A stretch of 64,000 nucleotides of DNA from a virus: the IMG/VR virus record IMGVR_UViG_3300035436_000036; one strand, written 5' to 3'. Both the position numbers and the translations under genes were made by a program. Within the stretch, counting starts at the first letter, position 1. Every line of letters begins with the position of its first letter. The notes beneath the pieces are model-generated. The model was not told where the DNA came from, did not search any database, and saw only the letters and a list, made by a program, of their open reading frames with translations. This document shows, piece by piece, positions 1-64,000 of this stretch.

Positions 1-1
1 T

Positions 2-97
2 TTCGGGTTTCTCAGCGAAGGCCATGATGATGATTTTACAGAGGTGTTAGAAGTATCACCGGAGACAGCATCGTTTGAGCGGCTGATGACACTGTAG
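2..97 (+). CDS. 3' end of an upstream gene (partial, C-terminus only)
   Basis: Open frame from window edge to TAG at 95-97; followed by late promoter TATAAATA at 108-115. Confidence 0.25.
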   Translation, partial: FGFLSEGHDDDFTEVLEVSPETASFERLMTL

Positions 98-107
98 TCT
101 ATTAATT

Positions 108-115
108 TATAAATA
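108..115 (+). promoter_or_regulatory. T4-type late promoter TATAAATA upstream of tail sheath gene
   Basis: Exact TATAAATA ~44 nt upstream of ATG at 159. Confidence 0.55.
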
Positions 116-158
116 TGATACGCAACTAAACTATAAGAACCTCTCAGGGGAGACTAAC

Positions 159-2708
159 ATGGCGGTACAAAATTTTGGTTCAGGCGGTGGCGGATACCAA
201 GTAAGCCCAGGCATTAATATTTCAGAAATCGATCTTACAACGGTTGTTCCACCAACATCCACAACTGTAGGCGCTATTGCTGGTGTATTTCGCTGGGGTC
301 CAATTGGCGTTCGTTCGCTTGTAACTTCAGAAAACGATCTGGTAAGAAAGTTTGGCAAGCCAAGCTCGATTAACCCAGAAACATTCTTCACAGCGGCTAG
401 CTTCCTTGGCTATTCGAATGCACTTTATGTTTCACGTGCAGCTAACACAGCTACTGTGTTCTCGGCCATTGCTAACGTATCAGCTTTCTCGGCAGCTGCT
501 TCTCACTCGGTCATGAACGCTGACGACTACGACACAAAGGTCGGTGCGTTCGATCCAGCTGTCGACTTCATTGCAAAGTATCCAGGAGCTCTTGGTAACT
601 CGCTTAAGGTTTCTGTTTGCGACTCCGTAAACGCATATTCTTCTGCAGTAGACTTTGCTGGCAACGCTACTTTCCGCAATACAGCTTTAACGCTTGCGGT
701 AGGTTCGAACACAGCTTCAGTTCTTGTATCGAACACCACTGGTGTAGGTGCTACTTCGCTTCAAGCTAATACAGAAGCAACTCGCCTTGCAGCTCTTCTG
801 ACAGCTGGGGACATTGTCGAGGTAGGTAACTCTTCGATTGGTAAACAGTCGCTCAAGATTACATCTGTTGGTTCTGTTACAGGTCAGGTTGACTTCACAG
901 CAAACACAACAACTGCATCATCTAACGCAACAGCTTTCACCTATCTTCTAGATAACTCAGGTGGTAGTGTTGTTGCTGGTGCTGACGTAACGATCACTGG
1001 CTACAGTGCAACTGGTTATAACGTATCTGCGGCCACCGTAGCTACTGCAAACGCAACGGCTTTCACTGTTGCTAACACAACAGCTACGTCAAACCTCGCT
1101 ACAACTGCTGCAGCGGCTAACACAACAGCTCTGATCTACTCTGTAACAAACACATCTAACACAGTTGTTGCTGGTGACACCATCACTGTTACAGGCTATG
1201 CGAACGCCAACTTCAACGTCACAAGTGCGACTGTAGTAACAGCTAACACCACTGCAATTTCAGTTGCGAGTGTTGCCGATCCAGACGACGAAGCGACAGC
1301 GGGTGTATTGACGTACAGAGGTCTAGTTACCGAAGTGGGCACTACTGGAACCGCTGCATTCAGCGATTCGCAAGTATCGTTCAATATTTCGTTCGATCAG
1401 CCACTTAAGATTGCATCGGCTGTCTCAGCCAATGCTGTTACACGCTACTGGGAATACTACAACCAAGTAGACTCAGCTCCTGGTACATCTTTATTCCAGT
1501 CGCAAACTACAACTGGTAATACTTCAGCAGTAGACGAAGTTCATGTTGTTGTTGTAGATGAAGACGGTGGATTCACTGGTTCGCCAGGTTCGGTTCTTGA
1601 AGTCTACAAGGGCCTATCACGTGCAGAAGATGCTAAGAGCTCAGATGGTTCAACTAACTACTACAAGAATGTTCTAAACGAACAGTCACAGTATATTTGG
1701 TGGGCTTCTCAGAACGCAAATGCTCCTGTAGCTCTTGCTTCTGCTCTAGTATCGTCAACGAACAGCAAGCCAACAACACTCTCCTTCCAGGGCGGTGTTG
1801 ATAACGATGAATCAACTATTCCTTTCGCAGACACAGCTCGTGCATATGACCTATTTGCTTCGGCAGAAGAAGTAGACATCTCTCTACTACTGACAGGTTC
1901 TACACAGGGTGGAACGAATGGTTCGCAGCAAGCTAACTATCTGATCGACAATATTGCAGAAGTTCGTAAGGACTGCGTAGTGTTCGTTTCGCCTCAGAAG
2001 GCAGATGTTGTTAATCAGACAACTGCTGCGGCTCAGAACATTGTCGACTTCCGTAACTCAGTTCGCTCTTCATCGTTTGCGGTGATGGATTCAGGTTATA
2101 AATACATGTACGATAAGTACAACGACATCAATCGTTGGGTTCCACTGAACGGTGATATCGCTGGTCTCTGTGTTGTTACAGACAACTCACGTGATCCATG
2201 GTATTCGCCAGCTGGTACGAACCGCGGTCAGATCCGTAACTCGATCAAGCTAGCTTTCAATCCTGCAAAGGCTGAAAGAGATCTTCTTTACAAGAACGGT
2301 ATCAACCCAGTAATCTCTTCACCAGGTGAAGGTACGATTCTGTTTGGTGATAAGACGCTACTTGCAAAGCCATCTGCATTCGACCGCATCAACGTTCGTC
2401 GCCTCTTCATTGTTCTTGAAAAGTCGATTGCCCGTGCTGCTAAGTCGCTGATGTTCGAATTCAACGACGAATTCACACGTACACAATTCCGTAACCTCGT
2501 TGAGCCATTCCTAAGGGATGTTCAAGGTCGCCGCGGTATTACAGACTTCAAGGTAGTTTGTGACGGTACAAACAATACAGCAGAAGTTATTGACTCGAAT
2601 CGCTTTGTTGGAGACATCTATGTCAAGCCAGCTCGTTCGATCAACTTCATCCAGCTGAACTTTGTTGCTGTGAGAAGCGGTATTGAGTTCTCCGAGATCG
2701 TTGGCTAA
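159..2708 (+). CDS. gp18: Tail sheath protein gp18 with internal Thr/Ala/Asn-rich repeat insertion
   Basis: N-terminus GVFRWGPIGVRSLVTSENDLVRKFGKP aligns with T4 gp18 GKFQWGPAFQIKQVTNEVDLVNTFGQP; conserved sheath C-terminal domain; followed by gp19 and gp20 as in T4. Confidence 0.85.
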   Translation: MAVQNFGSGGGGYQVSPGINISEIDLTTVVPPTSTTVGAIAGVFRWGPIGVRSLVTSENDLVRKFGKPSSINPETFFTAASFLGYSNALYVSRAANTATVFSAIANVSAFSAAASHSVMNADDYDTKVGAFDPAVDFIAKYPGALGNSLKVSVCDSVNAYSSAVDFAGNATFRNTALTLAVGSNTASVLVSNTTGVGATSLQANTEATRLAALLTAGDIVEVGNSSIGKQSLKITSVGSVTGQVDFTANTTTASSNATAFTYLLDNSGGSVVAGADVTITGYSATGYNVSAATVATANATAFTVANTTATSNLATTAAAANTTALIYSVTNTSNTVVAGDTITVTGYANANFNVTSATVVTANTTAISVASVADPDDEATAGVLTYRGLVTEVGTTGTAAFSDSQVSFNISFDQPLKIASAVSANAVTRYWEYYNQVDSAPGTSLFQSQTTTGNTSAVDEVHVVVVDEDGGFTGSPGSVLEVYKGLSRAEDAKSSDGSTNYYKNVLNEQSQYIWWASQNANAPVALASALVSSTNSKPTTLSFQGGVDNDESTIPFADTARAYDLFASAEEVDISLLLTGSTQGGTNGSQQANYLIDNIAEVRKDCVVFVSPQKADVVNQTTAAAQNIVDFRNSVRSSSFAVMDSGYKYMYDKYNDINRWVPLNGDIAGLCVVTDNSRDPWYSPAGTNRGQIRNSIKLAFNPAKAERDLLYKNGINPVISSPGEGTILFGDKTLLAKPSAFDRINVRRLFIVLEKSIARAAKSLMFEFNDEFTRTQFRNLVEPFLRDVQGRRGITDFKVVCDGTNNTAEVIDSNRFVGDIYVKPARSINFIQLNFVAVRSGIEFSEIVG

Positions 2709-2740
2709 GAGATAAATAAAAGATACAAGGAGATCAATAA

Positions 2741-3286
2741 ATGGCTTTTAATATCAACGAGATGAGAGCAGGTCTGGCGCTGGGTGGGGCTCGTCCCACC
2801 CTGTTCCGAGTTGAACTGACAAATCCTGTCAACAACGTATCAGACGCAATTGCCCCGTTCTTGATTCGTGCCACATCCCTTCCGGCTTCGACAATCAACG
2901 CAATCGAAATTCCTTATTTCGGTCGTAAGATTAAGATCGCTGGGGATCGTACGTTCGACACATGGGCTGTTACGGTTATGAACGACGAAGACTTCCGTAT
3001 TCGTCATACGATGGAACAGTGGCACAATCAAATCAACTCACTGCAAACCAACCTCAACCAGAACGCAGATTCTTCACCATCTAACTACAAGTCGACAGCT
3101 CTTGTCACTCAGTACGGTAAGTCGGGCGAAGAGCTACGTAGATACAAGTTCAATGGTATCTTCCCAACGGAAATCTCGACCATTGATCTCGATTGGGATT
3201 CAACCGACCAGGTTGAGACATTCTCGGTCACATTTGCATACGATTGGTACGAAGTAGATGGTGGTAATACCGGTCTAATCGGCTAA
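2741..3286 (+). CDS. gp19: Tail tube protein gp19
   Basis: Direct similarity to T4 gp19 (IAGDRTFDTWAVTVMNDEDF vs VAGDRTFDDWTVTVMNDEAHD; C-terminal LDWDSTDQVETFSVTFAYDWYE vs LDWDSNNEIQTFEVTLALDYWE). Confidence 0.9.
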   Translation: MAFNINEMRAGLALGGARPTLFRVELTNPVNNVSDAIAPFLIRATSLPASTINAIEIPYFGRKIKIAGDRTFDTWAVTVMNDEDFRIRHTMEQWHNQINSLQTNLNQNADSSPSNYKSTALVTQYGKSGEELRRYKFNGIFPTEISTIDLDWDSTDQVETFSVTFAYDWYEVDGGNTGLIG

Positions 3287-3316
3287 GCGATATATAATAT
3301 TATAAGAAAGTGAAAC

Positions 3317-4840
3317 ATGCAGTTATTTGGCTTTGAAATTAAAAAGAAGATAGAAGACCAGGCACCCGTCTCGTTTGCTCCCAAGCAATCTGATGACGGG
3401 GCCATGGTCGTCCAGAGCGGCGGAGTCTATGGGACTTACGTCGATCTCGACGGTTCCATCAGAACAGAGACAGAGCTCGTTACTAGGTATCGAGAAATGG
3501 CTATGCATCCTGAGATCGAAACCGCTATCGACGATGTGGTGAACGAGGCTATTGTTGGCAACCCTGACAAGGAGCCTGTTGAGATCAACCTTGACGATCT
3601 TCAACAGCCAGATAAGATCAAAGCTCTAATCACCGAGGAATTCAAAAACATCCTCGGCCTGCTGCATTTCAATGAATACAGCTATGAGACATTCAGAAAG
3701 TGGTATGTTGACGGTAGACTATACTATCATGTGATCATCGACAACGCTAATCCGAGAGACGGGATCCAAGAGCTTCGCTACATCGATCCTAAGCACATCC
3801 GCAAGATTCGTGAGCAGAAGAAAAAGAAGACTGAGAACGGTGTTCCTGTAATCCAAGATGGTGCAGAGTATTACATCTATAGCGATAAGGGCTTCGTAAA
3901 GGCTCCTGGAGCTACTACTTCGAATGCTCAGGGCATCAAGATTGCTAAGGATTCAATCGTCAATGTGATGAGTGGAATGACCAATCCTAACGGAGACCTC
4001 GTTCTTTCTTATCTGCATAAAGCAATTAAGCCTCTAAACCAGCTTCGTTCGCTTGAAGATTCATTGGTCATCTATCGTATATCTCGTGCCCCTGAGCGTA
4101 GAATCTTCTACATCGACGTGGGCAACCTTCCTAAGATGAAGGCAGAGCAGTACGTTCGTGACATGATGACTCGCTTCAAGAACAAAGTTGTCTACAACTC
4201 TGACACTGGTGAGATCAGAGACGATCGTAAGTTTATGACGATGCTCGAAGACTTCTGGCTTCCACGTCGTGAAGGTGGTAAAGGAACGGAAATTACTACC
4301 CTGCCAGGTGGTCAGAACCTTAGCCAGATTGATGATATTGTGTACTTCCAGAAGAAGCTATACAAGTCACTGAATGTTCCGATCGGCAGACTGGAATCAG
4401 AGGCTGTATACAGCCTTGGTCGTTCGACAGAAATCTCCAGAGACGAAATCAAGTTTTCTAAGTTCGTAGAGCGTTTGAGAATGAGGTTCTCACAGATCTT
4501 CACAAAGATCCTAGAGCGTCAACTTGTCCTTAAGGGCATCGTTACGCTAGAAGAGTGGCCTGAGTTCGAGCGCGCAATTAGATACGACTACACTGTTGAT
4601 AACTACTTTGCAGAGCTGAAAGAAACCGAGATCCTACGTGACCGCGTTTCGATGCTCAGAGACATTGATGACTATGTTGGCAAGTATTATTCGAATGAGT
4701 GGGTTCGTAAGAACGTCCTTCATCAGACAGATGAAGAGATGAAAGAAATTAACAGTCAGGTTGACGCAGAGAAGGCCGTTGGAATCATCGAACCAGATGA
4801 TGAAGAGCAGGCCGCACAGACGCAACCTAGAGGAACATAA
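3317..4840 (+). CDS. gp20: Portal vertex protein gp20
   Basis: 507 aa ORF in the gp20 position of the T4 order 18-19-20-67-68-21-22-23; size close to T4 gp20 (524 aa). Confidence 0.75.
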   Translation: MQLFGFEIKKKIEDQAPVSFAPKQSDDGAMVVQSGGVYGTYVDLDGSIRTETELVTRYREMAMHPEIETAIDDVVNEAIVGNPDKEPVEINLDDLQQPDKIKALITEEFKNILGLLHFNEYSYETFRKWYVDGRLYYHVIIDNANPRDGIQELRYIDPKHIRKIREQKKKKTENGVPVIQDGAEYYIYSDKGFVKAPGATTSNAQGIKIAKDSIVNVMSGMTNPNGDLVLSYLHKAIKPLNQLRSLEDSLVIYRISRAPERRIFYIDVGNLPKMKAEQYVRDMMTRFKNKVVYNSDTGEIRDDRKFMTMLEDFWLPRREGGKGTEITTLPGGQNLSQIDDIVYFQKKLYKSLNVPIGRLESEAVYSLGRSTEISRDEIKFSKFVERLRMRFSQIFTKILERQLVLKGIVTLEEWPEFERAIRYDYTVDNYFAELKETEILRDRVSMLRDIDDYVGKYYSNEWVRKNVLHQTDEEMKEINSQVDAEKAVGIIEPDDEEQAAQTQPRGT

Positions 4841-4860
4841 ATAGTTAGAATGGAGTTTTT

Positions 4861-5157
4861 ATGACAGACTATACAACGGCAGACATTCTTAATTTTAGCG
4901 CGGCCTCGCAACCTTTGCGAGTTGCAGACGCTTTTGATTCTGTTCTACGTGCAAAGATCGAAGCTCAGATGGACGGTGTTCGTGCCAACTTCGAGCAAAG
5001 CGTCTTTGCGAGCGCTGACGAAGAAGAATTTGATCCACAGGAAGATGATTTAGACCTGGACGATGTTGATCTCGATGATGATCTTGACTTAGACGATGAC
5101 CTAGAAGATCTCGACGACTTAGACTTAGACGGGGACGACACCGATGAAGACGCTTAA
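4861..5157 (+). CDS. Small acidic prohead core protein (gp67-like); C-terminal DLDxDD low-complexity repeats
   Basis: Position after portal; extremely acidic C-terminus DDLDLDDVDLDDDLDLDDDLEDLDDLDLDGDDTDEDA. Confidence 0.4.
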   Translation: MTDYTTADILNFSAASQPLRVADAFDSVLRAKIEAQMDGVRANFEQSVFASADEEEFDPQEDDLDLDDVDLDDDLDLDDDLEDLDDLDLDGDDTDEDA

Positions 5158-5902
5158 ACAATTTGCTGAACAGACTGGCTATCGTAAGGTGAAATCGCCT
5201 GACGAGCAGCGTTTCGTTGACAAGCACGAAGTTGAAGTTAAGCAGGACCGTGCTGGCAACAAGGACGATGTGTTCAAGGCTACCAACATCAAGACCATCG
5301 AGCGCAAGAAAGAGCGCAAGGGCTACGATGCAGGAACCGACGAAGCTGTGTATGAAGCAATGGATGCTGCTGCTCGCTTCGATCACCATCACCAGCATGC
5401 CAAGGCTCTTCTCAAGTCGATCTCTCAGCATCTAAAGACTCATGCTACAGAAGCTGCTGCTTATAAAGATCACAAGGGTCGTAAAGGTCCGAATTGGGGT
5501 CACACTGGATCCATGGAGCATGTTGCAAGCCAGCTTAGCAACCTTCACGACCAGCTTGCTCGCACTGGTGAGTATTCGATGCACGAAGAAGTAGAGCTCG
5601 ACGAAAAGACTCTAACTCCTGCAGAGATGAAGAAGCGCGAAGAAGTAGCCAAGGCTATCAAGCGCGACAATCCAAAGATGCCAATGGGTAAGAAGATGGC
5701 CATTGCAACTGCGACAGCTAAGAAGGTTGCAGAAGATCTCGAAGCCGCTATCAGCGGCCTTTCACCTCGTCTTCAAGAAACAATGAAGACAGCATTCGAT
5801 AAGTTGCATGAAGACAACCAAGTCAAGTTTGCTGCTGCATGTGCCACAGAAGAAGGCCTCGAAAAGATGGTTGCCTTCGCTATCGAAAATAGAGGTGAAT
5901 AA
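5144..5902 (+). CDS. Head-module protein (gp68-like prohead core/scaffold?), His/Lys/Glu rich
   Basis: Position between gp67-like and gp21-like genes; no recognisable motif. Confidence 0.3.
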   Translation: MKTLKQFAEQTGYRKVKSPDEQRFVDKHEVEVKQDRAGNKDDVFKATNIKTIERKKERKGYDAGTDEAVYEAMDAAARFDHHHQHAKALLKSISQHLKTHATEAAAYKDHKGRKGPNWGHTGSMEHVASQLSNLHDQLARTGEYSMHEEVELDEKTLTPAEMKKREEVAKAIKRDNPKMPMGKKMAIATATAKKVAEDLEAAISGLSPRLQETMKTAFDKLHEDNQVKFAAACATEEGLEKMVAFAIENRGE

Positions 5903-6303
5903 TGGCTGCTGTAATCACATCAAACAAAAAGAACACCTCTCTAGTTGTACACGTTGCTTCTTCTAACAGTGGCAACATTATCGTTGCTGGCAACTCTTCG
6001 ACTACAAATGTCAACGCCACTAGCGTATGCGTAGCGGTTGGCGACGAAGTATTAACAGGCGCTTACATCACCCAAGCTGTTTGGGGCTGTGATGGTAATG
6101 GGCATATTCAGATCCTTCGTGGCGCAAACGTGGTAGCGGTATACGACTCAACAGGCCAACATGAATATGCTGGCTGTGGAATGCCTATCAACTTGTATCC
6201 AGCTGCTAACGTAGTTGTGAACCTAATTGGCTCAGCAAACAGCTTTATTACATTTGAGCTGCAAAAGACTGGCAATTTCGTATCTGAATACCAGCAGAAC
6301 TAA
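5902..6303 (+). CDS. Hypothetical head-module protein (Ser/Asn/Val-rich, 133 aa)
   Basis: ORF in late head operon; start overlaps previous stop (ATGG). Confidence 0.4.
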   Translation: MAAVITSNKKNTSLVVHVASSNSGNIIVAGNSSTTNVNATSVCVAVGDEVLTGAYITQAVWGCDGNGHIQILRGANVVAVYDSTGQHEYAGCGMPINLYPAANVVVNLIGSANSFITFELQKTGNFVSEYQQN

Positions 6304-6313
6304 GGATTAACCG

Positions 6314-6967
6314 ATGAAACTGATCACTGAGCTGAACGAGTCCATCAAGTACGTTACCGAAAAGACGGAAAGCGGCAAGAAGACTATGTACATTGAAGGT
6401 GTATTCCTTCAGTCGGAAATCAAGAACCGCAACGGCCGTGTATATCCTAAGGCAGTTCTCGAAAGAGAAGTGAATAGATACAACGAGCAGTTCGTTCAGA
6501 AAGGCCGCGCGTTCGGCGAGCTAGGACATCCAGATGGTCCTCAGATCAACCTCGATCGTATCTCTCACATTATCGAATCTCTAAAGCAAGACGGATCCAA
6601 CTTTATCGGCCGCGCTAAGATTACAGACACTCCTATGGGTAACATTGCCCGTGGTATTATTGAGTCGGGTGGCCAGCTAGGCGTATCGACTCGTGGTATG
6701 GGTTCTATCAAGTTAAATAAAGAAGGTGTGAATGAAGTTCAAGACGACTTCCACCTTGCGACAGCCGCAGACATTGTTGCCGATCCTTCGGCTCCGGATG
6801 CATTTGTAAACGGTATCATGGAAGGCGTAGAGTGGATCTGGGAAAACAATATGCTCATCGCTCACCATGCTAAACTACAGGTCGAGCAGGCAGTTCGCTC
6901 ACGCGATCTGGAGACCCAAAAGTTGAAAGTCTTCGAGAATTTCATTAACTCAATATCAAAAATCTAA
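6314..6967 (+). CDS. gp21: Prohead core protease gp21-like
   Basis: 217 aa (T4 gp21 212 aa) immediately upstream of scaffold and MCP genes; GELGHPDG and STRGMGS regions resemble the prohead protease family. Confidence 0.55.
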   Translation: MKLITELNESIKYVTEKTESGKKTMYIEGVFLQSEIKNRNGRVYPKAVLEREVNRYNEQFVQKGRAFGELGHPDGPQINLDRISHIIESLKQDGSNFIGRAKITDTPMGNIARGIIESGGQLGVSTRGMGSIKLNKEGVNEVQDDFHLATAADIVADPSAPDAFVNGIMEGVEWIWENNMLIAHHAKLQVEQAVRSRDLETQKLKVFENFINSISKI

Positions 6968-7016
6968 GTACAATAAATATACAACTAGATTAAATGTATC
7001 TAAAAGGAGTCAGAGA

Positions 7017-8024
7017 ATGGCAATTAAAGAATCATCTGAAATCGAAGAGAACGTAGTTCTCGACGAAACAGCTGCAGCCGACACACTGAAGCCAGGCGCT
7101 GGCTCAGTTGCTGGTGACGTTGGCAAGACAGAGCTTATGGCATCTGTCGTTGCTGCAATGGGCGGTATGTCGAAAGAAGAAATCAATAAGTTCCAGGCTG
7201 TGCTTGCTCAATATGGCAAGAACAAAACACCTGGTGCCGAAGACAAGTCAGCTGCTAACAAGGCATCAGTTGCTGCTAAGGGTGCAATGAAGGAAGACGT
7301 TGAAGAGCTTTTTGCCAACGACGATCTTTCCGAAGAGTTCCGCGAAAAGGCATCAACGCTTTTCGAAGCTGCTGTCAATGCACGCGTAGGCCTAGAAGCT
7401 GCTCGTCTTGAAGAAGAATTCGGAGCTAAGCTGGAAGAAACAGCTGCAGCAATCGAAGAAGAGCTTTCGTCAAAGGTCGACACATATCTCGATTACGTTG
7501 CTGAGCAATGGTTTGAAGATAACCAGATCGCTATCGAATCTTCATTGAAGGTTGAAGCCGCTGATAAGTTCATCGACGGTGTAAAAGCTCTCTTTGCAGA
7601 GCACATGGTAGAAGTTCCAGAAGAAACAGTAGACATGGTCGAGTCTCTCGAAGCACGTGTAGCTGAACTCGAAGGACAGCTGAATGAGGAAATCAACGAA
7701 AAGATTGAACTCACTAAGCTAGTTGAAGAAGCAGAAAAAGAAGCTATCTTTGACGAAGTTGCAGAAGGCCTAGCCGCTACTCAGGTAGAAAAGCTTCGCA
7801 CTCTTGCAGAAGGCCTAGAATACTCTGACGCAGACGCCTACCGCAGGAAGGTCGAACTGGTCAAGGAAAACTACTTCACAGAGAAGAAAGCAACTGCTTC
7901 TTCGCTAGTAGTTGAAGAAACGGCTGTTGGTTCGCTCGAAGAGCTAACTGAACAAACAAACGTAGTTATTGAAGCTGGCATGCAACAGTATGTTTCGGCA
8001 ATCGCAAAAACTACGAAGAAATAA
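7017..8024 (+). CDS. gp22: Prohead scaffolding protein gp22 (acidic, Ala/Glu-rich coiled coil)
   Basis: Composition and position directly upstream of major capsid gene. Confidence 0.7.
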   Translation: MAIKESSEIEENVVLDETAAADTLKPGAGSVAGDVGKTELMASVVAAMGGMSKEEINKFQAVLAQYGKNKTPGAEDKSAANKASVAAKGAMKEDVEELFANDDLSEEFREKASTLFEAAVNARVGLEAARLEEEFGAKLEETAAAIEEELSSKVDTYLDYVAEQWFEDNQIAIESSLKVEAADKFIDGVKALFAEHMVEVPEETVDMVESLEARVAELEGQLNEEINEKIELTKLVEEAEKEAIFDEVAEGLAATQVEKLRTLAEGLEYSDADAYRRKVELVKENYFTEKKATASSLVVEETAVGSLEELTEQTNVVIEAGMQQYVSAIAKTTKK

Positions 8025-8029
8025 GTTTT

Positions 8030-8037
8030 TATAAATA
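8030..8037 (+). promoter_or_regulatory. T4-type late promoter TATAAATA upstream of major capsid gene
   Basis: TATAAATA ~35 nt upstream of ATG 8072; RBS GGAGGG. Confidence 0.55.
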
Positions 8038-8071
8038 ATATACTAGAATAATCCATTTAGGAGGGATAAAA

Positions 8072-9391
8072 ATGCTAGCTGAGGAAGTACAAAACAAGTG
8101 GAAGCCTGTTCTAGAACACGCTGACCTTGATCCAATTAAAGACTCACATCGCCGTGCAGTGACAGCTCAGATTCTTGAGAACACAGAAGCTGCTCTTCGC
8201 GAATCAACTCAAACGTTTGGTGCTCAGAATCTTCTTGCTGAAGCCACACCAGTTAACGCAACTGGTTCAGCAGTTGACAACTTCGATCCAGTGCTTATCT
8301 CACTTGTTCGTCGTTCGATGCCAAACCTCGTAGCTTACGACATCTGCGGCGTTCAGCCAATGACAGGTCCAACTGGTCTTATCTTCGCAATGCGTGCTCG
8401 TTACGCAACGCAGGGTGGAACAGAAGCATTCTACGGCGAAGCCAACACAGGCTTCTCGGCAAACCCAGAAGGCAACACAACTGTCAACCTTCCTGGTTAC
8501 CGTAACGTTGGTACTGTTCCTGGTACTGCAAACAACGCTGAATCAAACACATACAACTATGTTCGTGGTGTTAACACAGCATTCGCAGAAGGTTGGGGCA
8601 ACTCATCCGTATCGATCCCAGAAATGGCATTCTCAATCGAGAAGGTTACTGTTACAGCTCGCTCACGCGCTCTGAAAGCAGAATACTCACTTGAGCTTGC
8701 ACAGGATCTGAAAGCAATTCACGGTCTTGACGCTGAGACAGAACTTGCAAACATTCTTTCGGCTGAAATCCTTTCGGAAATCAACCGTGAAGTTGTTCGC
8801 ACGATCAACGTCACAGCTGAGCGTGGTGCTTCGGAAGGCACAACTACAGCAGGTATCTTCGATCTTGACACCGATTCAAACGGCCGTTGGTCAGTTGAAA
8901 AGTTCAAGGGTCTTATGTTCCAGCTCGAGCGTGAAGCTAACCAGATCGCCAAGGGCACAAGACGTGGTAAGGGTAACATCCTTATCTGTTCGTCAGACGT
9001 TGCATCTGCACTTCAGATGGCTGGCGTTCTCGATTATGCGCCTGCGCTTAACTCGAACAACCTGAACGTAGACGACACAGGCAATACTTTTGCTGGTGTT
9101 CTCAACGGTCGTATGCGCGTTTACATCGATCCATATACCACAGGTAACTACCTGACAGTTGGTTATAAGGGTTCGTCAGCGTTCGACGCCGGTCTGTTCT
9201 ACTGCCCATACGTTCCACTACAAATGGTTCGTGCAGTCGATCAAGACAACTTCCAGCCAAAGATTGGCTTCAAGACCCGCTACGGCATGGTCGCGAATCC
9301 ATTCGCAGACGGTACTTCAGAAGGTCTTGGTGCTCTTACCAAGGATTCGAACAAGTACTATCGTCGTGTGCTTGTTAACAACCTTATGTAA
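8072..9391 (+). CDS. gp23: Major capsid protein gp23
   Basis: 439 aa ORF in gp23 position after gp21/gp22; followed by strong rho-independent terminator; typical highly expressed codon/RBS context. Confidence 0.8.
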   Translation: MLAEEVQNKWKPVLEHADLDPIKDSHRRAVTAQILENTEAALRESTQTFGAQNLLAEATPVNATGSAVDNFDPVLISLVRRSMPNLVAYDICGVQPMTGPTGLIFAMRARYATQGGTEAFYGEANTGFSANPEGNTTVNLPGYRNVGTVPGTANNAESNTYNYVRGVNTAFAEGWGNSSVSIPEMAFSIEKVTVTARSRALKAEYSLELAQDLKAIHGLDAETELANILSAEILSEINREVVRTINVTAERGASEGTTTAGIFDLDTDSNGRWSVEKFKGLMFQLEREANQIAKGTRRGKGNILICSSDVASALQMAGVLDYAPALNSNNLNVDDTGNTFAGVLNGRMRVYIDPYTTGNYLTVGYKGSSAFDAGLFYCPYVPLQMVRAVDQDNFQPKIGFKTRYGMVANPFADGTSEGLGALTKDSNKYYRRVLVNNLM

Positions 9392-9421
9392 TCATAAGAG
9401 TTGGGTAACCAACCAAACTAA

Positions 9422-9455
9422 GGGAGGGGGATCGAAAGGTCCCCCTCTTTTTTTG
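9422..9455 (+). terminator. Rho-independent terminator after major capsid gene
   Basis: GAGGGGGATCGAAAGGTCCCCCTC stem-loop followed by TTTTTTT. Confidence 0.8.
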
Positions 9456-9483
9456 TTGATAAATATAGAGTAAGGAGTACAAT

Positions 9484-10011
9484 ATGTCAGTAAACAATCA
9501 ACCATCCAACCTCAACTTCTTGTCGCCAACTGGCTACAAGCTATTGCTGTCCCGTGCTCCTACTGTTGAATTCATGGTTCAGAGAGTGTCGCTTCCCACT
9601 CTTACGTTGCCTGTGACGTATCAGCCTAACCCCTTTGTAGCTATCCCAAGACCAGGTGATCACCTAGAGTTCGGACAACTAAGTGTTACGTTCAAGGTAA
9701 ACGAGAACCTCGACAACTATCTTGAGATCTATAACTGGATGATAGCTCTTGGTAAGCCAGAGAGCTACAGTCAGTACACTCTCAAAGATAGACCATACGA
9801 GGATGCTAACGAGCAAAAGCAGACTGTGGCTTCTGACATCACCCTGACCTTCCTTACAAGCGCAATGAACGGTAACATCGAGTTCACGATGCGTGATTGC
9901 TTCCCTATCTCGCTTACGGATCTTGAAGTAGATTCGACCGTATCAGATGTCGAGTACATCACAGCCTCTGCTACATTTGCTCTGAGAGACTATACAATCA
10001 ATAAAATCTAG
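9484..10011 (+). CDS. Virion structural protein (tail-tube-family / gp3-like tail completion protein?)
   Basis: 175 aa (T4 gp3 176 aa) downstream of late-type sequence GATAAATATA; no firm motif. Confidence 0.35.
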   Translation: MSVNNQPSNLNFLSPTGYKLLLSRAPTVEFMVQRVSLPTLTLPVTYQPNPFVAIPRPGDHLEFGQLSVTFKVNENLDNYLEIYNWMIALGKPESYSQYTLKDRPYEDANEQKQTVASDITLTFLTSAMNGNIEFTMRDCFPISLTDLEVDSTVSDVEYITASATFALRDYTINKI

Positions 10012-10040
10012 TTGACCTTTGTTCCAAAATCTAGTATACT
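10011..10040 (+). promoter_or_regulatory. Sigma70-like early promoter (GTTGACC -35, TATACT -10)
   Basis: TTGACC N17 TATACT 30 nt upstream of uvsY ATG. Confidence 0.6.
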
Positions 10041-10070
10041 GACTTGTAGTTTTAGGAAGATAAGGTTGTT

Positions 10071-10505
10071 ATGAAGATTGAAGATATTCAGAATCTGTGG
10101 TCGCAAGATGTTAAGATCGATCACACAGAGCTCGCAACAGAAGCTCTGCGCATCCCCTCTCTCCATAGTAAGTATTACAACATCTTTAGCCAAGAGCGTC
10201 TCCGTCTCCGTAAGTTTGAGACTGAGCTCAAGAAGCTCAAGCTAGAGAAGTATGAGTTTTTCACCCAAGGACCTACACCCGAAACACACGAGAGAGGCTG
10301 GAAGCTGCCTCCTGTCGGACGGGTCATTAAGTCTGAAGTCAACAACTACATCGATGCAGATGACGAGATCATCACCCTGACACTGAAGATTGGTATTCAG
10401 CAGGAGAAGGTTGAGATGCTTGAATCTATTATCAAGTCTTTGGTCAATAGAGGATTCCTGATCAAGTCTGCCATCGACTTTGAGAAGTTTAAGGTAGGAA
10501 TGTAA
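10071..10505 (+). CDS. uvsY: Recombination mediator UvsY
   Basis: Similarity to T4 UvsY (IEDIQNLWSQDVKIDHTEL vs LEDLQEELKKDVFIDSTKL; C-terminal NRGFLIKSAIDFEKFKVG vs SRGFAIKHIQDMRAFEAG); adjacent to uvsW as in T4. Confidence 0.8.
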   Translation: MKIEDIQNLWSQDVKIDHTELATEALRIPSLHSKYYNIFSQERLRLRKFETELKKLKLEKYEFFTQGPTPETHERGWKLPPVGRVIKSEVNNYIDADDEIITLTLKIGIQQEKVEMLESIIKSLVNRGFLIKSAIDFEKFKVGM

Positions 10506-11963
10506 TTGGAAACCGTACATCTACAGCATATCAATTCTGTTCACTGTAAAGTAGTCACAGATCCATCTATCCTGATGGAGCTAGCAGATCACTTTACCTT
10601 CTTCGCAGAGAACTATAAGTTCAGTCCGAAGTACAAGTCTCGTATGTGGGATGGTAAGATCCGTCTGTTGAATAGATTGACTGCTACGGTGTATGCAGGC
10701 CTTGCCAGACACATCAAGAAGTTCTGTGATGAGCGCGGCTACGGGTTTACTTATGATCCTGAGTTCCAGCATGATAATGTTTCAGTAAGTGAGACTATGG
10801 ATTTCATCGAATCCTTAAACCTTCCTGAACACATCCAGCCCAGAGACTATCAGATCAAGAGCGTTATCAAGTGCCTCCGCTCAAAGCGCAGAACATTGCT
10901 GTCTCCTACATCTTCCGGTAAGTCTCTGATGATCTATATGATCTCTCAGTGGTATAAGAAGAAGACTCTGATTGTGGTTCCTACCATCGGCCTGGTTACC
11001 CAAATGGCTAATGACTTCAGAGCCTACGGCTATAAGGGGACTATGCACGTCTCTACAGATGGTCTTTCGAAGTCAAATAACATCGAAGAAGACATTGTTA
11101 TCACCACCTGGCAGAGTATGGACAACGGCAAGACAAAGATGCCAAAGCAATGGTATCAACAGTTCGAAGTTGTTGTTGGAGATGAGGCGCATACGTGTAA
11201 GGCTGCAACACTGGTCAAGATCCTTACCAACCTCGACAACTGTCAGTATCGCTTCGGTACGACAGGGACGCTGGATGATCTGCCACTAAACAGAATCACT
11301 ATTGAAGGTCTATTCGGACCACAATATCAGGTTGTCACTACCAAGGATCTGATGGAGAGTGGGCATGTATCCAATCTGAAGATCAAGTGCATCGTCCTGA
11401 AATACACTCCGGAAGTCTGTAAGGACATGAAGGGTAAGACATACCAGGAAGAGATAGACTTTATCATAAACAATGATGATAGAACAAAGTTTATCAAGAA
11501 CCTGGCGCTATCATTGAAGGGGAACAAACTTGTATTCTTTAGGGTTATTAGTCACGGCCAAGCCATATCTGACTCCATACGTGATAGCGGGTCTACTAAT
11601 GTGTTCTATATTGATGGTGGGGTTTCGGGAATGGACAGAGAAGCAATTCGTATTGCTGTCGAGGATGAAGAGAACGCTATCATCGTGGCTTCGCTCGGCA
11701 CTACGTCGACAGGGGTGAGCATCAATAAGCTGCATCATATGATTGCAGCATCTCCTTCTAAGTCGAAGATCAAAGTTCTACAGTCCATTGGACGTATGTT
11801 ACGTAAACATACCACAAAGCAGGAAGCAATCCTTTATGACATTGTAGATGATCTCACACACAAGAACCAAGCAAACTTCACATACAAACACTTCATTGAT
11901 AGAACGAAGATCTATGAGAAAGAGAACTTCGACTTCAAGATATACACGGTAGGATTGAAATGA
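10506..11963 (+). CDS. uvsW: UvsW RNA-DNA/DNA-DNA helicase (SF2, DEAH)
   Basis: Near-collinear similarity to T4 UvsW (WDGKIRLLN, LLSPTSSGKSLMI Walker A, VVGDEAHTC, GKTYQEEI, VLQSIGRMLRKH); TTG start. Confidence 0.9.
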   Translation: METVHLQHINSVHCKVVTDPSILMELADHFTFFAENYKFSPKYKSRMWDGKIRLLNRLTATVYAGLARHIKKFCDERGYGFTYDPEFQHDNVSVSETMDFIESLNLPEHIQPRDYQIKSVIKCLRSKRRTLLSPTSSGKSLMIYMISQWYKKKTLIVVPTIGLVTQMANDFRAYGYKGTMHVSTDGLSKSNNIEEDIVITTWQSMDNGKTKMPKQWYQQFEVVVGDEAHTCKAATLVKILTNLDNCQYRFGTTGTLDDLPLNRITIEGLFGPQYQVVTTKDLMESGHVSNLKIKCIVLKYTPEVCKDMKGKTYQEEIDFIINNDDRTKFIKNLALSLKGNKLVFFRVISHGQAISDSIRDSGSTNVFYIDGGVSGMDREAIRIAVEDEENAIIVASLGTTSTGVSINKLHHMIAASPSKSKIKVLQSIGRMLRKHTTKQEAILYDIVDDLTHKNQANFTYKHFIDRTKIYEKENFDFKIYTVGLK

Positions 11964-12319
11964 GTATTATTACTATATTATTGGCTTCGGGAGAAGAACT
12001 TGTGGCTGACTACATCGATCATGATGATATGCAGATACGAGTACGTCAACCACTACGTATCGAGTATGCAGAAAGAGATAACGATGTCTACACAAGACTT
12101 GCTCGTTTCTTGTCTCAGGAAGATGGCAAAAGAACTATAATCTACATGCGGCATGTTGTTGCTACTGCTGAATGCCCGCAGAAAACTGTTGACTATTATA
12201 CCAAAGCAGTGGATAAGTATTATAGTGATAGTTTAAACACCCCAGAAGAAGATTCGCAGGGTGGTATCACTACCGAAGAGATTTTATCGTTGATCAGTGG
12301 AAGAATCAAACTACAATGA
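11960..12319 (+). CDS. Hypothetical protein (UvsW.1 position)
   Basis: 119 aa ORF, ATGA overlap with uvsW stop. Confidence 0.45.
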   Translation: MSIITILLASGEELVADYIDHDDMQIRVRQPLRIEYAERDNDVYTRLARFLSQEDGKRTIIYMRHVVATAECPQKTVDYYTKAVDKYYSDSLNTPEEDSQGGITTEEILSLISGRIKLQ

Positions 12320-12858
12320 TTAAGAAAAAGCAAAGAGCACATTACGTAGACAACAAGCGTCTCTACGGCGAGATGATTCACTTCATCAACAGCTGCAAAG
12401 CTGCACAACTCGAAGAAGAGCGCCGTCCTAAGATTCCTGAGTACATTGGAGAGTGTATCTTTAAGATCGCTACCAAGTTGGCTACCAAGCCCAACTTCTC
12501 GTCCTATACGTACAAGGATGAGATGATCTCTGATGGCATCGAAGTCTGCATTAGATACCTGCACAACTTTGATCCTGATAAGTCCAGCAATCCTTTTGCA
12601 TACTTCACTCAGATCATCTACTATGCTTTCCTTCAGAGGATCCAGAAAGAGAAGAAGCAGGCCTACATCAAGGCCAAGTCGTTCGAGAACTCTGCTATCA
12701 TGAATGAGCTGGTAGACGATCCGACTGGCAAGTTCTTCAGTCAGTATCACACAATCGACTCTGATAAGCTAGCAGAGCTAGAGAGTAAGATGAAGCCTAA
12801 AGCAAAGGCAAAAGCAAAGTTGGTAGGCATTGAGTCTATCCTTGGAGATGCTGATTAA
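12316..12858 (+). CDS. gp55: Late-transcription sigma factor gp55
   Basis: Similarity to T4 gp55 (HNFDPDKSSNPFAYFTQIIYYAFLQRIQKEKK vs [32 protein letters not shown]); gene order 55-47-46 as in T4. Confidence 0.9.
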   Translation: MIKKKQRAHYVDNKRLYGEMIHFINSCKAAQLEEERRPKIPEYIGECIFKIATKLATKPNFSSYTYKDEMISDGIEVCIRYLHNFDPDKSSNPFAYFTQIIYYAFLQRIQKEKKQAYIKAKSFENSAIMNELVDDPTGKFFSQYHTIDSDKLAELESKMKPKAKAKAKLVGIESILGDAD

Positions 12859-13928
12859 TGAAAGTTGCAGTACTTGGTGACACCCACTTTGGGGTTCGTA
12901 ATGACAATCAAGCTTTTCATGACTACTATGAGAAGTTCTACGCAAATGTGTTCTTTCCCTATATGGAAAAGCACAAGATCGGCACAGTGATCCAGCTAGG
13001 GGATCTGTTCGACAGACGTAAGTATGTAAACTTCTATACCTTGAAGAGGTCACGCGAGTACTTCTTCGATAAGCTGGCCCAGCACAACATCGATATGCAT
13101 ATGTTTGTCGGTAACCACGATACCTACTTCAAGAACACAAACGAGGTCAACTCACCTGAGTTGCTGCTCAAGGACTACTATGAGTCCATTAAGGTGTACT
13201 CAGAGCCTACAGATGTGGAGCTTCCTGACGGCACTCTTGTAACAATGTTGCCTTGGATCTGCTCGGATAACTACGAACGTTGCATGACTCATGTCAAGGA
13301 TACATCATCACAGATCATGTTCGGTCACCTTGAGCTATCGGGGTTCGAGATGCATCGTGGTGCTGTTAATGATCATGGTATGGATGCAAAGCTATTCGAT
13401 AAGTTCGATCTGGTTATGTCGGGTCACTACCATCACAAGTCTTTCCGTGGTAACATTCACTACCTCGGAACACCTTATGAGATGACATGGTCGGACTATA
13501 ATGATCCTCGTGGCTTCCACATCTTTGATACAGAGACACGGGAGCTGGAGTTCATACAAAATCCACATACGATGTTCCAGAAGTGGTTCTATAACGATAC
13601 CAACTGGGTGGATCAGAACGAGATGAACAATCTCGACTTTGGAGATGCCAAGGACGCCTTCGTCAAGGTGGTTGTCAAGTCGAAGACCAATCCCTACTGG
13701 TTCGATATGTATGTCGAGAAGCTCGAGAAGGCTGGTGCTCTTGACATCCAAGTAGTAGATGACAACCTTAACCTGCAGCTAGAAGATGACGAAGATATCG
13801 TCGATGAGGCAGAAGACACGTTGACTATTTTGAAGAATTATGCTAGTATGATTAATTCAACAGTAGACAATAACGAGCTCAACAAGTTTCTGTCTGAGCT
13901 CTACTCTGAGGCATTGGCGGTAGAATGA
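12858..13928 (+). CDS. gp47: gp47 Mre11-like recombination nuclease subunit
   Basis: Calcineurin-like phosphoesterase motifs (GDTHFG, GDLFD, GNHD, GHLE, GHYH); position before gp46. Confidence 0.8.
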   Translation: MKVAVLGDTHFGVRNDNQAFHDYYEKFYANVFFPYMEKHKIGTVIQLGDLFDRRKYVNFYTLKRSREYFFDKLAQHNIDMHMFVGNHDTYFKNTNEVNSPELLLKDYYESIKVYSEPTDVELPDGTLVTMLPWICSDNYERCMTHVKDTSSQIMFGHLELSGFEMHRGAVNDHGMDAKLFDKFDLVMSGHYHHKSFRGNIHYLGTPYEMTWSDYNDPRGFHIFDTETRELEFIQNPHTMFQKWFYNDTNWVDQNEMNNLDFGDAKDAFVKVVVKSKTNPYWFDMYVEKLEKAGALDIQVVDDNLNLQLEDDEDIVDEAEDTLTILKNYASMINSTVDNNELNKFLSELYSEALAVE

Positions 13929-15640
13929 TATACTTTAAAAAGATTCGCTGGCAGAACTTCCTCTCTACGGGGAACGTGATGACAGAGATACAGCTGGACC
14001 GTACGAAGTCCACGCTGATTGTTGGTGAGAACGGTGCAGGTAAGTCTACGATGCTTGACGCATTGTACTTCGCTTTGTTCGGCAGGGCATTCCGTACCAT
14101 CAACAAGCCACAGCTCGTAAACTCTATTACGGGCAAGCATGCTCTTGTGGAGATTGAGTTCTCTATTGGTAAGAAAGAGTATATGATTCGCAGAGGTATC
14201 AAGCCTGCTGTGTTTGATATCTTTATCGATGGTGAACTAGTCAATCAAAACTCAACCTCTAGAGAGTATCAAGACGTTCTTGAGAAGACTATTCTGAGAA
14301 TGAATCCGAAGTCGTTCGGCCAGATTGTAGTACTGGGATCTGCAAACTTTGTTCCTTTCATGCAGCTTCCAGCACAGCATCGCCGTGAGGTCATCGAAGA
14401 CCTCCTCGACATTCAGATCTTCTCTATCATGAATAGTCTTCTCAAGGATAAACAGATATCCAACAAGACGATTGCCACAGATGTTGACTATCGGATCGAT
14501 ATGTGCGAGCAGAAGATTGAGCTACACAAGAAGCATATCGAGACTCTTAACCGTAACAATGCTGCTATCATCAAGCAGAAGGAGAAGCGGATCAAAGAGT
14601 ACGAAGAGCTTTCAGAAGAGCTGATGAGCACCAATGGTAAGTTGACTCTCGAGACAGCGAGCCTATCAGAAAGCATGTCCGACTTTGAAAAGACAAGCGT
14701 CAAGCTGATCAAGGTCAAGGAGATGGAGAAGGCTCTTAAGGATCGGGTGACAAAGATCAGCAAGGAAGTCAAGTTCTTCCACGATCATGATAACTGTCCT
14801 ACCTGTAAGCAGGGTATCGATCATGACTTCAAACAGCAGACGATTGAGAAGCGAAACCTCAAGGTCGATGAGATTGCAGAGGCTCTGACTAAGATCGATG
14901 AAGAGTATACGAAGCTTGATGTACGCATTAAAGAGATCGATGCGATTAACACTCAGATCCATGAGCTAAACGGTAAGATCACAGACAACTTCAGAGACAT
15001 CCAGTTCAACAACAACTACATCGCCAACCTTCGTAATGAGATCGAAGAGCTTGAAAACGATCACGCTAGCGACACTAGCAATCTCGACGAGCTGCGTGAG
15101 TTGAAACAAGACTTGTCTGACCATAAACAGCGGAAGGAGACACTTGCGTTCGAGCGTCAGCTCCACGAAGTGGCTTCCTATGTCCTCAAGGATACTGGTA
15201 TCAAGACCAAGATCATTCGTCAGTATGTTCCTATCATGAATAAGTTGATCAATAAATACCTTGCAGCCATGGACTTCTTCGTCCAATTCGAATTGGATGA
15301 GACTTTCAATGAAACTATACGATCGCGCTTCCGAGATGCTTTCTCGTATGCCTCTTTCTCAGAAGGAGAAAAGATGCGTATTGATCTTAGCCTTATGTTT
15401 ACCTGGAGGGCTATTGCTAAGCTCCGCAATAGTGCTAGTACTAACCTCCTCATCATGGATGAAGTATTTGACTCGTCGCTTGACTCAGGTGGTACAGAAG
15501 AGTTCATGAAGATCCTCGATACACTTACTGCAGAGACTAATACGTTTGTGATCTCTCATAAGGGCGACCAGCTATACGATAAGTTCCACTCTGTGATCAA
15601 GTTCGAGAAGCACAGTAACTTTAGTAGGATCGCTGCATGA
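13925..15640 (+). CDS. gp46: gp46 Rad50/SbcC-like recombination ATPase
   Basis: N-terminal Walker A GENGAGKST, long coiled-coil, C-terminal signature/Walker B (LLIMDEVFDS); ATGA overlap with gp47. Confidence 0.85.
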   Translation: MIYFKKIRWQNFLSTGNVMTEIQLDRTKSTLIVGENGAGKSTMLDALYFALFGRAFRTINKPQLVNSITGKHALVEIEFSIGKKEYMIRRGIKPAVFDIFIDGELVNQNSTSREYQDVLEKTILRMNPKSFGQIVVLGSANFVPFMQLPAQHRREVIEDLLDIQIFSIMNSLLKDKQISNKTIATDVDYRIDMCEQKIELHKKHIETLNRNNAAIIKQKEKRIKEYEELSEELMSTNGKLTLETASLSESMSDFEKTSVKLIKVKEMEKALKDRVTKISKEVKFFHDHDNCPTCKQGIDHDFKQQTIEKRNLKVDEIAEALTKIDEEYTKLDVRIKEIDAINTQIHELNGKITDNFRDIQFNNNYIANLRNEIEELENDHASDTSNLDELRELKQDLSDHKQRKETLAFERQLHEVASYVLKDTGIKTKIIRQYVPIMNKLINKYLAAMDFFVQFELDETFNETIRSRFRDAFSYASFSEGEKMRIDLSLMFTWRAIAKLRNSASTNLLIMDEVFDSSLDSGGTEEFMKILDTLTAETNTFVISHKGDQLYDKFHSVIKFEKHSNFSRIAA

Positions 15641-15840
15641 ATTTACATACATCTGAACTTGGGTGGACAGAATATTGTGTACAAGGCGTCAAGCACCTGT
15701 CCAACCATCATATTGTTGATGGATTGATTAAAAAGCGAGTTACACCTGAAACGGCAACCCACGCGATTGTGGTTGAAGTCGAACGCGTTGATGACGAACT
15801 GCAGATCACATCTGTTGATACAATTGAGGTCAACAAATGA
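15637..15840 (+). CDS. Hypothetical small protein (67 aa)
   Basis: ORF with ATGA overlap to gp46. Confidence 0.4.
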   Translation: MNLHTSELGWTEYCVQGVKHLSNHHIVDGLIKKRVTPETATHAIVVEVERVDDELQITSVDTIEVNK

Positions 15841-15995
15841 ACCAATGGGTAGAGACTAGAGATGGGAAGTCGTATTGGTATCAACAATACACAGCAGATG
15901 AAGTACATCTACTTAAAAAGTATCACAAGACCTTTTCTAGGTTGACTAAAATGGATTTAAGTTGTATAGTGAAACAAGATAGGATGGGAAGATGA
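15837..15995 (+). CDS. Hypothetical small protein (52 aa, MNQWVETRDGKSYWYQQY...)
   Basis: Short ORF chained by ATGA overlaps; typical of T4-type early regions; weak. Confidence 0.2.
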   Translation: MNQWVETRDGKSYWYQQYTADEVHLLKKYHKTFSRLTKMDLSCIVKQDRMGR

Positions 15996-16106
15996 AAAGA
16001 TACAATCATTGGTTTTGGAACTCGAGAGCCATGTATTGGGTTACTCAACAGATAGCATATCTCAACTCGTGGATTTGGCATCAGCAGCATAAGGCGCGAG
16101 GCTGAC

Positions 16107-16664
16107 ATGACAGAAGAAGATCGTCATTACCTCTACAGAGACCTTGTAGATTCTAATGATCCAATTCTCAAGCAGAAGATGGGTCGGTTCGACTTCAACG
16201 ACCCTAGTGTCGACCCCCATGAGATAGCTCACATTCTTGCTCAGACCATGATCAAGAATGATGGGCTTGGACTCTCTGCCAACCAAGTTGGATTGCCTTA
16301 CAGGGTGTTCGTGGCAATGGGTAATCCTATCCTTTGCTGCTTCAACCCTGTCATCGTCGATGAATCAGAAGATGAGTTGATGATGGAAGAAGGATGCCTT
16401 TCGTATCCTAACTTGTTCGTCAAGATCAAGCGCCCACAGGTCATTCGTATTCGTTACACGAGACCAGATGGTGTTACAGTCACAGAACAGTATCAGGACC
16501 TCACTGCCAGAGTCATGCAGCATGAGATGGATCACCTCGATGGTATCTGCCACCTGAGTAGAGCCAACTCTATCCATTTGGAACAGGCGCGGACTAAAGC
16601 GAAAAAAGCGTTGAGAAATACAAAGAGTTCGATTATAATGCCTAATAGGCAACTGATCATATAA
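16107..16664 (+). CDS. def: Peptide deformylase
   Basis: All three PDF motifs: GLSANQVG, EGCLS, HEMDHL. Confidence 0.9.
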   Translation: MTEEDRHYLYRDLVDSNDPILKQKMGRFDFNDPSVDPHEIAHILAQTMIKNDGLGLSANQVGLPYRVFVAMGNPILCCFNPVIVDESEDELMMEEGCLSYPNLFVKIKRPQVIRIRYTRPDGVTVTEQYQDLTARVMQHEMDHLDGICHLSRANSIHLEQARTKAKKALRNTKSSIIMPNRQLII

Positions 16665-16715
16665 GGCAAAATGCTGTAATAGATATATACTTCAGGGATA
16701 AAGTATAACCGAGGT

Positions 16716-17276
16716 ATGTATATGAGCAGTAAATCACCTGAGTTTTTTAGTCTGTTTAGAATCACTAACTTAAAGACCGGACAAACATATGAGGCGCGTG
16801 GATACCGCAACACACTTGTGCTAGCAGGCTTAGCTGCATCTACCCCCGCAGCGCAGATGCGCAACAGCAAAAAATGGAAACTCGAAGAAGTTGCTCCGCC
16901 TGAGAAGTGGGACCAAGCAGCCTATAGGAGAGAGCTCTATAAAAAGACATCGGATCGTTATAGGCTATATGAGGCTAAAAAGCTAGCCCAAGATCCCCTG
17001 TATGAGAAGCGGAAACAGGCTAAACTTCGTGGTTGGAAAAACTATGATGGCTCCCAGTTCACTGCTGAACAACACGAGCGTATGTTAATTCAAAGCTGTG
17101 ATATTTGTGGTACAGAAAGTGATATTGTTGTTGACCATTGTCACGAAACAATGTATGTTCGGGGTAGCTTGTGTCGCAAGTGTAACCTAGCTCTCGGACA
17201 CGCTAACGATGATGTAGGAGTTTTAAAATCTATGATTAATTATATTGAAAGACACAGGAACAAGATATATGACTAA
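16716..17276 (+). CDS. HNH/Endonuclease VII-family nuclease (probable freestanding homing endonuclease)
   Basis: C-terminal motif VVDHCHETMYVRGSLCRKCNLALGH matches the EndoVII/HNH signature DHDH..G.VRGLLC..CN..LG. Confidence 0.65.
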   Translation: MYMSSKSPEFFSLFRITNLKTGQTYEARGYRNTLVLAGLAASTPAAQMRNSKKWKLEEVAPPEKWDQAAYRRELYKKTSDRYRLYEAKKLAQDPLYEKRKQAKLRGWKNYDGSQFTAEQHERMLIQSCDICGTESDIVVDHCHETMYVRGSLCRKCNLALGHANDDVGVLKSMINYIERHRNKIYD

Positions 17277-18228
17277 GAAGCATGCATTCAGCGAAATCTT
17301 CTATTCAATTCAAGGTGAGGGATTTTACTGCGGCGTGCCAACCGCGTGGTTGAGGTTCTTCCTCTGCAACCTGCAGTGCAATGGGTTTGGACAGAAGGAT
17401 CCGACAGATGAGTCGACGTACGTTCTTCCTTACAAGGATTTTGATCCTACGTCTGTTAATCGAATTGAGGATCTTCCGGTTTGGTCACATGGTTGTGACT
17501 CGTCTTACTCTTGGTCATCGAAGTTTAAGCATCTGCAGTATAAGAAGACTGCAGCAGAGATCTGTGATCAGATTCAAGCTGAACTCACGAACGAGTGGAA
17601 CCCTACAGGAACGTTCCATCACCCATTGAGCCATGTTGAACAGCATATGTGTTTCACTGGTGGTGAGCCTTTGATGAAACATGGCAAGCAAGCTGTTGTA
17701 GAGATCATCGATGAGTTCAAGATGCGCATGGGTGGCATGTTAGCTATTGACAAGCTCAAGGGCAGCAATCAACCAGAGTTCATCACATTCGAAACAAACG
17801 GCACACAGGAGCTGACAGATGACTTCGTTAATTATTTTGGCAATCGTGGTTGTTACGATGGCGAACTTTTCTTCTCGGTATCACCTAAGCTCTGGACAGT
17901 CGCCGGAGAGCGCCCAGAGAAAGCTATCCAGGCGGACGTTGTTAAGAAGTATGATTGGATCTCCAAAGGTCGAGGACAACTCAAGTTCGTCGTAGGTGAT
18001 AAGCAAGAGCAGTGGGATGAAGTAGATCATGTTGTGCAGCAGATGCGTAAAGCTGGTGTCACATACCCTGTATGGATCATGCCAGTAGGTGCCACAGAAG
18101 AAGCTCAGACTGGTGAGCTAGAAGGATATGCATCGGCTGGTAAGGTCGCTGAGATGGCGTTCAAACGAGGTTATAATGTGTCTGCCCGAGTGCATGTGTA
18201 TCTCTGGGGCAATTTGATTGGAGTATAA
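17269..18228 (+). CDS. queE: QueE-like radical-SAM 7-carboxy-7-deazaguanine synthase
   Basis: IFYSIQGEGFYCGVPTAWLRFFLCNLQC (QueE pattern F.SIQGEG..G.P..F.R..CNL.C with Cx11Cx3C cluster motif) and GGEPL motif; start moved to ATG with RBS AGGAACAAG. Confidence 0.6.
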   Translation: MTKKHAFSEIFYSIQGEGFYCGVPTAWLRFFLCNLQCNGFGQKDPTDESTYVLPYKDFDPTSVNRIEDLPVWSHGCDSSYSWSSKFKHLQYKKTAAEICDQIQAELTNEWNPTGTFHHPLSHVEQHMCFTGGEPLMKHGKQAVVEIIDEFKMRMGGMLAIDKLKGSNQPEFITFETNGTQELTDDFVNYFGNRGCYDGELFFSVSPKLWTVAGERPEKAIQADVVKKYDWISKGRGQLKFVVGDKQEQWDEVDHVVQQMRKAGVTYPVWIMPVGATEEAQTGELEGYASAGKVAEMAFKRGYNVSARVHVYLWGNLIGV

Positions 18229-18721
18229 TATGGTGAGTGAGATGCCTTCTGTTATAATTTATAGTCAAAACGACTTCCTTGAGGGGGTCGAATACATTGC
18301 TCGTCAGGTCGAGCGAGAAGAATACAAGCCTGACCTGATCGTTGGTATTGTAAGAGGTGGAAGCGTTCCTGCTGTATACCTTTCGCATCGTCTAAAGATT
18401 CCTGTCCAGATGGTTCACTGGAATACTCGTGATAGCTCGAAGTGGGGCAATGAGTCTAACTGTTGGATCCCCGAGCAGATCATAGACAACGATCTAAAGG
18501 TGCTGCTCGTCGATGATATTGTTGATGGTGGCGATACCATTAGAGAGCTTCTTGCAGACTGGCAGACATCAGTAGCTGGTAGCGGCAACTTACCTGTTGA
18601 CAATATTCGAATTTGCAGTATGATATATAACACAGCCCAGAGTGTTAGACCTCATTTCTACCACCAGACCATTGATCGTAATGAAGATCAGCGGTGGGTA
18701 ATCTTCCCTTGGGAAGCCTAA
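18218..18721 (+). CDS. Xanthine/guanine phosphoribosyltransferase-like (type I PRTase)
   Basis: IVGIVRGGSVPAVYLSHRLKIP and PRPP-binding VLLVDDIVDGGDT resemble E. coli Gpt. Confidence 0.6.
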   Translation: MEYNMVSEMPSVIIYSQNDFLEGVEYIARQVEREEYKPDLIVGIVRGGSVPAVYLSHRLKIPVQMVHWNTRDSSKWGNESNCWIPEQIIDNDLKVLLVDDIVDGGDTIRELLADWQTSVAGSGNLPVDNIRICSMIYNTAQSVRPHFYHQTIDRNEDQRWVIFPWEA

Positions 18722-18787
18722 GCGGCCTTTACAGCTCATCCCGCTATACAAACTCTGCTGCTCTATTAACCAATAGAGGAAAACACA

Positions 18788-19240
18788 ATGCCATATTTTA
18801 GTACAAAACATTACGGACATAACATCGGTCTGTCAGCTGTCTTCCGGCAGCCTAATGCCGATCACTCTCACTGCCATTTCCTGCATGGGTATAGTCTTGC
18901 ATTCACATTCAAGTTTGGATGTAATGAGCTTGACAACAAGAACTGGGCAGTCGACTTCGGTGGTCTGAAAGAGATCAAGGCGTGGCTCGAAGATAGCTTT
19001 GACCACAAGGTTGCAATCGATGTCAATGATCCTCACCTCGATAAGTTCAAAGAGCTAGCAGCTCATGACCTTGCACAGATCCGTATCTTCAATGGTGTCG
19101 GTGCAGAGAAGTTTGCCTTTCATGCATTCCAGTTTGCTGATAGGTTGATCAGAGAGAAGACAAATGGCCGCTGCTGGGTGCAGTCGGTTGAGTGTGCAGA
19201 GCACGGAGCCAATTCGGCTATCTATGAAAGAGAAGTATAA
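18788..19240 (+). CDS. queD: QueD / 6-carboxy-5,6,7,8-tetrahydropterin synthase (PTPS fold)
   Basis: HCHFLHGYS zinc motif, DFGGLKEIKAWLEDSFDHKVAID like QueD CGRLHGHS ... DFAELK ... LDHHYLN. Confidence 0.75.
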   Translation: MPYFSTKHYGHNIGLSAVFRQPNADHSHCHFLHGYSLAFTFKFGCNELDNKNWAVDFGGLKEIKAWLEDSFDHKVAIDVNDPHLDKFKELAAHDLAQIRIFNGVGAEKFAFHAFQFADRLIREKTNGRCWVQSVECAEHGANSAIYEREV

Positions 19241-19241
19241 T

Positions 19242-19418
19242 ATGAATCATCCCGATCCTAAAAAACACCAGTTGATTTCTTTTGTAAAGAGTAGTATAAG
19301 GATTGCTGCAAGCTGCGTTGCTTGCCTGATGATGAGCAATCCATCTGTTGCCGTATTCATTCTTGGATTGGGTTACGGTCTGGCAGAGATCGTTGGTGTT
19401 TATGAAGAACTAGTATAA
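19242..19418 (+). CDS. Small hydrophobic protein (58 aa)
   Basis: ATG right after queD stop; single predicted TM segment. Confidence 0.3.
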   Translation: MNHPDPKKHQLISFVKSSIRIAASCVACLMMSNPSVAVFILGLGYGLAEIVGVYEELV

Positions 19419-19427
19419 GGAATTGTA

Positions 19428-20387
19428 ATGAGAAAGCAAGGTAAAACAATCGGCTATAATGACTACTCGAGTAAGATGCCCGATCTTACGTTTGAGTATG
19501 ATGAGGACTTCTATACAGACGACCTACCTGATCCTCAGGTAGAGCCTGTTCTGGTTGGGTCACGTGTTCCAATCCGTAAGGTTGGTATCGCTCCTGTGGA
19601 TCTTCCGATTGTTGTCCAGCGTAGAGATGGTGGGACTCAGGTTCTCCAATCGGAAGCCTCTCTCTACTGTTCGCTCGATGATGTCAATGCAAAGGGTCTG
19701 AATCTCTCTCGTCTGTATCTTCTGATGCATGATAAGATTGAAAACCACCTGACCATTGATGGCATTAGTGGTGCTCTTAAGGAGCTAGCGGAGAAGCAGG
19801 GTTCGAAGAACGCATACTGCAAGCTGCGCTTTAAGTATCCTTGGCACCAGGACGCCTTGCGTTCTCGTCACGATCATACTCATGAGAAGCTTCGTGGACA
19901 CATTGCATACAAGACCGAGATCGAAGGTCAGTATCGTGATGGTGAAACTAAGTTCTTCCTTACGGTCGACTATGTGTATTCGTCAACATGCCCTTGCTCA
20001 TTCGAGCTAGCGCATGATGCTACAGAGAAGCGTAAGGCAGCTGCCAATGCTCACTCGCAGCGTTCGATCATGAAGGTCAAGGTTGAGTTCAAGCCAGAAG
20101 ACATCATCTGGATCGAAGACCTTGTAGAGCTCTGCCGCAAGCAGGTTCCTACCGAAGTTCAGATCGTTGTTAAGCGCCGTGACGAGCAAGCGTTTGCAGA
20201 GCTCAATGGTTCGAATCTCTTCTTCTCGGAAGATGTGTGTCGTCTGATGTACGAAGGTCTGGATGAGTGGTTTGCTGCTGGTCGTATCCAAGACTTCTCG
20301 ATTGCAGTGTCACATGAAGAGTCACTACATCCTTGGAATGCGATTGCTATCACCTCTAAGTTTGACGATCGCGCTCTTCTTTCTTAA
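19428..20387 (+). CDS. folE2: GTP cyclohydrolase FolE2/MptA-like (T-fold)
   Basis: N-terminal LPDPQ...IRKVGIAPVDLPIVV region and STCPCS metal-site-like motif recalled from the FolE2 family; placement with queD/queE. Confidence 0.5.
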   Translation: MRKQGKTIGYNDYSSKMPDLTFEYDEDFYTDDLPDPQVEPVLVGSRVPIRKVGIAPVDLPIVVQRRDGGTQVLQSEASLYCSLDDVNAKGLNLSRLYLLMHDKIENHLTIDGISGALKELAEKQGSKNAYCKLRFKYPWHQDALRSRHDHTHEKLRGHIAYKTEIEGQYRDGETKFFLTVDYVYSSTCPCSFELAHDATEKRKAAANAHSQRSIMKVKVEFKPEDIIWIEDLVELCRKQVPTEVQIVVKRRDEQAFAELNGSNLFFSEDVCRLMYEGLDEWFAAGRIQDFSIAVSHEESLHPWNAIAITSKFDDRALLS

Positions 20388-20395
20388 AATAAATG

Positions 20396-20430
20396 TTGCC
20401 TTTCATTCAGTTTTGTGGGATAGTGGTTCT
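20396..20430 (+). promoter_or_regulatory. Weak early-promoter-like element (TTGCCT ... GATAGT)
   Basis: AAATGTTGCCTTTCATTCAGTTTTGTGGGATAGTGG upstream of 20457 gene. Confidence 0.25.
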
Positions 20431-20456
20431 ACAGACTGAGTGGAAGGCTTTTTGTT

Positions 20457-20972
20457 ATGATCATTACAGAAGAGTTCAAGTTTAACTTTGAAATATCTTA
20501 CCTTGTATACTCAAGGGTATATGATGCGTGGGGTAGTTTATCAGACAGTGCGCGTAGTCGCTCACGTCGTCAAATTGAGGCCTCTGTCCGCGAAGGTGGT
20601 TTCAATGGTAACTCAACAGGTCTTATCAGCGAGAAGGCTTTCGAGACCATCCTTAAACAAAAGAAGGGTCTTCCGATCAGTAAGGACGAACGTCTTGCGT
20701 TGGAGCATCCGATTACTCACAAGAACATCGCGATGCATTGCGTTAACTCGCCAGTCAAACTATCATTTGAAGAGTTCTTCAATGTGTGGTTTGAGAACCT
20801 CGTTACCACATACACCACCAACGAAGAGAACCAAGGTCTTCGTAAATTCCAAAGCAACTACATATTCGGCGTTGACTGTTGGAAGAAAATGTACGAAGAT
20901 GCGGGCATCGTTCTAATGGAACGACCTAAACTGAACACCAAAGCTGCTAAACAGAAGTATGGGATTATCTAA
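20457..20972 (+). CDS. Hypothetical protein (171 aa)
   Basis: ORF; no motif. Confidence 0.5.
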   Translation: MIITEEFKFNFEISYLVYSRVYDAWGSLSDSARSRSRRQIEASVREGGFNGNSTGLISEKAFETILKQKKGLPISKDERLALEHPITHKNIAMHCVNSPVKLSFEEFFNVWFENLVTTYTTNEENQGLRKFQSNYIFGVDCWKKMYEDAGIVLMERPKLNTKAAKQKYGII

Positions 20973-21307
20973 TGGCATATGATAATGAAGTGAGAGAACG
21001 TGGTGTGTACGTTGTTCGTGACAATGTCTTTGTCATGTATATTGGATCATCGAAGTGCATGCTCTCGACCCTTGAGTACAATCACCGTAACTGGAAAGAG
21101 AAGTATGGCCTCGAGGGTCGTACTAACTTTCGTGAAGCGTTGATTGCTGATGGTCGTAAGTGGGAGTTTGAGTGGCTCGTTGAGCCTTTCATGTGCAACG
21201 CAGAAACGATTGAACATATAGAGGGCTGTCTAATTAGACAGTTGACTCCAGAACTGAATCTTGATAAGGATCCAGTAGCAAGCTCAAAAAGAAATGGGAG
21301 ATATTAA
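20972..21307 (+). CDS. GIY-YIG nuclease domain protein (111 aa, domain only)
   Basis: GVYVVRDNVFVMYIGSSKCM...R...EH...N pattern of GIY-YIG catalytic domain; TAATG overlap. Confidence 0.55.
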   Translation: MAYDNEVRERGVYVVRDNVFVMYIGSSKCMLSTLEYNHRNWKEKYGLEGRTNFREALIADGRKWEFEWLVEPFMCNAETIEHIEGCLIRQLTPELNLDKDPVASSKRNGRY

Positions 21308-21654
21308 TGAAGTACATTTGGGTTACCTTCCAGAAGGAAGGCATTCACCGTTATCCTGAGGCTCTGACTAATCCAGAGCTAGAGGATGTCAAGTTCCTTG
21401 GATATGATCATCGTCATATCTTCCACTTCCGTGTAGACCTGGAAGTCCGTCATGACAATCGTGACGTTGAGTTCATCCAGATGAAGCGCTGGCTCGAGTC
21501 GTTGTATCAGACTGAAACTCTCAAGCTAGATTATCGCTCATGTGAGATGATGTCAGACGATCTTAGCGTTTTGATTAAAGATAAATATCCTGGACGTAAA
21601 TTCAAGATCTCGGTCTCAGAAGATAATGAGAACGGAAGCTATGCAGAATACTAA
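21307..21654 (+). CDS. Hypothetical protein (115 aa)
   Basis: ORF; GYDHRHIFHFRV region, no firm family. Confidence 0.45.
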   Translation: MKYIWVTFQKEGIHRYPEALTNPELEDVKFLGYDHRHIFHFRVDLEVRHDNRDVEFIQMKRWLESLYQTETLKLDYRSCEMMSDDLSVLIKDKYPGRKFKISVSEDNENGSYAEY

Positions 21655-21667
21655 CGGGGATACAAAG

Positions 21668-21889
21668 ATGAAAACTTTCAGCGCATTCATGGCAGAATCA
21701 CAAGAGATTAACGAAGCCCATGATGTTGAACTTAAGCCACATGAGAACGGTACACACTACATCGTTCATAAGGTCCACCCTAGCTCTGGCATCGAATCTG
21801 ACCAGCTAAAGAAGGGTGAGATGATCTCGGATTCCCATGTTGACGATTTACACGACATGGGCTATAGTGTAAAGATCCACAAGAAGTAA
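21668..21889 (+). CDS. Hypothetical protein (73 aa)
   Basis: Start reassigned to ATG with RBS GGGGATACAAAG. Confidence 0.4.
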   Translation: MKTFSAFMAESQEINEAHDVELKPHENGTHYIVHKVHPSSGIESDQLKKGEMISDSHVDDLHDMGYSVKIHKK

Positions 21890-21921
21890 TTCACTTCTAC
21901 AATTTGTAATGAGGTTATATT

Positions 21922-22779
21922 ATGGTTGACTTTTGTCATATCGCACCCACGCGACATCTTTCTACGTTTGTAAACAATCAAACACATCACCTACTCCTTG
22001 CCCATCTCGTCGAAGAGGACAAGGAGTATACTAGGTTTTATCAGAGCGGTCGCAACCTAGCTGATACCTACATTCTCGATAACTCTGCCTTTGAGATGTA
22101 CAAGCAGGGTCGGGAGATGTATCCATCCGATAAGCTGATCGAGATGGGTAAGATGGTTGGCGCTGACTACATCGTGATGTCGGACTACCCTAACGAACCA
22201 GGCTCAAAGACCATCAAGGCTGCAGAGCAGCTTGCCCCTTTGTTCCGTAAAGCAGGCTTCGGAACGTTCTTCGTGCCTCAATCAGAGATTGGGGACATCG
22301 AAGACTACATCGCAACCTTTGCGTGGGCTGCTACTTCCCCTCTCGTCGACTACATTGGTGTATCGATCCTCGGTGTTCCCAATGCATATGGTGTAGAGAA
22401 GGACAACAAGCTGCAGCGCTTCATGAGTCGCTTTACGATGATGCACGAGCTCGAGCGCCGTGGGATCCTTCGTCTTGCTCGTCTGAACGGTAAGAAGATC
22501 CACTTCCTCGGAATGGTAGATGGGCCTAACGAGATTCGGCTCTGCGGTCGTTTTGATATCGATACGTGGGACTCTTCTGCAGCTATCTGGGCTGGTCTCA
22601 ACGACATCGCCTTCGACACCTCACCTACGGGATTGGTTGACGGTAAGTTCGAGAAAGAAGTTGACTTTAACTTCAATACGTTAGATAAGGTAAAGATCGA
22701 CTTGGCTAAGTCGAACATGAAGTACATTAATGATCTATGTGAGGAATATAGCAATGACAAGCCCGAAGCAGCCTGGTAA
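21922..22779 (+). CDS. Candidate DpdA-like DNA-guanine transglycosylase (TGT fold)
   Basis: ILDNSAFE (cf. TGT LTDSGGFQ) and IHFLGMVDGPNE (cf. TGT YLMGVGKPDD) at appropriate spacing; located in deazaguanine gene cluster; tentative. Confidence 0.35.
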   Translation: MVDFCHIAPTRHLSTFVNNQTHHLLLAHLVEEDKEYTRFYQSGRNLADTYILDNSAFEMYKQGREMYPSDKLIEMGKMVGADYIVMSDYPNEPGSKTIKAAEQLAPLFRKAGFGTFFVPQSEIGDIEDYIATFAWAATSPLVDYIGVSILGVPNAYGVEKDNKLQRFMSRFTMMHELERRGILRLARLNGKKIHFLGMVDGPNEIRLCGRFDIDTWDSSAAIWAGLNDIAFDTSPTGLVDGKFEKEVDFNFNTLDKVKIDLAKSNMKYINDLCEEYSNDKPEAAW

Positions 22780-23050
22780 CTCAATCGCTTATAAATACAA
22801 TGAAGGCGATATCCTGCAAGAGGTGCAGGCCTATATCGATTCAACCTACGGACAGCACTATGTTGGTAACGGCGAAATACAGACCGTAGACTTCTGGGAG
22901 TCACTTGGCTCCCTCGACACCACCGCCCGTGATACTGCAATCAAGTATCTGGCCCGCTTCGGAAAGAAGGGTGGTAGCAACCGCAAAGACCTTTTGAAAT
23001 CTATTCATTACATCGTGCTTATGATGTATGCAACGCGTGAGGATACATAA
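22754..23050 (+). CDS. DUF3310-like phage protein
   Basis: YGQHYVGNG ... AIKYLARFGKKGG ... DLLKSIHYIVLMM pattern. Confidence 0.4.
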   Translation: MTSPKQPGNSIAYKYNEGDILQEVQAYIDSTYGQHYVGNGEIQTVDFWESLGSLDTTARDTAIKYLARFGKKGGSNRKDLLKSIHYIVLMMYATREDT

Positions 23051-23646
23051 TGAAACATATCTCAGGGCCTAACTCTAGGTCATCTCTAACCAATGTACAA
23101 GATCAGGACGTTCAACCTAATGCCGTAGACCTTCGTCTCGGTAAGGTGTTCTTTATCCGTCCTGCAGCTTTCGTCATCGATGAAGAACAAAAGAAACATC
23201 GCGGCTCTGTTGAACTCACTCCTGATCCTGATGGCTACTATACGCTCAAAGAAGGTCATTATGAAGTTGTCATGGAGAACGTCATCGAAGTTGGAGAAGG
23301 CGAGGCTGGTTGGGTCATTACTCGCTCCACCCTTAACCGTAATGGCGTGTTTCTCACCTCTGGCCTTTATGATAGTGGTTATCATGGTGTTATGGCTGGG
23401 GTGATGCATGTCACTTGTGGTCCTATGAAGATCAAGCCAGGCACTCGCATCGGTCAGTATCTGTCGTTCGATTCTGAGGCTCTGTCGAAGTATGATGGCT
23501 CTTATGGCATCGGTAAAGAGCACGACAAGAAGTACGAAGACACTCAACAAGCTATCGAGGATATCCTCGAAGAGTTGAAGAATCCAGTTATCGAAATCGA
23601 AGAACCAAAACGCGGCCGAGGCCGCCCTAGAAAGGTAAGTGAATAA
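23050..23646 (+). CDS. dCTP deaminase / dUTPase-superfamily protein
   Basis: NAVDLRLG, GLYDSGYHG, TRIGQYLSF motifs of Dcd-type trimeric dUTPase fold. Confidence 0.6.
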   Translation: MKHISGPNSRSSLTNVQDQDVQPNAVDLRLGKVFFIRPAAFVIDEEQKKHRGSVELTPDPDGYYTLKEGHYEVVMENVIEVGEGEAGWVITRSTLNRNGVFLTSGLYDSGYHGVMAGVMHVTCGPMKIKPGTRIGQYLSFDSEALSKYDGSYGIGKEHDKKYEDTQQAIEDILEELKNPVIEIEEPKRGRGRPRKVSE

Positions 23647-24626
23647 TGGGTATGGAAATTAAGGTCCCAGTTGAAGAGTTGCGCAAGCGCAAGCTGTTTG
23701 TGGCTGCTCCAATGTATGGCGGTCAGTGTGCCGGTATGTTTACACGATCGATCGCAGACCTCTCTGCTCTGTGTACTCACTATGGCATTCAGGTAAGGTT
23801 CTACTTCCTGTTCAACGAGTCTCTGATCACTCGTGCTCGTAACTACTGCGCAGATGAGTTTATGCGTTCAGATGATACGCATCTGATGTTCATTGACTCT
23901 GACATCGGGTTCAACCCACATGACGTCATCGCTCTCCTTGCTCTGCAGGATCCAGATCATACCAAGGACGGCTACGACATCCTTGCTGGTCCATATCCTA
24001 AGAAGTGCATCTCATGGGAGAAGATTGCTCAGGCTGTTAACAAGGGCTTCGCTGACGAAGATCCTAACAACCTCGAGAACTTTGTGGGTGACTATGTGTT
24101 CAACCCTGCAGACGGTTCGGGTCAGATCCCTCTTGGCGAGCCTGTAGAGGTTCTCGAAGCTGGTACTGGCTTCATGATGATTCGTCGTAATACGTTCGAG
24201 AAGTTCCAAGAAGCATATCCACATCTCTTGTATAAGCCAGATCACGTTCGCACCGAACACTTCGATGGCACACGTGAGATCATGGCTTTCTTCGATGCTC
24301 TTATCGACGACAAGACTCAGAATCTGATTCCGGAAGTATCGGCCTTCTTTGATAAGAACCCGAACCCTACCAAGGAACAGATGGTCGAGTTCCTCCAAGA
24401 TAAGCGCAGCGGTCTTACCAAGGACCAATACTCAAATCGCTATCTGTCAGAAGACTACATGTTCTGTCAGTGGGTTCGTAATGCTGGACTCAAGGTATGG
24501 CTCTGCCCATGGATGAAGTTGCAGCACGTTGGTTCGTATGTGTTTGGTGGATCGCTTGTCGACCTTGCACAGATCGGGGCATCAGCAACCGCTGATGTTG
24601 ACAAACTGAAAAAGAAAAAGAAGTAA
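23646..24626 (+). CDS. GT-A fold (family 2-like) glycosyltransferase
   Basis: KLFVAAPMYGG ... ARNYCADEF ... FIDSDIGF (DxD) arrangement typical of GT-A nucleotide-sugar transferases. Confidence 0.4.
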   Translation: MGMEIKVPVEELRKRKLFVAAPMYGGQCAGMFTRSIADLSALCTHYGIQVRFYFLFNESLITRARNYCADEFMRSDDTHLMFIDSDIGFNPHDVIALLALQDPDHTKDGYDILAGPYPKKCISWEKIAQAVNKGFADEDPNNLENFVGDYVFNPADGSGQIPLGEPVEVLEAGTGFMMIRRNTFEKFQEAYPHLLYKPDHVRTEHFDGTREIMAFFDALIDDKTQNLIPEVSAFFDKNPNPTKEQMVEFLQDKRSGLTKDQYSNRYLSEDYMFCQWVRNAGLKVWLCPWMKLQHVGSYVFGGSLVDLAQIGASATADVDKLKKKKK

Positions 24627-24638
24627 GGATAATTATAT

Positions 24639-25292
24639 ATGATGCTTGACGTGAAAACTATCCAGACGCTTAAGGCGTTTTCGATGATCAACCCTTCGCT
24701 TCTGTTTAAGCCTGGCAATGTGATCAAGACGATCTCTCCTGCCAAGACTATTCTAGCCAAGGCTACTGTTCCGGCTACATTCGACAGAGAGTTTGCTATC
24801 TATGACCTCATGAGGTTCCTGGGTGCATACTCGATGTTCGATGAAGCCGAACTAGACTTCCATGAGCGATCTGTGAAGATCGGTTCTGGTAAGGAGAAGA
24901 TCAACTACCTGTATGCAGACCCTGCAGTCATCGTAGTTGCTCCTGATAAGGAGTTGGTCGTCGAGAACCCTGTAGTAGAGTTCGACCTGACCTCTGACTT
25001 GCTTCAACGTACTCTCAAAGCATTGAGTATGATTGGAGCTCCAGAGGTTGCAGTCACTGGAGAAGATGGTGTAGTCTATCTTGAAGCCATTGACTCAAAG
25101 AACAGCTCGTGCTCCACATACCGTGTGGAAGTCGGACAGACCGACAAAGCATTCCGCTTAATTATGACAGCCGACAAGTTAAAACTGTTGACTTGTGACT
25201 ATAAAGTGGCTATAACGGATAGGTTCGCTCACCTCAAGGGCCAGGACATTGAGTACTGGATTGTCCTTGAAGCGCATTCGACCGTTGGCTAA
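24639..25292 (+). CDS. gp45: Sliding clamp gp45
   Basis: Similarity to T4 gp45 (FAIYDLMRFLG vs VAIYDLNGFLG, ADPAVIVVAPDKELV vs ADPSTVVAPNKPIPF); order 45-44-62-regA as in T4. Confidence 0.8.
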   Translation: MMLDVKTIQTLKAFSMINPSLLFKPGNVIKTISPAKTILAKATVPATFDREFAIYDLMRFLGAYSMFDEAELDFHERSVKIGSGKEKINYLYADPAVIVVAPDKELVVENPVVEFDLTSDLLQRTLKALSMIGAPEVAVTGEDGVVYLEAIDSKNSSCSTYRVEVGQTDKAFRLIMTADKLKLLTCDYKVAITDRFAHLKGQDIEYWIVLEAHSTVG

Positions 25293-25311
25293 AACTCCAA
25301 TAACATAAATA

Positions 25312-25337
25312 GGCCTATACTTTTAAAACTATAGGCC
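25312..25337 (+). promoter_or_regulatory. Hairpin (GGCCTATA / TATAGGCC) sequestering the RBS of the downstream GIY-YIG gene, preceded by late-promoter-like CATAAATA (25303-25310)
   Basis: 8-bp inverted repeat ending 3 nt before ATG 25341. Confidence 0.5.
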
Positions 25338-25340
25338 AAT

Positions 25341-25880
25341 ATGATATACTTAATCACCAACAAAGTAAACGGTAAACGTTACATAGGTAAGACTTCTCAA
25401 ACTATCGAAAAGAGATGGTATCAGCACTGTAAGAACGCAGAGTATGGTCACAACACCTATCTATACCGAGCCATTAGAAAATATGGTAAGGATAGCTTCG
25501 ACGTTGCTAAGCTATGTGATGGATTGAATGAGGAAGAGATCTTAATGATTGAAACACATTCACCTGAATATAACATGACTTTGGGTGGCGATGGTGGCGA
25601 CACTTCTACAAGTCCTAACTACAAGTTGGCTTTGTTAAACAGAGATATGTCGGGAGAGAATAATCCCAACTATGGAAAGAAAGGTCCATCCAGCCCTAAC
25701 TATGGTAAACGGAGAACCGAAGACCAGAAGCAAAATCATCGCGATGGCTACAAGGGGAAGCGTGTACCGGTTAGAGTAGATGGTGTTGATTATGAATCTG
25801 TCTCAAGAGCAGCTAAACTCTTGGGACGCAGTGAAAGATATGTGAGGCTACATGACGAACTTAATGAGTGGAAATACTAA
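25341..25880 (+). mobile_element. Freestanding GIY-YIG homing endonuclease (I-TevI/Seg-like) inserted between gp45 and gp44
   Basis: MIYLITNKVNGKRYIGKT GIY-YIG motif, R and E residues, NUMOD-like GENNPNYGKKGPSSPNYGKR repeats. Confidence 0.8.
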
Positions 25881-26811
25881 CGAATTCTTATGGTGTGAGC
25901 GCTACAGACCGAAGACCATCAGTGACACTATCCTTCCTCAAGAACTGAAGGCTACGTTCCAACAGTTCGTTGATCAGAAGAACATTCCGAATCTCATCCT
26001 GGCAGGGAGTGCGGGCGTAGGTAAGACTACTGTCGCTCGTGCAATGCTCGAAGAGCTCGGCTGTGACTATCTCGTCATCAATGGATCCATGAACGGAAAC
26101 ATTGACACTCTACGTAACGAGATCCTTGAGTTTGCTTCTGCTATGTCACTTAGTGGTGGTCGCAAGTATGTTATCCTTGATGAGGCTGACTACTTGAACG
26201 CAAACTCAACACAGCCGGCTCTTCGTAACTTCATGGAAGAGTTCTCCAAGAACTGTGGGTTCATCCTTACCTGTAACTTTGTCAATCGTATCATCGAGCC
26301 TCTTCACTCTCGTTGTTCGGTTGTTGAGTTCAAGTTCTCGAAGAAGGAGCTGCCTGAGCTTGCCAAGCAGATGATGGTTCGTTCTACTACCATCCTCGAT
26401 ACCGAAGGTGTGCCTTATGATAAGGCTGCTGTGGCAGAATTGCTCAAGAAGCATCTGCCCGACTGGCGACGTCTCCTTAACGAGCTACAGCGCTACTCTG
26501 CTACTGGTAAGATCGACTCGGGTATCCTTGTCAATACGACTCAGGAGGCTATTAAGGCGCTTCTAGACGCTATGAAGGACAAGAACTTCAGTCAAGTACG
26601 TAAGTGGGTGGGAGAGCACTCAGACACCGAGACTACGATGCTATACCGTCAGTTCTATGACAATGCAGCATCATACTTCCAGCCTCAGTCTATCCCCCAA
26701 CTCGTTCTGACTCTTGCCAAGTACCAGCATCAGGCTGCGTTCGTGGCTGACCATGAGATCAACAATGCTGCGTGCATGCTCGAGATCATGATCGACTGTC
26801 AGTTCAAGTAA
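25852..26811 (+). CDS. gp44: Clamp loader large subunit gp44
   Basis: 319 aa = T4 gp44 length; Walker A GSAGVGKTT, DEAD-box VILDEAD, SRC motif PLHSRC. Confidence 0.9.
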   Translation: MTNLMSGNTNEFLWCERYRPKTISDTILPQELKATFQQFVDQKNIPNLILAGSAGVGKTTVARAMLEELGCDYLVINGSMNGNIDTLRNEILEFASAMSLSGGRKYVILDEADYLNANSTQPALRNFMEEFSKNCGFILTCNFVNRIIEPLHSRCSVVEFKFSKKELPELAKQMMVRSTTILDTEGVPYDKAAVAELLKKHLPDWRRLLNELQRYSATGKIDSGILVNTTQEAIKALLDAMKDKNFSQVRKWVGEHSDTETTMLYRQFYDNAASYFQPQSIPQLVLTLAKYQHQAAFVADHEINNAACMLEIMIDCQFK

Positions 26812-27185
26812 TGACTCCGTTCGACTTTATCAACTCAATCAACAACGGCAAAGACATCATGGTAGACGAGGCTACCGAGAATGCATATGTGCCGTTCGTT
26901 GTCAATAGAGGACTCTCGTACTTCGCCGATACTATCATGTATGCCAACGAGCTGAACAAGGTAGCTAATACTGACAAGAAGCTGCAATATCACTATCTCA
27001 TAAATACCATTATACCTCGAAAGAGGTTTAGTAAGTGGGCTAAAAAGCATGACGATAGTGACATTGAGCTTGTTATGAATAACTACAACTACAGTTACGA
27101 AAAGGCAGCACAGGTACTATCATTACTTACTAAACGTCAATTGGAAGAACTGAAAAATAAAAATAATAAAGGTGGAATACGATGA
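26811..27185 (+). CDS. gp62: Clamp loader small subunit gp62
   Basis: YHYLINTIIPRKRFSKWAKK vs T4 gp62 FNYLMAAVPRGKRYGKWAKL. Confidence 0.75.
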   Translation: MTPFDFINSINNGKDIMVDEATENAYVPFVVNRGLSYFADTIMYANELNKVANTDKKLQYHYLINTIIPRKRFSKWAKKHDDSDIELVMNNYNYSYEKAAQVLSLLTKRQLEELKNKNNKGGIR

Positions 27186-27580
27186 GTTTAGTAGATAGTT
27201 TAGTTGAGGTTCGCCTAGGCGAACAGGATGACTTCCTGAAAGTGAAAGAGACGCTGACTAGAATCGGTGTTGCATCACGCAAAGAGCAAGCTCTCTATCA
27301 ATCGTGCCACATTCTTCACAAGCAAGGTAAGTACTACATCGTACACTTTAAAGAGCTGTTCATGCTCGATGGCAAGCCTGCCAACTTCTCAGATGACGAC
27401 AAAGGTAGACGCAATACAATCGCTGCACTCCTAGAAGAGTGGGGACTGATTAAGGTTGTCGACTCCGAGCGTGTCAATGAGATCAAACTTCCTCTGAACC
27501 AGATCAAGATCCTCCCCTTCAAAGAGAAGAACGAGTGGCGTCTTGTAACAAAGTACAACATAGGCAGGAAGCCTCAATAA
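27182..27580 (+). CDS. regA: Translational repressor RegA
   Basis: DDFLKVKETLTRIGVAS...ALYQSCHILHKQGKYYIVHFKELF nearly identical pattern to T4 RegA. Confidence 0.9.
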   Translation: MSLVDSLVEVRLGEQDDFLKVKETLTRIGVASRKEQALYQSCHILHKQGKYYIVHFKELFMLDGKPANFSDDDKGRRNTIAALLEEWGLIKVVDSERVNEIKLPLNQIKILPFKEKNEWRLVTKYNIGRKPQ

Positions 27581-27584
27581 CTGT

Positions 27585-27612
27585 TGACTTTATTCCAATA
27601 ACAGTCTATATC
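27585..27612 (+). promoter_or_regulatory. Early promoter (TTGACT N16 TATATC)
   Basis: Member of repeated promoter family. Confidence 0.5.
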
Positions 27613-27618
27613 TAAGAT

Positions 27619-27843
27619 ATGTTGGAATGGATAAGAATCAGAGATGAAGTCACCTGCGAGGTGTATTACGATCTGTATGATCATGTTGTACAGAATACCG
27701 TAGTCACCATTCGCGAGGTATCAAAGCGGTATCAAGTCAGGATACTTGATCACGTACCATTCCATACAAAGACAGTAAGAGTTGCTAAAGAGGCAGGTCA
27801 GCACATTTATGAGCAGACCTGCGTCAAGCAATTGGCGTGTTGA
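27619..27843 (+). CDS. Hypothetical protein (74 aa)
   Basis: ORF after early promoter. Confidence 0.45.
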   Translation: MLEWIRIRDEVTCEVYYDLYDHVVQNTVVTIREVSKRYQVRILDHVPFHTKTVRVAKEAGQHIYEQTCVKQLAC

Positions 27844-27939
27844 TGCTACCTGCCAGTACTCAACATGGGTTAGATCATTTGATCGGTGATAGAGCGGGTG
27901 GGGGCTGCTATCACGCATAAAAGAGATATATAGTTAAAT

Positions 27940-28016
27940 GCGCCGTTAGCTCATCTGGATAGAGCGCGAAACTTCTAATTTTGAGGCAGCAGGTTCGAGT
28001 CCTGCACGGCGCACCA
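27940..28016 (+). tRNA. tRNA-Arg (anticodon TCT)
   Basis: Cloverleaf folded by eye; T-loop TTCGAGT, CCA encoded. Confidence 0.7.
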
Positions 28017-28021
28017 TATAC

Positions 28022-28096
28022 ACTCCCGTAGCTCAACGGTAGAGCTGACCGCTCATAACGGTTAGGTTAGGGGTTCGAATCCCTTCGGGAGTACCA
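28022..28096 (+). tRNA. tRNA-Met/Ile2 (anticodon CAT)
   Basis: Cloverleaf, T-loop TTCGAAT, CCA encoded. Confidence 0.7.
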
Positions 28097-28097
28097 T

Positions 28098-28175
28098 GTC
28101 ACGGTGGCAGAGTGGTCCAATGCACAGGTCTGCAAAACCTGAAAGCCGCGGGTTCGAATCCCGCCCGTGACTCCA
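28098..28175 (+). tRNA. tRNA-Cys (anticodon GCA)
   Basis: Cloverleaf, T-loop TTCGAAT, CCA encoded. Confidence 0.6.
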
Positions 28176-28181
28176 TATTGA

Positions 28182-28628
28182 GTGAGTACAATGATTGAAG
28201 AAGCGAAGCAAGCGATTATAGCATCAAGTCAGCAGTCCTCTGTCTACATTGGCTGTGACTCGATTCGTTTCAGAAAGAACAAGCAGTGGTACGCCAAGTA
28301 CTCTACTGTCGTAATCGTTCACATGGATACCAATAAGGGTGGAAGAATATTCCACTCTTCTGTAGACATGCCTGACTATGGTAACTTGAAGCAACGCCTG
28401 CTGATGGAAGTACAGCTTGCTGTTACAACTGCAACAGAGATTGTAGATGTAATCGGTGACCGTCACTTCGAGATCCATTTGGACATCAATCCGAATCCAA
28501 ACCATAAGTCTTCGGTTGCGGTCAAAGAAGCTCTTGGCTGGGTCAAGGGTTCACTCGGTATGGATGCTAAGATCAAGCCTCACAGCTTTGCCGCTACTCA
28601 TGCTGCGGATCACGTAGTCCGACATTAA
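28182..28628 (+). CDS. Hypothetical protein (148 aa) immediately after tRNA cluster
   Basis: ORF; no motif recognised. Confidence 0.5.
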   Translation: MSTMIEEAKQAIIASSQQSSVYIGCDSIRFRKNKQWYAKYSTVVIVHMDTNKGGRIFHSSVDMPDYGNLKQRLLMEVQLAVTTATEIVDVIGDRHFEIHLDINPNPNHKSSVAVKEALGWVKGSLGMDAKIKPHSFAATHAADHVVRH

Positions 28629-28629
28629 C

Positions 28630-28670
28630 TGTTGACCTTTTCGTGAAAATGTCCGATAAGGTATTATATA
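28630..28670 (+). promoter_or_regulatory. Early promoter cassette copy (GTTGACCTTTTCGTGAAAATGTCCGATAAGGTATTATATAAT)
   Basis: Repeat family member. Confidence 0.6.
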
Positions 28671-28687
28671 ATGAAAAGGCTTGAAAC

Positions 28688-29836
28688 ATGAACTACGAAT
28701 TTCCTACCATCCGAAACATCTCTGATGTACTGCCTGCTATCGAAGGTCGCGACGAATTCGTTGTGGCTGTCAAGGAAGGTTACACTGTCATCAATTACAA
28801 TGTGATGATGGCTGATACGTTCGACTGTGACATTCGTCGCGAGTGTCGTGGTATCATCTTCGATACTGAGTCGGGTGAGATCCTTCGTCGTCCGTACCAC
28901 AAGTTCTTCAACGTCAACGAGCGTGAAGAGACTCAGGACAATGTAGTCGATCTGTCGCAGTCACATGCTATCCTCGAGAAGCTTGATGGCTCGATGATCG
29001 CTCCGTTCATTGTGAATGGTCAAATGATCTGGGGTACGAAGATGGGTGCTACTGAGGTGGCAGAGCCTGTCGAGGACTTCGTCGAGCTCAACGAAGAGTA
29101 TCGTATATTTGCGCGGTTTACAATCCGCCGTGGATATACTCCTATCTTCGAATGGTGTTCGCGCAAGCAGCGCATCGTTCTTGATTATAAAGAAGATCAG
29201 CTTATTCTGACTGGTATTCGTGATCTTACGACTGGTCGATATATGTCCCACGATCTTATGGTAGCGCATGCCGAAGCATATCGTATTCCTACGGTTCGTA
29301 CGTTTGAACCTGAAACTGATATGAAGGCTTTCGTTGAAACTGTTCGTGATCTAGAAGATCGCGAAGGCTTTGTTGTTCGTTTCTCTGATGGTCATATGTT
29401 GAAGCTCAAGTGCGATTGGTATGTTCAGATCCACAAGGCCAAGGAAAAGATCCTTCAAGATCGTAACATCGTTGAGTTGATTCTTGATGATAAGCTCGAT
29501 GACGTGAAGGCTCACTTGCCTCAGGAAGATCGTGATCGGTTAACTGTGTTTGAGGATGACTTCAATTGGTCGCTTGCTGATACGGTTTTCATGTTAGATA
29601 ATGATCTTAGCTGGATACGCGAACAAGATATTGATCGTAAGACGTTTGCTCTCGAGCATGCTGGAAGGTACGATCAGTATATGCGAGCACTGATCTTCAA
29701 GAACTTTGAAGAACTTGGCCACCCAAAGCTTTGGACTGATGTTCGTAACACGATTCGTAACAACCTGACCAAGACTGTAAAGTACGAAGCAATTCGTGAT
29801 GCTTGGTTTCCTGGAGTGATTTACAATGAAGTCTAA
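28688..29836 (+). CDS. rnlA: RNA ligase 1 (T4 RnlA-like)
   Basis: Nucleotidyltransferase motif I EKLDGSMIAPF (T4 Rnl1 KEDGSLVST); 382 aa vs 374 aa for T4 RnlA. Confidence 0.7.
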   Translation: MNYEFPTIRNISDVLPAIEGRDEFVVAVKEGYTVINYNVMMADTFDCDIRRECRGIIFDTESGEILRRPYHKFFNVNEREETQDNVVDLSQSHAILEKLDGSMIAPFIVNGQMIWGTKMGATEVAEPVEDFVELNEEYRIFARFTIRRGYTPIFEWCSRKQRIVLDYKEDQLILTGIRDLTTGRYMSHDLMVAHAEAYRIPTVRTFEPETDMKAFVETVRDLEDREGFVVRFSDGHMLKLKCDWYVQIHKAKEKILQDRNIVELILDDKLDDVKAHLPQEDRDRLTVFEDDFNWSLADTVFMLDNDLSWIREQDIDRKTFALEHAGRYDQYMRALIFKNFEELGHPKLWTDVRNTIRNNLTKTVKYEAIRDAWFPGVIYNEV

Positions 29837-30044
29837 GTTTATTGCTCAAGAGATCGAACAATTAGTCACCACCTATATGACAGAGATTGGTCTTCAGACT
29901 TATTTCCGTAAGCCGCATGAAATGTTGCAAACTGACCAACGGTGGAAGATTCAAAAGATTGAAGCTCTTTGTCGGGAACTTCAAAAAAAGGTTCAGTCGC
30001 TCAGTGCAGACCTTATAAAGGAATTGGATAAAAAAGATGCCTAA
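29826..30044 (+). CDS. Hypothetical protein (72 aa)
   Basis: ORF. Confidence 0.4.
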   Translation: MKSKFIAQEIEQLVTTYMTEIGLQTYFRKPHEMLQTDQRWKIQKIEALCRELQKKVQSLSADLIKELDKKDA

Positions 30045-30519
30045 GTGTATTATTCTCGTTGGTGTTCCTGCATCTGGTAAGTCTACTTGGCACCGCAACA
30101 AGTTTGGTGAGTATCCGCCGGCTGTGGCGTCAACAGATAAAATAATCGAAGCAGTAGCTAGCAGCTACGGTATGACATATGATGAAGGATTCAAGGGACT
30201 GATTCAGTTTGCCGAACAGATAATGTGGAGGCAAATTACTACATGTCTGATGCGTGGATCTGACTTTATTATTGATCGCACTAACCTGTCGGTGAAGTCT
30301 CGTAAGAAGTTTATCGATAAGCTCAAGCTGCATCGCTACGAGATCGAGTGTGTAGTCTTCCCGATGCCTGGTAGTGACGAGCTGTCATCAGATGAGTGGA
30401 ATCGTCGCCTGAACTCGCGTCGAGGTAAGACTATCCCAGGCTACATCCTCTCGTCGATGATTGAGCATTATGAGCCACCTACGCTTGCAGAAGGTTTTTC
30501 GAAGATCACGATCATTTAG
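30037..30519 (+). CDS. Polynucleotide 5'-kinase (T4 Pnk kinase domain only)
   Basis: [21 protein letters not shown] vs T4 Pnk [29 protein letters not shown] vs ISDTNLN; ends with RRG like T4 SKRG; no fused phosphatase domain. Confidence 0.75.
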   Translation: [160 protein letters not shown]

Positions 30520-30522
30520 TTG

Positions 30523-30560
30523 TTGACCTTTTTGTGAAAATGTCCGATAAGGATATATCA
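30523..30560 (+). promoter_or_regulatory. Early promoter cassette copy
   Basis: GTTGACCTTTTTGTGAAAATGTCCGATAAGGATATATC + conserved leader CAAGAGTGAAAAGGAAG. Confidence 0.6.
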
Positions 30561-30582
30561 AGAGTGAAAAGGAAGATTGGTT

Positions 30583-30801
30583 ATGAAATACGATTTTGAA
30601 CAAGTTGCTGACGCTTTCGCGTTTCTCGACACTCTTCGTGAGTTTGGTAGCGTCAATATGTTTGGTGCTGCAACCTACGTAGCAGAAGAACTGGGTCACG
30701 ATAAAGCGACCTCACGTGAACTCGTCTCAATGTGGATGAAGTCGTTTGATGGTGAAGTGACCGCCGAAGATCGCGCGCGGTCGTTTGGAGAAATGGTGTG
30801 A
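30583..30801 (+). CDS. Hypothetical protein (73 aa)
   Basis: ATG after conserved leader. Confidence 0.4.
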   Translation: MKYDFEQVADAFAFLDTLREFGSVNMFGAATYVAEELGHDKATSRELVSMWMKSFDGEVTAEDRARSFGEMV

Positions 30802-31421
30802 CTAGATTCGTAAACAGGTTCGTTATCTCTGACCATCACCTTGGTCATACGAACTCGTGGGAAAAGTTCAAGCTAGAGGATGGTAGTCCTCTCCGTCCGT
30901 TCTCCTCTAACGAGGAAATGAACGAGACTATGATCGAGCGTCACAACGCTAAGGTCAAGGAGCAGGACACTGTCTACTTCCTGGGGGATGTTGTCATCAA
31001 CAAGAAGTATCTCGAGCTGGTGAAGCGGATGAACGGTCGTAAGATCCTCGTTCGTGGCAACCACGACATCTTCGGAGACGAGCTCTACTACGATGCAGGG
31101 TTCGAGCAGATCCATGGTGTTCGTGTGTTCGTGGATAAGTTCATCCTGAGCCATATCCCTCTACATCCTGATTGTGTGACAGAACGGTTCCGTGTCAACG
31201 TACACGGCCATCTTCATGCGAACCAGGTTATGAGCTGGCAGATCATTGATGAAGATCCGGTGTACAAGCCTGATCCTCGTTACCTTTGTGTATGTGTCGA
31301 GCAGACTAACTTTACGCCTTTGCATTTTGATGAGGTCGAGAAATTGATTCAACAGCGTTGGAAAGATTCAGAATACGAAGGGCCGGTGAAGGCCTGGGGA
31401 AATGGAAGTGGACCTAACTAA
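30798..31421 (+). CDS. Calcineurin-like metallophosphoesterase (candidate RNA 2',3'-phosphatase, Pnkp-type)
   Basis: Motifs SDHHLGH, GDVV, RGNHD, SHIP, GHLH. Confidence 0.7.
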   Translation: MTRFVNRFVISDHHLGHTNSWEKFKLEDGSPLRPFSSNEEMNETMIERHNAKVKEQDTVYFLGDVVINKKYLELVKRMNGRKILVRGNHDIFGDELYYDAGFEQIHGVRVFVDKFILSHIPLHPDCVTERFRVNVHGHLHANQVMSWQIIDEDPVYKPDPRYLCVCVEQTNFTPLHFDEVEKLIQQRWKDSEYEGPVKAWGNGSGPN

Positions 31422-31597
31422 TGAGTAAAATGATTTTAAGTTTTCTTATACTGTTTGCATTGGCGTTCGTCGGTGTGAAATTCTTTGTTGCTGCAACTGG
31501 TAGAGAAAAAATTCAGTTGATTAAATCACTGGGTTATAGTATGGTAATAACAGTAGTGGTGATGTCCATCATTGCTGGTATCGTTATCTTGTTTTAA
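31421..31597 (+). CDS. Small membrane protein (58 aa, two TM segments)
   Basis: ORF not in track; ATGA overlap with previous gene; hydrophobic. Confidence 0.3.
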   Translation: MSKMILSFLILFALAFVGVKFFVAATGREKIQLIKSLGYSMVITVVVMSIIAGIVILF

Positions 31598-31609
31598 AGG
31601 AAGTATATT

Positions 31610-32407
31610 ATGAATCGTATTGCAAAAGCTGCCGTCCTCGTTGGTCTGATGGCCACTGCTTCGGCTTGTACTCGTATCGAAACTGGTGAAGTTGGTGTTC
31701 GTCGTTCGTTCGACAAGACCATTGAAACTACAGAGCTGATGCCTGGATCTGTTAACCAGACTATGTTTGGTGATGTTATGACCTTCCCAACGAAGGACGT
31801 TCAGGTTGACGTATCGGACTTGACCCCTTTGGCGTCAGACAATTCGACAGTCGCTGACTTCGATATGGCTGTCATCTACTCGATCAATCCTGGTTCGGTT
31901 GCCGAACTGTATATCGAGAAGAACCGTGGCTTCCATGCCGAGACCGAAGAAGGTGATACTCTGTTGATGTATAACTACATTCGTCAGCTTGGTCGTAACG
32001 CTGCCTACAAGGTTGCACGTAAGTACGAGTCGTTGAAGATGGCTGACAACCGTGCAGAGATCGAACAGCTCGTTCGTCAAGAGATTGTCAACCAACTTGC
32101 TTCTGAGAAGCTTGATGGATCGATTGCAATCTCGCAGGTTCTGGTTCGTCAGATCAAGCCTGCAGCGAACATTGTAGCCTCGGCCAACCAGCTGGTGCAA
32201 GCGCAGAATGCTGAAAAGCAGAAGCAAGTAGAAGTTCGTACAGCGAAGTTGGAAGCAGAACGTATTGCTGCTCTTAACGCCAACGCTGGTGCAACGAAGT
32301 ACATGGAAGCAACTGCTCTCGTGACTATCGCAGAAGCTGTTAAGGAAGGCAAGGTCTCGACGATCATCGTTCCTTACGACTTCAAGGGAATTGTCAACGT
32401 AAAATAA
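31610..32407 (+). CDS. SPFH/band-7 (prohibitin/HflK-like) lipoprotein
   Basis: Lipobox ...TASAC; IETGEVGVRRSF SPFH start; Ala/Glu/Gln coiled-coil tail. Confidence 0.65.
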   Translation: MNRIAKAAVLVGLMATASACTRIETGEVGVRRSFDKTIETTELMPGSVNQTMFGDVMTFPTKDVQVDVSDLTPLASDNSTVADFDMAVIYSINPGSVAELYIEKNRGFHAETEEGDTLLMYNYIRQLGRNAAYKVARKYESLKMADNRAEIEQLVRQEIVNQLASEKLDGSIAISQVLVRQIKPAANIVASANQLVQAQNAEKQKQVEVRTAKLEAERIAALNANAGATKYMEATALVTIAEAVKEGKVSTIIVPYDFKGIVNVK

Positions 32408-32409
32408 AT

Positions 32410-32438
32410 GTTGACTTAAATTGGAAAAAGAGTATAAA
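32410..32438 (+). promoter_or_regulatory. Promoter for tRNA cluster 2 (TTGACT N17 TATAAA)
   Basis: ~10 nt upstream of tRNA-Asp 5' end. Confidence 0.6.
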
Positions 32439-32447
32439 TAAAACTCT

Positions 32448-32523
32448 GGACTCGTAGCTCAATTGGGAGAGCACCGCACTGTCACTGCGGAGGTAGTGGG
32501 ATCGAAACCCATCGAGTTCGCCA
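32448..32523 (+). tRNA. tRNA-Asp (GTC)
   Basis: Cloverleaf by eye. Confidence 0.7.
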
Positions 32524-32529
32524 GTTTGT

Positions 32530-32604
32530 GTCGGTGTGATGTTAATGGTAGCATGACGGTCTCCAAAACCGTTCGTCAAGGTTCGAATCCTTGCACCGAT
32601 GCCA
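32530..32604 (+). tRNA. tRNA-Trp (CCA)
   Basis: Cloverleaf by eye. Confidence 0.65.
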
Positions 32605-32629
32605 GACTTGTTCTTTCTCATTGTTGTTC

Positions 32630-32705
32630 GCGTCTGTAGCTCAGTTGGCAGAGCACTCCCCTGATAAGGGAGAGGTCGCAGGGTCAGGACCTGCCAGACG
32701 CACCA
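32630..32705 (+). tRNA. tRNA-Ile (GAT)
   Basis: Cloverleaf by eye; atypical T-loop GTCAGGA. Confidence 0.6.
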
Positions 32706-32761
32706 TTATGGGGTTGCTACCTAATAAGCACGCGAGGGGCCACGGTTAGCTCCTCAACATT

Positions 32762-32851
32762 GGAAGCGTGTCAGAGTGGTCGATTGATCTGGTCTTGAAA
32801 ACCAGCGTAGGCGCGAGTCTACCGTGGGTTCGAATCCCACCGCTTCCTCCA
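32762..32851 (+). tRNA. tRNA-Ser (TGA), type II
   Basis: Long variable arm, T-loop TTCGAAT. Confidence 0.7.
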
Positions 32852-32852
32852 T

Positions 32853-32927
32853 GCGGACGTAGCTCAGTGGTAGAGCTTCTCGTTGCCAACGAGAAGGTCG
32901 TGGGTTCGAATCCCATCGTCCGCTCCA
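32853..32927 (+). tRNA. tRNA-Gly (GCC)
   Basis: Cloverleaf by eye. Confidence 0.7.
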
Positions 32928-32929
32928 AT

Positions 32930-33004
32930 GGCCCGGTCGTCTAATGGCTAGGACACCGCTCTTTCACAGCGGAGAAGAGGGATCGAAACCCTTTCGGGCT
33001 ACCA
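32930..33004 (+). tRNA. tRNA-Glu (TTC)
   Basis: Cloverleaf by eye. Confidence 0.65.
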
Positions 33005-33010
33005 GATTTA

Positions 33011-33098
33011 GGAACGTGGGCAGGACGGTAATGCAACGCACTGCTAATGCGTACAACCTGTAATGGGTTGACAGGGTTCGACTCCCTGACGTTCCGCC
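33011..33098 (+). tRNA. tRNA-Ser (GCT), type II
   Basis: Long variable arm, T-loop TTCGACT. Confidence 0.7.
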
Positions 33099-33269
33099 AA
33101 GTTTATGGAGTCGTGAACACGGTAATGGTCGATCGCAGCGTACAGGGGTGTTCGGGGGCGATTGGCAACTCCGCCAAGATGAGGGAAACGCTAGGGCAAT
33201 GTCAGACGGTGCCTGCGTAGCGGGTGTCGTGAGGTGCTGGGTAACCGGCGGGGTCTGACACGAGTTTAT
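33099..33269 (+). ncRNA. Unassigned structured RNA segment inside tRNA operon (possible stable small RNA like T4 species 1/2 RNAs, or degenerate tRNAs)
   Basis: ~170 nt between tRNA-Ser and tRNA-His; GTCAGAC...GTCTGAC inverted repeat; both halves start with AGTTTATGG like tRNA leaders; no convincing cloverleaf. Confidence 0.3.
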
Positions 33270-33345
33270 GGTGGTCGAGGTGTTAATGGATACATGCTGG
33301 ATTGTGAATCCGGAGTTGCGGGCTCGATACCCGTCGATCACCCCA
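33270..33345 (+). tRNA. tRNA-His (GTG) with G-1
   Basis: Extra 5' G paired to discriminator C; T-loop CTCGATA. Confidence 0.65.
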
Positions 33346-33346
33346 T

Positions 33347-33422
33347 GGGGATATAGTCCAACGGCAGAGACAGGGCACTTAAAATGCCTCCAGCGTGAGT
33401 TCGAATCTCACTATCCCTACCA
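33347..33422 (+). tRNA. tRNA-like, anticodon TAA, with short (type I) variable arm
   Basis: Good acceptor/T arms (GTGAG TTCGAAT CTCAC), anticodon loop CTTAAAA; UAA normally belongs to type II tRNA-Leu. Confidence 0.5.
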
Positions 33423-33531
33423 GAATTTAGTAGACAGTGGGGCCTTCAGAAATGATTGCTACTAATAGCTCACCTTAATGGTCGGTACACCACGGTAAGG
33501 AGCAACCCACCAAACTTTTTTAAAATAACTG

Positions 33532-33570
33532 TTGCCTTTTTCGAAAATATGTCCTATAAGGATATATAAG
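33532..33570 (+). promoter_or_regulatory. Early promoter cassette copy (TTGCCT variant)
   Basis: ACTGTTGCCTTTTTCGAAAATATGTCCTATAAGGATATATAAG. Confidence 0.5.
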
Positions 33571-33591
33571 ATGAAGAAAAAGGAATTGGTT

Positions 33592-33795
33592 ATGGAAGTT
33601 TTTGTTTTGATGGGTGCGATGGATCACGATGCACATTACGTTCTTGGTGTTTATGCTTCTGAACAAGAAGCTGTAGATGCCTTGGGTGTTTACCTTCGTG
33701 ACCTTGATGAATCTTGGCATGATCGTTATTATGTTGATCGCCGTGTGCTCGGTGCACATGCGGAATACGATTCCGATCCTTTTCGACATCTGTAA
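33592..33795 (+). CDS. Hypothetical protein (67 aa) between tRNA clusters
   Basis: ATG after AAAAAGGAATTGGTT leader (same pattern as 30583 gene). Confidence 0.4.
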   Translation: MEVFVLMGAMDHDAHYVLGVYASEQEAVDALGVYLRDLDESWHDRYYVDRRVLGAHAEYDSDPFRHL

Positions 33796-33802
33796 GTTTA
33801 AT

Positions 33803-33878
33803 GGACGATTAGCTCAGTCGGTAGAGCGCGGGACTCTTAATCCTTAGGTCATAGGTTCGAATCCTATATCGTCTACCA
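33803..33878 (+). tRNA. tRNA-Lys (CTT)
   Basis: Cloverleaf by eye. Confidence 0.65.
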
Positions 33879-34093
33879 AGTTCTATGTTGGGTATCACAT
33901 AGGTGTGTCCTGAGGGAGTCATGACCCAAGGGAGAATGGAGAAAATCTCATATAGGATGCATAATGCATAACCATCTTATGATTATGAGAGGATGCGATA
34001 ATCCCCGCCCGACGCCAAATTATCCGTACCATTTTATAGGAGGTTGTATATGTCACTGCGGGAAGCAAGAAGCTAGGTAAAAATTTTAAAAAG

Positions 34094-34357
34094 ATGATTA
34101 CTCTGTATGAGTATTTCGGTAAAGAGTGTGGTGGTCTAGATTGGAGCGATAGTGCTCTCTATGATCTATACGTATTCGAGTCTACTGGTAAAGGTAGCAT
34201 AAAGCCGAATAACGGATATGCATATGGCAAACACACTATAGATATAACAATCTCTATGTGGAAAGAGGACTTAGATAAGACCCTCTGGCTACATGAATTA
34301 TATCAAGATCCTAACCTACCAGATTGGTGGTTGGATAAAGTTTTTAAGGGTCGGTAA
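34094..34357 (+). CDS. Hypothetical protein (87 aa)
   Basis: ORF between tRNAs; W-rich C-terminus. Confidence 0.4.
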   Translation: MITLYEYFGKECGGLDWSDSALYDLYVFESTGKGSIKPNNGYAYGKHTIDITISMWKEDLDKTLWLHELYQDPNLPDWWLDKVFKGR

Positions 34358-34432
34358 AGCCGGTGGCTCCGGCAGTCAGACTGTAAATCTGATCCGTTCG
34401 CGGGGGAGGATCGATACCTCACTGACCCACCA
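34348..34432 (+). tRNA. tRNA-Tyr (GTA), type II
   Basis: Anticodon stem TCAGA/TCTGA, loop CTGTAAA, long variable arm; 5' end overlaps stop of upstream ORF. Confidence 0.6.
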
Positions 34433-34440
34433 AGTTTTAA

Positions 34441-34516
34441 TGCCCTTTGGTGTAATTGGCAACACGTCTGATTTTGATTCAGAAGAGTCCAGGTTCGAGC
34501 CCTGGGAGGGCATCCA
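34441..34516 (+). tRNA. tRNA-Gln (TTG)
   Basis: Cloverleaf by eye. Confidence 0.7.
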
Positions 34517-34525
34517 AAAATAAAT

Positions 34526-34558
34526 GTTGACTTATATCTAAAAATGAGATATATAATA
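34526..34558 (+). promoter_or_regulatory. Promoter internal to tRNA cluster 3 (TTGACT ... TATATAAT)
   Basis: Upstream of tRNA-Pro. Confidence 0.5.
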
Positions 34559-34567
34559 TACTAGTAA

Positions 34568-34643
34568 CGGGAAGTAGCTCAGGTGGGAGAGCGCGTGGTT
34601 TGGGACCACGAGGTCGCAGGTTCGAGCCCTGTCTTCCCGACCA
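34568..34643 (+). tRNA. tRNA-Pro (TGG)
   Basis: Cloverleaf by eye. Confidence 0.7.
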
Positions 34644-34647
34644 TTTT

Positions 34648-34723
<76 letters not shown>

Positions 34724-34730
34724 GAATAAA

Positions 34731-34804
34731 GCGGGCTTGGCGTAGAGATAACGTACCTGGCTTCCACCCAGGGGTCAAGGGTTTGATTCCCTTAGTCCGC
34801 ACCA
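34731..34804 (+). tRNA. tRNA-Gly (TCC)
   Basis: Cloverleaf by eye. Confidence 0.7.
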
Positions 34805-34810
34805 GAATAC

Positions 34811-34885
34811 GGCACAGTAGCTCAGTGGTAGAGCGACGGTCTCATACGCCGTCAGCCGGTGGTTCGAATCCATCCTGTGTCACCA
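34811..34885 (+). tRNA. tRNA-Met/Ile2 (CAT), second copy
   Basis: Cloverleaf by eye. Confidence 0.7.
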
Positions 34886-35033
34886 TTTAGGAATGTGAAT
34901 ATGAGAAGCGAGTCTGCAGAATGTGTGATGTATGTACCCGACACTCCTTTAAACAGGGCTGCGTTTACAGACGAAACGGTTTTGGCAGAGATATATAAAG
35001 TTTCGAATATTAAAATTGTGTTTAAAGATAATG

Positions 35034-35108
35034 GGGGATTAGCTCAGTTGGGAGAGCGATTGCTTTGCAAGCAATAGGTCAACGGTTCGATCCCGTTATC
35101 CTCCACCA
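35034..35108 (+). tRNA. tRNA-Ala (TGC)
   Basis: Cloverleaf by eye; G3-U70 present (GGGGGAT...ATCCTCC). Confidence 0.7.
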
Positions 35109-35397
35109 AGTTTTGTAGCGCCTAAGGCATAGCCCGAAGGATAACCAAAGGTTCACCGTATTGGGGGCTCGCTACAAAAAAATATAGACCACCTCGGCTG
35201 AACCCGTGAAGTGATAAAGACATTGTTGCAACATTGTTTTTATCTGGGAAGATTGCAACGTCCGGAAGTAAGCAATCAAGGCACACTGTAGGTGGTCACT
35301 CACATTGACTCCGACCTCTGGTTTTAAGTCCCGACCTGAAATGACAGGCGGTAACATATGTGTCCTAGGAAACGCATTTGTTTGGGAGTTTTTATTT

Positions 35398-35473
35398 GCC
35401 TTTGTAGCTCAGTTGGTAGAGCAGTGGATTGAAGATCCACGTGTCGGGGGTTCGACTCCCTCCAAAGGCACCA
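35398..35473 (+). tRNA. tRNA-Phe (GAA)
   Basis: Cloverleaf by eye. Confidence 0.7.
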
Positions 35474-35592
35474 CAAGTTTGGGACTAAGCGGTGTGAATA
35501 GGGAACCCGCTGAATATGGACTGCTAGTAAAACTGTTAAAACTCACCTATGAGAAGCAAGGCATAAGATCCCAAAACATTATGCTCCAATGG

Positions 35593-35675
35593 TGGAATGG
35601 TAGACACGCTAGTCTTAGGAACTAGTGCCTAGTGCGTGGGGGTTCGAGTCCCTCTTGGAGTACCAAGTTTAATGC
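35593..35675 (+). tRNA. tRNA-Leu (TAG), type II
   Basis: Long variable arm, discriminator A. Confidence 0.7.
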
Positions 35676-35683
35676 CGGATTAG

Positions 35684-35758
35684 CTCAGTGGTAGAGCGCC
35701 TCGTTTACACCGAGGATGTCGGGAGTTCGACCCTCTCATCCGGTACCACGCCCTCGTA
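35684..35758 (+). tRNA. tRNA-Val (TAC)
   Basis: Cloverleaf by eye. Confidence 0.7.
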
Positions 35759-35759
35759 G

Positions 35760-35836
35760 CTCAACTGGATAGAGCTCTTGATTACGAATCAAAAGGTTGC
35801 AGGCTCGAATCCTGCCGAGGGCACCAATTAACTGTT
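35760..35836 (+). tRNA. tRNA-Arg (ACG)
   Basis: Cloverleaf by eye. Confidence 0.65.
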
Positions 35837-35844
35837 GACATTAA

Positions 35845-35873
35845 CAGCTATAAGTACTATAAAGAATTATGAA
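35845..35873 (+). promoter_or_regulatory. Promoter (TTGACA N17 TATAAA) upstream of tRNA-Asn
   Basis: sigma70-like spacing. Confidence 0.5.
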
Positions 35874-35879
35874 GTTTAT

Positions 35880-35954
35880 TCCCCAGTAGCTCAGTGGTAG
35901 AGCAGGTGACTGTTAATCACCTGGCCGGTGGTTCGAACCCATCCTGGGGAGCCA
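35880..35954 (+). tRNA. tRNA-Asn (GTT)
   Basis: Cloverleaf by eye. Confidence 0.7.
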
Positions 35955-36381
35955 ATTTCAGTTAAGCAGTACCGTCTGCTGAACCAACGTATATACCCTA
36001 ACAGATTATACGTTGTAAACAAAACGGATGAAGGAAGTTCCTGTGGCGACCAAGCGATTGGGGGAAGATAGGAACGTAAAGAGCGAAATTACCGACTGTA
36101 GCGAGTCGACACCTCAGTAGCCTTCTTATTACTAACACCGCCGCCCGTATGGTGTATAACAATCCCGGGCCTAGTTTCGATATCGGCCTCGACGGAGGCT
36201 GTAAGAAGTGTGACTGAATAATCCCCTTGTCAGTGGGGATAAAGTAGACTCGGGGATTGGTCTCCCGCTCAACCGGCAAACGAGTCGTAGGCTGAGATTA
36301 CAGACTGTAATTGACTGGGCCTTGGAGGTATAACTGAATCCTCCCACTTCGCTTTTATAGATATTATGTTAGGAGATTATT
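35955..36381 (+). ncRNA. ~425-nt non-coding, comparatively GC-rich region downstream of tRNA array (candidate structured RNA)
   Basis: No credible ORF on either strand (only a 93-aa antisense ORF of poor composition); multiple local inverted repeats (e.g. CAGTGGGGATAAAG...GGGATTGGTCTCCC, CACCGCCGCCCGTATGGTG). Confidence 0.25.
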
Positions 36382-36972
36382 ATGGTAGAAACTGTTTCAA
36401 TTAAACGTCATTGGGATAAGTACGATGACAATACTCACGAACTGCCTGAGGTTGTTCCTAGTGTAGTATTCAAGACTCGTGTCCGCGATGACTCAATCGA
36501 AGGCCCCAATCCTTACCGCTGGGAAGACAAGACTAGCTTTGACTACTTCGGTGGCAAGCGTGTCATCCTCTTCTCACTCCCTGGCGCATTCACCCCCACA
36601 TGTTCCACATACCAGCTTCCGGATTTCGAGAATAGCTACGAAGCATTCAAGAGCTTTGGTATCGATGAGATCTATTGTGTCTCTGTCAACGATGCCTTTG
36701 TGATGAACTGCTGGGCTCAACAGCAAGGTGTAGAGAACGTCAAGATGATTCCAGATGGTTCTGGCAAATTCACTCGCAAGATGCAGATGAATGTCTACAA
36801 AGACAACCTTGGGTTCGGTGAGCGCTCATGGCGTTATGCATGCCTTATCGAGAATGGTAAGATCCTCAAGTGGTTCATTGAACCAGGTATGGAAGACAAT
36901 TGCGAAGAGGATCCATACGGCCGTACGGATCCAGCAAAGATCCTCGAGTATGTCGAGGCGTTCTATGGCTGA
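36382..36972 (+). CDS. Peroxiredoxin (Prx5-like, 1-Cys/atypical 2-Cys)
   Basis: PGAFTPTCS peroxidatic-Cys motif. Confidence 0.85.
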   Translation: MVETVSIKRHWDKYDDNTHELPEVVPSVVFKTRVRDDSIEGPNPYRWEDKTSFDYFGGKRVILFSLPGAFTPTCSTYQLPDFENSYEAFKSFGIDEIYCVSVNDAFVMNCWAQQQGVENVKMIPDGSGKFTRKMQMNVYKDNLGFGERSWRYACLIENGKILKWFIEPGMEDNCEEDPYGRTDPAKILEYVEAFYG

Positions 36973-37153
36973 TAAGAAGGTTGTAGCTGGTGTCGCTGCC
37001 GTTGCTGTTGTAGGAGCTCTCTCCTACCTCGGCTACAAGGTGTACAAAGAGATCTCGAATATCAACTTCGATGATCTCGACTGGCTAGAGACGGATGGTA
37101 TCCCCGAAGGATACAATGAATGGTTAAAGGAGACAGAAGTTGCCACTCGGTGA
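36965..37153 (+). CDS. Small membrane protein (62 aa; TM VVAGVAAVAVVGALSYLGY)
   Basis: ATG overlapping peroxiredoxin stop (ATGGCTGA). Confidence 0.4.
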   Translation: MADKKVVAGVAAVAVVGALSYLGYKVYKEISNINFDDLDWLETDGIPEGYNEWLKETEVATR

Positions 37154-37166
37154 AACTCTTATTTTT

Positions 37167-37346
37167 ATGGTGATTGCCTATGTTGTAGGTTCTGTCGTTA
37201 CCTTCTTCATTGGAAGGCAGATGGGTATCAAGATTGGTGCTGTGTTAACTTTTGATTTATTTGCGAGGTTAGGTTATGTTAAATATTATGTCGATGAACG
37301 AGGTGAAGTCGTTCTTCAAAAAGTCGGTGAGTCTCAAGAAGACTGA
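37167..37346 (+). CDS. Small membrane protein (59 aa)
   Basis: Hydrophobic ORF; alternative TTG start at 37140. Confidence 0.35.
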   Translation: MVIAYVVGSVVTFFIGRQMGIKIGAVLTFDLFARLGYVKYYVDERGEVVLQKVGESQED

Positions 37347-37458
37347 TCTGCTATCATACAATGTTCCCAGTAGCAACATTACTGTAACATATGGGCCTAC
37401 AACGAGTAGGCAAGGGTATACGATCCCAACTGACTTCAGTTTCGATCAGTATTAATTA

Positions 37459-37490
37459 GAGGGGGTGGCTTCGGTCACCCCCTTTTTTTA
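37459..37490 (+). terminator. Rho-independent terminator
   Basis: GGGGGTGGCTTCGGTCACCCCC + TTTTTTT. Confidence 0.8.
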
Positions 37491-37496
37491 TAAATA
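37489..37496 (+). promoter_or_regulatory. T4-type late promoter TATAAATA driving the 37.5-43.1 kb module
   Basis: Exact TATAAATA 6 nt upstream of ATG 37502, immediately after terminator. Confidence 0.5.
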
Positions 37497-37501
37497 CTAT
37501 C

Positions 37502-37789
37502 ATGAACTATGACGTTGTTTTCAAACTAATTGCTGATGTCGGGTTCCCCATCGCAGCTGCACTGCTCGCAGGAGTATTCGTATACTTCGTCATCAATTAC
37601 ATACTTGAAAGTGTCGTGAAAGCCATTAAAGGCATGCAGGGTATTATTATGGGACTCGATAACAGAGTCAAGACAATGAACCATGATATCATCCGTGTTG
37701 ATGCCGTAGTAAGTTCCGCTCTAGGTCTTAAACCAGATCTAGATCGCATCGCTCGAGCTGACGGGAAGAACGATGCGAGAAAAGACTAA
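37502..37789 (+). CDS. Small N-terminal-TM protein, paralog A (holin-like?)
   Basis: Tandem paralog pair (VFKLIADVGFPIAAALLAGVFVYFV vs IAELIKQYGFPIVAAVGMGYFVWFI). Confidence 0.5.
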   Translation: MNYDVVFKLIADVGFPIAAALLAGVFVYFVINYILESVVKAIKGMQGIIMGLDNRVKTMNHDIIRVDAVVSSALGLKPDLDRIARADGKNDARKD

Positions 37790-38052
37790 TGGATGTAAAT
37801 GTAATTGCTGAACTTATAAAGCAATATGGGTTTCCGATCGTCGCCGCTGTGGGGATGGGATACTTCGTATGGTTTATCTACAAGTTTGTTACTGATAAGT
37901 TAATGCCGCTGATAGGTGAGACCAATGTCATTCTGATTGCTCTCATTGATCGCGTTCGCATGCTGGATAACGATCTAATAAGATTGAACCAGAAGGTGAA
38001 TGTCGTACTGCAGATAAAGGAGGATCACAGTGACCATAAATCTAAAGATTGA
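37789..38052 (+). CDS. Small N-terminal-TM protein, paralog B
   Basis: Tandem duplicate of previous gene; TAATG overlap. Confidence 0.5.
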   Translation: MDVNVIAELIKQYGFPIVAAVGMGYFVWFIYKFVTDKLMPLIGETNVILIALIDRVRMLDNDLIRLNQKVNVVLQIKEDHSDHKSKD

Positions 38053-38126
38053 GATCCTCAAAGTATTCTCGCTTGAACTTAGCCTTTCTTCTGATAAAGA
38101 AATCAAACTAAAGAAAGACAAACAAG

Positions 38127-38564
38127 ATGAGAAAGAGTCTGCTCCTGCTACTCCTAGTAAGCAGCCCGCTCCAAGCAAGTGAGATAGTATTTGGATTTAA
38201 GAACCCTTCGTTCTCTGGCAACAATGCCGGAGCGCAATGGCTGACTATTGAGAATCAAGAGACTACTCGTAAAAAGGCTATAGCGGATAAGATCGAGGCC
38301 GAACTCAAGGCTCAGGCTCTTGAAGAGAAGAACTCGATCCTCAATCGCTTTATGAACAACCTACAGTCTCGTATCTACTCGCAGCTTGCTCAACAGCTGA
38401 CAAACAATCTGTTTGGTGAGATGGGTGGCGAAGAGGGTGAGTTCGGTCTTGAAGGCAACTCTATCAAGTACAAGAAGACTGACACAGAGATCACACTATC
38501 AATTACTGATGCGGCTGGTAACACTACCGAGATTATAATTCCGACGAGTGGCTTCAAATGGTAA
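38127..38564 (+). CDS. csgF: CsgF-like curli assembly protein
   Basis: Signal peptide then FGFKNPSFSGNNAGAQWL (E. coli CsgF FQFRNPNFGGNPNNGAFLL) and ITLSITDAAGNTTEIII (LQLNVTDRKTGQTSTIQV). Confidence 0.75.
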   Translation: MRKSLLLLLLVSSPLQASEIVFGFKNPSFSGNNAGAQWLTIENQETTRKKAIADKIEAELKAQALEEKNSILNRFMNNLQSRIYSQLAQQLTNNLFGEMGGEEGEFGLEGNSIKYKKTDTEITLSITDAAGNTTEIIIPTSGFKW

Positions 38565-39349
38565 GGAATTGGTTTCTCTTACTAATACCGCTGTTGCTGG
38601 GCGGGTGCATGTCAATGGGTTCTGGTGTGCTTGACATGCAGGATCGACCTGAACTTAGCCGCACACTGACAAAGGAATTGTATACTCTGAGCCCACCTAA
38701 GCAACAGGCTGTAGTTGCGGTGTATGACTTTCCGGACCTTACAGGTCAAAGAAGAGATAAGGATGGCATTGCCAGCATCTCGACTGCAGTGACTCAGGGT
38801 GGCACAGCGCTTCTAATCTCTGCACTGACAGATGCAGGTGGTGGTTCGTGGTTCAGAGTTGTTGAACGCAATCGCGTTGACGATCTTGCAAAGGAACGTC
38901 AGATTGTTAGACAGACTCGTGAAGAGTATATTGGAGAAGGAGCAAATAAGCTAGAGCCAATGCTCTTTGCTGGTTTGATTATCCAGGGTGGAATCATTGG
39001 CTATGATAGCAACATCCAGACTGGCGGGGCAGGCGCAAGGTATCTGGGCATTGGTGGAACAACAGTGTATCGTAAGGACCAAGTGGTAATTGCGTTGCGT
39101 GGTGTCAATACAAACACAGGGGAAGTGATCCTCAACGTACAGGTTTCCAAGACCGTGCTTTCGGTTGGCAGAGACCTTTCGGTTTTTAAGTTTGTTGATG
39201 TAGGAACAAAGCTGGTAGAAGCGGAAGCCGGCATGACTGAGAATGAAGCTAACACAATGGCAGTTAAGATGGCCATAGAGGAAGCAGTATTACAGTTAAT
39301 CAAACAAGGTATCGATAAGGGATACTTTAGCTATAGGGAAGAAGGATGA
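38558..39349 (+). CDS. csgG: CsgG-like curli secretion channel lipoprotein
   Basis: Lipobox LLGGC; AVVAVYDFPDLTGQ; IIGYDSNIQTGGAGARYLGIGGTTVYRKDQVVIALRGVNTNTGEVIL strongly similar to E. coli CsgG IIGYESNVKSGGVGARYFGIGADTQYQLDQIAVNLRVVNVSTGEIL. Confidence 0.9.
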   Translation: MVRNWFLLLIPLLLGGCMSMGSGVLDMQDRPELSRTLTKELYTLSPPKQQAVVAVYDFPDLTGQRRDKDGIASISTAVTQGGTALLISALTDAGGGSWFRVVERNRVDDLAKERQIVRQTREEYIGEGANKLEPMLFAGLIIQGGIIGYDSNIQTGGAGARYLGIGGTTVYRKDQVVIALRGVNTNTGEVILNVQVSKTVLSVGRDLSVFKFVDVGTKLVEAEAGMTENEANTMAVKMAIEEAVLQLIKQGIDKGYFSYREEG

Positions 39350-40044
39350 TGAAAAAGGCACTAGCACTTTTCATTATGTCTCTGATGACGAGTTCGTTAG
39401 CTTATGCACAGTCGACGACTAACTCGATTTTTATCGACCAAGTTGGTAACGGTAGTACAATTACAGTTACCCAGAAGGGTCAGAACAATAGAATTGGTTC
39501 TGAACAAAACCGTGTTGTGATTGAAGGCAACAACCAGACAATCACTTCTACGCAAGAAGGTAATAATAACCTTATTCAGGGTTCTATTACACAGGGCGAT
39601 AACGTCAGCATCGATTCGACCGTGACAGGTGACAACAATACAGTTACCTATGACATGGGTGATGCAGCAAGCGTTGCAGGTTCAACTAAGACACTCGCGG
39701 TGACAGGCGATTCGAACAACCTGACATTCAACCAGGGCACAGCAGCTTCGGCTACAGGGGCTACACAGAACATCACGTTCACCGGTGATACCAATACCTA
39801 TACCTCGACAATCAATACGGATGACGTAGTCAATGATATGACTATTGCTGGTGATGGTAACACGATCACAATGGTGCAAGATGGCACAGCTGGTAAGAAT
39901 GTTGAAATGGTGCTTACAGGCAGCACAAACAATGTTACTGTAAATCAAAAGAGCACAAACAATGTTGATACGATCAAGATCAATAGCACAAGCACTGGTA
40001 GCACTCTTGTTATTAATCAGTGCAACGCCGGCGGCCCTTGCTAA
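39346..40044 (+). CDS. Secreted curlin-repeat (CsgA/CsgB-like) protein candidate
   Basis: Signal peptide; ~20-residue imperfect repeats with Q-x-G-x-N-N / N-x-[VI]-T-x-x-Q cores, Gln/Asn/Thr/Gly-rich; encoded directly after csgF-csgG. Confidence 0.5.
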   Translation: MMKKALALFIMSLMTSSLAYAQSTTNSIFIDQVGNGSTITVTQKGQNNRIGSEQNRVVIEGNNQTITSTQEGNNNLIQGSITQGDNVSIDSTVTGDNNTVTYDMGDAASVAGSTKTLAVTGDSNNLTFNQGTAASATGATQNITFTGDTNTYTSTINTDDVVNDMTIAGDGNTITMVQDGTAGKNVEMVLTGSTNNVTVNQKSTNNVDTIKINSTSTGSTLVINQCNAGGPC

Positions 40045-41053
40045 TATTGGCAACGTAACGCAGGCGCGTGGTAATAGCGAAGTCGTGAAGAAAGCCACTA
40101 AGGTTCCTACACGACTTCAGCTACCTATTGCTAAGTTAGATAGAGTACAGACTGGAAACGGTAGAGTCGAGATCAAGTTTATCGACGACTCTACCGTCAG
40201 GGTAACAGAACATTCGAAGCTCGTGATCGACGACTTCGTCTATAGTGGTAAGCCATCCACTTCAAGAATGGCTCTCAAGTTTGCCTCTGGCACTGCTAGA
40301 TTCGCTACCGGTCAGTCTGGTAAGATGAACAAAAGCAACATCAATCTCAGAACACCCACTGCTACAATTGGTGTTCGTGGAACAGACTTCGCAGCAACCG
40401 TAGACGACTTTGGCAAAAGCCTTATCATTCTCCTACCCGAGCCAGATGGATCCGTGGGAGAAATCACTGTGTCTAATGCTGCGGGGTTCGTTATTCTCAC
40501 GAAAGCCTTCCAGGCCACCATCGTGTCGACAGCAGATAGTAGACCATCTCGTCCCGTGATCCTCAACCTGACACTGGATCAGATTGATAACATGCTGATT
40601 GTATCCCCAGCAGAAGAGGTTGATATGGGCGAAGATGCTGGCGAGACAAGATCAAATATCTTGGACTTATCAGAGCTCGATGTAGACTTCCTGGCTAAAG
40701 ATGATCTGAAAGAAGATCAGCTGGCGAGTTCGGATCTAGACATCAATGCAATCGATACCAACTTCCTTGGAGAAGACTTTCTCGATGATAGTCTTGCTGG
40801 AGGTGATTGTATCACACGTGAAGGTACGAAGCTATGCGGCACAATATTCGGTCTTGATAGCGTAACACAAATCACAACGATTCTATCTGGAGATTCAATC
40901 CGTCTCGTAAGAACTCTCGGCACTACTGTAGATGTCAGGTTCAAGAAGGACGAAAACAAAACTTTATACATAGATAGTAGTGGCAAGTCATTTTTGATCG
41001 AAATAAACGATCCAGCTGGGGGTACAATAATCAATGTCAAACAAAGTGACTAA
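39962..41053 (+). CDS. Secreted FecR-domain protein with acidic C-terminal region
   Basis: Clear signal peptide ALVALLLLISATPAALA; FecR-type core (TVRVTEHSKLVID ... TPTATIGVRGTDF); start overlaps previous gene by 83 nt. Confidence 0.6.
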   Translation: MLIRSRSIAQALVALLLLISATPAALANIGNVTQARGNSEVVKKATKVPTRLQLPIAKLDRVQTGNGRVEIKFIDDSTVRVTEHSKLVIDDFVYSGKPSTSRMALKFASGTARFATGQSGKMNKSNINLRTPTATIGVRGTDFAATVDDFGKSLIILLPEPDGSVGEITVSNAAGFVILTKAFQATIVSTADSRPSRPVILNLTLDQIDNMLIVSPAEEVDMGEDAGETRSNILDLSELDVDFLAKDDLKEDQLASSDLDINAIDTNFLGEDFLDDSLAGGDCITREGTKLCGTIFGLDSVTQITTILSGDSIRLVRTLGTTVDVRFKKDENKTLYIDSSGKSFLIEINDPAGGTIINVKQSD

Positions 41054-43091
41054 GGTCTTATTGTCCCCATGGCTGGCTCTCCTGACATTTGCTTTGCTAT
41101 TCGCAGTCAAGGTTCAGGATCCGTTCCTAGTAGAATCTGCTAGGCTTAAGTTCTATGATTACATTATGATCGACAAACCAGTCGAATCAAAAGACATAGT
41201 CGTTGTAAACATAGGGGAGAAAGCAATTGAAAAATATGGCCAGTGGCCTTTCCCGAGGGAAGTACATGCTAAGATTATTAGCGACCTTTATAGGGCAAAC
41301 GCTGGTCTCGTTGGTAGCACTATACTTATGCCTGAGCCTGATCGTATGGGGACTGATAGAGTTCTTGTCGATGTCCTGAAACAGGCTCCGGTTGTTCTCA
41401 GTCAGACTGTGAGCGACTCTTGTTCACGGGCAGGTGCGACAATTCGGAAGACAGGCGTTGCCGTAATCGGCGATGGAGAACCAACTGAATTTCTTCCTCA
41501 ATATCCGTGCGTTCTAAGTAATATCGCACCTCTTCAAGAAGCCGCAGCCGGTGTTGGGATAACATCAACCCTACCTGAGGCTGATGGGGTCGTGAGGCGA
41601 GTTCCTCTTCTAGCTCAATCTGAAAACGAATACTACCCCGCATTTGCTCTAGAGCTTCTACGTGTAGCTGCTGGAGATCCTTCGTATCAAGCGAAGATAA
41701 ATCAGACTGGTGTTGAAGCATTACGGATTCCTCAATTCGATACTATTAAGACGGATGAATATGGTCGCATATTTATTAACCCAAATTATAAGTTCAAAGA
41801 GATTGAACTGGGTGTTCCTACAACTGTAGACTTGAATCAAAAGATTGTAGTTTTAGGTGTAACTGCTGCCGGCATTCAGAATCCACTAGCAACTCCTCAA
41901 GGAGCTCAGTATCCTCAGAATGTACAAGCAAGCATCCTTCAGACACTACTAGACGGTGACTCTGTATCGATTCCACTTTGGGCTTCTTCTTTGGATTTGG
42001 CACTGCTATTATTCCTTACTATTGGTATCGTTGTCCTATCAAAGGTGAGATACTCTGTTGTATGGATCATGATATTGATCGGTGGGTATGTTTACCTACC
42101 TGTCTATTTATTCGCCAGTCAAAAGCTGCTACTTGACATTTCTTTCAATGTCTTCGCTGTTCTTATAATTTACCTACACATCTATACAGTAAAGTTCATC
42201 TCTGAATTCCTACAGAAGCAGCAGATCAAGAAGCAGTTCGGAACGTATCTCTCACCTGACCTGGTCGCAAAGCTCCAACGCAATCCTGAGCTTCTGGCTC
42301 TCGGTGGCGAAGAGCAAGAGCTGTCAATCATGTTCACAGACGTTCGTGGATTCACAACGATCTCAGAGCACTATGGTAAGGACGTTCAAGGTCTGACAAA
42401 GATCATGAACCGCTACATGACGGCTATGACAAAGGCGATCCTCGAGAACAACGGAACGCTGGACAAGTACATTGGTGACGCTCAGATGGCATTCTGGAAC
42501 GCACCTGTCGCAAACGAAAAACATGCTCTGGATGCTGTAAGAACATCCTTTGAGATGATGAAAGCCCTGGAGACATTTAATGCAGAAATTAAAGAAGAAG
42601 GCGTTCCAGCTTTCGGTATGGGTCTTGGTATTAACACTGCCACTGTGGTGGTTGGCAATATGGGTAGCGATCAGCGCTTTGATTATACTTGCCTGGGTGA
42701 CGGGGTTAATCTGGCTGCTCGTCTCGAAGGTCAGTCCAAGCCTTATGGCGTCAAACTCGTCCTCGGGTCTCGCACAGCGGACCTGGTTAGGGATGTATAC
42801 CAAGTAGTCGAGCTTGATCTAATAGCTGTTAAAGGTAAGACCGAACCGGCACGCATCTATACCGTGGTGGAGAACTTCGACACATACTCGCAGGTGATGC
42901 ATGATACGTTCCTGGATCTGTATCGCAAGGGCGATTGGGCCAGAGCGATAAAGCAGGCTCAAGAACGCAAGGCACAGGCCTGGGGCGGTGAGCTTGAGGC
43001 ATACTATGATATGATGATCGAGCGCAGCGCAGATATGAAGGCTGCTGGTGTAAAGAATTTTGATGGAATCTACAGAGCGACTTCCAAATAA
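41034..43091 (+). CDS. CHASE2-sensor class III adenylate/guanylate cyclase
   Basis: N-terminal TM + periplasmic CHASE2 region (DIVVVNIGEKAIEKYGQWPFPREVHAKII), three TM helices, cyclase domain with FTDVRGFTTISE ... KYIGDAQMAFWNAP ... GDGVNLAARLE. Confidence 0.85.
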   Translation: MSNKVTKVLLSPWLALLTFALLFAVKVQDPFLVESARLKFYDYIMIDKPVESKDIVVVNIGEKAIEKYGQWPFPREVHAKIISDLYRANAGLVGSTILMPEPDRMGTDRVLVDVLKQAPVVLSQTVSDSCSRAGATIRKTGVAVIGDGEPTEFLPQYPCVLSNIAPLQEAAAGVGITSTLPEADGVVRRVPLLAQSENEYYPAFALELLRVAAGDPSYQAKINQTGVEALRIPQFDTIKTDEYGRIFINPNYKFKEIELGVPTTVDLNQKIVVLGVTAAGIQNPLATPQGAQYPQNVQASILQTLLDGDSVSIPLWASSLDLALLLFLTIGIVVLSKVRYSVVWIMILIGGYVYLPVYLFASQKLLLDISFNVFAVLIIYLHIYTVKFISEFLQKQQIKKQFGTYLSPDLVAKLQRNPELLALGGEEQELSIMFTDVRGFTTISEHYGKDVQGLTKIMNRYMTAMTKAILENNGTLDKYIGDAQMAFWNAPVANEKHALDAVRTSFEMMKALETFNAEIKEEGVPAFGMGLGINTATVVVGNMGSDQRFDYTCLGDGVNLAARLEGQSKPYGVKLVLGSRTADLVRDVYQVVELDLIAVKGKTEPARIYTVVENFDTYSQVMHDTFLDLYRKGDWARAIKQAQERKAQAWGGELEAYYDMMIERSADMKAAGVKNFDGIYRATSK

Positions 43092-43095
43092 GCTG

Positions 43096-43132
43096 TTGAC
43101 CTTTTCGTGAAAATAACGGATAAGGGTATATC
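43096..43132 (+). promoter_or_regulatory. Early promoter cassette copy
   Basis: GCTGTTGACCTTTTCGTGAAAATAACGGATAAGGGTATATC + CAAGAGTGAAAAGGAA leader. Confidence 0.6.
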
Positions 43133-43153
43133 AAGAGTGAAAAGGAATACAGC

Positions 43154-43504
43154 ATGATTAAGGTTTATCAAATTCAACTTACCGATGCAGAGATCGATCT
43201 TGTCAACTCTGGTGGGGATTATACTCCTCGCATCAAAGCCTACTTCGACCGTTCGTTTGAATCGTCATTCAAAGCGGAGAACTTCCAATACTACACTCAT
43301 GTTGCTAACGTCGATGTAGATGGCTTCGAGCAGGCTTTCGAAGCTACGAACCTCTGGGAAGAGAGCTCGTTGTTTGATCGTGTTGAGAAGCTCGGTCGTT
43401 GCTCGTCGATGTCGGTTGGTGACATCGTTGCAGATCATGATGGTAAGCTCTATCGTTGCGCTTCCTTTGGCTTCACGCAGCTTGAAAATTATCAAAAAGA
43501 TTAA
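43154..43504 (+). CDS. Hypothetical protein (116 aa)
   Basis: ORF after early promoter. Confidence 0.5.
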   Translation: MIKVYQIQLTDAEIDLVNSGGDYTPRIKAYFDRSFESSFKAENFQYYTHVANVDVDGFEQAFEATNLWEESSLFDRVEKLGRCSSMSVGDIVADHDGKLYRCASFGFTQLENYQKD

Positions 43505-43507
43505 CTG

Positions 43508-43723
43508 ATGCCAGTCTTCCATATTATTGAAACTGCCTGCCCAACCGTTGCGGTCCGCACGACTCGCAACCGTAGGTCTGCGGAGATGCTGCTCTCTTAC
43601 TTCGGCGAAGGCTTTGAAATCACAGAAGATGTTTGTGGTGAGATCAGAGAGAAAACTGTTGACATATTAGCCGAACTCCGGGATACTGTATATACAGACT
43701 TAAGGAGCTCTTATGATTGTTAA
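43508..43723 (+). CDS. Hypothetical protein (71 aa)
   Basis: ORF. Confidence 0.4.
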   Translation: MPVFHIIETACPTVAVRTTRNRRSAEMLLSYFGEGFEITEDVCGEIREKTVDILAELRDTVYTDLRSSYDC

Positions 43724-44180
43724 TGTATTCGGTGCCGGCAAACAGCGTCAAAAAGACCTCGAAGAGGCAGCTCGGTTCTTCGCATGCGCGTTGATGGATC
43801 CTCGCATGGTTCGTAACCTAGAGCTCGATATCGAAGTTGAGCGTGGCCTCGACATCATGGGTGAGTGCATCAACGAAGACGATACGAAGAACTCTCGTTA
43901 CTTCACGATCCGGTTGGAACGCAACCATACAGAAGATATCATCAAGACTCTGGCACATGAGATGGTTCATGTCAAGCAGTATGCAAAGAATGAGCTCGGA
44001 AAGCAGCTTCGCGTTTCGCGTGGTGGTGGATTGAAGATCACCACTGAGTGGCAAGGCAAGACCTGGAACCCGAAGCGGAAAGAAGATGCGTACTTCGACG
44101 CTCCCTGGGAGATCGAAGCGTATGGCCGTGAAGTCGGTCTTTATGCAAAGTGGATTCAATACAAGAAGGAAGTGAAATGA
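43713..44180 (+). CDS. SprT-like zinc metallopeptidase-domain protein
   Basis: HExxH motif in LAHEMVHVKQ context resembling SprT TLLHEMCHA. Confidence 0.4.
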   Translation: MIVNVFGAGKQRQKDLEEAARFFACALMDPRMVRNLELDIEVERGLDIMGECINEDDTKNSRYFTIRLERNHTEDIIKTLAHEMVHVKQYAKNELGKQLRVSRGGGLKITTEWQGKTWNPKRKEDAYFDAPWEIEAYGREVGLYAKWIQYKKEVK

Positions 44181-44416
44181 AAGATATTATGAAAACAGTT
44201 TTTGATGCAATCTTTAGCATTAACGCACTTATTGCATTCATTATTTTGGGTTTTGGATATGCGGTGGGTGCAGTCCTCATTAATGATAATAAAGAACAAG
44301 CGCTGGTTAAAGCCACAACTAAGCTTTGCTATGATAACGGCCTGGTTAAGGTCGATACTGATGCAGGTTTCTACTGCGTTGCTCCCGCAAACCTTGTAAA
44401 AGTAGAGGCGAAGTAA
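44177..44416 (+). CDS. Small membrane protein (79 aa)
   Basis: ATGA overlap; TM LIAFIILGFGYAVGAVLI. Confidence 0.45.
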   Translation: MKDIMKTVFDAIFSINALIAFIILGFGYAVGAVLINDNKEQALVKATTKLCYDNGLVKVDTDAGFYCVAPANLVKVEAK

Positions 44417-44417
44417 T

Positions 44418-44630
44418 ATGAGTTTCTGGTTAATCGTATATCTGTTCACCGCCGATGGTGAGTACTTTGCAAAAGATATCTATGAGACTGCAAGCAAAGA
44501 GCAGTGCGTAGAGTTTGCTGGTCGAGTGACAAAGACTATCGTCAATACCAGTCTGCAGGCACAGTTCCATTGCGTAAGTGATGACCACTACATGGGTCGC
44601 AAGCAGGATGATGGCATCGAGTATGACTAA
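44418..44630 (+). CDS. Hypothetical protein (70 aa)
   Basis: ORF. Confidence 0.4.
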   Translation: MSFWLIVYLFTADGEYFAKDIYETASKEQCVEFAGRVTKTIVNTSLQAQFHCVSDDHYMGRKQDDGIEYD

Positions 44631-44805
44631 TACATTAGGATATAATTATTCTCTTGAGGATCTTAGAAAAGAATGGAATGCATATTCATCGTTTGTATTT
44701 CAACAAATGGTTAATGACAATAGTAGCACAGAAGAGAAAAAGTTTCTTAAAACGTGGCATTCTTTTATTATGGAAGATTTAAATGGTATCAGAGGAAAGC
44801 TATGA
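44623..44805 (+). CDS. Hypothetical protein (60 aa)
   Basis: Start reassigned to ATG overlapping previous stop. Confidence 0.35.
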   Translation: MTNTLGYNYSLEDLRKEWNAYSSFVFQQMVNDNSSTEEKKFLKTWHSFIMEDLNGIRGKL

Positions 44806-44911
44806 CTAATCATCCTCGTCAACGTGAGATGTGGGATGGCCTGACTAAATCAGGCTGCCTCTCTATTATATTAATAATTGTGATTACAACCATTATACAG
44901 GCGATTTTATA
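44801..44911 (+). CDS. Tiny hydrophobic ORF (36 aa)
   Basis: ATGA-chained ORF, C-terminal hydrophobic stretch; weak. Confidence 0.2.
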
Positions 44912-45325
44912 ATGAGCGAAGAACGCGTAGGTATTGTAGCAAGTTGTTTTGATCTGTTTCATGCAGGCCATATCCTTATGCTAATGGAAGCAAAGAAGGA
45001 ATGCGATCGATTGATCGTAGCCCTCCAGTCAGATCCTACAATCGATCGGCCCGAGAAGAATAAGCCGATTCAAGGTATGTATGAGCGATACATTCAGGTG
45101 GATTCGTGCGAGTATGTTGATCATGTAGTTCCATATGATACAGAAGCAGATCTTTATAATCTACTCGCAAGTTTCGACTGGAGTGTTCGATTCCTCGGCG
45201 AAGATTACATCGATCGTCGCGACTTCACAGGATCTGACCTAGACATTCCAATTCATTACTGTAGTCGCAAGCACGATTACAGCTCATCTAATCTGCGTCA
45301 GAAGATCACAGGTAAAGGCAAGTGA
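44912..45325 (+). CDS. Cytidylyltransferase-family nucleotidyltransferase (TagD/RfaE-II-like, HxGH)
   Basis: VASCFDLFHAGHILMLMEAKK vs B. subtilis TagD GTFDLLHWGHIKLLERAK. Confidence 0.6.
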   Translation: MSEERVGIVASCFDLFHAGHILMLMEAKKECDRLIVALQSDPTIDRPEKNKPIQGMYERYIQVDSCEYVDHVVPYDTEADLYNLLASFDWSVRFLGEDYIDRRDFTGSDLDIPIHYCSRKHDYSSSNLRQKITGKGK

Positions 45326-45744
45326 GCAAGTGGTCTGATCGCTTCCTAGCACTCGCAGAGCACGTTGCAGAATGGTCTCAGGATCCTTCAACGAAGGTTG
45401 GAGCTGTGATTGTGGATGATAAGAAGCGCGTGGTCTCTATGGGCTATAACGGCTTTCCACGTGGGATCAAAGACCTACCTGAGCGTTATAACAACAGCGA
45501 TACTAAGCATTTGTTTGTCTGTCACGCAGAGCGCAATGCTATCGACAACACTCCCATCTCAGTAGAGGGATGTACGATGTATGCTCTTCTAATGCCTTGC
45601 AATGAGTGTGCTAAGTCGATCATTCAGAGTGGTATCAAGAAGGTGATCACTTACAAACCTACCCGAGAGGATAAGTTTAATTGGGACATCACAAGAATTA
45701 TGTTCCAAGAAGCTGGAGTGATTCTGTACGAGATTGATAAATAA
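45322..45744 (+). CDS. cd: dCMP deaminase
   Basis: Zinc motifs CHAERNAI and PCNECAKSI. Confidence 0.8.
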   Translation: MSKWSDRFLALAEHVAEWSQDPSTKVGAVIVDDKKRVVSMGYNGFPRGIKDLPERYNNSDTKHLFVCHAERNAIDNTPISVEGCTMYALLMPCNECAKSIIQSGIKKVITYKPTREDKFNWDITRIMFQEAGVILYEIDK

Positions 45745-45798
45745 CCCCGTCACGCCTAATGGGTGACACAACTAAACTCGCTTAATAGGAGAATATAC

Positions 45799-46320
45799 AT
45801 GAAAAGTTTTTATGACGCACGCGCATTTAAGAATCTCGATGGTTTCTTTGTCGGATTCGATGACATTGCTAAAAAGCTAACCGAAGCTCAAAAGGCAGCG
45901 ACAGATGCAGTCAAATATCCCCCATACAATCTGAAGAAGATCGACGAGAATCGATACACTATCGAACTCGCGGTAGCCGGCTTTGCTAAGCAAGATCTTG
46001 AAATCGAGATTGCGGATGATAAGCTAATCATCAAGGGCAACACCACATCTGGTGAACCCTCAGAACAAGATTCTGCTGGCGAATGGACTTGGCCGCAAGT
46101 TCTTCATCACGGGCTTGCAATGCGCCCATTCACTCGCACCTTTACTCTTTCGGATAACGTAGAGATTCGTGGTGCTTCACTTCTGAACGGCATTCTAAAG
46201 ATTGCTCTGGAAGCTATTATTCCTGAGCATAAGAAGCCTAAGAAAGTTGAGATTCAAGATGCCGAGGAGGAGTATCCTTCCCAGGCTGCTGAATTCTTGG
46301 CAGAAGGTAAAACCAAGTAA
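45799..46320 (+). CDS. Small heat-shock protein (Hsp20/IbpA-like)
   Basis: PPYNLKKIDENRYTIELAVAGFAKQDLEIEIADDKLIIKG vs E. coli IbpA [40 protein letters not shown]; start set at ATG with RBS TAGGAGAA. Confidence 0.8.
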   Translation: MKSFYDARAFKNLDGFFVGFDDIAKKLTEAQKAATDAVKYPPYNLKKIDENRYTIELAVAGFAKQDLEIEIADDKLIIKGNTTSGEPSEQDSAGEWTWPQVLHHGLAMRPFTRTFTLSDNVEIRGASLLNGILKIALEAIIPEHKKPKKVEIQDAEEEYPSQAAEFLAEGKTK

Positions 46321-46322
46321 AA

Positions 46323-46356
46323 AGAAGGGGGCCTTTTGAGCCCCCTTCCCATTTTA
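46323..46356. terminator. Bidirectional rho-independent terminator between convergent sHSP and endolysin genes
   Basis: GAAGGGGGCCTTTTGAGCCCCCTTC with T-runs on both strands. Confidence 0.75.
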
Positions 46357-47538
46357 TCCCCAGTTGGCGTACTGTTTGGTCTTCTTAAGCCTGTCATCCA
46401 GGCCGTGAGTTCCACCATTAACACGCTTTGTGATCTGAGTGATGATTGCATCCGTTACACCCTTGTCTGCAATCGCTAGCAGACCATTCTTACGGAAGAA
46501 CCACAATGCAGACTCGAAAGCCAACTCCCCAACCACAAGATCAGGATTCGTTAAAACGTCAGGGCGTCCAATGTCAGCGGCAAAGGCTGTATAGTTCGCT
46601 TTCCCGGTCAGTTGGATCGGGCCTCGACCACGATACTTCCAGCCATCTCCAGAGGCTTCTGGTCCGTTCCCCATCCGATTAGCATACACTTTGTTTGCAA
46701 TCTTCTCTGGCTTGCGAGCATAACCTGCTGTCGAAGCAATCGTTGGGAAGTACTTCTTGAAGATCCCATTGAGACCCTTGTCCGAGTAGTTAAGGTTTTC
46801 TGAAAAGACTTTGAAGCCACCCGACTCGTGAGCACACTGACCAAAGAAGTGAGCTGCTTGAGTGTTTGATAGCTTGAAGAAGTCACGAGCTGCCTTATAA
46901 GTACCAGGACCCCACTTACCATCGGCAGTGATGCCACACTTAGTTTGGAGAGCCGCTAATGGACCAAGACCCGCTGCAACTGGAGCTGCCTTTGGAGCAG
47001 CCGCTGACGGCTTCGGAGCAGCTTGACCAGCTACTTGAGGAGCTCCTGCTTCGCGAGTCGTTGATGGATCGAAATCCTTCACAGTAGTGTATACAGTGCC
47101 ACCAGCCTTCGACTTAGAAGCGATCATGCGAACCTTACGGTTGCCACCTTCCTTCTTGATCGAAGCGTGAACCCAACCAGAGTTCTTATCACCAGCAGTG
47201 TAGAACTCGAGGATGACTTGGTCGAACTCTAGATTGTCACCAATCCAGTCTGCAACTGTCTTGTTATCAACACCCTTGACTTCGAAGTCAATTGCCTGAC
47301 CATTAACGTGCTGTGAGGTCTTTGAACCACCAACAGCTCTGTTAACAGCAGGAGCGCGGTAAGAAGAGTTGATCGTTACCGGACCAAACTTTGCACGGAC
47401 TGGCTCGAGGATCTTCTCGCAGCAGTAGCGCATGTTCTCAATGTGCTCTGGGGTTGGAGTGTTCGAAAGTCCCAGTTTCTTGGCAGTAGGAGATACGGTC
47501 ATCTCGCTAAGTTTAAAGTGTTCTGTTAGTTGTGTCAT
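46354..47538 (-). CDS. Multidomain endolysin: M15 peptidase + peptidoglycan-binding domain + GH19 muramidase/chitinase-like domain
   Basis: N-term FKLSEMTVSPTAKKLGLSN...SQHVNGQAIDF (M15); middle CGITADGKWGPGTYKA; C-term GQCAHESGGF...YRGRGPIQLTGKANY (GH19). Confidence 0.85.
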   Translation of the reverse strand: MTQLTEHFKLSEMTVSPTAKKLGLSNTPTPEHIENMRYCCEKILEPVRAKFGPVTINSSYRAPAVNRAVGGSKTSQHVNGQAIDFEVKGVDNKTVADWIGDNLEFDQVILEFYTAGDKNSGWVHASIKKEGGNRKVRMIASKSKAGGTVYTTVKDFDPSTTREAGAPQVAGQAAPKPSAAAPKAAPVAAGLGPLAALQTKCGITADGKWGPGTYKAARDFFKLSNTQAAHFFGQCAHESGGFKVFSENLNYSDKGLNGIFKKYFPTIASTAGYARKPEKIANKVYANRMGNGPEASGDGWKYRGRGPIQLTGKANYTAFAADIGRPDVLTNPDLVVGELAFESALWFFRKNGLLAIADKGVTDAIITQITKRVNGGTHGLDDRLKKTKQYANWG

Positions 47539-47548
47539 GATTTAATCC

Positions 47549-47998
47549 TTAGAATGGTCCATGGTCTTCGTCTGAGTCAAGATACTTGTCGACAGCTGCC
47601 ATCATTTTGATTTCGTTGTCTGTTTCGATTGACTCGGCTTGTGCGTTGATTACGTGAGCTTCTGCAAGAGCCTTATGATCGGTCTTGCCGAGCTCTTGAG
47701 TCTTTACGTTTGGATCAAGCTCAGAAACTTTCATTCCCATCATCGTAGCGAAGGCTCCGACAAAGGCACCGATGATCATTGAGAACGCTGGGCCGATGAT
47801 CTTGAAGATTTCGTTATTATCGATTAGCTCGTTTGGCATAAACATACCAATGAGGAAGATGAATACAACTGCTAGCATGATAGACGACAGCACAAGTGTG
47901 ACCATCTTCATGATAGAGAGTTGGATCTTACCCTTCTCGAGTTCGAGTTGCTCCATCGATGTGATTGGTGGGGTAGATAAAAAAGATAGTAAGGACAT
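47549..47998 (-). CDS. Putative holin / lysis membrane protein
   Basis: Immediately upstream of endolysin on same strand; 2-3 TM segments; RBS GAGGT. Confidence 0.4.
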   Translation of the reverse strand: MSLLSFLSTPPITSMEQLELEKGKIQLSIMKMVTLVLSSIMLAVVFIFLIGMFMPNELIDNNEIFKIIGPAFSMIIGAFVGAFATMMGMKVSELDPNVKTQELGKTDHKALAEAHVINAQAESIETDNEIKMMAAVDKYLDSDEDHGPF

Positions 47999-48017
47999 AC
48001 AATACCTCAATTAGTGG

Positions 48018-48045
48018 TTGACATAATTCGAAAAGTATTTATAAT
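48018..48045 (+). promoter_or_regulatory. Early promoter (TTGACA N16 TATAAT) for DNA polymerase
   Basis: Canonical sigma70 elements 22 nt upstream of ATG 48067, RBS GGAG. Confidence 0.65.
48036..48043 (-). promoter_or_regulatory. Late promoter TATAAATA on minus strand for holin-endolysin, embedded in divergent early promoter of gp43
   Basis: Reverse complement of TATTTATA at 48036-48043. Confidence 0.45.
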
Positions 48046-48066
48046 AGGGAGTCAATTGGAGATCAT

Positions 48067-50622
48067 ATGAGCACATTCTACACTCGCGTCGACCCCCTAG
48101 GCAACGACCTTCTCGTCCGAGGCTTCGAAGATGGTAAGCCTATCATGAAGAGGGTTCCCTACAAGCCGTACATGTTCGTACCGTGTCGTACGGATACAAA
48201 GTACAAGACGATCGATGGTAAGCCTGTCGACAAGCTGCACTTCGACTCGATACGCGATTGCCGAGACTACATCCGTCAGTACAAAGACGTTGCTGGCATG
48301 CCGATGTACGGCTTCGATAAGTTTCACTTCATGTACATCTACGACACCTACAAGGGAGAGATCAACTACGATCCCTCTCTGACGTCCGTTGTCTCACTCG
48401 ACATCGAAGTCGACATTGCGAATAGCAGAGGCTTTCCTAAGCCAGAGCTGGCGGAGAATGAGGTCACTCTGATCACGATCTCTCGCAAGGGTAAGAAGGC
48501 TGTGTTCGGATGTCAGCCATTCGATAACAAGGATCCTGAGAACGTCACATACTACAAGTGCGTCGATGAGACTGCACTCTTGCGTTCGTTCCTTGATGTG
48601 TGGAACTCGGTCGAGTACTCACCTCACATTGTCACTGGCTGGAACATTGACTTCTTCGATATTCCCTACATCATTAACCGCATTGCTCGTGTCCTTGGAG
48701 AGAGTGCTGTAAAAAAGCTCTCTCCTTGGGGCATCGTCAAGTCTCGTTCGATCAAGCAGTTTGGTCAAGAGGACATGCAGACTGTCTGGGACATCTACGG
48801 TGTCACTAACCTCGACTACATCCAACTCTACAAGAAGTTTGCATACACTCCTCAAGAGTCTTACTCTCTGGATCACGTAGCTTATGAAGAGCTGGGCGAG
48901 AAGAAGACTGACTACTCTGACCTCGGAACGTTGGCTGACCTTCAAGTCAAGGACTGGCAGCGCTACACAGAGTATAACATCCGAGACGTCGAGCTCGTTG
49001 ATAAGCTAGATGATAAGTTGAAGCTGATCGAACTGGTGATGGCTATGGCATATGACGCTAAGGTCAACTACCACGACACCTTCACTACGGTGGGGATCTG
49101 GGACGTCATTATCCACAACTACCTGCTCGATAGATGCTATGTCATCCCTCCTGTGAAGGTCGGAGACGCACGGGACACCATCCTGGGTGGTTATGTGAAG
49201 GATCCTCAGGTTGGTGAGCACAAGTGGGTTGTGTCGCTCGACTTGAACTCTCTATACCCTCACATCATCATGCAGTATAACATCTCTCCCGATACGTACA
49301 AGGGTGTGTTCCCCGATGCTCCCATCCACCTCAGCGAAGGTCCGGACAAGGCTGAACCCCTTGTTATGATGATGCAGGATGGATATCTTAACGCCGATCG
49401 ACGTAAGTATCTACAGGATAACGACCTGACTTGTACTGCCAACATGCGTATGTTCTCGCGATCAAAGCAAGGGTTCCTTCCTGCTCTGATGGAGAAGATG
49501 TACAACGACCGTGTGGTCTACAAGAACCAGATGATCGAGTCTAAGAAGCTACTCGAACAAGAGAAGAGTGTCCAGCTCGAAAAGGACGTTGCTCGGTATA
49601 ACAACCTTCAGATGGCAAAGAAGATTCAGTTGAACTCAGGATATGGTGCTCTTGCTAACATCTACAACCGTTGGTATCGTGCAGAGTTCGCTGAGGCGAT
49701 TACATCTTGTGGTCAGCTGACCACTCGTTGGATCGAAGGTAAGCTGAACGAACTTCTCAACAAGACGTTCAAGACCGAAGGCTTTGACTATGTGATTGCT
49801 TGTGATACTGACTCTGTGTACATGAAGGCTGACAAGTTCATTGAGCTTGCTGGTAAGGAGATGACTACCGAGCAGTGTGTTGCATATCTCGATAAGGTAT
49901 CGCTCCAGCTCCTCGAGCCGTTCATCGACAAGAAGTATGACGAGCTGTGTCAGTATGTGAACGGCTATGCTCAGAAGATGAAGATGAAGCGTGAGTGTAT
50001 TGCTGAGAAGGGTATCTGGACAGCCAAGAAGCGCTACATCCTCAACGTATGGAACCAAGAAGGTGTTGCGTATAGTGAACCTAAGCTCAAGATGGCTGGT
50101 ATCGAAGCGATCCGTACATCTACTCCTATGGTCTGTCGTAAGGCTATTAAGGATACGCTTAGCCTTATCATGAACTCTACAGAGGACGACATGCAGAAGT
50201 TCATCGCCGACTTCCGTAGAGAGTATGACGAGCTTGCGTTTGAGGTGGTAGCTTCCCCTCGTTCAGTGTCGGACTTGAATAAATATAGAGATGGTGGTTC
50301 TGTCTTCAAGAAGGGCACACCCATCAACGTGAAGGGTGCGCTGATGTATAACCATCTTCTTCGTGAGCATAAGCTAGAGAAGAAGTATGAAGCGATTGGG
50401 GACGGACAGAAGATCAAGTACTCCTATCTCAAGACACCTAACCCTATCCAATGTAATGTGATTGCTTCGCCTGGAGGGCTTCCTCCTGAGTTTGGTTTGG
50501 ATCGATACATCGATCGCACTATGCAGTTCGATAAGTCGTATCTCGAACCAATCAAGACGATCTGTGATAGCATCAACTGGAAGACAGAGAAGACATACAC
50601 GCTAGAGGACCTTTGGGCTTGA
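48067..50622 (+). CDS. gp43: DNA polymerase gp43 (family B) with 3'-5' exonuclease domain
   Basis: Exo motifs (LDIEV..., YNIRDV), polymerase motifs (LDLNSLYPHI, KIQLNSGYGAL, IACDTDSVYM). Confidence 0.95.
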   Translation: MSTFYTRVDPLGNDLLVRGFEDGKPIMKRVPYKPYMFVPCRTDTKYKTIDGKPVDKLHFDSIRDCRDYIRQYKDVAGMPMYGFDKFHFMYIYDTYKGEINYDPSLTSVVSLDIEVDIANSRGFPKPELAENEVTLITISRKGKKAVFGCQPFDNKDPENVTYYKCVDETALLRSFLDVWNSVEYSPHIVTGWNIDFFDIPYIINRIARVLGESAVKKLSPWGIVKSRSIKQFGQEDMQTVWDIYGVTNLDYIQLYKKFAYTPQESYSLDHVAYEELGEKKTDYSDLGTLADLQVKDWQRYTEYNIRDVELVDKLDDKLKLIELVMAMAYDAKVNYHDTFTTVGIWDVIIHNYLLDRCYVIPPVKVGDARDTILGGYVKDPQVGEHKWVVSLDLNSLYPHIIMQYNISPDTYKGVFPDAPIHLSEGPDKAEPLVMMMQDGYLNADRRKYLQDNDLTCTANMRMFSRSKQGFLPALMEKMYNDRVVYKNQMIESKKLLEQEKSVQLEKDVARYNNLQMAKKIQLNSGYGALANIYNRWYRAEFAEAITSCGQLTTRWIEGKLNELLNKTFKTEGFDYVIACDTDSVYMKADKFIELAGKEMTTEQCVAYLDKVSLQLLEPFIDKKYDELCQYVNGYAQKMKMKRECIAEKGIWTAKKRYILNVWNQEGVAYSEPKLKMAGIEAIRTSTPMVCRKAIKDTLSLIMNSTEDDMQKFIADFRREYDELAFEVVASPRSVSDLNKYRDGGSVFKKGTPINVKGALMYNHLLREHKLEKKYEAIGDGQKIKYSYLKTPNPIQCNVIASPGGLPPEFGLDRYIDRTMQFDKSYLEPIKTICDSINWKTEKTYTLEDLWA

Positions 50623-50623
50623 G

Positions 50624-50935
50624 ATGACTAAAGATAAGGTTGCACTGCTCCATGCTTATGTGACCAAGGCTGCAAAGGCTTTGGATGGTAAGCTGCCGGA
50701 TCATCCAGCGCACCCTTATGGAAGAATACCTATAGCACACATCTATGATGTGATCAAGAGGGTGATGGGTTGCCCTGCCAAAGATTGTAGAAACGAACGC
50801 TACGATGACCTTATCAAGATTGTCGACTTCTGTAGAGACTTTCCTGATGAGCCCCACTGCGCTTCTGCTCTCAGAGTGTCGATCCAACCCGAACCAGTAT
50901 ATAAACAAGTAACACTAGAGGACCTTTGGAACTAA
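50624..50935 (+). CDS. Hypothetical protein (103 aa) sharing the C-terminal TLEDLW peptide of gp43
   Basis: C-terminus QVTLEDLWN vs gp43 KTYTLEDLWA; ~20-nt near-identical DNA. Confidence 0.45.
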   Translation: MTKDKVALLHAYVTKAAKALDGKLPDHPAHPYGRIPIAHIYDVIKRVMGCPAKDCRNERYDDLIKIVDFCRDFPDEPHCASALRVSIQPEPVYKQVTLEDLWN

Positions 50936-51213
50936 TGGCTAACATCAAACTAGACGAATCATTCGACTTCGGCTTCTCCATCGTGGATGAAGGAGAGCTG
51001 GAAGTACTACAAGAGGCACAAGATACCATCACGACTGTATCTGCAGAAGCAGCTACACTCGAGGACAGGCTGAACAAGCTGTACAATATGATGATGCCAC
51101 TACTCAACAACCTTGCAAAGAACCCAGACAAGAACTATATCTTCTGGCCCAATAGACTTGCAAAGATCGAACAATTCCGCGATCAGTTGGACAAGGTCTA
51201 TCTTAACAGTTGA
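50935..51213 (+). CDS. Hypothetical protein (92 aa)
   Basis: TAATG-overlap ORF. Confidence 0.4.
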   Translation: MANIKLDESFDFGFSIVDEGELEVLQEAQDTITTVSAEAATLEDRLNKLYNMMMPLLNNLAKNPDKNYIFWPNRLAKIEQFRDQLDKVYLNS

Positions 51214-51238
51214 CCTTTATAGTAAAACATCGTATAAG
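51210..51238 (+). promoter_or_regulatory. Early promoter cassette copy upstream of uvsX
   Basis: CAGTTGACCTTTATAGTAAAACATCGTATAAGGT. Confidence 0.55.
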
Positions 51239-51269
51239 GTAACTACAGTTAGAGCTACAAGGAGTCATT

Positions 51270-52340
51270 ATGTCGCTTATTGATAAACTAAAGAAGAATT
51301 CTACATCGAAGTACACCGCCGTTCTATCTGAGTCCAAGTTCTTCTCGGACAAGGATATGATCCAGACCAAGGTGCCTATCGTAAACGTTGCTCTGTCGGG
51401 CAAGCTCGATGGTGGCTTTACTCCTGGTCTGACGATGTTCGCAGGACCATCGAAGCACTTTAAGACTGCGTTCTCGCTTCTGATGGCTAAGTCGTATCTC
51501 GACAAGTATGCAGACGCTGTGCTGTTGTTCTATGACTCAGAGTTTGGTACGCCGCAGGCCTACTTCAACTCATTTGGTATCGACACGTCACGTGTTCTCC
51601 ATACTCCTATCACAGACGTCGAGCAGTTGAAGTTCGATATCATGAGTCAGCTTGATAACATCGAGCGTGGTGATCATATCATCATCGTAGTCGACTCGAT
51701 CGGTAACCTTGCTTCCAAGAAGGAAGTAGAGGATAGTCTGAACGAGAAGTCGGTTGCAGATATGTCTCGGGCGAAGCAGCTCAAGTCATTGTTCCGTATG
51801 GTAACACCTCACCTTACACTCAAGGATATCCCGATGTGTGTTGTGAACCATACGTACATGGAAATCGGTATGTTCCCTAAAGCAATCGTAGGTGGTGGTA
51901 CGGGTTCGTACTACTCCGCAGATAACATCTTCATTATTGGTCGCCAGCAAGAGAAGGATGGAAGTGAGGTTTCTGGCTACAACTTTATCATCAACGTAGA
52001 GAAGTCACGCCATGTCAGAGAAAAAGCAAAGATCCCGGTTACGGTTCTTCATGAGGGAGGCATTTCGCGATGGTCGGGGCTTATTGACCTGGCCACTAGT
52101 AGTGGTCATGTTATCAAGCCTTCCAATGGTTGGTATCAACGAGTGGACATGTCTACAGGAGAGATTGAAGACAAGAAGTGGCGATTCAAAGACACTGAGT
52201 CAAAAGACTTCTGGCTGCCAGTACTCTCCTGCAGCAAATTTAGCGAGTTTGTGGAAAAGAAATACCGAGTAGCATACGGTGATATTCTTCAAGACGAAGA
52301 CTCGGTTCAAGACGTATATGATGCGATGGGTGAAGAATGA
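51270..52340 (+). CDS. uvsX: UvsX recombinase (RecA family)
   Basis: Near-collinear identity with T4 UvsX (LFYDSEFG, VDSIGNLASKKE, NHTY, GGGTG, NVEKSR, NGWY). Confidence 0.95.
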   Translation: MSLIDKLKKNSTSKYTAVLSESKFFSDKDMIQTKVPIVNVALSGKLDGGFTPGLTMFAGPSKHFKTAFSLLMAKSYLDKYADAVLLFYDSEFGTPQAYFNSFGIDTSRVLHTPITDVEQLKFDIMSQLDNIERGDHIIIVVDSIGNLASKKEVEDSLNEKSVADMSRAKQLKSLFRMVTPHLTLKDIPMCVVNHTYMEIGMFPKAIVGGGTGSYYSADNIFIIGRQQEKDGSEVSGYNFIINVEKSRHVREKAKIPVTVLHEGGISRWSGLIDLATSSGHVIKPSNGWYQRVDMSTGEIEDKKWRFKDTESKDFWLPVLSCSKFSEFVEKKYRVAYGDILQDEDSVQDVYDAMGEE

Positions 52341-53725
52341 ACACTGAGAAAGTAATCCTTTCTAGTCTAGTTACGAATGATGAGTATGCGAGGAAGGTTA
52401 TCCCCTTCCTCGATACCACCTACTTCCACACGAAGTCTGAGCAGATTGTCTTCAAGCTGATTGAGGACTATGTGGCCAAATACAATGCCTTCCCTACAAA
52501 GGAAGCATTGCAGGTGGACCTCAGTGATAAGTCGATCCAGCAAGAGCTGTTTGATCAAGCGAAGCAGGTGATCGATGAGGTCACCCAGCCTAATACCCTT
52601 GAGCGTTCTGTAGACTGGCTTGTCGATACTACAGAGAAGTTCTGCCAAGACAAAGCCATCTACAATGCTATCATGGAATCGATCTCGATCCTAGATAACA
52701 AGGGTGAGAAGAAGCAGACGAAGGGAGCTATCCCTAAGATCCTACAAGACGCTCTTGCTGTATCGTTTGACTCATCTATCGGACACGACTTCATTGAGGA
52801 TGCAGAGGCTCGTTACGAGTTCTATCATCGCAAGGAGCAACGTCTCAAGTTCGATCTGGACTACTTCAACAAGATCACTGGTGGAGGTCTTCCTAACAAG
52901 ACTCTCAACATTGCTCTGGCTGGTACTGGCGTTGGTAAGTCGATGTTCATGTGTAGCTGTGCTGCAGCTAACCTCAAGGACCACAAGAACGTCCTCTACA
53001 TCACTCTCGAGCTTGCAGAAGAACGAGTAGCAGAACGTATCGATGCTAACTTGCTAGACTGTCCTATTGGAGAGCTTGCTGACCTGCCTAGGAACGTGTA
53101 TGAGAAGCGAATGGCCAAGCTCAGGGAGACTTCGAAGGGTAAGCTGATCATCAAGGAGTATCCGACTGCATCTGCCGGCTCTGCTAACTTCCGTCACCTC
53201 ATACAAGAGTTGAAGCTCAAGAAGAACTTCATTCCTGACGTCATCTATATCGACTATCTGAACATCTGTACATCTAGCCGTATCAAGGCAGGTGCCAATG
53301 TCAACTCATATACGGTGATCAAGGCAATCGCAGAAGAGCTTCGTGGTCTGGCTGTGGAGTTCAATGTTCCGATCATCTCGGCTACTCAGACTACTCGTTC
53401 AGGCTTCTCTAACTCTGATGTTGGTCTTGAGGATACCTCGGAGTCATTCGGTCTGCCTGCAACGGCTGACTTCATGTTCGCTCTGATCACATCCGAAGAG
53501 CTCGCTGCTCTGAATCAGATCATGGTCAAGCAACTCAAGAATCGCTACAACGATCCTGATAGGTTCAAGAGGTTTGTGGTGAGTGTGGATAAGTCGAAGA
53601 TGCGTCTGATGGATGCAGAAGACGCCACAGATGATCTAGTAGACGATACGCCGGTGATGGATAAGACTCAGATCGGTCAACGTATGCAGGATGAACGTAA
53701 GCAACTGTTTGAAGGATTTAAGTGA
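52337..53725 (+). CDS. gp41: Replicative helicase gp41 (DnaB family)
   Basis: Walker A AGTGVGKSM, DnaB-like motifs; position after uvsX as in T4. Confidence 0.9.
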   Translation: MNTEKVILSSLVTNDEYARKVIPFLDTTYFHTKSEQIVFKLIEDYVAKYNAFPTKEALQVDLSDKSIQQELFDQAKQVIDEVTQPNTLERSVDWLVDTTEKFCQDKAIYNAIMESISILDNKGEKKQTKGAIPKILQDALAVSFDSSIGHDFIEDAEARYEFYHRKEQRLKFDLDYFNKITGGGLPNKTLNIALAGTGVGKSMFMCSCAAANLKDHKNVLYITLELAEERVAERIDANLLDCPIGELADLPRNVYEKRMAKLRETSKGKLIIKEYPTASAGSANFRHLIQELKLKKNFIPDVIYIDYLNICTSSRIKAGANVNSYTVIKAIAEELRGLAVEFNVPIISATQTTRSGFSNSDVGLEDTSESFGLPATADFMFALITSEELAALNQIMVKQLKNRYNDPDRFKRFVVSVDKSKMRLMDAEDATDDLVDDTPVMDKTQIGQRMQDERKQLFEGFK

Positions 53726-53952
53726 TGGTGGATACTGATGATGGCAGCTGGTATGCAAAGGAGATGCCCGACAACCTGGTTATCAAACTACCAGAGAGGT
53801 CTGAATGGAAGGTGTGGCTGATGGGAGATCATGATAGTGGTCAACACGGTGCTATCGTTTATCACCCTATTAAGGGAAGGGAACCTAACTGGTTTCACCG
53901 TAAGATGCAAGAGCTTTGTTTTGGATTTCAATGGAGGAAGATCGATGGTTAA
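53722..53952 (+). CDS. Hypothetical protein (76 aa)
   Basis: ATGA-overlap ORF. Confidence 0.4.
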   Translation: MMVDTDDGSWYAKEMPDNLVIKLPERSEWKVWLMGDHDSGQHGAIVYHPIKGREPNWFHRKMQELCFGFQWRKIDG

Positions 53953-54181
53953 GTATAAGATTGTGAACACTGGACAACTTGTCGAAGTAGGTGGAGGTTA
54001 TGCTGAACACGGTGGCGATATCCTAGAGACCAAGACCAATCAGATTGTCAAGTCTGGCATCCGTATGTCTATAGCCAAGGGGATCCTCAATCATTTGAAC
54101 CTCGGCGGTGGATTTAATGGCGAAACTCCTTCGTTTTTTTTAAAAAACATTCCGTGTGAAGCAAGTGCTTCTTATAAATAA
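53945..54181 (+). CDS. Hypothetical protein (78 aa)
   Basis: Start reassigned to ATGG overlapping previous stop. Confidence 0.35.
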   Translation: MVKYKIVNTGQLVEVGGGYAEHGGDILETKTNQIVKSGIRMSIAKGILNHLNLGGGFNGETPSFFLKNIPCEASASYK

Positions 54182-54292
54182 AACACTGTAATGCGTGTAA
54201 GTGTGACATGTTCATGCTAGTGGCAAGTGCTTCGGCGACTGGAATTGACGGGGAAGCTGCAAGGCAGGTGGGGTTCCTCCCGTCCACGCATC

Positions 54293-54324
54293 GGGCAGGC
54301 TCGAAAGGGCCTGCCCTTTTTTTA
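54293..54324 (+). terminator. Rho-independent terminator (preceded by a second GC hairpin at ~54246-54283)
   Basis: GGGCAGGCTCGAAAGGGCCTGCCC + TTTTTTT. Confidence 0.8.
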
Positions 54325-54335
54325 TGGAGAAAGTG

Positions 54336-54794
54336 ATGGCTAATTGGTCAAAAAGAACGTCCAGTAAATCAGGGACATATTCAAGAACAACGAGAACAAC
54401 AAACAGTAAGGGTGGATCGACCCGCTCTATAAGTACGCGTGTAGGCTCGGGGCCGCGGACTACAGAATCTATTAAGCAACAGAATGGTAAGGTCACCATT
54501 CGTAGATACACAACCGAGTACAATCCTTCTTTGGGCACAAAGCGGACTCAGCAGACTGTGTATAACACCAAGGCGACAAAAACACCCAAGCCTAAGAAAC
54601 CAAGGAAGCCGAGAAAGGCAAGAGTATCCCGCTCTCGTAACAGCGCGATATCATTCACCTCAGCGCCTATACCGAGAGATTGGGAAAAGCATCCTCATGG
54701 TTCAAGGTGGGAAGATACTCACGTTTTCCCCGAGTGGTGTCACTGGATGTTCTGGGGACTCCTCGGTTACTTTGTCGTAAGCCTTGTAATATAG
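54336..54794 (+). CDS. Highly basic Ser/Thr/Arg/Lys-rich protein with C-terminal TM anchor
   Basis: Composition (TKTPKPKKPRKPRKARVSRSR), hydrophobic tail WMFWGLLGYFVVSLVI. Confidence 0.5.
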   Translation: MANWSKRTSSKSGTYSRTTRTTNSKGGSTRSISTRVGSGPRTTESIKQQNGKVTIRRYTTEYNPSLGTKRTQQTVYNTKATKTPKPKKPRKPRKARVSRSRNSAISFTSAPIPRDWEKHPHGSRWEDTHVFPEWCHWMFWGLLGYFVVSLVI

Positions 54795-54797
54795 TTG

Positions 54798-54837
54798 TTG
54801 ACCTTTTTATGAAAATAAGGGATAAGGGGGTATCAAT
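54798..54837 (+). promoter_or_regulatory. Early promoter cassette copy
   Basis: GTTGACCTTTTTATGAAAATAAGGGATAAGGGGGTATCAAT. Confidence 0.6.
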
Positions 54838-54850
54838 TACGGAGAAAATC

Positions 54851-55093
54851 ATGATAAAGCAAGTGACGACCGAAGAACTGGCTGGGGCTCTCAAGGGAAT
54901 CAGCATGGGACTGATTGAAAAAGAGAATCAGACCACAGATGAGATCTGCCTGGGCATTGAATTCTTCGAGCTGTGGGGCCTCGATGAGGGTGCCAATATT
55001 ATGTGGGACAAGCTCGGGGGTCGTGATGGGGCCAACAAGATTTACAAGAAGTGGCAGAAGGATGAAGCGAGACGGCGAACAAATAGTCGTTGA
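54851..55093 (+). CDS. Hypothetical early protein (80 aa)
   Basis: ATG 14 nt after promoter with GGAGAAAATC RBS. Confidence 0.45.
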   Translation: MIKQVTTEELAGALKGISMGLIEKENQTTDEICLGIEFFELWGLDEGANIMWDKLGGRDGANKIYKKWQKDEARRRTNSR

Positions 55094-55127
55094 CCTTTTT
55101 GTGAAAATAAGGGATAAGGGTATATAA
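55089..55127 (+). promoter_or_regulatory. Early promoter cassette copy (consensus form)
   Basis: CGTTGACCTTTTTGTGAAAATAAGGGATAAGGGTATATAATG. Confidence 0.65.
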
Positions 55128-55144
55128 TGAAAAAGGAAACAAAC

Positions 55145-55447
55145 ATGACAGCTTTCACGAAACAGAATTTGGTAATCAGTGGCGACTACGTCTTCTATCA
55201 GCCTCACGCTGACAACTACTGGGAAGATCGTCAGTTCGTTGCTCGCTTCAAGCATCGTGGTCCAGTCACGAAAGCTAAGTTCATTAAGACTCTCATCAAT
55301 CACTACTCACCCGAAACTTACTTCGCTCGTCTGGCTGGTGCTTTTAACCCTAAGGGCGAAGCTCCGCTGCAGATCCTCATGAACGATGACATTCTTGTCT
55401 TCGACAACGAAAACCGTAAGTTCATCCTCGACGGAAAGGTATTATAA
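55145..55447 (+). CDS. Hypothetical early protein (100 aa)
   Basis: Start placed after AAAGGAA RBS rather than ATG inside -10 box. Confidence 0.45.
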   Translation: MTAFTKQNLVISGDYVFYQPHADNYWEDRQFVARFKHRGPVTKAKFIKTLINHYSPETYFARLAGAFNPKGEAPLQILMNDDILVFDNENRKFILDGKVL

Positions 55448-55448
55448 T

Positions 55449-55664
55449 ATGGCTATTGATGTTAAAGAAGTTGGCTCGGTTTGGAGCCTCACGGATATGG
55501 AGTTCACCTCGTACGACGAAGGCGAAGAGCTGGTCTACACAGGCGTTTATGGATTGTTCACGACACGTGAAGGTGCAGAGCGCGCTAGTCGTTTGCTCTC
55601 CGAATCAGACTCCAATCTGCCACGTGGTAACTGGGTTATCGCAGAAGAGTATCTGTACGAATGA
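55449..55664 (+). CDS. Hypothetical early protein (71 aa)
   Basis: ORF. Confidence 0.4.
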   Translation: MAIDVKEVGSVWSLTDMEFTSYDEGEELVYTGVYGLFTTREGAERASRLLSESDSNLPRGNWVIAEEYLYE

Positions 55665-55668
55665 TCTG

Positions 55669-55705
55669 TTGACCTTTTTATGAAAATAAGGGATAAGGGT
55701 ATATC
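55669..55705 (+). promoter_or_regulatory. Early promoter cassette copy
   Basis: TGTTGACCTTTTTATGAAAATAAGGGATAAGGGTATATC. Confidence 0.65.
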
Positions 55706-55728
55706 AAAAGCAAACAAAGGAATTCAAA

Positions 55729-55911
55729 ATGAATCTTCGTAACCCAACCTACACATACAATTTTCAAACTTCACAGCCCCTTACAGAAGCTCAAATTGAA
55801 TGGCTTAATAACCAACTTTGGGACAACCTTCCTACCGAAAACGATCTCGAAGATATCCCAGAATGGACCACAGAAATCAAACTCGATAGCGTCGAAGAAG
55901 AAATCGATTAA
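55729..55911 (+). CDS. Hypothetical early protein (60 aa)
   Basis: ORF. Confidence 0.4.
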   Translation: MNLRNPTYTYNFQTSQPLTEAQIEWLNNQLWDNLPTENDLEDIPEWTTEIKLDSVEEEID

Positions 55912-55922
55912 TTGGAGTAATT

Positions 55923-56165
55923 ATGAATCTGTACTCAACTACTGCGCTGACTCCATTTCTTACCCAGGAGGCAATAGAATACCATAGACGTATGGAAGAA
56001 CTGTATGAAGAGATCAGTAATCGTGCCCGGAGAATGCGCCGTATGACATGGTCAGATCATGATTGGGATAATTGGGATCCAGCTGCGGAAGAGGCACGGA
56101 TCCGTGCTGAAGTACGGGCGCGGATGAAATGGGAAAGATGTAATCAGTCGTTGACCTTTTTGTGA
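55923..56165 (+). CDS. Hypothetical early protein (80 aa; Arg/Glu-rich)
   Basis: ORF. Confidence 0.4.
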   Translation: MNLYSTTALTPFLTQEAIEYHRRMEELYEEISNRARRMRRMTWSDHDWDNWDPAAEEARIRAEVRARMKWERCNQSLTFL

Positions 56166-56188
56166 AAAAGAGGGATAAGGGTATATAA
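56151..56188 (+). promoter_or_regulatory. Early promoter cassette copy (overlaps 3' end of upstream ORF)
   Basis: CGTTGACCTTTTTGTGAAAAAGAGGGATAAGGGTATATAATG. Confidence 0.65.
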
Positions 56189-56205
56189 TGAAAAAGGAAT
56201 TGAAA

Positions 56206-56439
56206 ATGACTGATGGTGAAATGACCCAATATCTTTTGGACACGGCTGATGTTCCCAAGGCAGCTCGGACCTCCTATGCTGCAGGATACTTTGAATCGAC
56301 TCTCCTGACTCTGATGGCTCAGTTTCCCGAGGTCCGCAAGGAGATCGAGTGGCGGGTCAATTACCGCCAGAATGAGATTGAAGTCAAAGAGTACAACGAG
56401 CGTGCCGATGCTCGGCGTGCAACGATGGAGATTGCATAA
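56206..56439 (+). CDS. Hypothetical early protein (77 aa)
   Basis: ORF after AAAGGAATTGAAA leader. Confidence 0.45.
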   Translation: MTDGEMTQYLLDTADVPKAARTSYAAGYFESTLLTLMAQFPEVRKEIEWRVNYRQNEIEVKEYNERADARRATMEIA

Positions 56440-56603
56440 TGTATAAGGCTGTATTGTTGAACGTAGGGGAAACGATCTACGAAGGTATGGATCAGCTCCA
56501 GGCTATCCTCAAGGCTCAGTTCGCTGGTTCGGAAGCGATCGTATACTCGCCGGACGGTGGTTCGATGATCTATGATCCTGCTTCTGGCTGGCGGCAGTTA
56601 TAA
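56439..56603 (+). CDS. Hypothetical small protein (54 aa)
   Basis: TAATG-coupled ORF not in track. Confidence 0.3.
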   Translation: MYKAVLLNVGETIYEGMDQLQAILKAQFAGSEAIVYSPDGGSMIYDPASGWRQL

Positions 56604-56615
56604 TTAAAATAACTG

Positions 56616-56652
56616 TTGACCTTTTCGTGAAAATATCGGATAAGGGTATATC
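56616..56652 (+). promoter_or_regulatory. Early promoter cassette copy
   Basis: CTGTTGACCTTTTCGTGAAAATATCGGATAAGGGTATATC + CAAGAGTGAAAAGGAAG leader. Confidence 0.65.
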
Positions 56653-56675
56653 AAGAGTGAAAAGGAAGATTTAAA

Positions 56676-56951
56676 ATGGCTTATCCTACAAATGTTCTAG
56701 TTGGTGACCGCGTTCGTTGGCAGTCGTGCGAAGGCACGAAGCGTGGTGAAGTGATGCAGATCTTTACTGCGATGGATTCGTATGGTGATGACATCGAATT
56801 CTATCACATCGCATACAGCGATGGTTTCAATGGAACTGCGATGGCTATGATCTCGGAAGATCGTCTCCATGAGATCGAATTCAAGGTCATCTTCCGTGAC
56901 TGGGAGCTTCAAGCTGCTCAGAACGACTATGAGCGTATGGTGGAGATGTGA
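56676..56951 (+). CDS. Hypothetical early protein (91 aa)
   Basis: ORF. Confidence 0.45.
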   Translation: MAYPTNVLVGDRVRWQSCEGTKRGEVMQIFTAMDSYGDDIEFYHIAYSDGFNGTAMAMISEDRLHEIEFKVIFRDWELQAAQNDYERMVEM

Positions 56952-57011
56952 GATAGAAATACCTAGTTGCCTTTATTCCTCAGCTAGGGTATAACTAGAA
57001 TATGGACAGGG

Positions 57012-57082
57012 TCACGAGTGACTTTTCGTAAATTGCTGAATTGCTATGTGAGTCGGCCCTGTCCATATTCCTTTTTTGGAGA
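57012..57082 (+). terminator. Long imperfect hairpin (ATATGGACAGGG ... CCCTGTCCATAT) followed by T-run; preceded by a second hairpin CCTAGTTG...CAGCTAGG (56964-56990)
   Basis: 12-bp inverted repeat separated by ~45 nt, then CCTTTTTTGG. Confidence 0.5.
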
Positions 57083-57087
57083 TTGTT

Positions 57088-57303
57088 ATGTATCAACGTG
57101 GTGGTAAAGTTTCGAAGCCGATTGGCGATGAGCGGATTAATCCGATGACTCTGATGCAGTTCGCGCGCGAATGCGCAGCGCAGCTTAATGGAGCTGGCGA
57201 AGAAGATGCAGCTCATTACTTCGAGCAGATTGTGGATCATCTGCGTTCTGGTAAGGGTCTGACTGCGGATCCTCGTAAAGTTTCCTCTATTCTAGGATTG
57301 TAA
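57088..57303 (+). CDS. Hypothetical protein (71 aa)
   Basis: ORF. Confidence 0.4.
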   Translation: MYQRGGKVSKPIGDERINPMTLMQFARECAAQLNGAGEEDAAHYFEQIVDHLRSGKGLTADPRKVSSILGL

Positions 57304-57304
57304 T

Positions 57305-57472
57305 ATGGATATTGCACAACAACTGGGACGCATTCATGATGCTCGAATGGCTATGATTCGAGCTCAGAATCCTAAGTTCCGAGAGCTATGGTTTAATGTG
57401 GCCAATAAGTTAGTCGACAGCCTGGGACCGGGTCAACCTTGGCTCCGTACATATGATGGGAAATTGAAATGA
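57305..57472 (+). CDS. Hypothetical protein (55 aa)
   Basis: ORF not in track; ATGA overlap with next gene. Confidence 0.3.
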   Translation: MDIAQQLGRIHDARMAMIRAQNPKFRELWFNVANKLVDSLGPGQPWLRTYDGKLK

Positions 57473-57873
57473 TTATTCAGAACGCAGTGACGTGTTTAGG
57501 ATGTGGAGACTTCATCGTCTCTAAGCATCGTCACGATTTTGTAACTTGCACCTGTGGCTCTATCTCGGTAGATGGTGGTCAGGCATACCTTCGTCGGGTC
57601 GGGGACTTTACAAACGCTGTCGATCATTCGTGGGAACTTCCTGACGAATTGTATCGGCAATGTGCCGATGCGGTAGAAGAGGCTATCGATACCAATCGTA
57701 ATAAGTTTGGTATTGCTAATGCTGTATTGCGGAGGCTTCGAGCAGTTGCGCGTATTGTGGCTGACGGTGAACAGCGTATTATAGCATGTAATACCGAGCA
57801 TGATGAGATCATGATCGAAGAAGCAGACGGCACGTTTAATCGTTATAGGAAGGTGACTGATGTCGTGGAATGA
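57469..57873 (+). CDS. Zinc-ribbon (CxxC...CxC) protein
   Basis: CLGCGD...CTCGS cysteine cluster. Confidence 0.45.
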   Translation: MIIQNAVTCLGCGDFIVSKHRHDFVTCTCGSISVDGGQAYLRRVGDFTNAVDHSWELPDELYRQCADAVEEAIDTNRNKFGIANAVLRRLRAVARIVADGEQRIIACNTEHDEIMIEEADGTFNRYRKVTDVVE

Positions 57874-58147
57874 TATCATCCCCGCTAGCATTTTAAGAGA
57901 AGGTACGAATATGAACCTCGAAGTCGAAGCCTACGAAGGTGAGCTTGAAATGCTCCGCCGCTGCTTTCAGCTTGTTAAGCATACGGGCCTGGCAGAGAAG
58001 ATGGGTGGCATCTACTTCATCTCTGGTGAGGGTGGCGAGAAGGATAAGAACAACCTTCCTGAACGAATCCATATCTGCCCTGCCTATGGTGTTGACTGGT
58101 TCCAGATCTACGAACGCACCGATAAAACTTTCGGTCCGGAGTGGTAA
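57860..58147 (+). CDS. Hypothetical protein (95 aa; alt start 57911)
   Basis: ORF. Confidence 0.4.
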   Translation: MSWNDIIPASILREGTNMNLEVEAYEGELEMLRRCFQLVKHTGLAEKMGGIYFISGEGGEKDKNNLPERIHICPAYGVDWFQIYERTDKTFGPEW

Positions 58148-58154
58148 AATAATT

Positions 58155-58184
58155 GTTGACTTTTTCGTGAGAATGATATAAATT
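58155..58184 (+). promoter_or_regulatory. Early promoter (TTGACT ... GATATAAAT)
   Basis: Diverged copy of cassette. Confidence 0.5.
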
Positions 58185-58209
58185 GTATTATAGATTGAAA
58201 GGAAGTCAA

Positions 58210-58374
58210 ATGAAGAAGCATATCGAACTTGAGAAGATCGCAGTCGCTAACGTACTTAGCGAGTTCACTGTGTCGAGCATTGCTCGTAACCCCGTTGAGG
58301 TTCACATACTGATTGCTCGTGCAAGTCAGTTGCTGCTTCAATCAGCAAAGACCCCTCGCAAGGTTGCTGCATAA
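58210..58374 (+). CDS. Hypothetical protein (54 aa)
   Basis: ATG after AAAGGAAGTCAA RBS. Confidence 0.35.
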   Translation: MKKHIELEKIAVANVLSEFTVSSIARNPVEVHILIARASQLLLQSAKTPRKVAA

Positions 58375-58397
58375 AATTTGTTTGTGAAAGATATATT

Positions 58398-59462
58398 ATG
58401 ACCTATTTTCTACGTTCTGGCAATACCTATCGTGTGACTGACGAGGCCGCTCTTGATCTCCATCAGCTGCTTCCTGCCGGTAACTACATTATCAAGCAGG
58501 ATCCTTTCGGGAATCTCTTCCTCGAGGAAACCGATAAGTTCAAGCCACTCTCAAAGTACTACGGGGATTGCTTGAAGCACTCTGAGCGAATCCATCGTAC
58601 TTTTGATGAACGCCCCTCGTCTACTGGTGTCATGCTGACTGGCGAGAAGGGTTCTGGTAAGACTCTGCTGGCTAAGCAGCTCTCGATCCTTGGCTATGAG
58701 CTTGGTATTCCTACCATTGTGATCAATCACGATTGGACAGGGGATGCTTTCAATAAGTTTCTTGCCGACATCGACCAGCCCTGCATCATTCTCTTTGACG
58801 AGTTTGAGAAGGTCTACGACAGCCACAAGCAGGAAGCTATCCTGACTCTGCTCGATGGTGTGTTTCCTTCGAAGAAGCTGTTTGTCCTGACTTGCAATGA
58901 CAAGTGGCGTATCGACCAGCATATGCGTAACCGTCCTGGTCGCATCTTCTACATGATCGACTTCAAAGGTCTTACCTCGGAGTTCATTATCGAATACTGT
59001 AACGATAATCTTGAGGATAAGTCGTACACCGATCAGATCACAAAGATCGCTACTCTGTTCACCGAGTTCAACTTCGATATGCTCAAGGCAATGGTTGAGG
59101 ATATGAATCGTTACGGCGAGAGTCCGCAGGAAGTTATGCAGCTGCTGAACGCCAAGCCCGAATATGATAATCGTGATCAGGCAAAGTTCAAGGTCGAGTT
59201 GGTTGATGAAACAGGTCAGCGCGTAGAAGAGAAGTATCTCTATACGAAGACGTGGAATCGCAATCCTCTGGCTAGCAACACCATCATGATTGAACTCGTC
59301 GATGATGATGAGAATGATGGCGCGATCTATAATTTCGATCAGTCCGAGCTGTTCAACGTCAACGGACAGACAGGCACGTTCGAATACCGAGCCAAGGACG
59401 GCTCGCGTCTCAAGCTGACTCGTGAGAAGCAGCAAACCTTTAACTACTTTGGAGCACTTTGA
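58398..59462 (+). CDS. AAA+/P-loop ATPase
   Basis: Walker A GEKGSGKT, Walker B IILFDEFEK. Confidence 0.55.
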   Translation: MTYFLRSGNTYRVTDEAALDLHQLLPAGNYIIKQDPFGNLFLEETDKFKPLSKYYGDCLKHSERIHRTFDERPSSTGVMLTGEKGSGKTLLAKQLSILGYELGIPTIVINHDWTGDAFNKFLADIDQPCIILFDEFEKVYDSHKQEAILTLLDGVFPSKKLFVLTCNDKWRIDQHMRNRPGRIFYMIDFKGLTSEFIIEYCNDNLEDKSYTDQITKIATLFTEFNFDMLKAMVEDMNRYGESPQEVMQLLNAKPEYDNRDQAKFKVELVDETGQRVEEKYLYTKTWNRNPLASNTIMIELVDDDENDGAIYNFDQSELFNVNGQTGTFEYRAKDGSRLKLTREKQQTFNYFGAL

Positions 59463-59463
59463 T

Positions 59464-59703
59464 ATGACTAAGATTTCTATTGATTTGGATTATGAAGTTA
59501 TCGATGAGATTGTTCAGGGTCAGCTAGTACGTAGTTGGGAAGCTCTCAAGGATGACCTTGGAGCTGGTCGTAACATCTTCGTCTGGGGCGTCTTCCTCGC
59601 GGATGATGTAGAGATCCAGAAACATCTAGATGCATTTGAGCTTTTGATCAAATGGTATTCAACTCCTGATCAGCTTCGTGAGCTGGGTCTCAAGGTCGAC
59701 TAA
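59464..59703 (+). CDS. Hypothetical protein (79 aa)
   Basis: ORF. Confidence 0.4.
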   Translation: MTKISIDLDYEVIDEIVQGQLVRSWEALKDDLGAGRNIFVWGVFLADDVEIQKHLDAFELLIKWYSTPDQLRELGLKVD

Positions 59704-59704
59704 A

Positions 59705-60256
59705 ATGAACATCTTCTACCTTGACGAAGATCCCAGGCAGTGTGCTGAGTGGATGGTCGACAAGCATGTAGTCAAGATGATTCTCGAAACGGCTCAACTA
59801 CTATCTACTGCTCATCGTCTGATTGATGGGGAAGAGGTGGTAGTTGAGCTGCGGCACAAAGATACAGGAAAGGTGAAGAAGAAAAGTGTGTGGATCCTGC
59901 CCGACGACCGCAATGACGTTATTTACGCTTGCACACACCGCAACCACCCCAGTGCTATATGGTGTCGAGAGTCAGTTGAAAACTACAACTGGTTGGTCGA
60001 CCATCTCCACGCTCTGGGACAAGAGTATACCTGCAGATATGGAAAGAAACATGCAACGATTGAGAAATGCTTTTATCAACTCCAATCCCCTCCTTTTGGG
60101 CTCCGTACTTGGGATTGGAGCAGCCCTCCTTCTGCAATGGATGGGTCTTATATAATCTCGGATGATCCGATTGTGAACTATCGTAACTATTACACTAAAG
60201 CTAAGGCCTATCTTAAGAGCTATAAGAATCGCCAGCCGCCGCCGTGGTGGCAGTAA
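59705..60256 (+). CDS. Hypothetical protein (183 aa)
   Basis: ORF; YLDEDPRQCAEWMVDKH N-terminus, no family assigned. Confidence 0.45.
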   Translation: MNIFYLDEDPRQCAEWMVDKHVVKMILETAQLLSTAHRLIDGEEVVVELRHKDTGKVKKKSVWILPDDRNDVIYACTHRNHPSAIWCRESVENYNWLVDHLHALGQEYTCRYGKKHATIEKCFYQLQSPPFGLRTWDWSSPPSAMDGSYIISDDPIVNYRNYYTKAKAYLKSYKNRQPPPWWQ

Positions 60257-60881
60257 TGGTTTTAATGTTATAATTTGACAACGGGGTAACACCCTTAATT
60301 ATATTAAGAGCTGTTGTTCTCGTAACTCCCAAATAACGTCCCAATTGGGACTTGCTCTTGAAGAGCATCGTCACACCATTTGTGAATGTGACAGCTATAG
60401 CTTCGCCCCTTCCTTCGCTAATCTTATCCTTAGTTTCCTCGGTATGGCGGTGGCGCCCACCTTTGATACGTGAATCAATACGTTTGGTAACGTGGTCAGG
60501 AGTCTGCTTTCTACCCTTCAGATAATTGAGTCCCATATGAGACTCTGATATTCTTCGCTTGGTTTCATCTGACAACGACTTGCCCAACCGGTGCTTATTT
60601 CCTATACCCCACCCCATCAAGCCGTCTTCGTCCTTAAGGTTGGCCCACTCCTTTGACTCTATAATATTATTAGATTTGGAGTAGCTGAGGGCGAACTCTG
60701 TGCACTCTTCTTGATTGTCGAACACCCATACTTCTAGAGTTTCTACAAACTCTTTGCCGTGTCTTTTAATATGACGAAGCCATTTGAGTCCTGACCCATT
60801 ATAGCTATACGGATCTCTAACAGTTTTACCGAAATATTTGAGTTTCGTGATTGAATGTTGTTTAACGTATAAGTAGATCAT
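60213..60881 (-). mobile_element. Freestanding GIY-YIG homing endonuclease on opposite strand, driven by late promoter TATAAATA (minus strand, + coords 60899-60906)
   Basis: MIYLYVKQHSITKLKYFGKT...YSYNGSG GIY-YIG motif; NUMOD-like ETKRRISESHMG / EETKDKISEG; start re-set to internal ATG with RBS AAGGAAAG. Confidence 0.8.
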
Positions 60882-60948
60882 GATCTTTCCTTGCTGCTTA
60901 TTTATAATTTTAACTACTACAAGCACGGTAAGAAAACACATAGGCTTT

Positions 60949-60980
60949 ATTTGAAACCGGCTTCGGCCGGTTTTCCTTTG
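60949..60980 (+). terminator. Stem-loop AAACCGGCTTCGGCCGGTTT + T-rich
   Basis: Perfect 7-bp GC stem with TTCG tetraloop. Confidence 0.45.
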
Positions 60981-61011
60981 TCTGATAAATAGACCATTAA
61001 CGTTAAACCGA

Positions 61012-62322
61012 GTGGGTACAATGGCTGTTTTAAGAACTACAGGAGCTGGGAGACTGAGTAAGTATACCTCGAGTCTACTTGGGGTAGTGACTAGCTCTAT
61101 GGAAAGCGGCGCGAAGCTCAGTTTTACAACCAGCAATAAGACCACTTCCTATGCTATTAAAAAGACTGCAGCTAACAAAAAAGCTCTAGAAGAGTACACC
61201 AAGCTAGCAGCCACAGCTTCAACTGAACCTAAAGCAAAATCAACTACTCTTGAAACAACAACAGGTGTTGACGTTCCGATAGGTAACCTTGAAAAGAAGC
61301 ATGTGAAGCCTGACGCCTTCAATAGAGGGGACGTATCGGAAGGACTACTCGCTGCAGCAATTACTGCGCGTTTCATAAACAAGAACAAAACTATAACAAA
61401 GCAAGATGCTATCAACGTTCTTAAAGCTCTCCGCCCCTCTGGTGGAACGAAGGTAGACCAGATATTTACATCTGAGAACCAGAACCCTGCAATTAAGGAT
61501 CGAGTACGAGTCGTGATATCTCTAGCCGAGATAAACATGAAGGCTTTGTTAAATCCTGCTAACCTTAACAGCCTTGGAGATCTGATTGTAGCCAGCGTCA
61601 AGTATGCGAACGGTCCATATATTACAGCGTGGTCAAAACTACTTTATGAAAATAACGTCCGTAATGACATCGATGTTGTATCTGACGGGTTGCTGGATCA
61701 AAGCGGAACCAAAGTTGACCTAAGAGTCAAGGTGGATGGCAATCAAACTAACGTGAACGTATCTTTGAAGGCTGGTGACGTCAAGCAGTTCGGCCAGGTG
61801 TCAGGATCCAAGTTAGAGAATATGGCCGCATTGTTCAATCCTCTCGGCTTAAGAGTCGAGACTCAGGAATCGAAATTCAATCAGTTTCTAATGAAGAAGG
61901 ATACGGTCGGGGCCACATCGTTGATCTACAACTACGTCTCGAAGACACTAGCGGCAGAAGCATCGAACAATAAAAACAGCTTTCTTAAACACCTGAGCGC
62001 ATTCATCAAGTTCCACGCTACGCGCGACGAAGAGAATGTTACGCTAGTCCAGCTTAATAGAAACGAAGCAAAGATTTACGATTTCGACAACCTACAGAAG
62101 ACGATGACAGACGTTGAGCCAACTGTGTTCATCAAGAATGGATACTCTGATGTAGCGAAGGCTCAGGTGCCAACCATCGTGATTGCTGACAAATCAAGAA
62201 CAGGTAAGAATGAGCTTCTCACTATCAGAATGAAAATTGATACCAGGCCCGATGGATTCTATCATAGAAACTACATCGAGAAGGGCGCTCTGCTGGGTGA
62301 TCTAATTGCCGAATATGCATAA
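61012..62322 (+). CDS. Hypothetical protein (436 aa)
   Basis: ORF; region SDGLLDQSGTKVDLRVK loosely resembles a PD-(D/E)xK nuclease core, unconfirmed. Confidence 0.5.
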   Translation: MGTMAVLRTTGAGRLSKYTSSLLGVVTSSMESGAKLSFTTSNKTTSYAIKKTAANKKALEEYTKLAATASTEPKAKSTTLETTTGVDVPIGNLEKKHVKPDAFNRGDVSEGLLAAAITARFINKNKTITKQDAINVLKALRPSGGTKVDQIFTSENQNPAIKDRVRVVISLAEINMKALLNPANLNSLGDLIVASVKYANGPYITAWSKLLYENNVRNDIDVVSDGLLDQSGTKVDLRVKVDGNQTNVNVSLKAGDVKQFGQVSGSKLENMAALFNPLGLRVETQESKFNQFLMKKDTVGATSLIYNYVSKTLAAEASNNKNSFLKHLSAFIKFHATRDEENVTLVQLNRNEAKIYDFDNLQKTMTDVEPTVFIKNGYSDVAKAQVPTIVIADKSRTGKNELLTIRMKIDTRPDGFYHRNYIEKGALLGDLIAEYA

Positions 62323-62328
62323 TAGCTG

Positions 62329-62358
62329 TTGACTTTTTATGAAAATGAGTCTATAAGG
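62329..62358 (+). promoter_or_regulatory. Early promoter (TTGACT ... TATAAG)
   Basis: GCTGTTGACTTTTTATGAAAATGAGTCTATAAGGGTAATATG. Confidence 0.55.
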
Positions 62359-62363
62359 GTAAT

Positions 62364-62966
62364 ATGATAAAGAAACGTTTTAAAGAATTCATCGGTTCAG
62401 GCACCCTCACGATATTCGATATCGATGAGACCCTGTTCCATACCAAAGCCAAAGTAGCTGTCGTCAAGGACGGAAAGGTTGTTCGCATGTTGGACAATCA
62501 GGAGTTCAATACGTACAAGCGCAAAGCTGGCGAAGAGTACGACTTCAAAGAGTTTCGTTCTGCTGAGGTGTTCCGTAAGACATCTACTCCTATCGCAAAC
62601 ATGATTGCAAAGGCTAAGGCAATCGTCAAAGCGAAAAAGAATCCTGCTAGTCGTGCTATCATCGTTACGGCTCGTGCAGACTTCGATGACAAGGAAATGT
62701 TCCTACAGACGTTCCGTGATCATGGTCTTCCTATTGATCAGATGCACGTTGAGCGCTCAGGCAGCCTCGGTATTGATTCTCCTGCAGAAGCCAAGAAGGT
62801 TGTCTTCCGGAAGTATCTAAATACAAAGAACTACACAAAGACTCGCCTTTATGATGACGCAATGTCGAACATTAAAGCGTTTCTGGAACTCCAAGCAGAG
62901 TATCCCAATATCGAATTCGAAGCTCAGTTTGTCAAGGCTGATGGCTCAATCAAGAGGATCAAATAA
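62364..62966 (+). CDS. HAD-family phosphatase (candidate detached polynucleotide 3'-phosphatase or dNMP phosphatase)
   Basis: DxDxT motif FDIDETL; IIVTARAD motif II; K; LYDDAMS motif IV resembling T4 Pnk phosphatase domain (FDVDGTL, VVVSGRE, IDDRT). Confidence 0.6.
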   Translation: MIKKRFKEFIGSGTLTIFDIDETLFHTKAKVAVVKDGKVVRMLDNQEFNTYKRKAGEEYDFKEFRSAEVFRKTSTPIANMIAKAKAIVKAKKNPASRAIIVTARADFDDKEMFLQTFRDHGLPIDQMHVERSGSLGIDSPAEAKKVVFRKYLNTKNYTKTRLYDDAMSNIKAFLELQAEYPNIEFEAQFVKADGSIKRIK

Positions 62967-64000
62967 TGAGCTTTAAGCGCTATCTCGAAGAACAGAAGAA
63001 CACTCACATGGAACACGCAGAGGACCTTGTCCTCAATGCAGGCGTTCAGGGTGCTCGTATGGCTATCAACTACTTCCAGGGTGTCCGTGACATGCTGGCA
63101 GGTCACTCTAAGCGTGCAATGAACATCACAGTAAAGTGGGACGGTGCTCCTGCTGTGTTCGCTGGTGTGGATCCATCCGATGGAAAGTTCTTTGTAGCCA
63201 AGAAGGGTATCTTCAACAAGAACCCTAAGGTGTATAAGACTCCTGCAGAGATCGATGCAGACACTTCTGGCGACCTCGCAACGAAGCTCAAGATGGCTCT
63301 CAATCACTTCAAGGGTCTTGGTATCAAGGGTGTTGTGCAGGGTGACCTGTTGTACACACATGACACTATCGACCACACAGAGATTGATGGTGAGGCTTAC
63401 ATCACGTTCCAGCCTAACACAATCGTATATGCTGTGCCTGCAGACTCTAAGCTAGCCAAGCAGATCCTTCGTTCGAAGATTGGCGTTGTGTGGCACACTC
63501 TTTACACTGGTGACTCATTTGAGACGATGAAGGCATCGTTCGGACAAGCGATTTCAACTAAGCTGAACAACTCTGCGAGCGTCTGGCATACTGATGCTAC
63601 GTTCAAGGACGTATCGGGTGCAGCAACGTTCACAGACGCTGAGACAAAGGCTCTGACGGGCATTCTATCGAAGGCAGGCCTACTGTTCAAGTCGATTCCT
63701 GCAAGCACTCTGAACGACATCTCAGACAACGATGAGTTCCTGATGCGTGTCAAGACGTTCAACAACTCTAAGGTTCGTGCTGGCGAGAAGATCACTAACA
63801 CCTCTGCTCACGTTACTGGTCTGATGAACTTCATTCATGGTTATTATCAGAAAGAAGCTGAAAAGAAGAAGACAGAGGCCGGGAAGAAGGTTCAGCTGGA
63901 CAAGCAGAAAGAGATGCTTCGCTACTTCACCAACCACAGCAAGTCTGACATCGTCAAGGTGTTCGATCTGATGAACCTTATGGTCGACTGTAAGGACATG
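62966..64000 (+). CDS. KxDG nucleotidyltransferase (ATP-dependent DNA/RNA ligase-like), 3'-truncated by window end
   Basis: Motif I NITVKWDGAP near N-terminus; ORF continues past position 64000. Confidence 0.4.
   Translation, partial: MSFKRYLEEQKNTHMEHAEDLVLNAGVQGARMAINYFQGVRDMLAGHSKRAMNITVKWDGAPAVFAGVDPSDGKFFVAKKGIFNKNPKVYKTPAEIDADTSGDLATKLKMALNHFKGLGIKGVVQGDLLYTHDTIDHTEIDGEAYITFQPNTIVYAVPADSKLAKQILRSKIGVVWHTLYTGDSFETMKASFGQAISTKLNNSASVWHTDATFKDVSGAATFTDAETKALTGILSKAGLLFKSIPASTLNDISDNDEFLMRVKTFNNSKVRAGEKITNTSAHVTGLMNFIHGYYQKEAEKKKTEAGKKVQLDKQKEMLRYFTNHSKSDIVKVFDLMNLMVDCKDM

Follow-up and report, generated by a model that had tools for sequence, protein, structure and literature searches.

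The window analysed here, 64,000 nucleotides of viral DNA (IMG/VR record IMGVR_UViG_3300035436_000036), encodes the T4-like markers gp18, gp20, gp23, gp43, UvsX, UvsW and gp41. Judged by these genes, its source is an uncultivated T4-like myovirus, with core genes closer to the branch of cyanophages, Melnitz, Mosig, phiM12 and DLP6. Late genes carry (N)ATAAATA late promoters, unlike the cassettes described in this study, which are promoter-plus-leader units of roughly 70 bases preceding small early genes. Every cassette is co-oriented with its genes and lies in a gap of ~60 nt or overlaps the upstream stop codon, and a Shine-Dalgarno sequence and an ATG follow at a fixed distance from the promoter. 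RNA ligase, a polynucleotide-kinase-like gene, UvsX and ORFans, the genes that the cassettes head, belong to the T4 early type. In anatomy, strand, position and gene context, the sites match what is expected for T4-type early promoters, as the preliminary description had proposed.

A profile HMM built from the copies recovers exactly 12 sites in the 64-kb window, all twelve on the plus strand (E = 8.5e-14 to 7e-4), while the next match has E = 1.3 (Table 1; copies are named by the first T of their TTGAC or TTGCC). The 20-nt core alone gives nine matches at no more than three mismatches, versus 0.01 expected by chance. The repeat family is real, yet smaller than first claimed. Its 12 main coordinates had been placed correctly to within 0-2 nt, but "at least 15 near-identical copies" was overstated: eight are nearly identical over 44 nt (PWM 56-71 bits), four have diverged and three are not members. 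These last three, the supposed simpler versions at 10011, 27585 and 48018, were rejected since the profile HMM misses all of them; they are ordinary TTGAC-N16/17-TATACT/TATATC/TATAAT candidates, and at least one further candidate of this generic kind lies near 20400.

Table 1. Cassettes and associated features of the window.
Feature	Position	Strand	Elements	Context
Cassette 1 (strict)	28622..28687	+	TTGACC 28632-28637, GATAAG 28655-28660, ATG 28688	RNA ligase (Pfam RNA_lig_T4_1); left border of the RNA-ligase module
Cassette 2 (strict)	30513..30582	+	-35 30523-30528, GATAAG 30546-30551, ATG 30583	72-aa ORFan; right border of the module
Cassette 3 (diverged)	33522..33591	+	TTGCCT 33532-33537, TATAAG 33555-33560, second TATAAG 10 nt downstream of the first, likely ATG 33592	Within tRNA array; E = 9e-9
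Cassette 4 (strict)	43086..43153	+	-35 43096-43101, GATAAG 43119-43124, ATG 43154	116-aa ORF; begins 4 nt past CHASE2-cyclase ORF; top PWM score of the family, 71.5 bits
Cassette 5 (diverged)	51200..51269	+	TTGACC 51210-51215, TATAAG 51233-51238, no second -10-like box, ATG 51270	UvsX; E = 4e-7; orthologous copies in L013, L014, L029
Cassette 6 (strict)	54788..54850	+	-35 54798-54803, GATAAG 54821-54826, ATG 54851	80-aa ORFan; breakpoint in L014
Cassette 7 (strict)	55080..55144	+	-35 55090-55095, GATAAG 55113-55118, TATAAT 55123-55128, likely ATG 55145	TGA inside -35 is the upstream ORF's stop codon; breakpoints in L014, L021, L029
Cassette 8 (strict)	55659..55728	+	-35 55669-55674, GATAAG 55692-55697, ATG 55729	60-aa ORFan
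Cassette 9 (strict)	56141..56205	+	-35 56151-56156, GATAAG 56174-56179, TATAAT 56184-56189, likely ATG 56206	-35 overlaps upstream stop codon; breakpoints in L014, L021, L029
Cassette 10 (strict)	56606..56675	+	-35 56616-56621, GATAAG 56639-56644, ATG 56676	91-aa ORFan; breakpoints in L014, L018, L027
Cassette 11 (diverged)	58146..58209	+	TTGACT 58156-58161, -10 TAAATT 58179-58184, ATG 58210	E = 2e-5
Cassette 12 (diverged)	62319..62363	+	TTGACT 62329-62334, TATAAG 62352-62357, ATG 62364	Polynucleotide-kinase-like ORF; 1-nt register shift in spacer; E = 7e-4
Generic sigma70-like promoter candidate, non-member	10012..10040	+	TTGACC-17-TATACT	
Generic sigma70-like promoter candidate, non-member	27584..27612	+	TTGACT-17-TATATC	
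Consensus sigma70 promoter candidate, non-member	48018..48045	+	TTGACA-16-TATAAT	Upstream of DNA polymerase
Mobile gene module	28688..30519	+		RNA ligase and two small ORFs between cassettes 1 and 2
Intrinsic terminator	54293..54316	+	10-bp G+C-rich stem plus T7	
Hyperplastic region	54324..58374	+		Six cassettes within 3.4 kb, with 1-4 small ORFs behind each

The same cassette recurs in 31 related loci from metagenomes; this yields 76 unique copies, which precede ~34 different genes. These loci were retrieved by means of the cassette itself, so that an ascertainment bias affects both how conserved its 5' half looks and how enriched the breakpoints are; the same blocks are conserved in 28 copies retrieved independently of the search pattern. 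Coding DNA of the contigs sharing these blocks is only 70-94% identical to the window, or not alignable.

Counted from the first T of TTGACC, the conserved unit begins at about -9 and reaches the ATG at +54 to +62; the unit first described is thus conserved but longer than the ~42 nt given for it. An A-rich tract, usually holding the stop codon of the upstream gene, leads into G-TTGACC (-35), and a 17-nt spacer (T-tract, N3, A-tract) separates this from the -10, (G/T)ATAAG, which is followed by GG. In 74% of copies a second -10-like hexamer lies exactly 10 bp 3' of the first. The leader is purine-rich and unstructured and contains an AAGGA Shine-Dalgarno sequence, with the ATG ~60 nt from the -35. 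A conserved leader had been reported earlier: its exact form, CAAGAGTGAAAAGGAA, follows 3 of the 12 window copies, and the other nine have related purine-rich leaders only. Conservation is at least 93% at T7-T10 and A15-A18, but the three bases in between, and also positions 19-23, are free to vary; throughout the 76 copies the same positions are variable (11-14, 19-23, 31-33) and the same positions fixed. In 97% of the 76 copies, positions 24-29 hold a -10-like hexamer, and the minority variants TATATT and TAAATT keep the same register, as do the non-family TATACT and TATAAT. Sigma70-type promoters almost always have T at -7. The cassettes have G there in 64 of 76 copies, and because of this G a standard consensus scan calls none of the TTGACC-17-GATAAG sites. 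At 62329 and at the non-member 27584 the ATG lies exactly 7 nt past the -10 hexamer; because of this spacing and the missing Shine-Dalgarno sequence, the mRNA of cassette 12 is predicted to be leaderless.

In our favoured reading, to which we assign a probability of about 70%, the repeats are early promoter-plus-leader cassettes of a T4-like phage that also serve as homology for shuffling, and sequence comparison supports both parts. Host sigma70-type RNA polymerase would start ~7 nt past the first -10 immediately after infection, and units would also be read through into the next one because almost no terminators lie between them. Comparison with relatives shows that the 45-60 bp of near-identity among copies provides portable homology, on which the phage's own recombination proteins encoded in the window (UvsX, UvsW and a gp46-like protein) could act, and each shuffled module would always keep a working promoter.

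Comparison of contigs shows cassette-bounded modules deleted, inserted, relocated and swapped between related genomes. The breakpoints at cassette copies that the preliminary description suggested looking for are present: 17 of 31 unique structural differences between related loci and the window end inside a cassette. Counted by ends, 22 of 62 fall inside cassettes in these loci, which were retrieved through the cassette; the cassette footprint would predict 1.9%, and gene boundaries about 9% (P about 6e-9). Fourteen of the 31 differences have no cassette at either end (e.g. 50616-50912 and 58374-59462), and cassettes are therefore not the sole route to rearrangement. Two of the cases concern the 1.9-kb RNA-ligase module, which is missing in L019 and L025, where one chimeric cassette (cassette 1 in its 5' half, cassette 2 in its 3' half) marks the junction of a clean deletion, and which is relocated by 27 kb, into the 55.9-kb region, in L001 and L014. 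The cassette-ended differences also include a module swap, and in the hyperplastic region every related contig has its own gene content and order. The terminator upstream of this region lies directly upstream of a cassette in relatives, a PeSL-like terminator/promoter arrangement, with the junction CCTTTTTTTG-TTGACC in L001_2774 and L027_1976; in five loci from five metagenomes it is cassette 8 that directly follows the terminator end at 54316. The same junctions turn up again in contigs of separate metagenomes. Repeats can cause false joins in metagenome assembly, but this repeat is no longer than about 60 nt and the key junctions recur in independent samples.

Conservation outside the two hexamers could also be regulatory, with core promoter function retained; we consider this possible but clearly less probable. 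The T4-5/N3/A4-5 pseudo-palindrome and GATAAGG with the second box would then be bound by a protein, either a host factor or a phage repressor or activator of early shutoff, or else the cassette would combine two overlapping promoters for two temporal classes. This reading would fit the uneven conservation of the spacer and the fact that neither the spacer block nor the GATAAGG-TATAT block is found singly in the window, only the two jointly, in cassettes. However, no candidate regulator was seen among roughly 40 window ORFs scanned, most small ORFs being unannotatable, and a T-rich then A-rich spacer is also present in the non-family promoters at 10012 and 48018 and in one in L032, which argues for a general RNA-polymerase or DNA-shape preference over a dedicated operator. 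Also in its favour are the exact 10-bp spacing of the second hexamer, three copies in which a generic scan calls TTGTGA/GTGAAA-16/18-TATAAT as a second promoter, and RB49 and the cyanomyoviruses, which are without MotA and AsiA and are thought to use overlapping promoters (PMC2984593). Yet the second box is lost in at least five otherwise intact copies, and the TTG at positions 10-12 required for a second -35 is found in only about half.

Somewhat less likely again is that the extra conservation has no function of its own and reflects recent spread of cassettes by duplication with their modules, together with homogenisation by gene conversion between copies and between co-infecting phages. Paralogous copies (30523/43096/56616 and 55090/56151, for example) do have long runs of identity that extend to leader positions presumed neutral, two copies in L027 have identical rare 3' halves, L019 has a chimeric cassette, and orthologous sites in different contigs bear different cassette subtypes, which points to exchange. 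Variation is nevertheless uneven, and the pattern of fixed and variable positions holds across contigs whose coding DNA is at 70-80% identity or beyond blastn detection, a pattern that is the mark of selection acting at particular positions. Homogenisation is probably part of the cause, but is not enough by itself.

Most improbable is a reading in which a dedicated site-specific recombinase recognises the cassettes, or in which they form the ends of a mobile element: breakpoints are strongly concentrated in them and a possible helper protein was raised for PeSLs (PMC2839356), but module borders fall at differing places (the spacer to -10 segment in L019; the 3' edge or ATG in L014, at 28688, and L029, at 55145 and 56204; the 5' edge in L008, at 28624), terminal inverted repeats and target duplications are absent, no integrase or transposase lies beside modules among the ORFs scanned, and the window encodes recombination proteins of its own.

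An equally faint chance is left to nucleic-acid structure, that is a spacer stem-loop, a PeSL-type terminator hairpin or a structured read-through RNA, and this explanation is largely refuted. The spacer stem-loop proposed earlier forms in a minority of copies (its two G-C pairs in 26 and 21 of 57 aligned copies), shows no covariation in these 57 and pairs no better than shuffles (72% in both). CCTT...AAGG pairing is possible in copies 54798, 55090 and 55669, and an alternative stem, CCTTTT(C/T)...GATAAGG, pairs in 89% of alignment cells; the latter shows no covariation at all, and invariant columns account for its pairing. Folded as single strands, the 12 window copies give weak structures (-0.5 to -5.3 kcal/mol) that vary from one copy to another; 28632 does beat its shuffles (z = -3.5), but ten of the twelve have z-scores above -2. 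Upstream hairpins within 70 nt are absent at 11 of 12 copies, the exception being a weak, A/T-rich one at cassette 10 (56598-56618, z = -2.7), and no cassette matches an Rfam family. The spacer would also lie outside the cassette's own RNA if transcription starts downstream of the -10.

The early promoter reading can be compared with three known systems. In the lambdoid PR' promoter, a Q-binding element lies between -35 and -10, and a -10-like element in the initially transcribed region causes a sigma70-dependent pause. A sigma70 promoter with a conserved spacer element and a second -10-like hexamer downstream resembles the cassette, and we take this as a lead only. There is no sequence similarity and no Q-like protein was identified, cassettes number dozens per genome versus one PR', and they have no downstream terminators needing override; the likeness is one of formal layout.

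A second comparison is with the early promoters of T4, whose consensus extends beyond the sigma70 hexamers (GTTTAC...TATAAT). On the favoured reading the cassettes, like these, are host-polymerase promoters ahead of early genes and are read through into downstream units. Both sets occur at very high density and are conserved well past the hexamers: a G stands before the -35, and an A-rich tract lies upstream. The T4 sequence is not that of the cassette, however, whose -10 is without the canonical T at -7; no evidence of Alt/Mod-type modification or of AsiA/MotA was obtained for the window phage, and its core genes point to the other branch named above.

The promoter-early stem-loop (PeSL) cassettes of the T4-type phages RB49/phi1, T4/PST and KVP40/nt-1 (Arbiol et al. 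2010, PMC2839356; Comeau et al. 2014, PMC4122927), whose stem-loop is a terminator hairpin lying ahead of the promoter, had been named for comparison at the outset. Shuffling at promoter units bears this out; the upstream terminator hairpin, missing in 11 of 12 window copies, and the spacer stem-loop do not. The window copies differ further in that upstream genes end at or inside the -35, a hairpin being present only where a cassette happens to follow a terminator, as in some relatives; the spacer itself is strongly conserved, the -10 has G instead of T at -7, and a second -10-like hexamer lies 10 bp downstream. The layout is shared: a repeated AT-rich tract, a sigma70-like -35, N17, a -10, a Shine-Dalgarno sequence and an ATG. 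Each unit serves one to a few small ORFans, and units gather in hyperplastic regions but seldom occur in structural or core blocks. In both, insertions, deletions, replacements and displacements between related genomes end in units, and crossovers fall within the promoter or in the stretch from -10 to ATG, where the published mini-circle junctions also lie. By this analogy the window cassettes would work like PeSLs without the hairpin that defines a PeSL, and shuffling of phage genomes at such units, a known kind of process, takes a new form here.

The cassettes of the window, each a promoter-leader unit of about 70 nt, are well supported by our data as a family of early promoter-leader units that double as recombination substrates. 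In the window, the 20-nt core GTTGACCTTTTYGTGAAAAT yields nine matches at three mismatches or fewer, with 0.01 expected by chance. A 44-nt position weight matrix (PWM) scores the eight near-identical copies (listed in the table) at 56-71 bits and the three diverged copies 33532, 58156 and 51210 at 12-28 bits, and the best score in shuffled sequence lies below 0. A profile HMM returns exactly 12 significant sites in the window, all on the + strand, and thereby adds the copy at 62329 (with a 1-nt register shift) to the PWM set. These 12 sites are the main coordinates of the preliminary description, which had counted at least 15 near-identical copies; the family is genuine and exceeds chance by far, yet only eight near-identical and four diverged copies belong to it. 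The supposed simpler versions at 10011, 27585 and 48018 were not detected by the profile HMM and are generic sigma70-like candidates, of which at least one more is found near 20400. Conservation indeed extends past the hexamers, yet the conserved unit measures about 70 nt and not about 42 nt.

With the first T of TTGACC as position 1, the cassette begins with an A-rich tract (positions -9 to -4, consensus AAAATAA, A/T in 51-71% of copies), in which the upstream gene usually has its stop codon; two copies use the TGA inside TTGAC as this stop codon. An invariant G (position 0) and TTGAC(C) (1-6) are followed by a spacer consisting of a T-tract (7-11), a variable triplet (12-14; GTG, ATG or CGT), an A-tract (15-18/19) and a second variable stretch (19-23). 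Then come (G/T)ATAAG (24-29), GG (30-31) and, 10 bp downstream of the first, a second -10-like hexamer (34-39; TATCAA, TATAAG, TATAGA or TATAAT), past which a purine-rich leader with AAGGA leads to an ATG at +54 to +62. A Shine-Dalgarno sequence with an open ATG is present in 72 of 76 copies, the ATG mostly at +53 to +65 (mode +61).

The hexamer at 24-29 is the working -10, since it is -10-like in 97% of copies, lies 17 nt from the -35, shares its register with canonical variants (TATATT and TAAATT; TATACT/TATAAT in non-family promoters) and with a leaderless ATG geometry, and is better conserved than the second box, which is lost in several otherwise intact copies. The leaderless geometry occurs at 62329 and 27584, where an ATG without Shine-Dalgarno sequence stands exactly 7 nt after the hexamer (62352-62366; 27607-27621); both mRNAs, for a polynucleotide-kinase-like ORF and a 74-aa ORF, respectively, are predicted to be leaderless. 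The last base of the -10, at -7, is G in 64 of the 76 unique copies (GATAAG or TATAAG; hexamer at 43119-43124, for example), while sigma70-type promoters almost always carry T at this place. Because of this G a standard consensus scan calls no such site, and in three copies it picks TTGTGA/GTGAAA-16/18-TATAAT instead, via the second box. An unusual sigma specificity of the host, or the need for an extra factor, may lie behind this G.

Readings of the cassette that are based on secondary structure are rejected. The short spacer stem (CCTTTTT...AAAATAAGG) suggested in the preliminary description did not hold: in a 57-copy alignment 72% of the cells are paired, the same as in shuffles, covariation is lacking, and its two G-C pairs exist in only 26 and 21 of the 57 copies. 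An alternative stem, CCTTTT(C/T)/GATAAGG, reaches 89% paired cells in the same alignment, solely through invariant columns and with zero covariation. Folded as DNA, the 12 copies give energies between -0.5 and -5.3 kcal/mol, with folds that vary from copy to copy and for the most part do not beat shuffles. Folding of the 70 nt upstream gave results indistinguishable from shuffles for 11 of the 12 copies, the only hairpin being an A/T-rich one at copy 56616 (z = -2.7). A terminator scan at the cassettes produced nothing but two marginal calls; three copies in relatives directly follow the terminator of 54293-54316. No cassette has an Rfam 15 match at gathering score; matches in the window are limited to tRNAs and a manA RNA.

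An exact-pattern scan of IMG/VR retrieved 31 related loci, which together with the window hold 76 unique cassette sequences heading about 34 different gene families. The 28 copies that fall outside the retrieval pattern keep the same blocks (GTTGaC.TTTTt...AAAA......ATAAgGg..tat). The related contigs are either 70-94% identical to the coding DNA of the window or not alignable at all, and the variable and the fixed cassette positions are the same everywhere, which points to selection on T-tract, A-tract and ATAAGG, beyond recent copying. A blastn search of 50,697 phage records with 66 nt of cassette gave one weak match (E = 0.5, an uncultured phage), and 50 kb of Stenotrophomonas phage DLP6 (56% G+C), the closest gp23 relative, contained no cassette. 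Stand-alone half cassettes were not found in the window.

Alignment of the related loci to the window revealed 31 unique structural differences, of which 17 end in a cassette on one side or both (five on both); the breakpoints at cassette copies that the preliminary description proposed to look for among relatives do exist. Of all ends, 22/62 fall inside cassette footprints, against an expectation of 1.9% (footprint) or about 9% (gene boundaries), with a binomial P of ~6e-9 that has to be read in the light of loci ascertained through the cassette itself and events that are not all independent. Nine of the 12 cassettes in the window are the site of one or more breakpoints. Mis-joining by assemblers at repeats is possible, but a sequencing read is longer than the repeat, and the main junctions are found again in independent samples.

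Two sets of junctions concern the RNA ligase. Two loci from different metagenomes (L019, L025) do not have window 28679-30521, i.e. the RNA ligase gene and two ORFs, and at the junction carry a single chimeric cassette, matching cassette 28632 in its 5' part and cassette 30523 in its 3' part and leader; this is the product that would be expected of a crossover between two direct repeats. In two further loci from two metagenomes (L001, L014) the RNA-ligase module has moved by 27 kb into the 55.9-kb region, with a cassette at its right border and a start codon at its left. The order of neighboring modules also varies: the module of cassette 55669 and its genes lies upstream of that of cassette 55090 in L001, L014 and L021, the reverse of the window, while L029 keeps the window order. 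In five loci the terminator of 54293-54316 is joined directly to cassette 55669, where the window has an extra 1.34 kb with an ORF and two further cassette modules. Different cassette subtypes stand at orthologous sites and the crossover points vary between cases, so that general homologous recombination fits better than a site-specific enzyme. At 8555-8600 of L014 a complete TTGCCT-type cassette is immediately preceded by a partial one (TTTTTGTGAAAATAACTG) fused to it, an arrangement that suggests slippage between cassettes and resembles the published 'degraded half PeSLs' (PeSL, promoter-early stem-loop cassette of T4-type phages). Cassettes are not involved in 14 of the 31 differences; no cassettes border the indels of the AAA-ATPase ORF and of the 103-aa ORF, which means that indels also arise by other mechanisms.

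The window is part of an uncultivated T4-like myovirus that encodes gp18 sheath, gp20 portal, gp23 capsid, gp43 polymerase and gp41, as well as the recombination proteins UvsX, UvsW and a gp46-like protein. Nearly all genes of the window lie on the + strand. Megablast of 20 kb of the window found no DNA match to a cultured phage; gp43 shares no more than 48% identity with the polymerases of cyanophages, and gp23 shares 65-72% identity with the capsid proteins of Stenotrophomonas phage DLP6, Methylophilales phage Melnitz, Pelagibacter phage Mosig and Sinorhizobium phage phiM12. Cassettes head genes for RNA ligase, a polynucleotide-kinase-like protein, UvsX and small ORFans, which are typical T4 early genes. 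Six lie within 54.8-58.2 kb ahead of ORFs of 54-106 aa with no PHROG matches or matches of unknown function; in the structural/core block at 1-27 kb the profile HMM found none. The window has 24 tRNA genes in two arrays. It also holds a CHASE2-cyclase gene, unusual for a T4-like phage, whose closest genome match (72% aa) lies at 2001-4028 of L032, a 46.6-kb contig binned as a Bacteroidetes MAG; the flanks there are unrelated to the window, and a cassette-like promoter, TTGACA-TTTTCGATAAAATCAGG-CATAAT, is present. Of the two minus-strand islands, one contains a small membrane-like ORF beside a Peptidase_M15 + GH19 lysin-like ORF, and the other contains a NUMOD3 homing-endonuclease-like ORF. Two regions carry auxiliary genes typical of aquatic T4-like phages.

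Coordinates of cassettes and other features in the window
Feature	Position	Strand	Remark
Cassette 1	28632	+	near-identical
Cassette	30523	+	near-identical
Cassette	33532	+	diverged, TTGCCT as -35
Cassette	43096	+	near-identical
Cassette	51210	+	diverged
Cassette	54798	+	near-identical
Cassette	55090	+	near-identical
Cassette	55669	+	near-identical
Cassette	56151	+	near-identical
Cassette	56616	+	near-identical
Cassette	58156	+	diverged, TAAATT as -10
Cassette	62329	+	diverged
Terminator	9430-9470		strong, intrinsic; late motif immediately after (GATAAATA near 9462)
Auxiliary genes	16107-19240 and 45763-46320		peptide deformylase, QueE- and QueD-like 7-deazaguanine genes, Hsp20, endonuclease VII
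tRNA array 1	27940-28175		
tRNA array 2	32448-35954		contains cassette 33532 and a small ORF
manA RNA motif	36185-36354	+	Rfam RF01745, 64.8 bits (gathering score 55.2)
Peroxiredoxin-like ORF	36382-36972		directly downstream of manA RNA
Terminator	37458-37496		strong, intrinsic; late motif immediately after (TATAAATA at 37489)
CHASE2-cyclase ORF	41034-43091	+	685 aa; CHASE2 sensor domain fused to adenylate/guanylate cyclase domain
Minus-strand island	46354-48010	-	
103-aa ORF	50624-50935	+	just after DNA polymerase gene; absent from L013, L014, L028, L029
Terminator	54293-54316		
AAA-ATPase ORF	58398-59462	+	absent from L028, L029
Pyrimidine-dimer-glycosylase-like ORF	59678-60256		3' end overlapped by NUMOD3 homing-endonuclease-like ORF
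Minus-strand island	60213-61145	-	

From anatomy and gene context we infer that the cassettes would be recognized by the unmodified host sigma70 holoenzyme and be active right after infection. Like T4 early promoters, they are conserved well past the hexamers. A search of about 40 ORFs (Pfam or PHROGs) gave no match to a transcription factor, AsiA, MotA, Alt or a Q-like protein. RB49 and cyanomyoviruses, which have neither MotA nor AsiA, are thought to rely on the unmodified host polymerase and overlapping promoters (PMC2984593), which makes the tandem -10-like boxes worth testing. The G at -7, the fixed T/A-tract spacer and the tandem hexamer leave a modest chance of an additional regulatory layer. 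A far more elaborate version, which we consider improbable, would make the cassette a three-part control device for every early module of this lineage, giving factor-dependent timing or shutoff to the whole early gene set of a T4-like phage without AsiA/MotA. Here, a core promoter with a deliberately non-canonical -10 (G at -7) would be combined with a T-tract/A-tract docking site for a phage or host factor, and the second hexamer, one helical turn downstream, would recapture sigma and so cause a promoter-proximal pause or a second start register.

Readings of the cassette as another type of promoter were rejected. The T4-type late promoter (gp55) is TATAAATA, a -10 element without a -35. No such element without -35 occurs at the cassettes, whose boxes are GATAAGGG and TAT(C/A)A(A/G/T) with a -35 upstream; the structural/late genes of the window carry T4-type late promoters of the form (N)ATAAATA, and the second box is ruled out as a late promoter by this motif. 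Two intrinsic terminators of the window (9430-9470, 37458-37496) form terminator/late-promoter composites. The remaining types were judged by eye from their consensus sequences. The Bacteroidetes-type promoter (TTTG ... TAnnTTTG) was considered because the neighboring cyclase gene has relatives in Bacteroidetes-binned contigs; it does not fit the cassette, and the phage uses clear Shine-Dalgarno sequences. For flagellar sigma28 (TAAA-N15-GCCGATAA), many copies do contain CCGATAA, yet positions 20-23 vary and the -35 misfits. CRP, Fur and NtcA sites fail for want of a second half-site.

As an early promoter-leader family, the cassettes have practical uses: the HMM built from the 76 copies is a marker by which hyperplastic regions and early genes can be located in T4-like contigs from metagenomes, and the G at -7, the fixed spacer and the tandem boxes offer a testable lead on recognition and timing of early transcription in T4-like phages without the classical T4 regulators. 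The known system they were likened to in the preliminary description is the PeSL. By definition, a PeSL joins a strong sigma70-like early promoter to a terminator stem-loop. The units also include an AT-rich tract, a Shine-Dalgarno sequence and an ATG; they are concentrated in hyperplastic regions, where they mediate indels, and give rise to mini-circles (Arbiol 2010, PMC2839356; Comeau 2014, PMC4122927). Much of this likeness stands. The cassettes share the sigma70-like -35/-10 with a 17-nt gap (TTGAC(C/T)-N17-(G/T)ATAAG in 12/12 window copies and 97% of the 76 unique copies), the AT-rich region upstream of the -35, a 3' end with the Shine-Dalgarno sequence and start codon of the gene that follows, the preference for hyperplastic regions adjoining ORFans, and the indels, replacements or displacements between related genomes that end in the units. 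By contrast, the terminator stem-loop immediately upstream of the promoter is missing in 11 of the 12 window copies, so that the cassette works like a PeSL, yet is not one in the strict sense. The terminator hairpin is evidently not needed for the shuffling role. Cassette-mediated modular shuffling, documented earlier for three pairs of cultured T4-type phages, is hereby extended to a distant uncultivated lineage within the T4 superfamily, with evidence from natural populations in which one module occupies two genomic sites and is absent from a third genome.

Follow-up and report, generated by a model that had tools for sequence, protein, structure and literature searches.

The window that we analyzed, the 64,000-nucleotide IMG/VR record IMGVR_UViG_3300035436_000036, carries between positions 16,716 and 24,626 a series of open reading frames, all on the + strand and set amid replication genes (Table 1). 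A preliminary description had placed QueE, QueD, FolE2, and a purine phosphoribosyltransferase (PRT) together here in a 7-deazaguanine DNA-modification cluster. That proposal is borne out by profile matches for each of these proteins and by the recurrence of the gene order, and all of the ORFs that it named were found in place on the + strand. Two ORFs had been overlooked, those for DpdL and for a small DUF3310 protein. The same order was found again in 80 IMG/VR contigs, which excludes a chance juxtaposition, and its carriers are T4-like marine phages that form an abundant, uncultured clade.

Table 1. Features of the cluster region
Feature	Position	Strand	Basis or remark
Endonuclease VII/HNH-type ORF	16716..17276	+	PF02945, E 3e-15
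QueE-like radical-SAM CDG synthase	17269..18228	+	ATG at 17269, 319 aa
Type I purine (6-oxopurine-like) phosphoribosyltransferase	18230..18721	+	PF00156
QueD (CPH4 synthase), phage type, CxxxHGY	18788..19240	+	PF01242
FolE2 (GTP cyclohydrolase IB)	19428..20387	+	PF02649, NF010200
171-aa ORF, no assigned function	20457..20972	+	no profile match
111-aa ORF, GIY-YIG-like by motif only	20972..21307	+	motif only
DpdL, QueD paralogue, proposed CDG decarboxylase, 115 aa	21307..21654	+	tblastn, motif, PHROG
DpdA3-type TGT-fold transglycosylase	21922..22779	+	minimal TIM barrel without Zn subdomain
DUF3310 protein, homologue of T7 gp1.7 dGMP/dTMP kinase C-terminal domain, 98 aa	22754..23050	+	PF11753
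DCD-fold dUTPase-like dNTP pyrophosphatase (predicted)	23050..23646	+	PF22769, NF002598
GT-A-like protein, phrog_1574	23646..24626	+	Foldseek, weak

The trio of enzymes that make 7-carboxy-7-deazaguanine (CDG), namely GTP cyclohydrolase I, QueD, and QueE, is complete, with FolE2 in the stead of FolE. The QueE-like protein matches phrog_2076 (E 1e-50) and is about 42% identical to QueE of KVP40 and nt-1 across 95% of its length; the NCBIfam QueE models cover its N-terminal 30 residues only. Its mechanically called ORF begins earlier, with a TTG at 17245, and relatives are called at 318–319 aa. QueD matches the PTPS family (PF01242, E 1.6e-13) and phrog_2389 (E 3e-37), is 43% identical to QueD of phiST, and shares in alignment its CxxxHGY motif with the QueD proteins of phiST, ACP17, and RHph. 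FolE2 is assigned by PF02649 (E 2e-59) and NF010200 (226 bits, cut-off 215). Related loci encode FolE in 39 cases and FolE2 in 16, and the two are swapped at one and the same position among sister contigs, a non-orthologous displacement indicating a requirement for the GTP cyclohydrolase I step. In the proposed pathway FolE2 would convert GTP to H2NTP, QueD would yield CPH4, and QueE would yield CDG.

The PRT gene starts two bases past the QueE stop. Its product matches PF00156 (E 2e-14), with a Pyrococcus purine PRT (1vdm, E 4.5e-13) as the best solved relative and Sulfolobus GpT-1/2 also among its relatives. Phage homologues were found only in phages with 2'-deoxy-7-deazaguanine (dDG) in their DNA (phiST, phi13:1, and phi19:2), in cyanophage BUCT-ZZ01 (in the order QueE-PRT-QueD-FolE), and in Brevundimonas phage MaInes (adjoining FolE). 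The gene thus recurs in DpdL clusters that lack QueC (phiST, BUCT-ZZ01, L097, and L101) and is absent from six of the 16 related loci that extend 5 kb or more upstream; RHph_I1_18 and the examined stretches of D479 and Ahp1 yielded no homologue of the window type, and none was found in the records of these phages at tblastn E <= 1e-3. Most simply, the enzyme would salvage released guanine to GMP and then to GTP, the pathway's own precursor. A more radical idea is that it turns free 7-deazaguanine (DG) or CDG into a ribonucleotide that reaches DNA by way of ribonucleotide reductase and polymerase, with DpdA3 left a secondary part, for example on residual guanine. Its place directly after QueE, its resemblance to archaeal 6-oxopurine PRTs, and its recurrence in DpdL clusters whatever their type of DpdA fit such a route. 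However, the six related loci, RHph_I1_18, D479, and Ahp1 all keep DpdA3 with no such PRT found, and guanine salvage accounts for the gene with no new specificity; we regard the route as unlikely.

Several other ORFs in the region appear to stand apart from the pathway. The Endonuclease VII/HNH ORF lies between a peptide deformylase gene and QueE and is absent from contigs L007 and L005, in which the deformylase gene directly precedes QueE; it is a mobile insertion. The 171-aa ORF, which has no Pfam, NCBIfam, or PHROG match, varies among relatives, with other small ORFs in its place in L005, and is probably not a core part. The 111-aa ORF, also without a Pfam match, is lacking in L007, a near-identical contig, and present in only some relatives, and is probably a presence/absence insertion, the remnant of a homing endonuclease. 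Finally, the GT-A-like gene adjoins the DCD-fold gene and is translationally coupled to it. Its product has a DSD motif and no Pfam or PDB sequence match, and the top Foldseek matches of its low-confidence model (pLDDT 66; TM 0.25–0.37) are all GT-A glycosyltransferases. The fold suggested in the preliminary description is in this way weakly upheld, but not the associated role in sugar modification: homologues are common in T4-like phages that lack DpdA3 (Cr30, phiM12, DLP_6, cyanophages, and a pelagiphage), and the gene is a core gene of the lineage and not specific to the pathway.

The preliminary description had seen no QueC in the window, and our searches agree: the SGGxDS PP-loop motif occurs in none of the six frames of the 64 kb, and tblastn with KVP40 QueC gave a best E of 0.46. 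Searches of the window and of 80 related loci found neither QueC, QueF, nor DpdA2, and a search for QueC elsewhere, which had been proposed as a check, found none in those contigs or in Rhizobium phage RHph_I1_18, whose syntenic genome is complete at 171 kb; ArcS was likewise absent from the window, the 80 loci, and the RHph_I1_18 genome, as was QueF from the last. For the present phage the search for QueC, QueF, and ArcS covered 64 kb of a genome of probably 150–250 kb.

From the lack of QueC it had been suggested that the pathway would stop at CDG unless host QueC is used, and that the DNA may carry dCDG. This reading did not hold up, since the cluster encodes DpdL. The protein is 51% identical by tblastn to DpdL of ACP17 (E 2e-35) and 31% identical to CGPG_00067 of phiST (E 2e-7), matches phrog_17812 (E 4e-33), and is kept in essentially all relatives. 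Its sequence FLGYDHRHIF fits, in alignment, the LxxxHRHxF motif that replaces CxxxHGH in the DpdL proteins of phiST and ACP17. The DpdL family, defined in phiST and proposed to decarboxylate CDG, occurs in phages that have DpdA, FolE, QueD, and QueE and lack QueC, and the DNA of phiST, phi13:1, and phi19:2 is fully dDG; heterologous expression of DpdL failed, and the role as decarboxylase, proposed in the literature, is putative (PMC10516641). For the protein encoded here we likewise propose a putative decarboxylase, which would convert CDG to DG; in the proposed pathway this activity makes QueC dispensable. With DpdL in the cluster, dDG is the base to be expected and dCDG is not, and dDG falls within the "another less common 7-deazaguanine base" for which the preliminary description had allowed. 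A pathway that ends at CDG, or in which host QueC yields preQ0, would agree with the undetected QueC, and low-efficiency insertion of CDG by a DpdA2 is on record for a queC mutant (PMC10516641, Table 2). Such an outcome is nonetheless improbable, given that the cluster itself encodes a DpdL homologue carrying the diagnostic motif, conserved in essentially all relatives, and given that the only measured phages with such a gene set carry dDG and no dCDG (PMC10516641).

It is more improbable by far that the genes feed a queuosine or archaeosine precursor to tRNA and not to DNA. The phage does encode 24 tRNAs, including ones with a GUN anticodon, and Asp(GTC), His(GTG), and Asn(GTT) lie in the window, but no QueC means no preQ0, the cluster is situated among replication genes, and phiST links DpdL and DpdA3 to DNA modification (PMC10516641).

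DpdA3, which would install DG by exchanging it for guanine, is 26% identical to phiST CGPG_00065 over 265 aa (pairwise E 2e-9) and gives weak reciprocal matches to the same Bacillus phage proteins as CGPG_00065. Its predicted structure is a TGT-type (beta/alpha)8 barrel, bare apart from a single C-terminal helix, and the best structural match is DpdA (7ui4), to which there is also a profile match; the profile-profile match to DpdA2 is marginal (probability 50%, E 1.6e-4). The Zn-binding CxCxxC...H motif is absent, the protein having just three cysteines, none so arranged. D53 (LDNSAFE, compare DSGGFQ of TGT) is invariant and D217 (WDSS, compare SIDS of DpdA) nearly so, and from motif likeness they are candidate equivalents of TGT Asp102 and Asp280. 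Fold and homology to CGPG_00065 thus back the TGT fold that had been suggested for this protein. A failed match to a TGT-family model had been named as a result that would speak against it, and the Pfam model PF01702 indeed gave no match at E <= 0.01; this is uninformative for a DpdA3, because the defining member was likewise found only by HHpred (PMC10516641), and fold and homology support membership.

The family of each enzyme, the lack of a detectable QueC, and the conserved synteny are direct observations. By analogy to phiST, we consider it probable (roughly 0.75) that the cluster is a phiST-type module swapping guanine for 7-deazaguanine (dDG) in the DNA of the phage. It is the same gene set by which a known Cellulophaga phage turns every guanine into 7-deazaguanine.

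What DpdA3 would act upon we infer from its neighbours. The DUF3310 ORF overlaps the 3' end of DpdA3, lies downstream of it in 69 of 69 loci, and is fused to it in Rhizobium phage RHph_I1_18. Its product matches PF11753 (E 4.3e-8; 33.5 bits, cut-off 24), the family of T7 gp1.7 (E 4.5e-23), and has the HY, KYxxRxGKK, and KDLxK motifs in common with gp1.7. At 98–106 aa, the DUF3310 protein lacks the N-terminal 120 or so residues of gp1.7 and aligns to residues ~120–190 only, and lactococcal SaV proteins with no assigned function share the domain (PMC8306868); we designate it a putative gp1.7-like nucleotide kinase. The next protein has the DCD fold (PF22769, E 1.4e-14) and a C-terminal KRGRGRPRK AT-hook-like tail, and it matches dUTPases best (NF002598, E 2e-24; best PDB match 9w59). 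It had been read as a dCTP deaminase; the fold stands and the activity does not, as the position of the catalytic Glu (TLE(L) motif) is a Gly in GVMAGVMHV in alignment with M. tuberculosis Dcd (2qxx). By sequence it is a dUTPase-like dNTP pyrophosphatase and not a deaminase. Among 50,697 phage records its subfamily is confined to four cultured phages, the same four that encode the present type of DpdA3.

In unrelated phages, too, DpdA3 is adjoined by a nucleotide kinase, belonging to one of three unrelated families (DUF3310, DNMK, and AAA_18), and usually there is also a dNTP pyrophosphatase nearby, from either of two unrelated families. The phiST-type gene set was known; this association of DpdA3 with kinases and pyrophosphatases is new. 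The neighbouring genes suggest that the swap may take place on free nucleotides before replication and not, as now held, on finished DNA: the pyrophosphatase would convert dGTP to dGMP, DpdA3 would swap the base on dGMP, and the kinase would re-phosphorylate the modified nucleotide, with polymerization to follow. The grouping resembles the pre-replicative hmC pathway of T4 and offers a mechanistic hypothesis that can be tested. We give about even odds to exchange at the deoxynucleotide level, and slightly under even odds to the published post-replicative exchange in DNA.

Tentatively, and at odds further below even, the swap of guanine for DG could be strictly post-replicative, as published, and take place in double-stranded phage DNA; the genes for the PRT and for the kinase-like and dUTPase-like proteins would then be ordinary nucleotide-metabolism housekeeping genes that happen to be clustered with it. 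Nucleotide-metabolism genes are often clustered in T4-like phages, characterized TGT and DpdA enzymes all act on polymer-bound guanine, DpdA is the best structural match of DpdA3, and the DCD-fold protein best fits dUTPases; moreover, the DpdA3 contexts L097 and L099 have no kinase or NTPase nearby. Yet housekeeping does not readily explain the fusion in RHph_I1_18, the three unrelated kinase families at one position, or the restriction of the DCD-fold subfamily to exactly four cultured phages with this DpdA3, nor why the DpdL clusters of ACP17 and BUCT-ZZ01, with a DpdA2-like enzyme, contain neither a kinase nor an NTPase. Furthermore, attempts to have DpdA3 modify DNA in E. coli did not succeed, cells infected with CP220 contained free dADG nucleoside, and replacement reaches 100% in DpdA3 phages (PMC10516641).

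Among known systems, the bacterial Dpd pathway differs from the present cluster: its DpdA (7ui4) is about 150 aa longer and 14% identical, and the DpdB ATPase and DpdC are absent here. Similar in logic are the hmC pathway of T4 (gp56 dCTPase, gp42 dCMP hydroxymethylase, and gp1 dNMP kinase) and the Z-genome pathway of S-2L (MazZ, DatZ, and PurZ), which similarly combine a dNTP pyrophosphatase, an enzyme modifying the base of a dNMP, and a dedicated dNMP kinase; the kinases adjoining DpdA3 in D479, Ahp1, and L107 are of the T4 gp1 family (PF21448). Unlike in T4 and S-2L, modification here would fall to a base exchanger of the TGT fold, and we know of no such enzyme shown to use a mononucleotide.

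The Vibrio phages KVP40, nt-1, and VH7D (dPreQ1, dG+, and mdPreQ1) are T4-like as here and have an orthologous QueE (~42%), but they encode QueC, QueF, or ArcS together with DpdA2, and their modification affects < 0.1% of G and has been demonstrated on plasmid DNA to be post-replicative (PMC10516641). Campylobacter phage CP220, assigned to the DpdA3 subfamily, carries dADG at 100% of G with QueC* (PMC10516641); unlike here, the amide is made by a QueC paralogue. Its genes for a P-loop protein and a dUTPase adjoin each other, and a profile search of its first 50 kb did not locate its DpdA3. Acidovorax phage ACP17 and cyanophage BUCT-ZZ01 share FolE, QueD, QueE, and DpdL with the present cluster (that of ACP17 being the 51% identical DpdL), and BUCT-ZZ01 also the QueE-PRT-QueD-FolE order, but they have a DpdA2-like enzyme of 420–450 aa with GT1-like neighbours and no DUF3310, DNMK, or DCD genes.

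A close counterpart is the dDG system of phiST, which comprises FolE, QueD, QueE, DpdL (CGPG_00067), DpdA3 (CGPG_00065), the MazG-like CGPG_00068, and CGPG_00066 (PMC10516641). The present cluster differs in having FolE2 for FolE, a DCD-fold for a MazG-type pyrophosphatase, DUF3310 (gp1.7-like) for an AAA_18 P-loop protein, and the PRT inside the cluster, as well as in its setting, a marine T4-like myovirus, and in a DpdA3 only 26% identical. Like phiST, it lacks QueC and has homologous QueD, QueE, DpdL, and DpdA3, together with genes for a dNTP pyrophosphatase and a kinase-like protein within the cluster, and a purine PRT of which the phiST genome encodes a homologue.

The preliminary description had listed a QueE, a QueD, a FolE2, a purine phosphoribosyltransferase (PRT) and a candidate DpdA in a 7-deazaguanine cluster without QueC, and every one of these elements is present: the first four were matched to protein families, and an open reading frame (ORF) for the DpdA candidate is in place. 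QueE aligns over 95% of its length, with approximately 42% identity, to the counterpart in vibriophages of the KVP40/nt-1 type; QueD matches PF01242 and has a CxxxHGY motif variant in common with the QueD proteins of the Cellulophaga phage phiST, of ACP17 and of the Rhizobium phage RHph_I1_18; and the FolE2 score exceeds the NCBIfam equivalog cut-off. As established by homology, these enzymes would convert GTP to H2NTP (FolE2), H2NTP to CPH4 (QueD), and CPH4 to 7-carboxy-7-deazaguanine (CDG; QueE). The GTP cyclohydrolase I slot is filled, at the same position in one phage clade, by FolE2 in 16 and by classical FolE in 39 of the related IMG/VR loci (compare contigs L005 and L031). Because the two alternate in this way in sister contigs, the cyclohydrolase step is evidently required. 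FolE2 is the zinc-independent isozyme, and the alternation may reflect scarcity of zinc.

The absence of QueC was borne out as well. The SGGxDS motif is missing from all six frames of the window, in which the best tblastn match to KVP40 QueC has an E value of 0.46. A tblastn scan of 80 related IMG/VR contigs (713 kb in total, DpdA3 59-95% identical) yielded a QueC match in none of them. In the complete 170,978-bp genome of RHph_I1_18, which has the same synteny as the window clade, neither the annotation nor tblastn (best E 0.6) nor a motif search revealed one. The interpretation that had been built on this absence, namely that the gene set, unless host QueC stepped in, would stop at CDG and might leave dCDG or another uncommon base in the DNA, was upheld only in part: the cluster does lack QueC, but a gene for DpdL had been overlooked. 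DpdL, a paralogue of QueD in which LxxxHRHxF stands in place of CxxxHGH, is the proposed CDG decarboxylase that gives 7-deazaguanine (DG) in phiST, and it is found in phages that have DpdA, FolE, QueD and QueE and lack QueC (Cui, Hutinet et al., PMC10516641). The window protein shares 51% identity with the DpdL of ACP17, which is named in that study, and 31% with the founding protein in phiST. In the DNA of phiST, phi13:1 and phi19:2, 2'-deoxy-7-deazaguanine (dDG) accounts for approximately 100% of G, and dCDG is not found (PMC10516641). Following the literature's proposal, DpdL would convert CDG to DG, and the predicted base in the phage DNA is dDG.

The transglycosylase candidate, a protein of 285 aa, aligns end to end with CGPG_00065 of phiST, the founding DpdA3 (26% identity, E 2e-9), and has 476 relatives among 1.84 billion cluster representatives. 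AlphaFold, run on an alignment of 88 relatives, predicts a (beta/alpha)8 barrel with a pLDDT of 96. DpdA (7ui4) came first, weakly, in a sequence-profile comparison (E 0.025), with an alignment that spans the HxLG and xDS motifs; among DpdA3 relatives D53 (LDNSAFE) is invariant and D217 (WDSS) nearly so. The window protein has no zinc subdomain, is approximately 150 residues shorter than DpdA, matched no Pfam or NCBIfam model, and among PHROGs matched only a family of unknown function (E 5e-5). The candidate has the barrel fold and a homologue in CGPG_00065 but literally fails the TGT HMM, a test that is uninformative for the DpdA3 subfamily. Since an hhalign comparison of the DpdA3 profile with a two-sequence DpdA2 alignment was marginal (probability 50%), the assignment rests on fold and on homology to phiST, and we file the protein as DpdA3. 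Its fold and family suggest that it would exchange G for DG. Isoelectric point, considered as a proxy for DNA binding, did not discriminate: DpdA2, which is active on DNA, is also acidic. As for Campylobacter phage CP220, which has 100% dADG and has itself been assigned to DpdA3 (PMC10516641), a window-type HMM found no DpdA3 in its first 50 kb. A P-loop NTPase-like ORF followed directly by a dUTPase gene sits a few kilobases from the radical-SAM QueE-like gene of that phage.

Coordinates of features in the window and in related phages and contigs
Feature	Source	Coordinates	Remark
Peptide deformylase	window	16107-16664	
Endonuclease VII/HNH ORF	window	16716-17276	PF02945
QueE	window	17269-18228	phrog_2076, E 1e-50
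Small ORF between QueD and FolE2	window	~19242-19418	
GIY-YIG-like ORF	window	20972-21307	motif only
DpdL homologue	window	21307-21654	115 aa; FLGYDHRHIF
GIY-YIG ORF	window	25341-25880	Pfam call in L008
tRNA arrays	window	27940-28175, 32448-35954	
AAA_33 P-loop kinase	window	30037-30519	
Peroxiredoxin	window	36382-36972	
FecR-domain protein	window	39962-41053	
CHASE2-cyclase fusion	window	41034-43091	
Cytidylyltransferase-like + dCMP deaminase	window	44912-45744	dCMP deaminase, 45322-45744
Pyrimidine-dimer glycosylase (denV-like)	window	59678-60256	
Weak GT-B protein	ACP17 (L004)	6972-8000	gp124
Weak GT-B proteins	BUCT-ZZ01 (L105)	5690-6856, 8504-9847	
P-loop NTPase-like ORF, then dUTPase	CP220 (L104)	5407-6410	CPT_0006/0007
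DUF1599 ORF	L110	5623-5859	on record
DUF1599 ORF	L097	7684-8004	E 0.02

The cluster is set in part of a T4-like genome (gp46/gp47, sliding clamp, clamp loader, RegA, DNA polymerase, capsid genes and 24 tRNAs in the window), to which no cultured phage is close at the DNA level: 8 kb of it, compared by megablast with 50,697 phage records, gave no match. Its genes are all on the + strand, bounded by the peptide deformylase gene (def) and gene 45. The PRT start lies two bases past the QueE stop, the DpdA3 and DUF3310 ORFs overlap, and ATGA junctions link DUF3310 to the gene for a dCTP-deaminase-fold (DCD-fold) protein and the latter to a glycosyltransferase-like (GT-like) gene. The common order in the 80 loci is gp46, def, QueE, (PRT), QueD, FolE2 or FolE, DpdL, DpdA3, DUF3310, DCD, GT-like, gp45. 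Three endonuclease-type ORFs break up a gene order that is otherwise conserved; contig L007, though nearly identical, has neither the endonuclease VII/HNH nor the GIY-YIG-like ORF, and ORFs of this type in or beside the modification cluster look like presence/absence homing-endonuclease insertions. Between QueD and FolE2 is an ORF of approximately 52-58 aa with a hydrophobic segment, kept at the same position in L005 and L007 as genes of 52-53 aa.

Neither of the modifying roles once suggested for the DCD-fold and GT-like genes was sustained. The supposed dCTP deaminase, encoded at 23050-23646, does have the fold (PF22769) but has Gly at the position of the deaminase catalytic Glu; in both NCBIfam and the PDB it matches dUTPases best, and a dCMP deaminase is encoded separately by the phage. 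Its tail, PKRGRGRPRKV (residues ~185-196), is a canonical AT-hook-like motif, and its homologues in RHph_I1_18, D479 and L107 are approximately 30 aa shorter (164-171 aa); a dNTP pyrophosphatase tethered to DNA would be unusual. The 326-aa GT-like protein has a DSD motif and is plausibly a GT-A enzyme (the top Foldseek matches are all GT-A, for a model with a pLDDT of only 66). Its homologues occur in phages that lack a window-type DpdA3, namely Caulobacter phage Cr30, Sinorhizobium phiM12-like phages, Stenotrophomonas phage DLP_6, cyanophages and a pelagiphage. On these phyletic grounds we reject the addition of a sugar to the base as part of the pathway and regard the gene as a core gene of the lineage, outside the pathway.

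Genes of kinase and pyrophosphatase families travel with DpdA3. DUF3310 and DCD genes lie downstream of it in all 69 loci with enough downstream sequence. Among the 50,697 phage records, DCD-fold homologues (E < 1e-5) occur in exactly four genomes (RHph_I1_18, Vibrio phages D479 and Bakedbeans, and Aeromonas phage Ahp1), and the strong matches to the window DpdA3 are in the same four. The gene that separates DpdA3 from DCD in D479 and Ahp1 encodes a T4 gp1-type dNMP kinase (DNMK; PF21448, E 5.7e-9 and 1.7e-17), and a weaker DNMK-like gene directly follows DpdA3 in Bakedbeans. The DUF3310 protein fills the DNMK position in the window clade, and RHph_I1_18 carries DUF3310 as a C-terminal fusion to its DpdA3. 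T7 gp1.7, to our knowledge the only characterised enzyme with DUF3310, matches the domain at E 4.5e-23 in its C-terminal third only, and has HY, KYxxRxGKK and KDLxK in common with the window protein. The substrates of the gp1.7 kinase are dGMP and dTMP (PMC7693777, PMC9339283).

The gene directly upstream of DpdA3 in phiST, CGPG_00066, encodes an AAA_18 P-loop protein (E 9.4e-7), and CGPG_00068 a MazG-type pyrophosphatase. Divergent metagenomic contexts (DpdA3 25-38% identical) include the orders DpdA3-DNMK-DCD (L107), QueE-PRT-DCD-DpdL-AAA_18-like-DpdA3-PolB (L101) and DUF1599-DpdA3-DCD (L110), an AAA_18 gene two genes upstream of DpdA3 (L108), and a 190-aa DUF3310 protein 5 kb away (L109); in Bacillus phage BSTP12 a weak P-loop/dNK-like ORF is directly upstream. 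L097 and L099 have neither kinase nor NTPase within the flanks examined. The DpdL clusters of ACP17 and cyanophage BUCT-ZZ01, which have a DpdA2-like enzyme, contain no kinase or pyrophosphatase, nor does the DpdA2 cluster of KVP40; in such DpdL clusters one or two weak GT-B (Glycos_transf_1) proteins adjoin the transglycosylase. From this contrast between DpdA3 and DpdA2 contexts, kinase and pyrophosphatase follow DpdA3, not DpdL, by way of non-homologous replacements; the association across lineages is a new observation from sequence comparison. A DUF1599 ('nucleotide modification associated domain 1') ORF lies directly upstream of DpdA3 in L110 and L097; its helix pattern loosely resembles that of DUF3310 (alignment A8), and remote homology is possible.

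Pyrophosphatase, base-modifying enzyme and dNMP kinase together are the hallmark of pathways that act before replication, the hmC pathway of T4 being one. We tentatively propose, at somewhat less than even odds, that DpdA3 systems (among them that of phiST and, probably, those of the Campylobacter and Flavobacterium phages with 100% modification) rewrite the deoxynucleotide pool rather than carry out post-replicative transglycosylation. First, dGTP would be converted to dGMP by a dedicated pyrophosphatase for dNTPs (DCD-fold or MazG-type); DpdA3, a minimal TGT barrel, would then replace the guanine of the mononucleotide by the 7-deazaguanine base, and a dedicated kinase (DUF3310/gp1.7-like, T4 gp1-like DNMK or AAA_18 P-loop) would re-phosphorylate the product for the polymerase. 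The published view is that exchange takes place in DNA, after replication (PMC10516641). Exchange at the nucleotide level, before replication, to which we give a probability of roughly 40-50%, would fit three further facts: G is completely replaced in DpdA3 phages, DpdA3 reportedly failed to modify DNA in E. coli, and free dADG nucleoside was present in CP220-infected cells (all PMC10516641). Arguing against it, the DCD-fold protein may simply be a dUTPase, and two contexts (L097 and L099) are without accessory genes. Moreover, we know of no TGT-fold enzyme that acts on a mononucleotide, a substrate that would be without precedent. Finally, DUF3310 covers only part of gp1.7 and is also present in SaV proteins of unknown function (PMC8306868). 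If true, the nucleotide route would make DpdA3 the first TGT-fold enzyme with a mononucleotide substrate, would account for the complete replacement of G, and offers a reason for the failure of DpdA3 in heterologous DNA-modification assays.

The PRT would complete such a cycle. It is a type I purine PRT (PF00156, E 2e-14), whose best solved relatives are purine PRTs of Pyrococcus and Sulfolobus. Among phages, its homologues are confined to the three Cellulophaga phages with dDG, to BUCT-ZZ01 and to one Brevundimonas phage (there next to FolE). BUCT-ZZ01 has the same QueE-PRT-QueD-FolE order as the window, plus DpdL, and PRT domains are also found within the L097 and L101 clusters. Among the papers searched, none combines 7-deazaguanine, DpdA and a phosphoribosyltransferase. 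The simplest role is guanine salvage: the enzyme would return the released guanine to GTP, the precursor of new base, and so close the loop, because each exchange frees one guanine and each DG costs one GTP. Alternatively, the PRT would activate DG itself.

Elsewhere in the window, the FecR-domain gene is followed by one for a protein of 685 aa in which a CHASE2 sensor (PF05226, E 1e-39) is joined to an adenylate/guanylate cyclase domain (PF00211, E 2e-18). This would be a signalling cyclase of the membrane, encoded in a T4-like genome of the lytic type. The 24 tRNA genes, in two arrays, include those for GUN-anticodon Asp, His and Asn tRNAs, which are targets of queuosine in bacteria.

The DpdA3-type protein has more than 2,000 metagenome homologues, and more than 500 IMG/VR contigs have a relative. 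The dDG pathway, described in 2023 from a few cultured phages, now reaches uncultured T4-like phages of the sea that form a very abundant clade; given this abundance, fully 7-deaza-G genomes may be common in the ocean, which would affect evasion of restriction and CRISPR and the enzymatic handling of environmental viral DNA. The main value of the locus lies in the cross-lineage association, which makes the question of pre- versus post-replicative exchange directly testable. At its core the locus belongs to the phiST-type dDG system, from which it differs in having FolE2 rather than FolE, a DCD-fold protein rather than MazG, DUF3310 rather than AAA_18, and the PRT inside the cluster.
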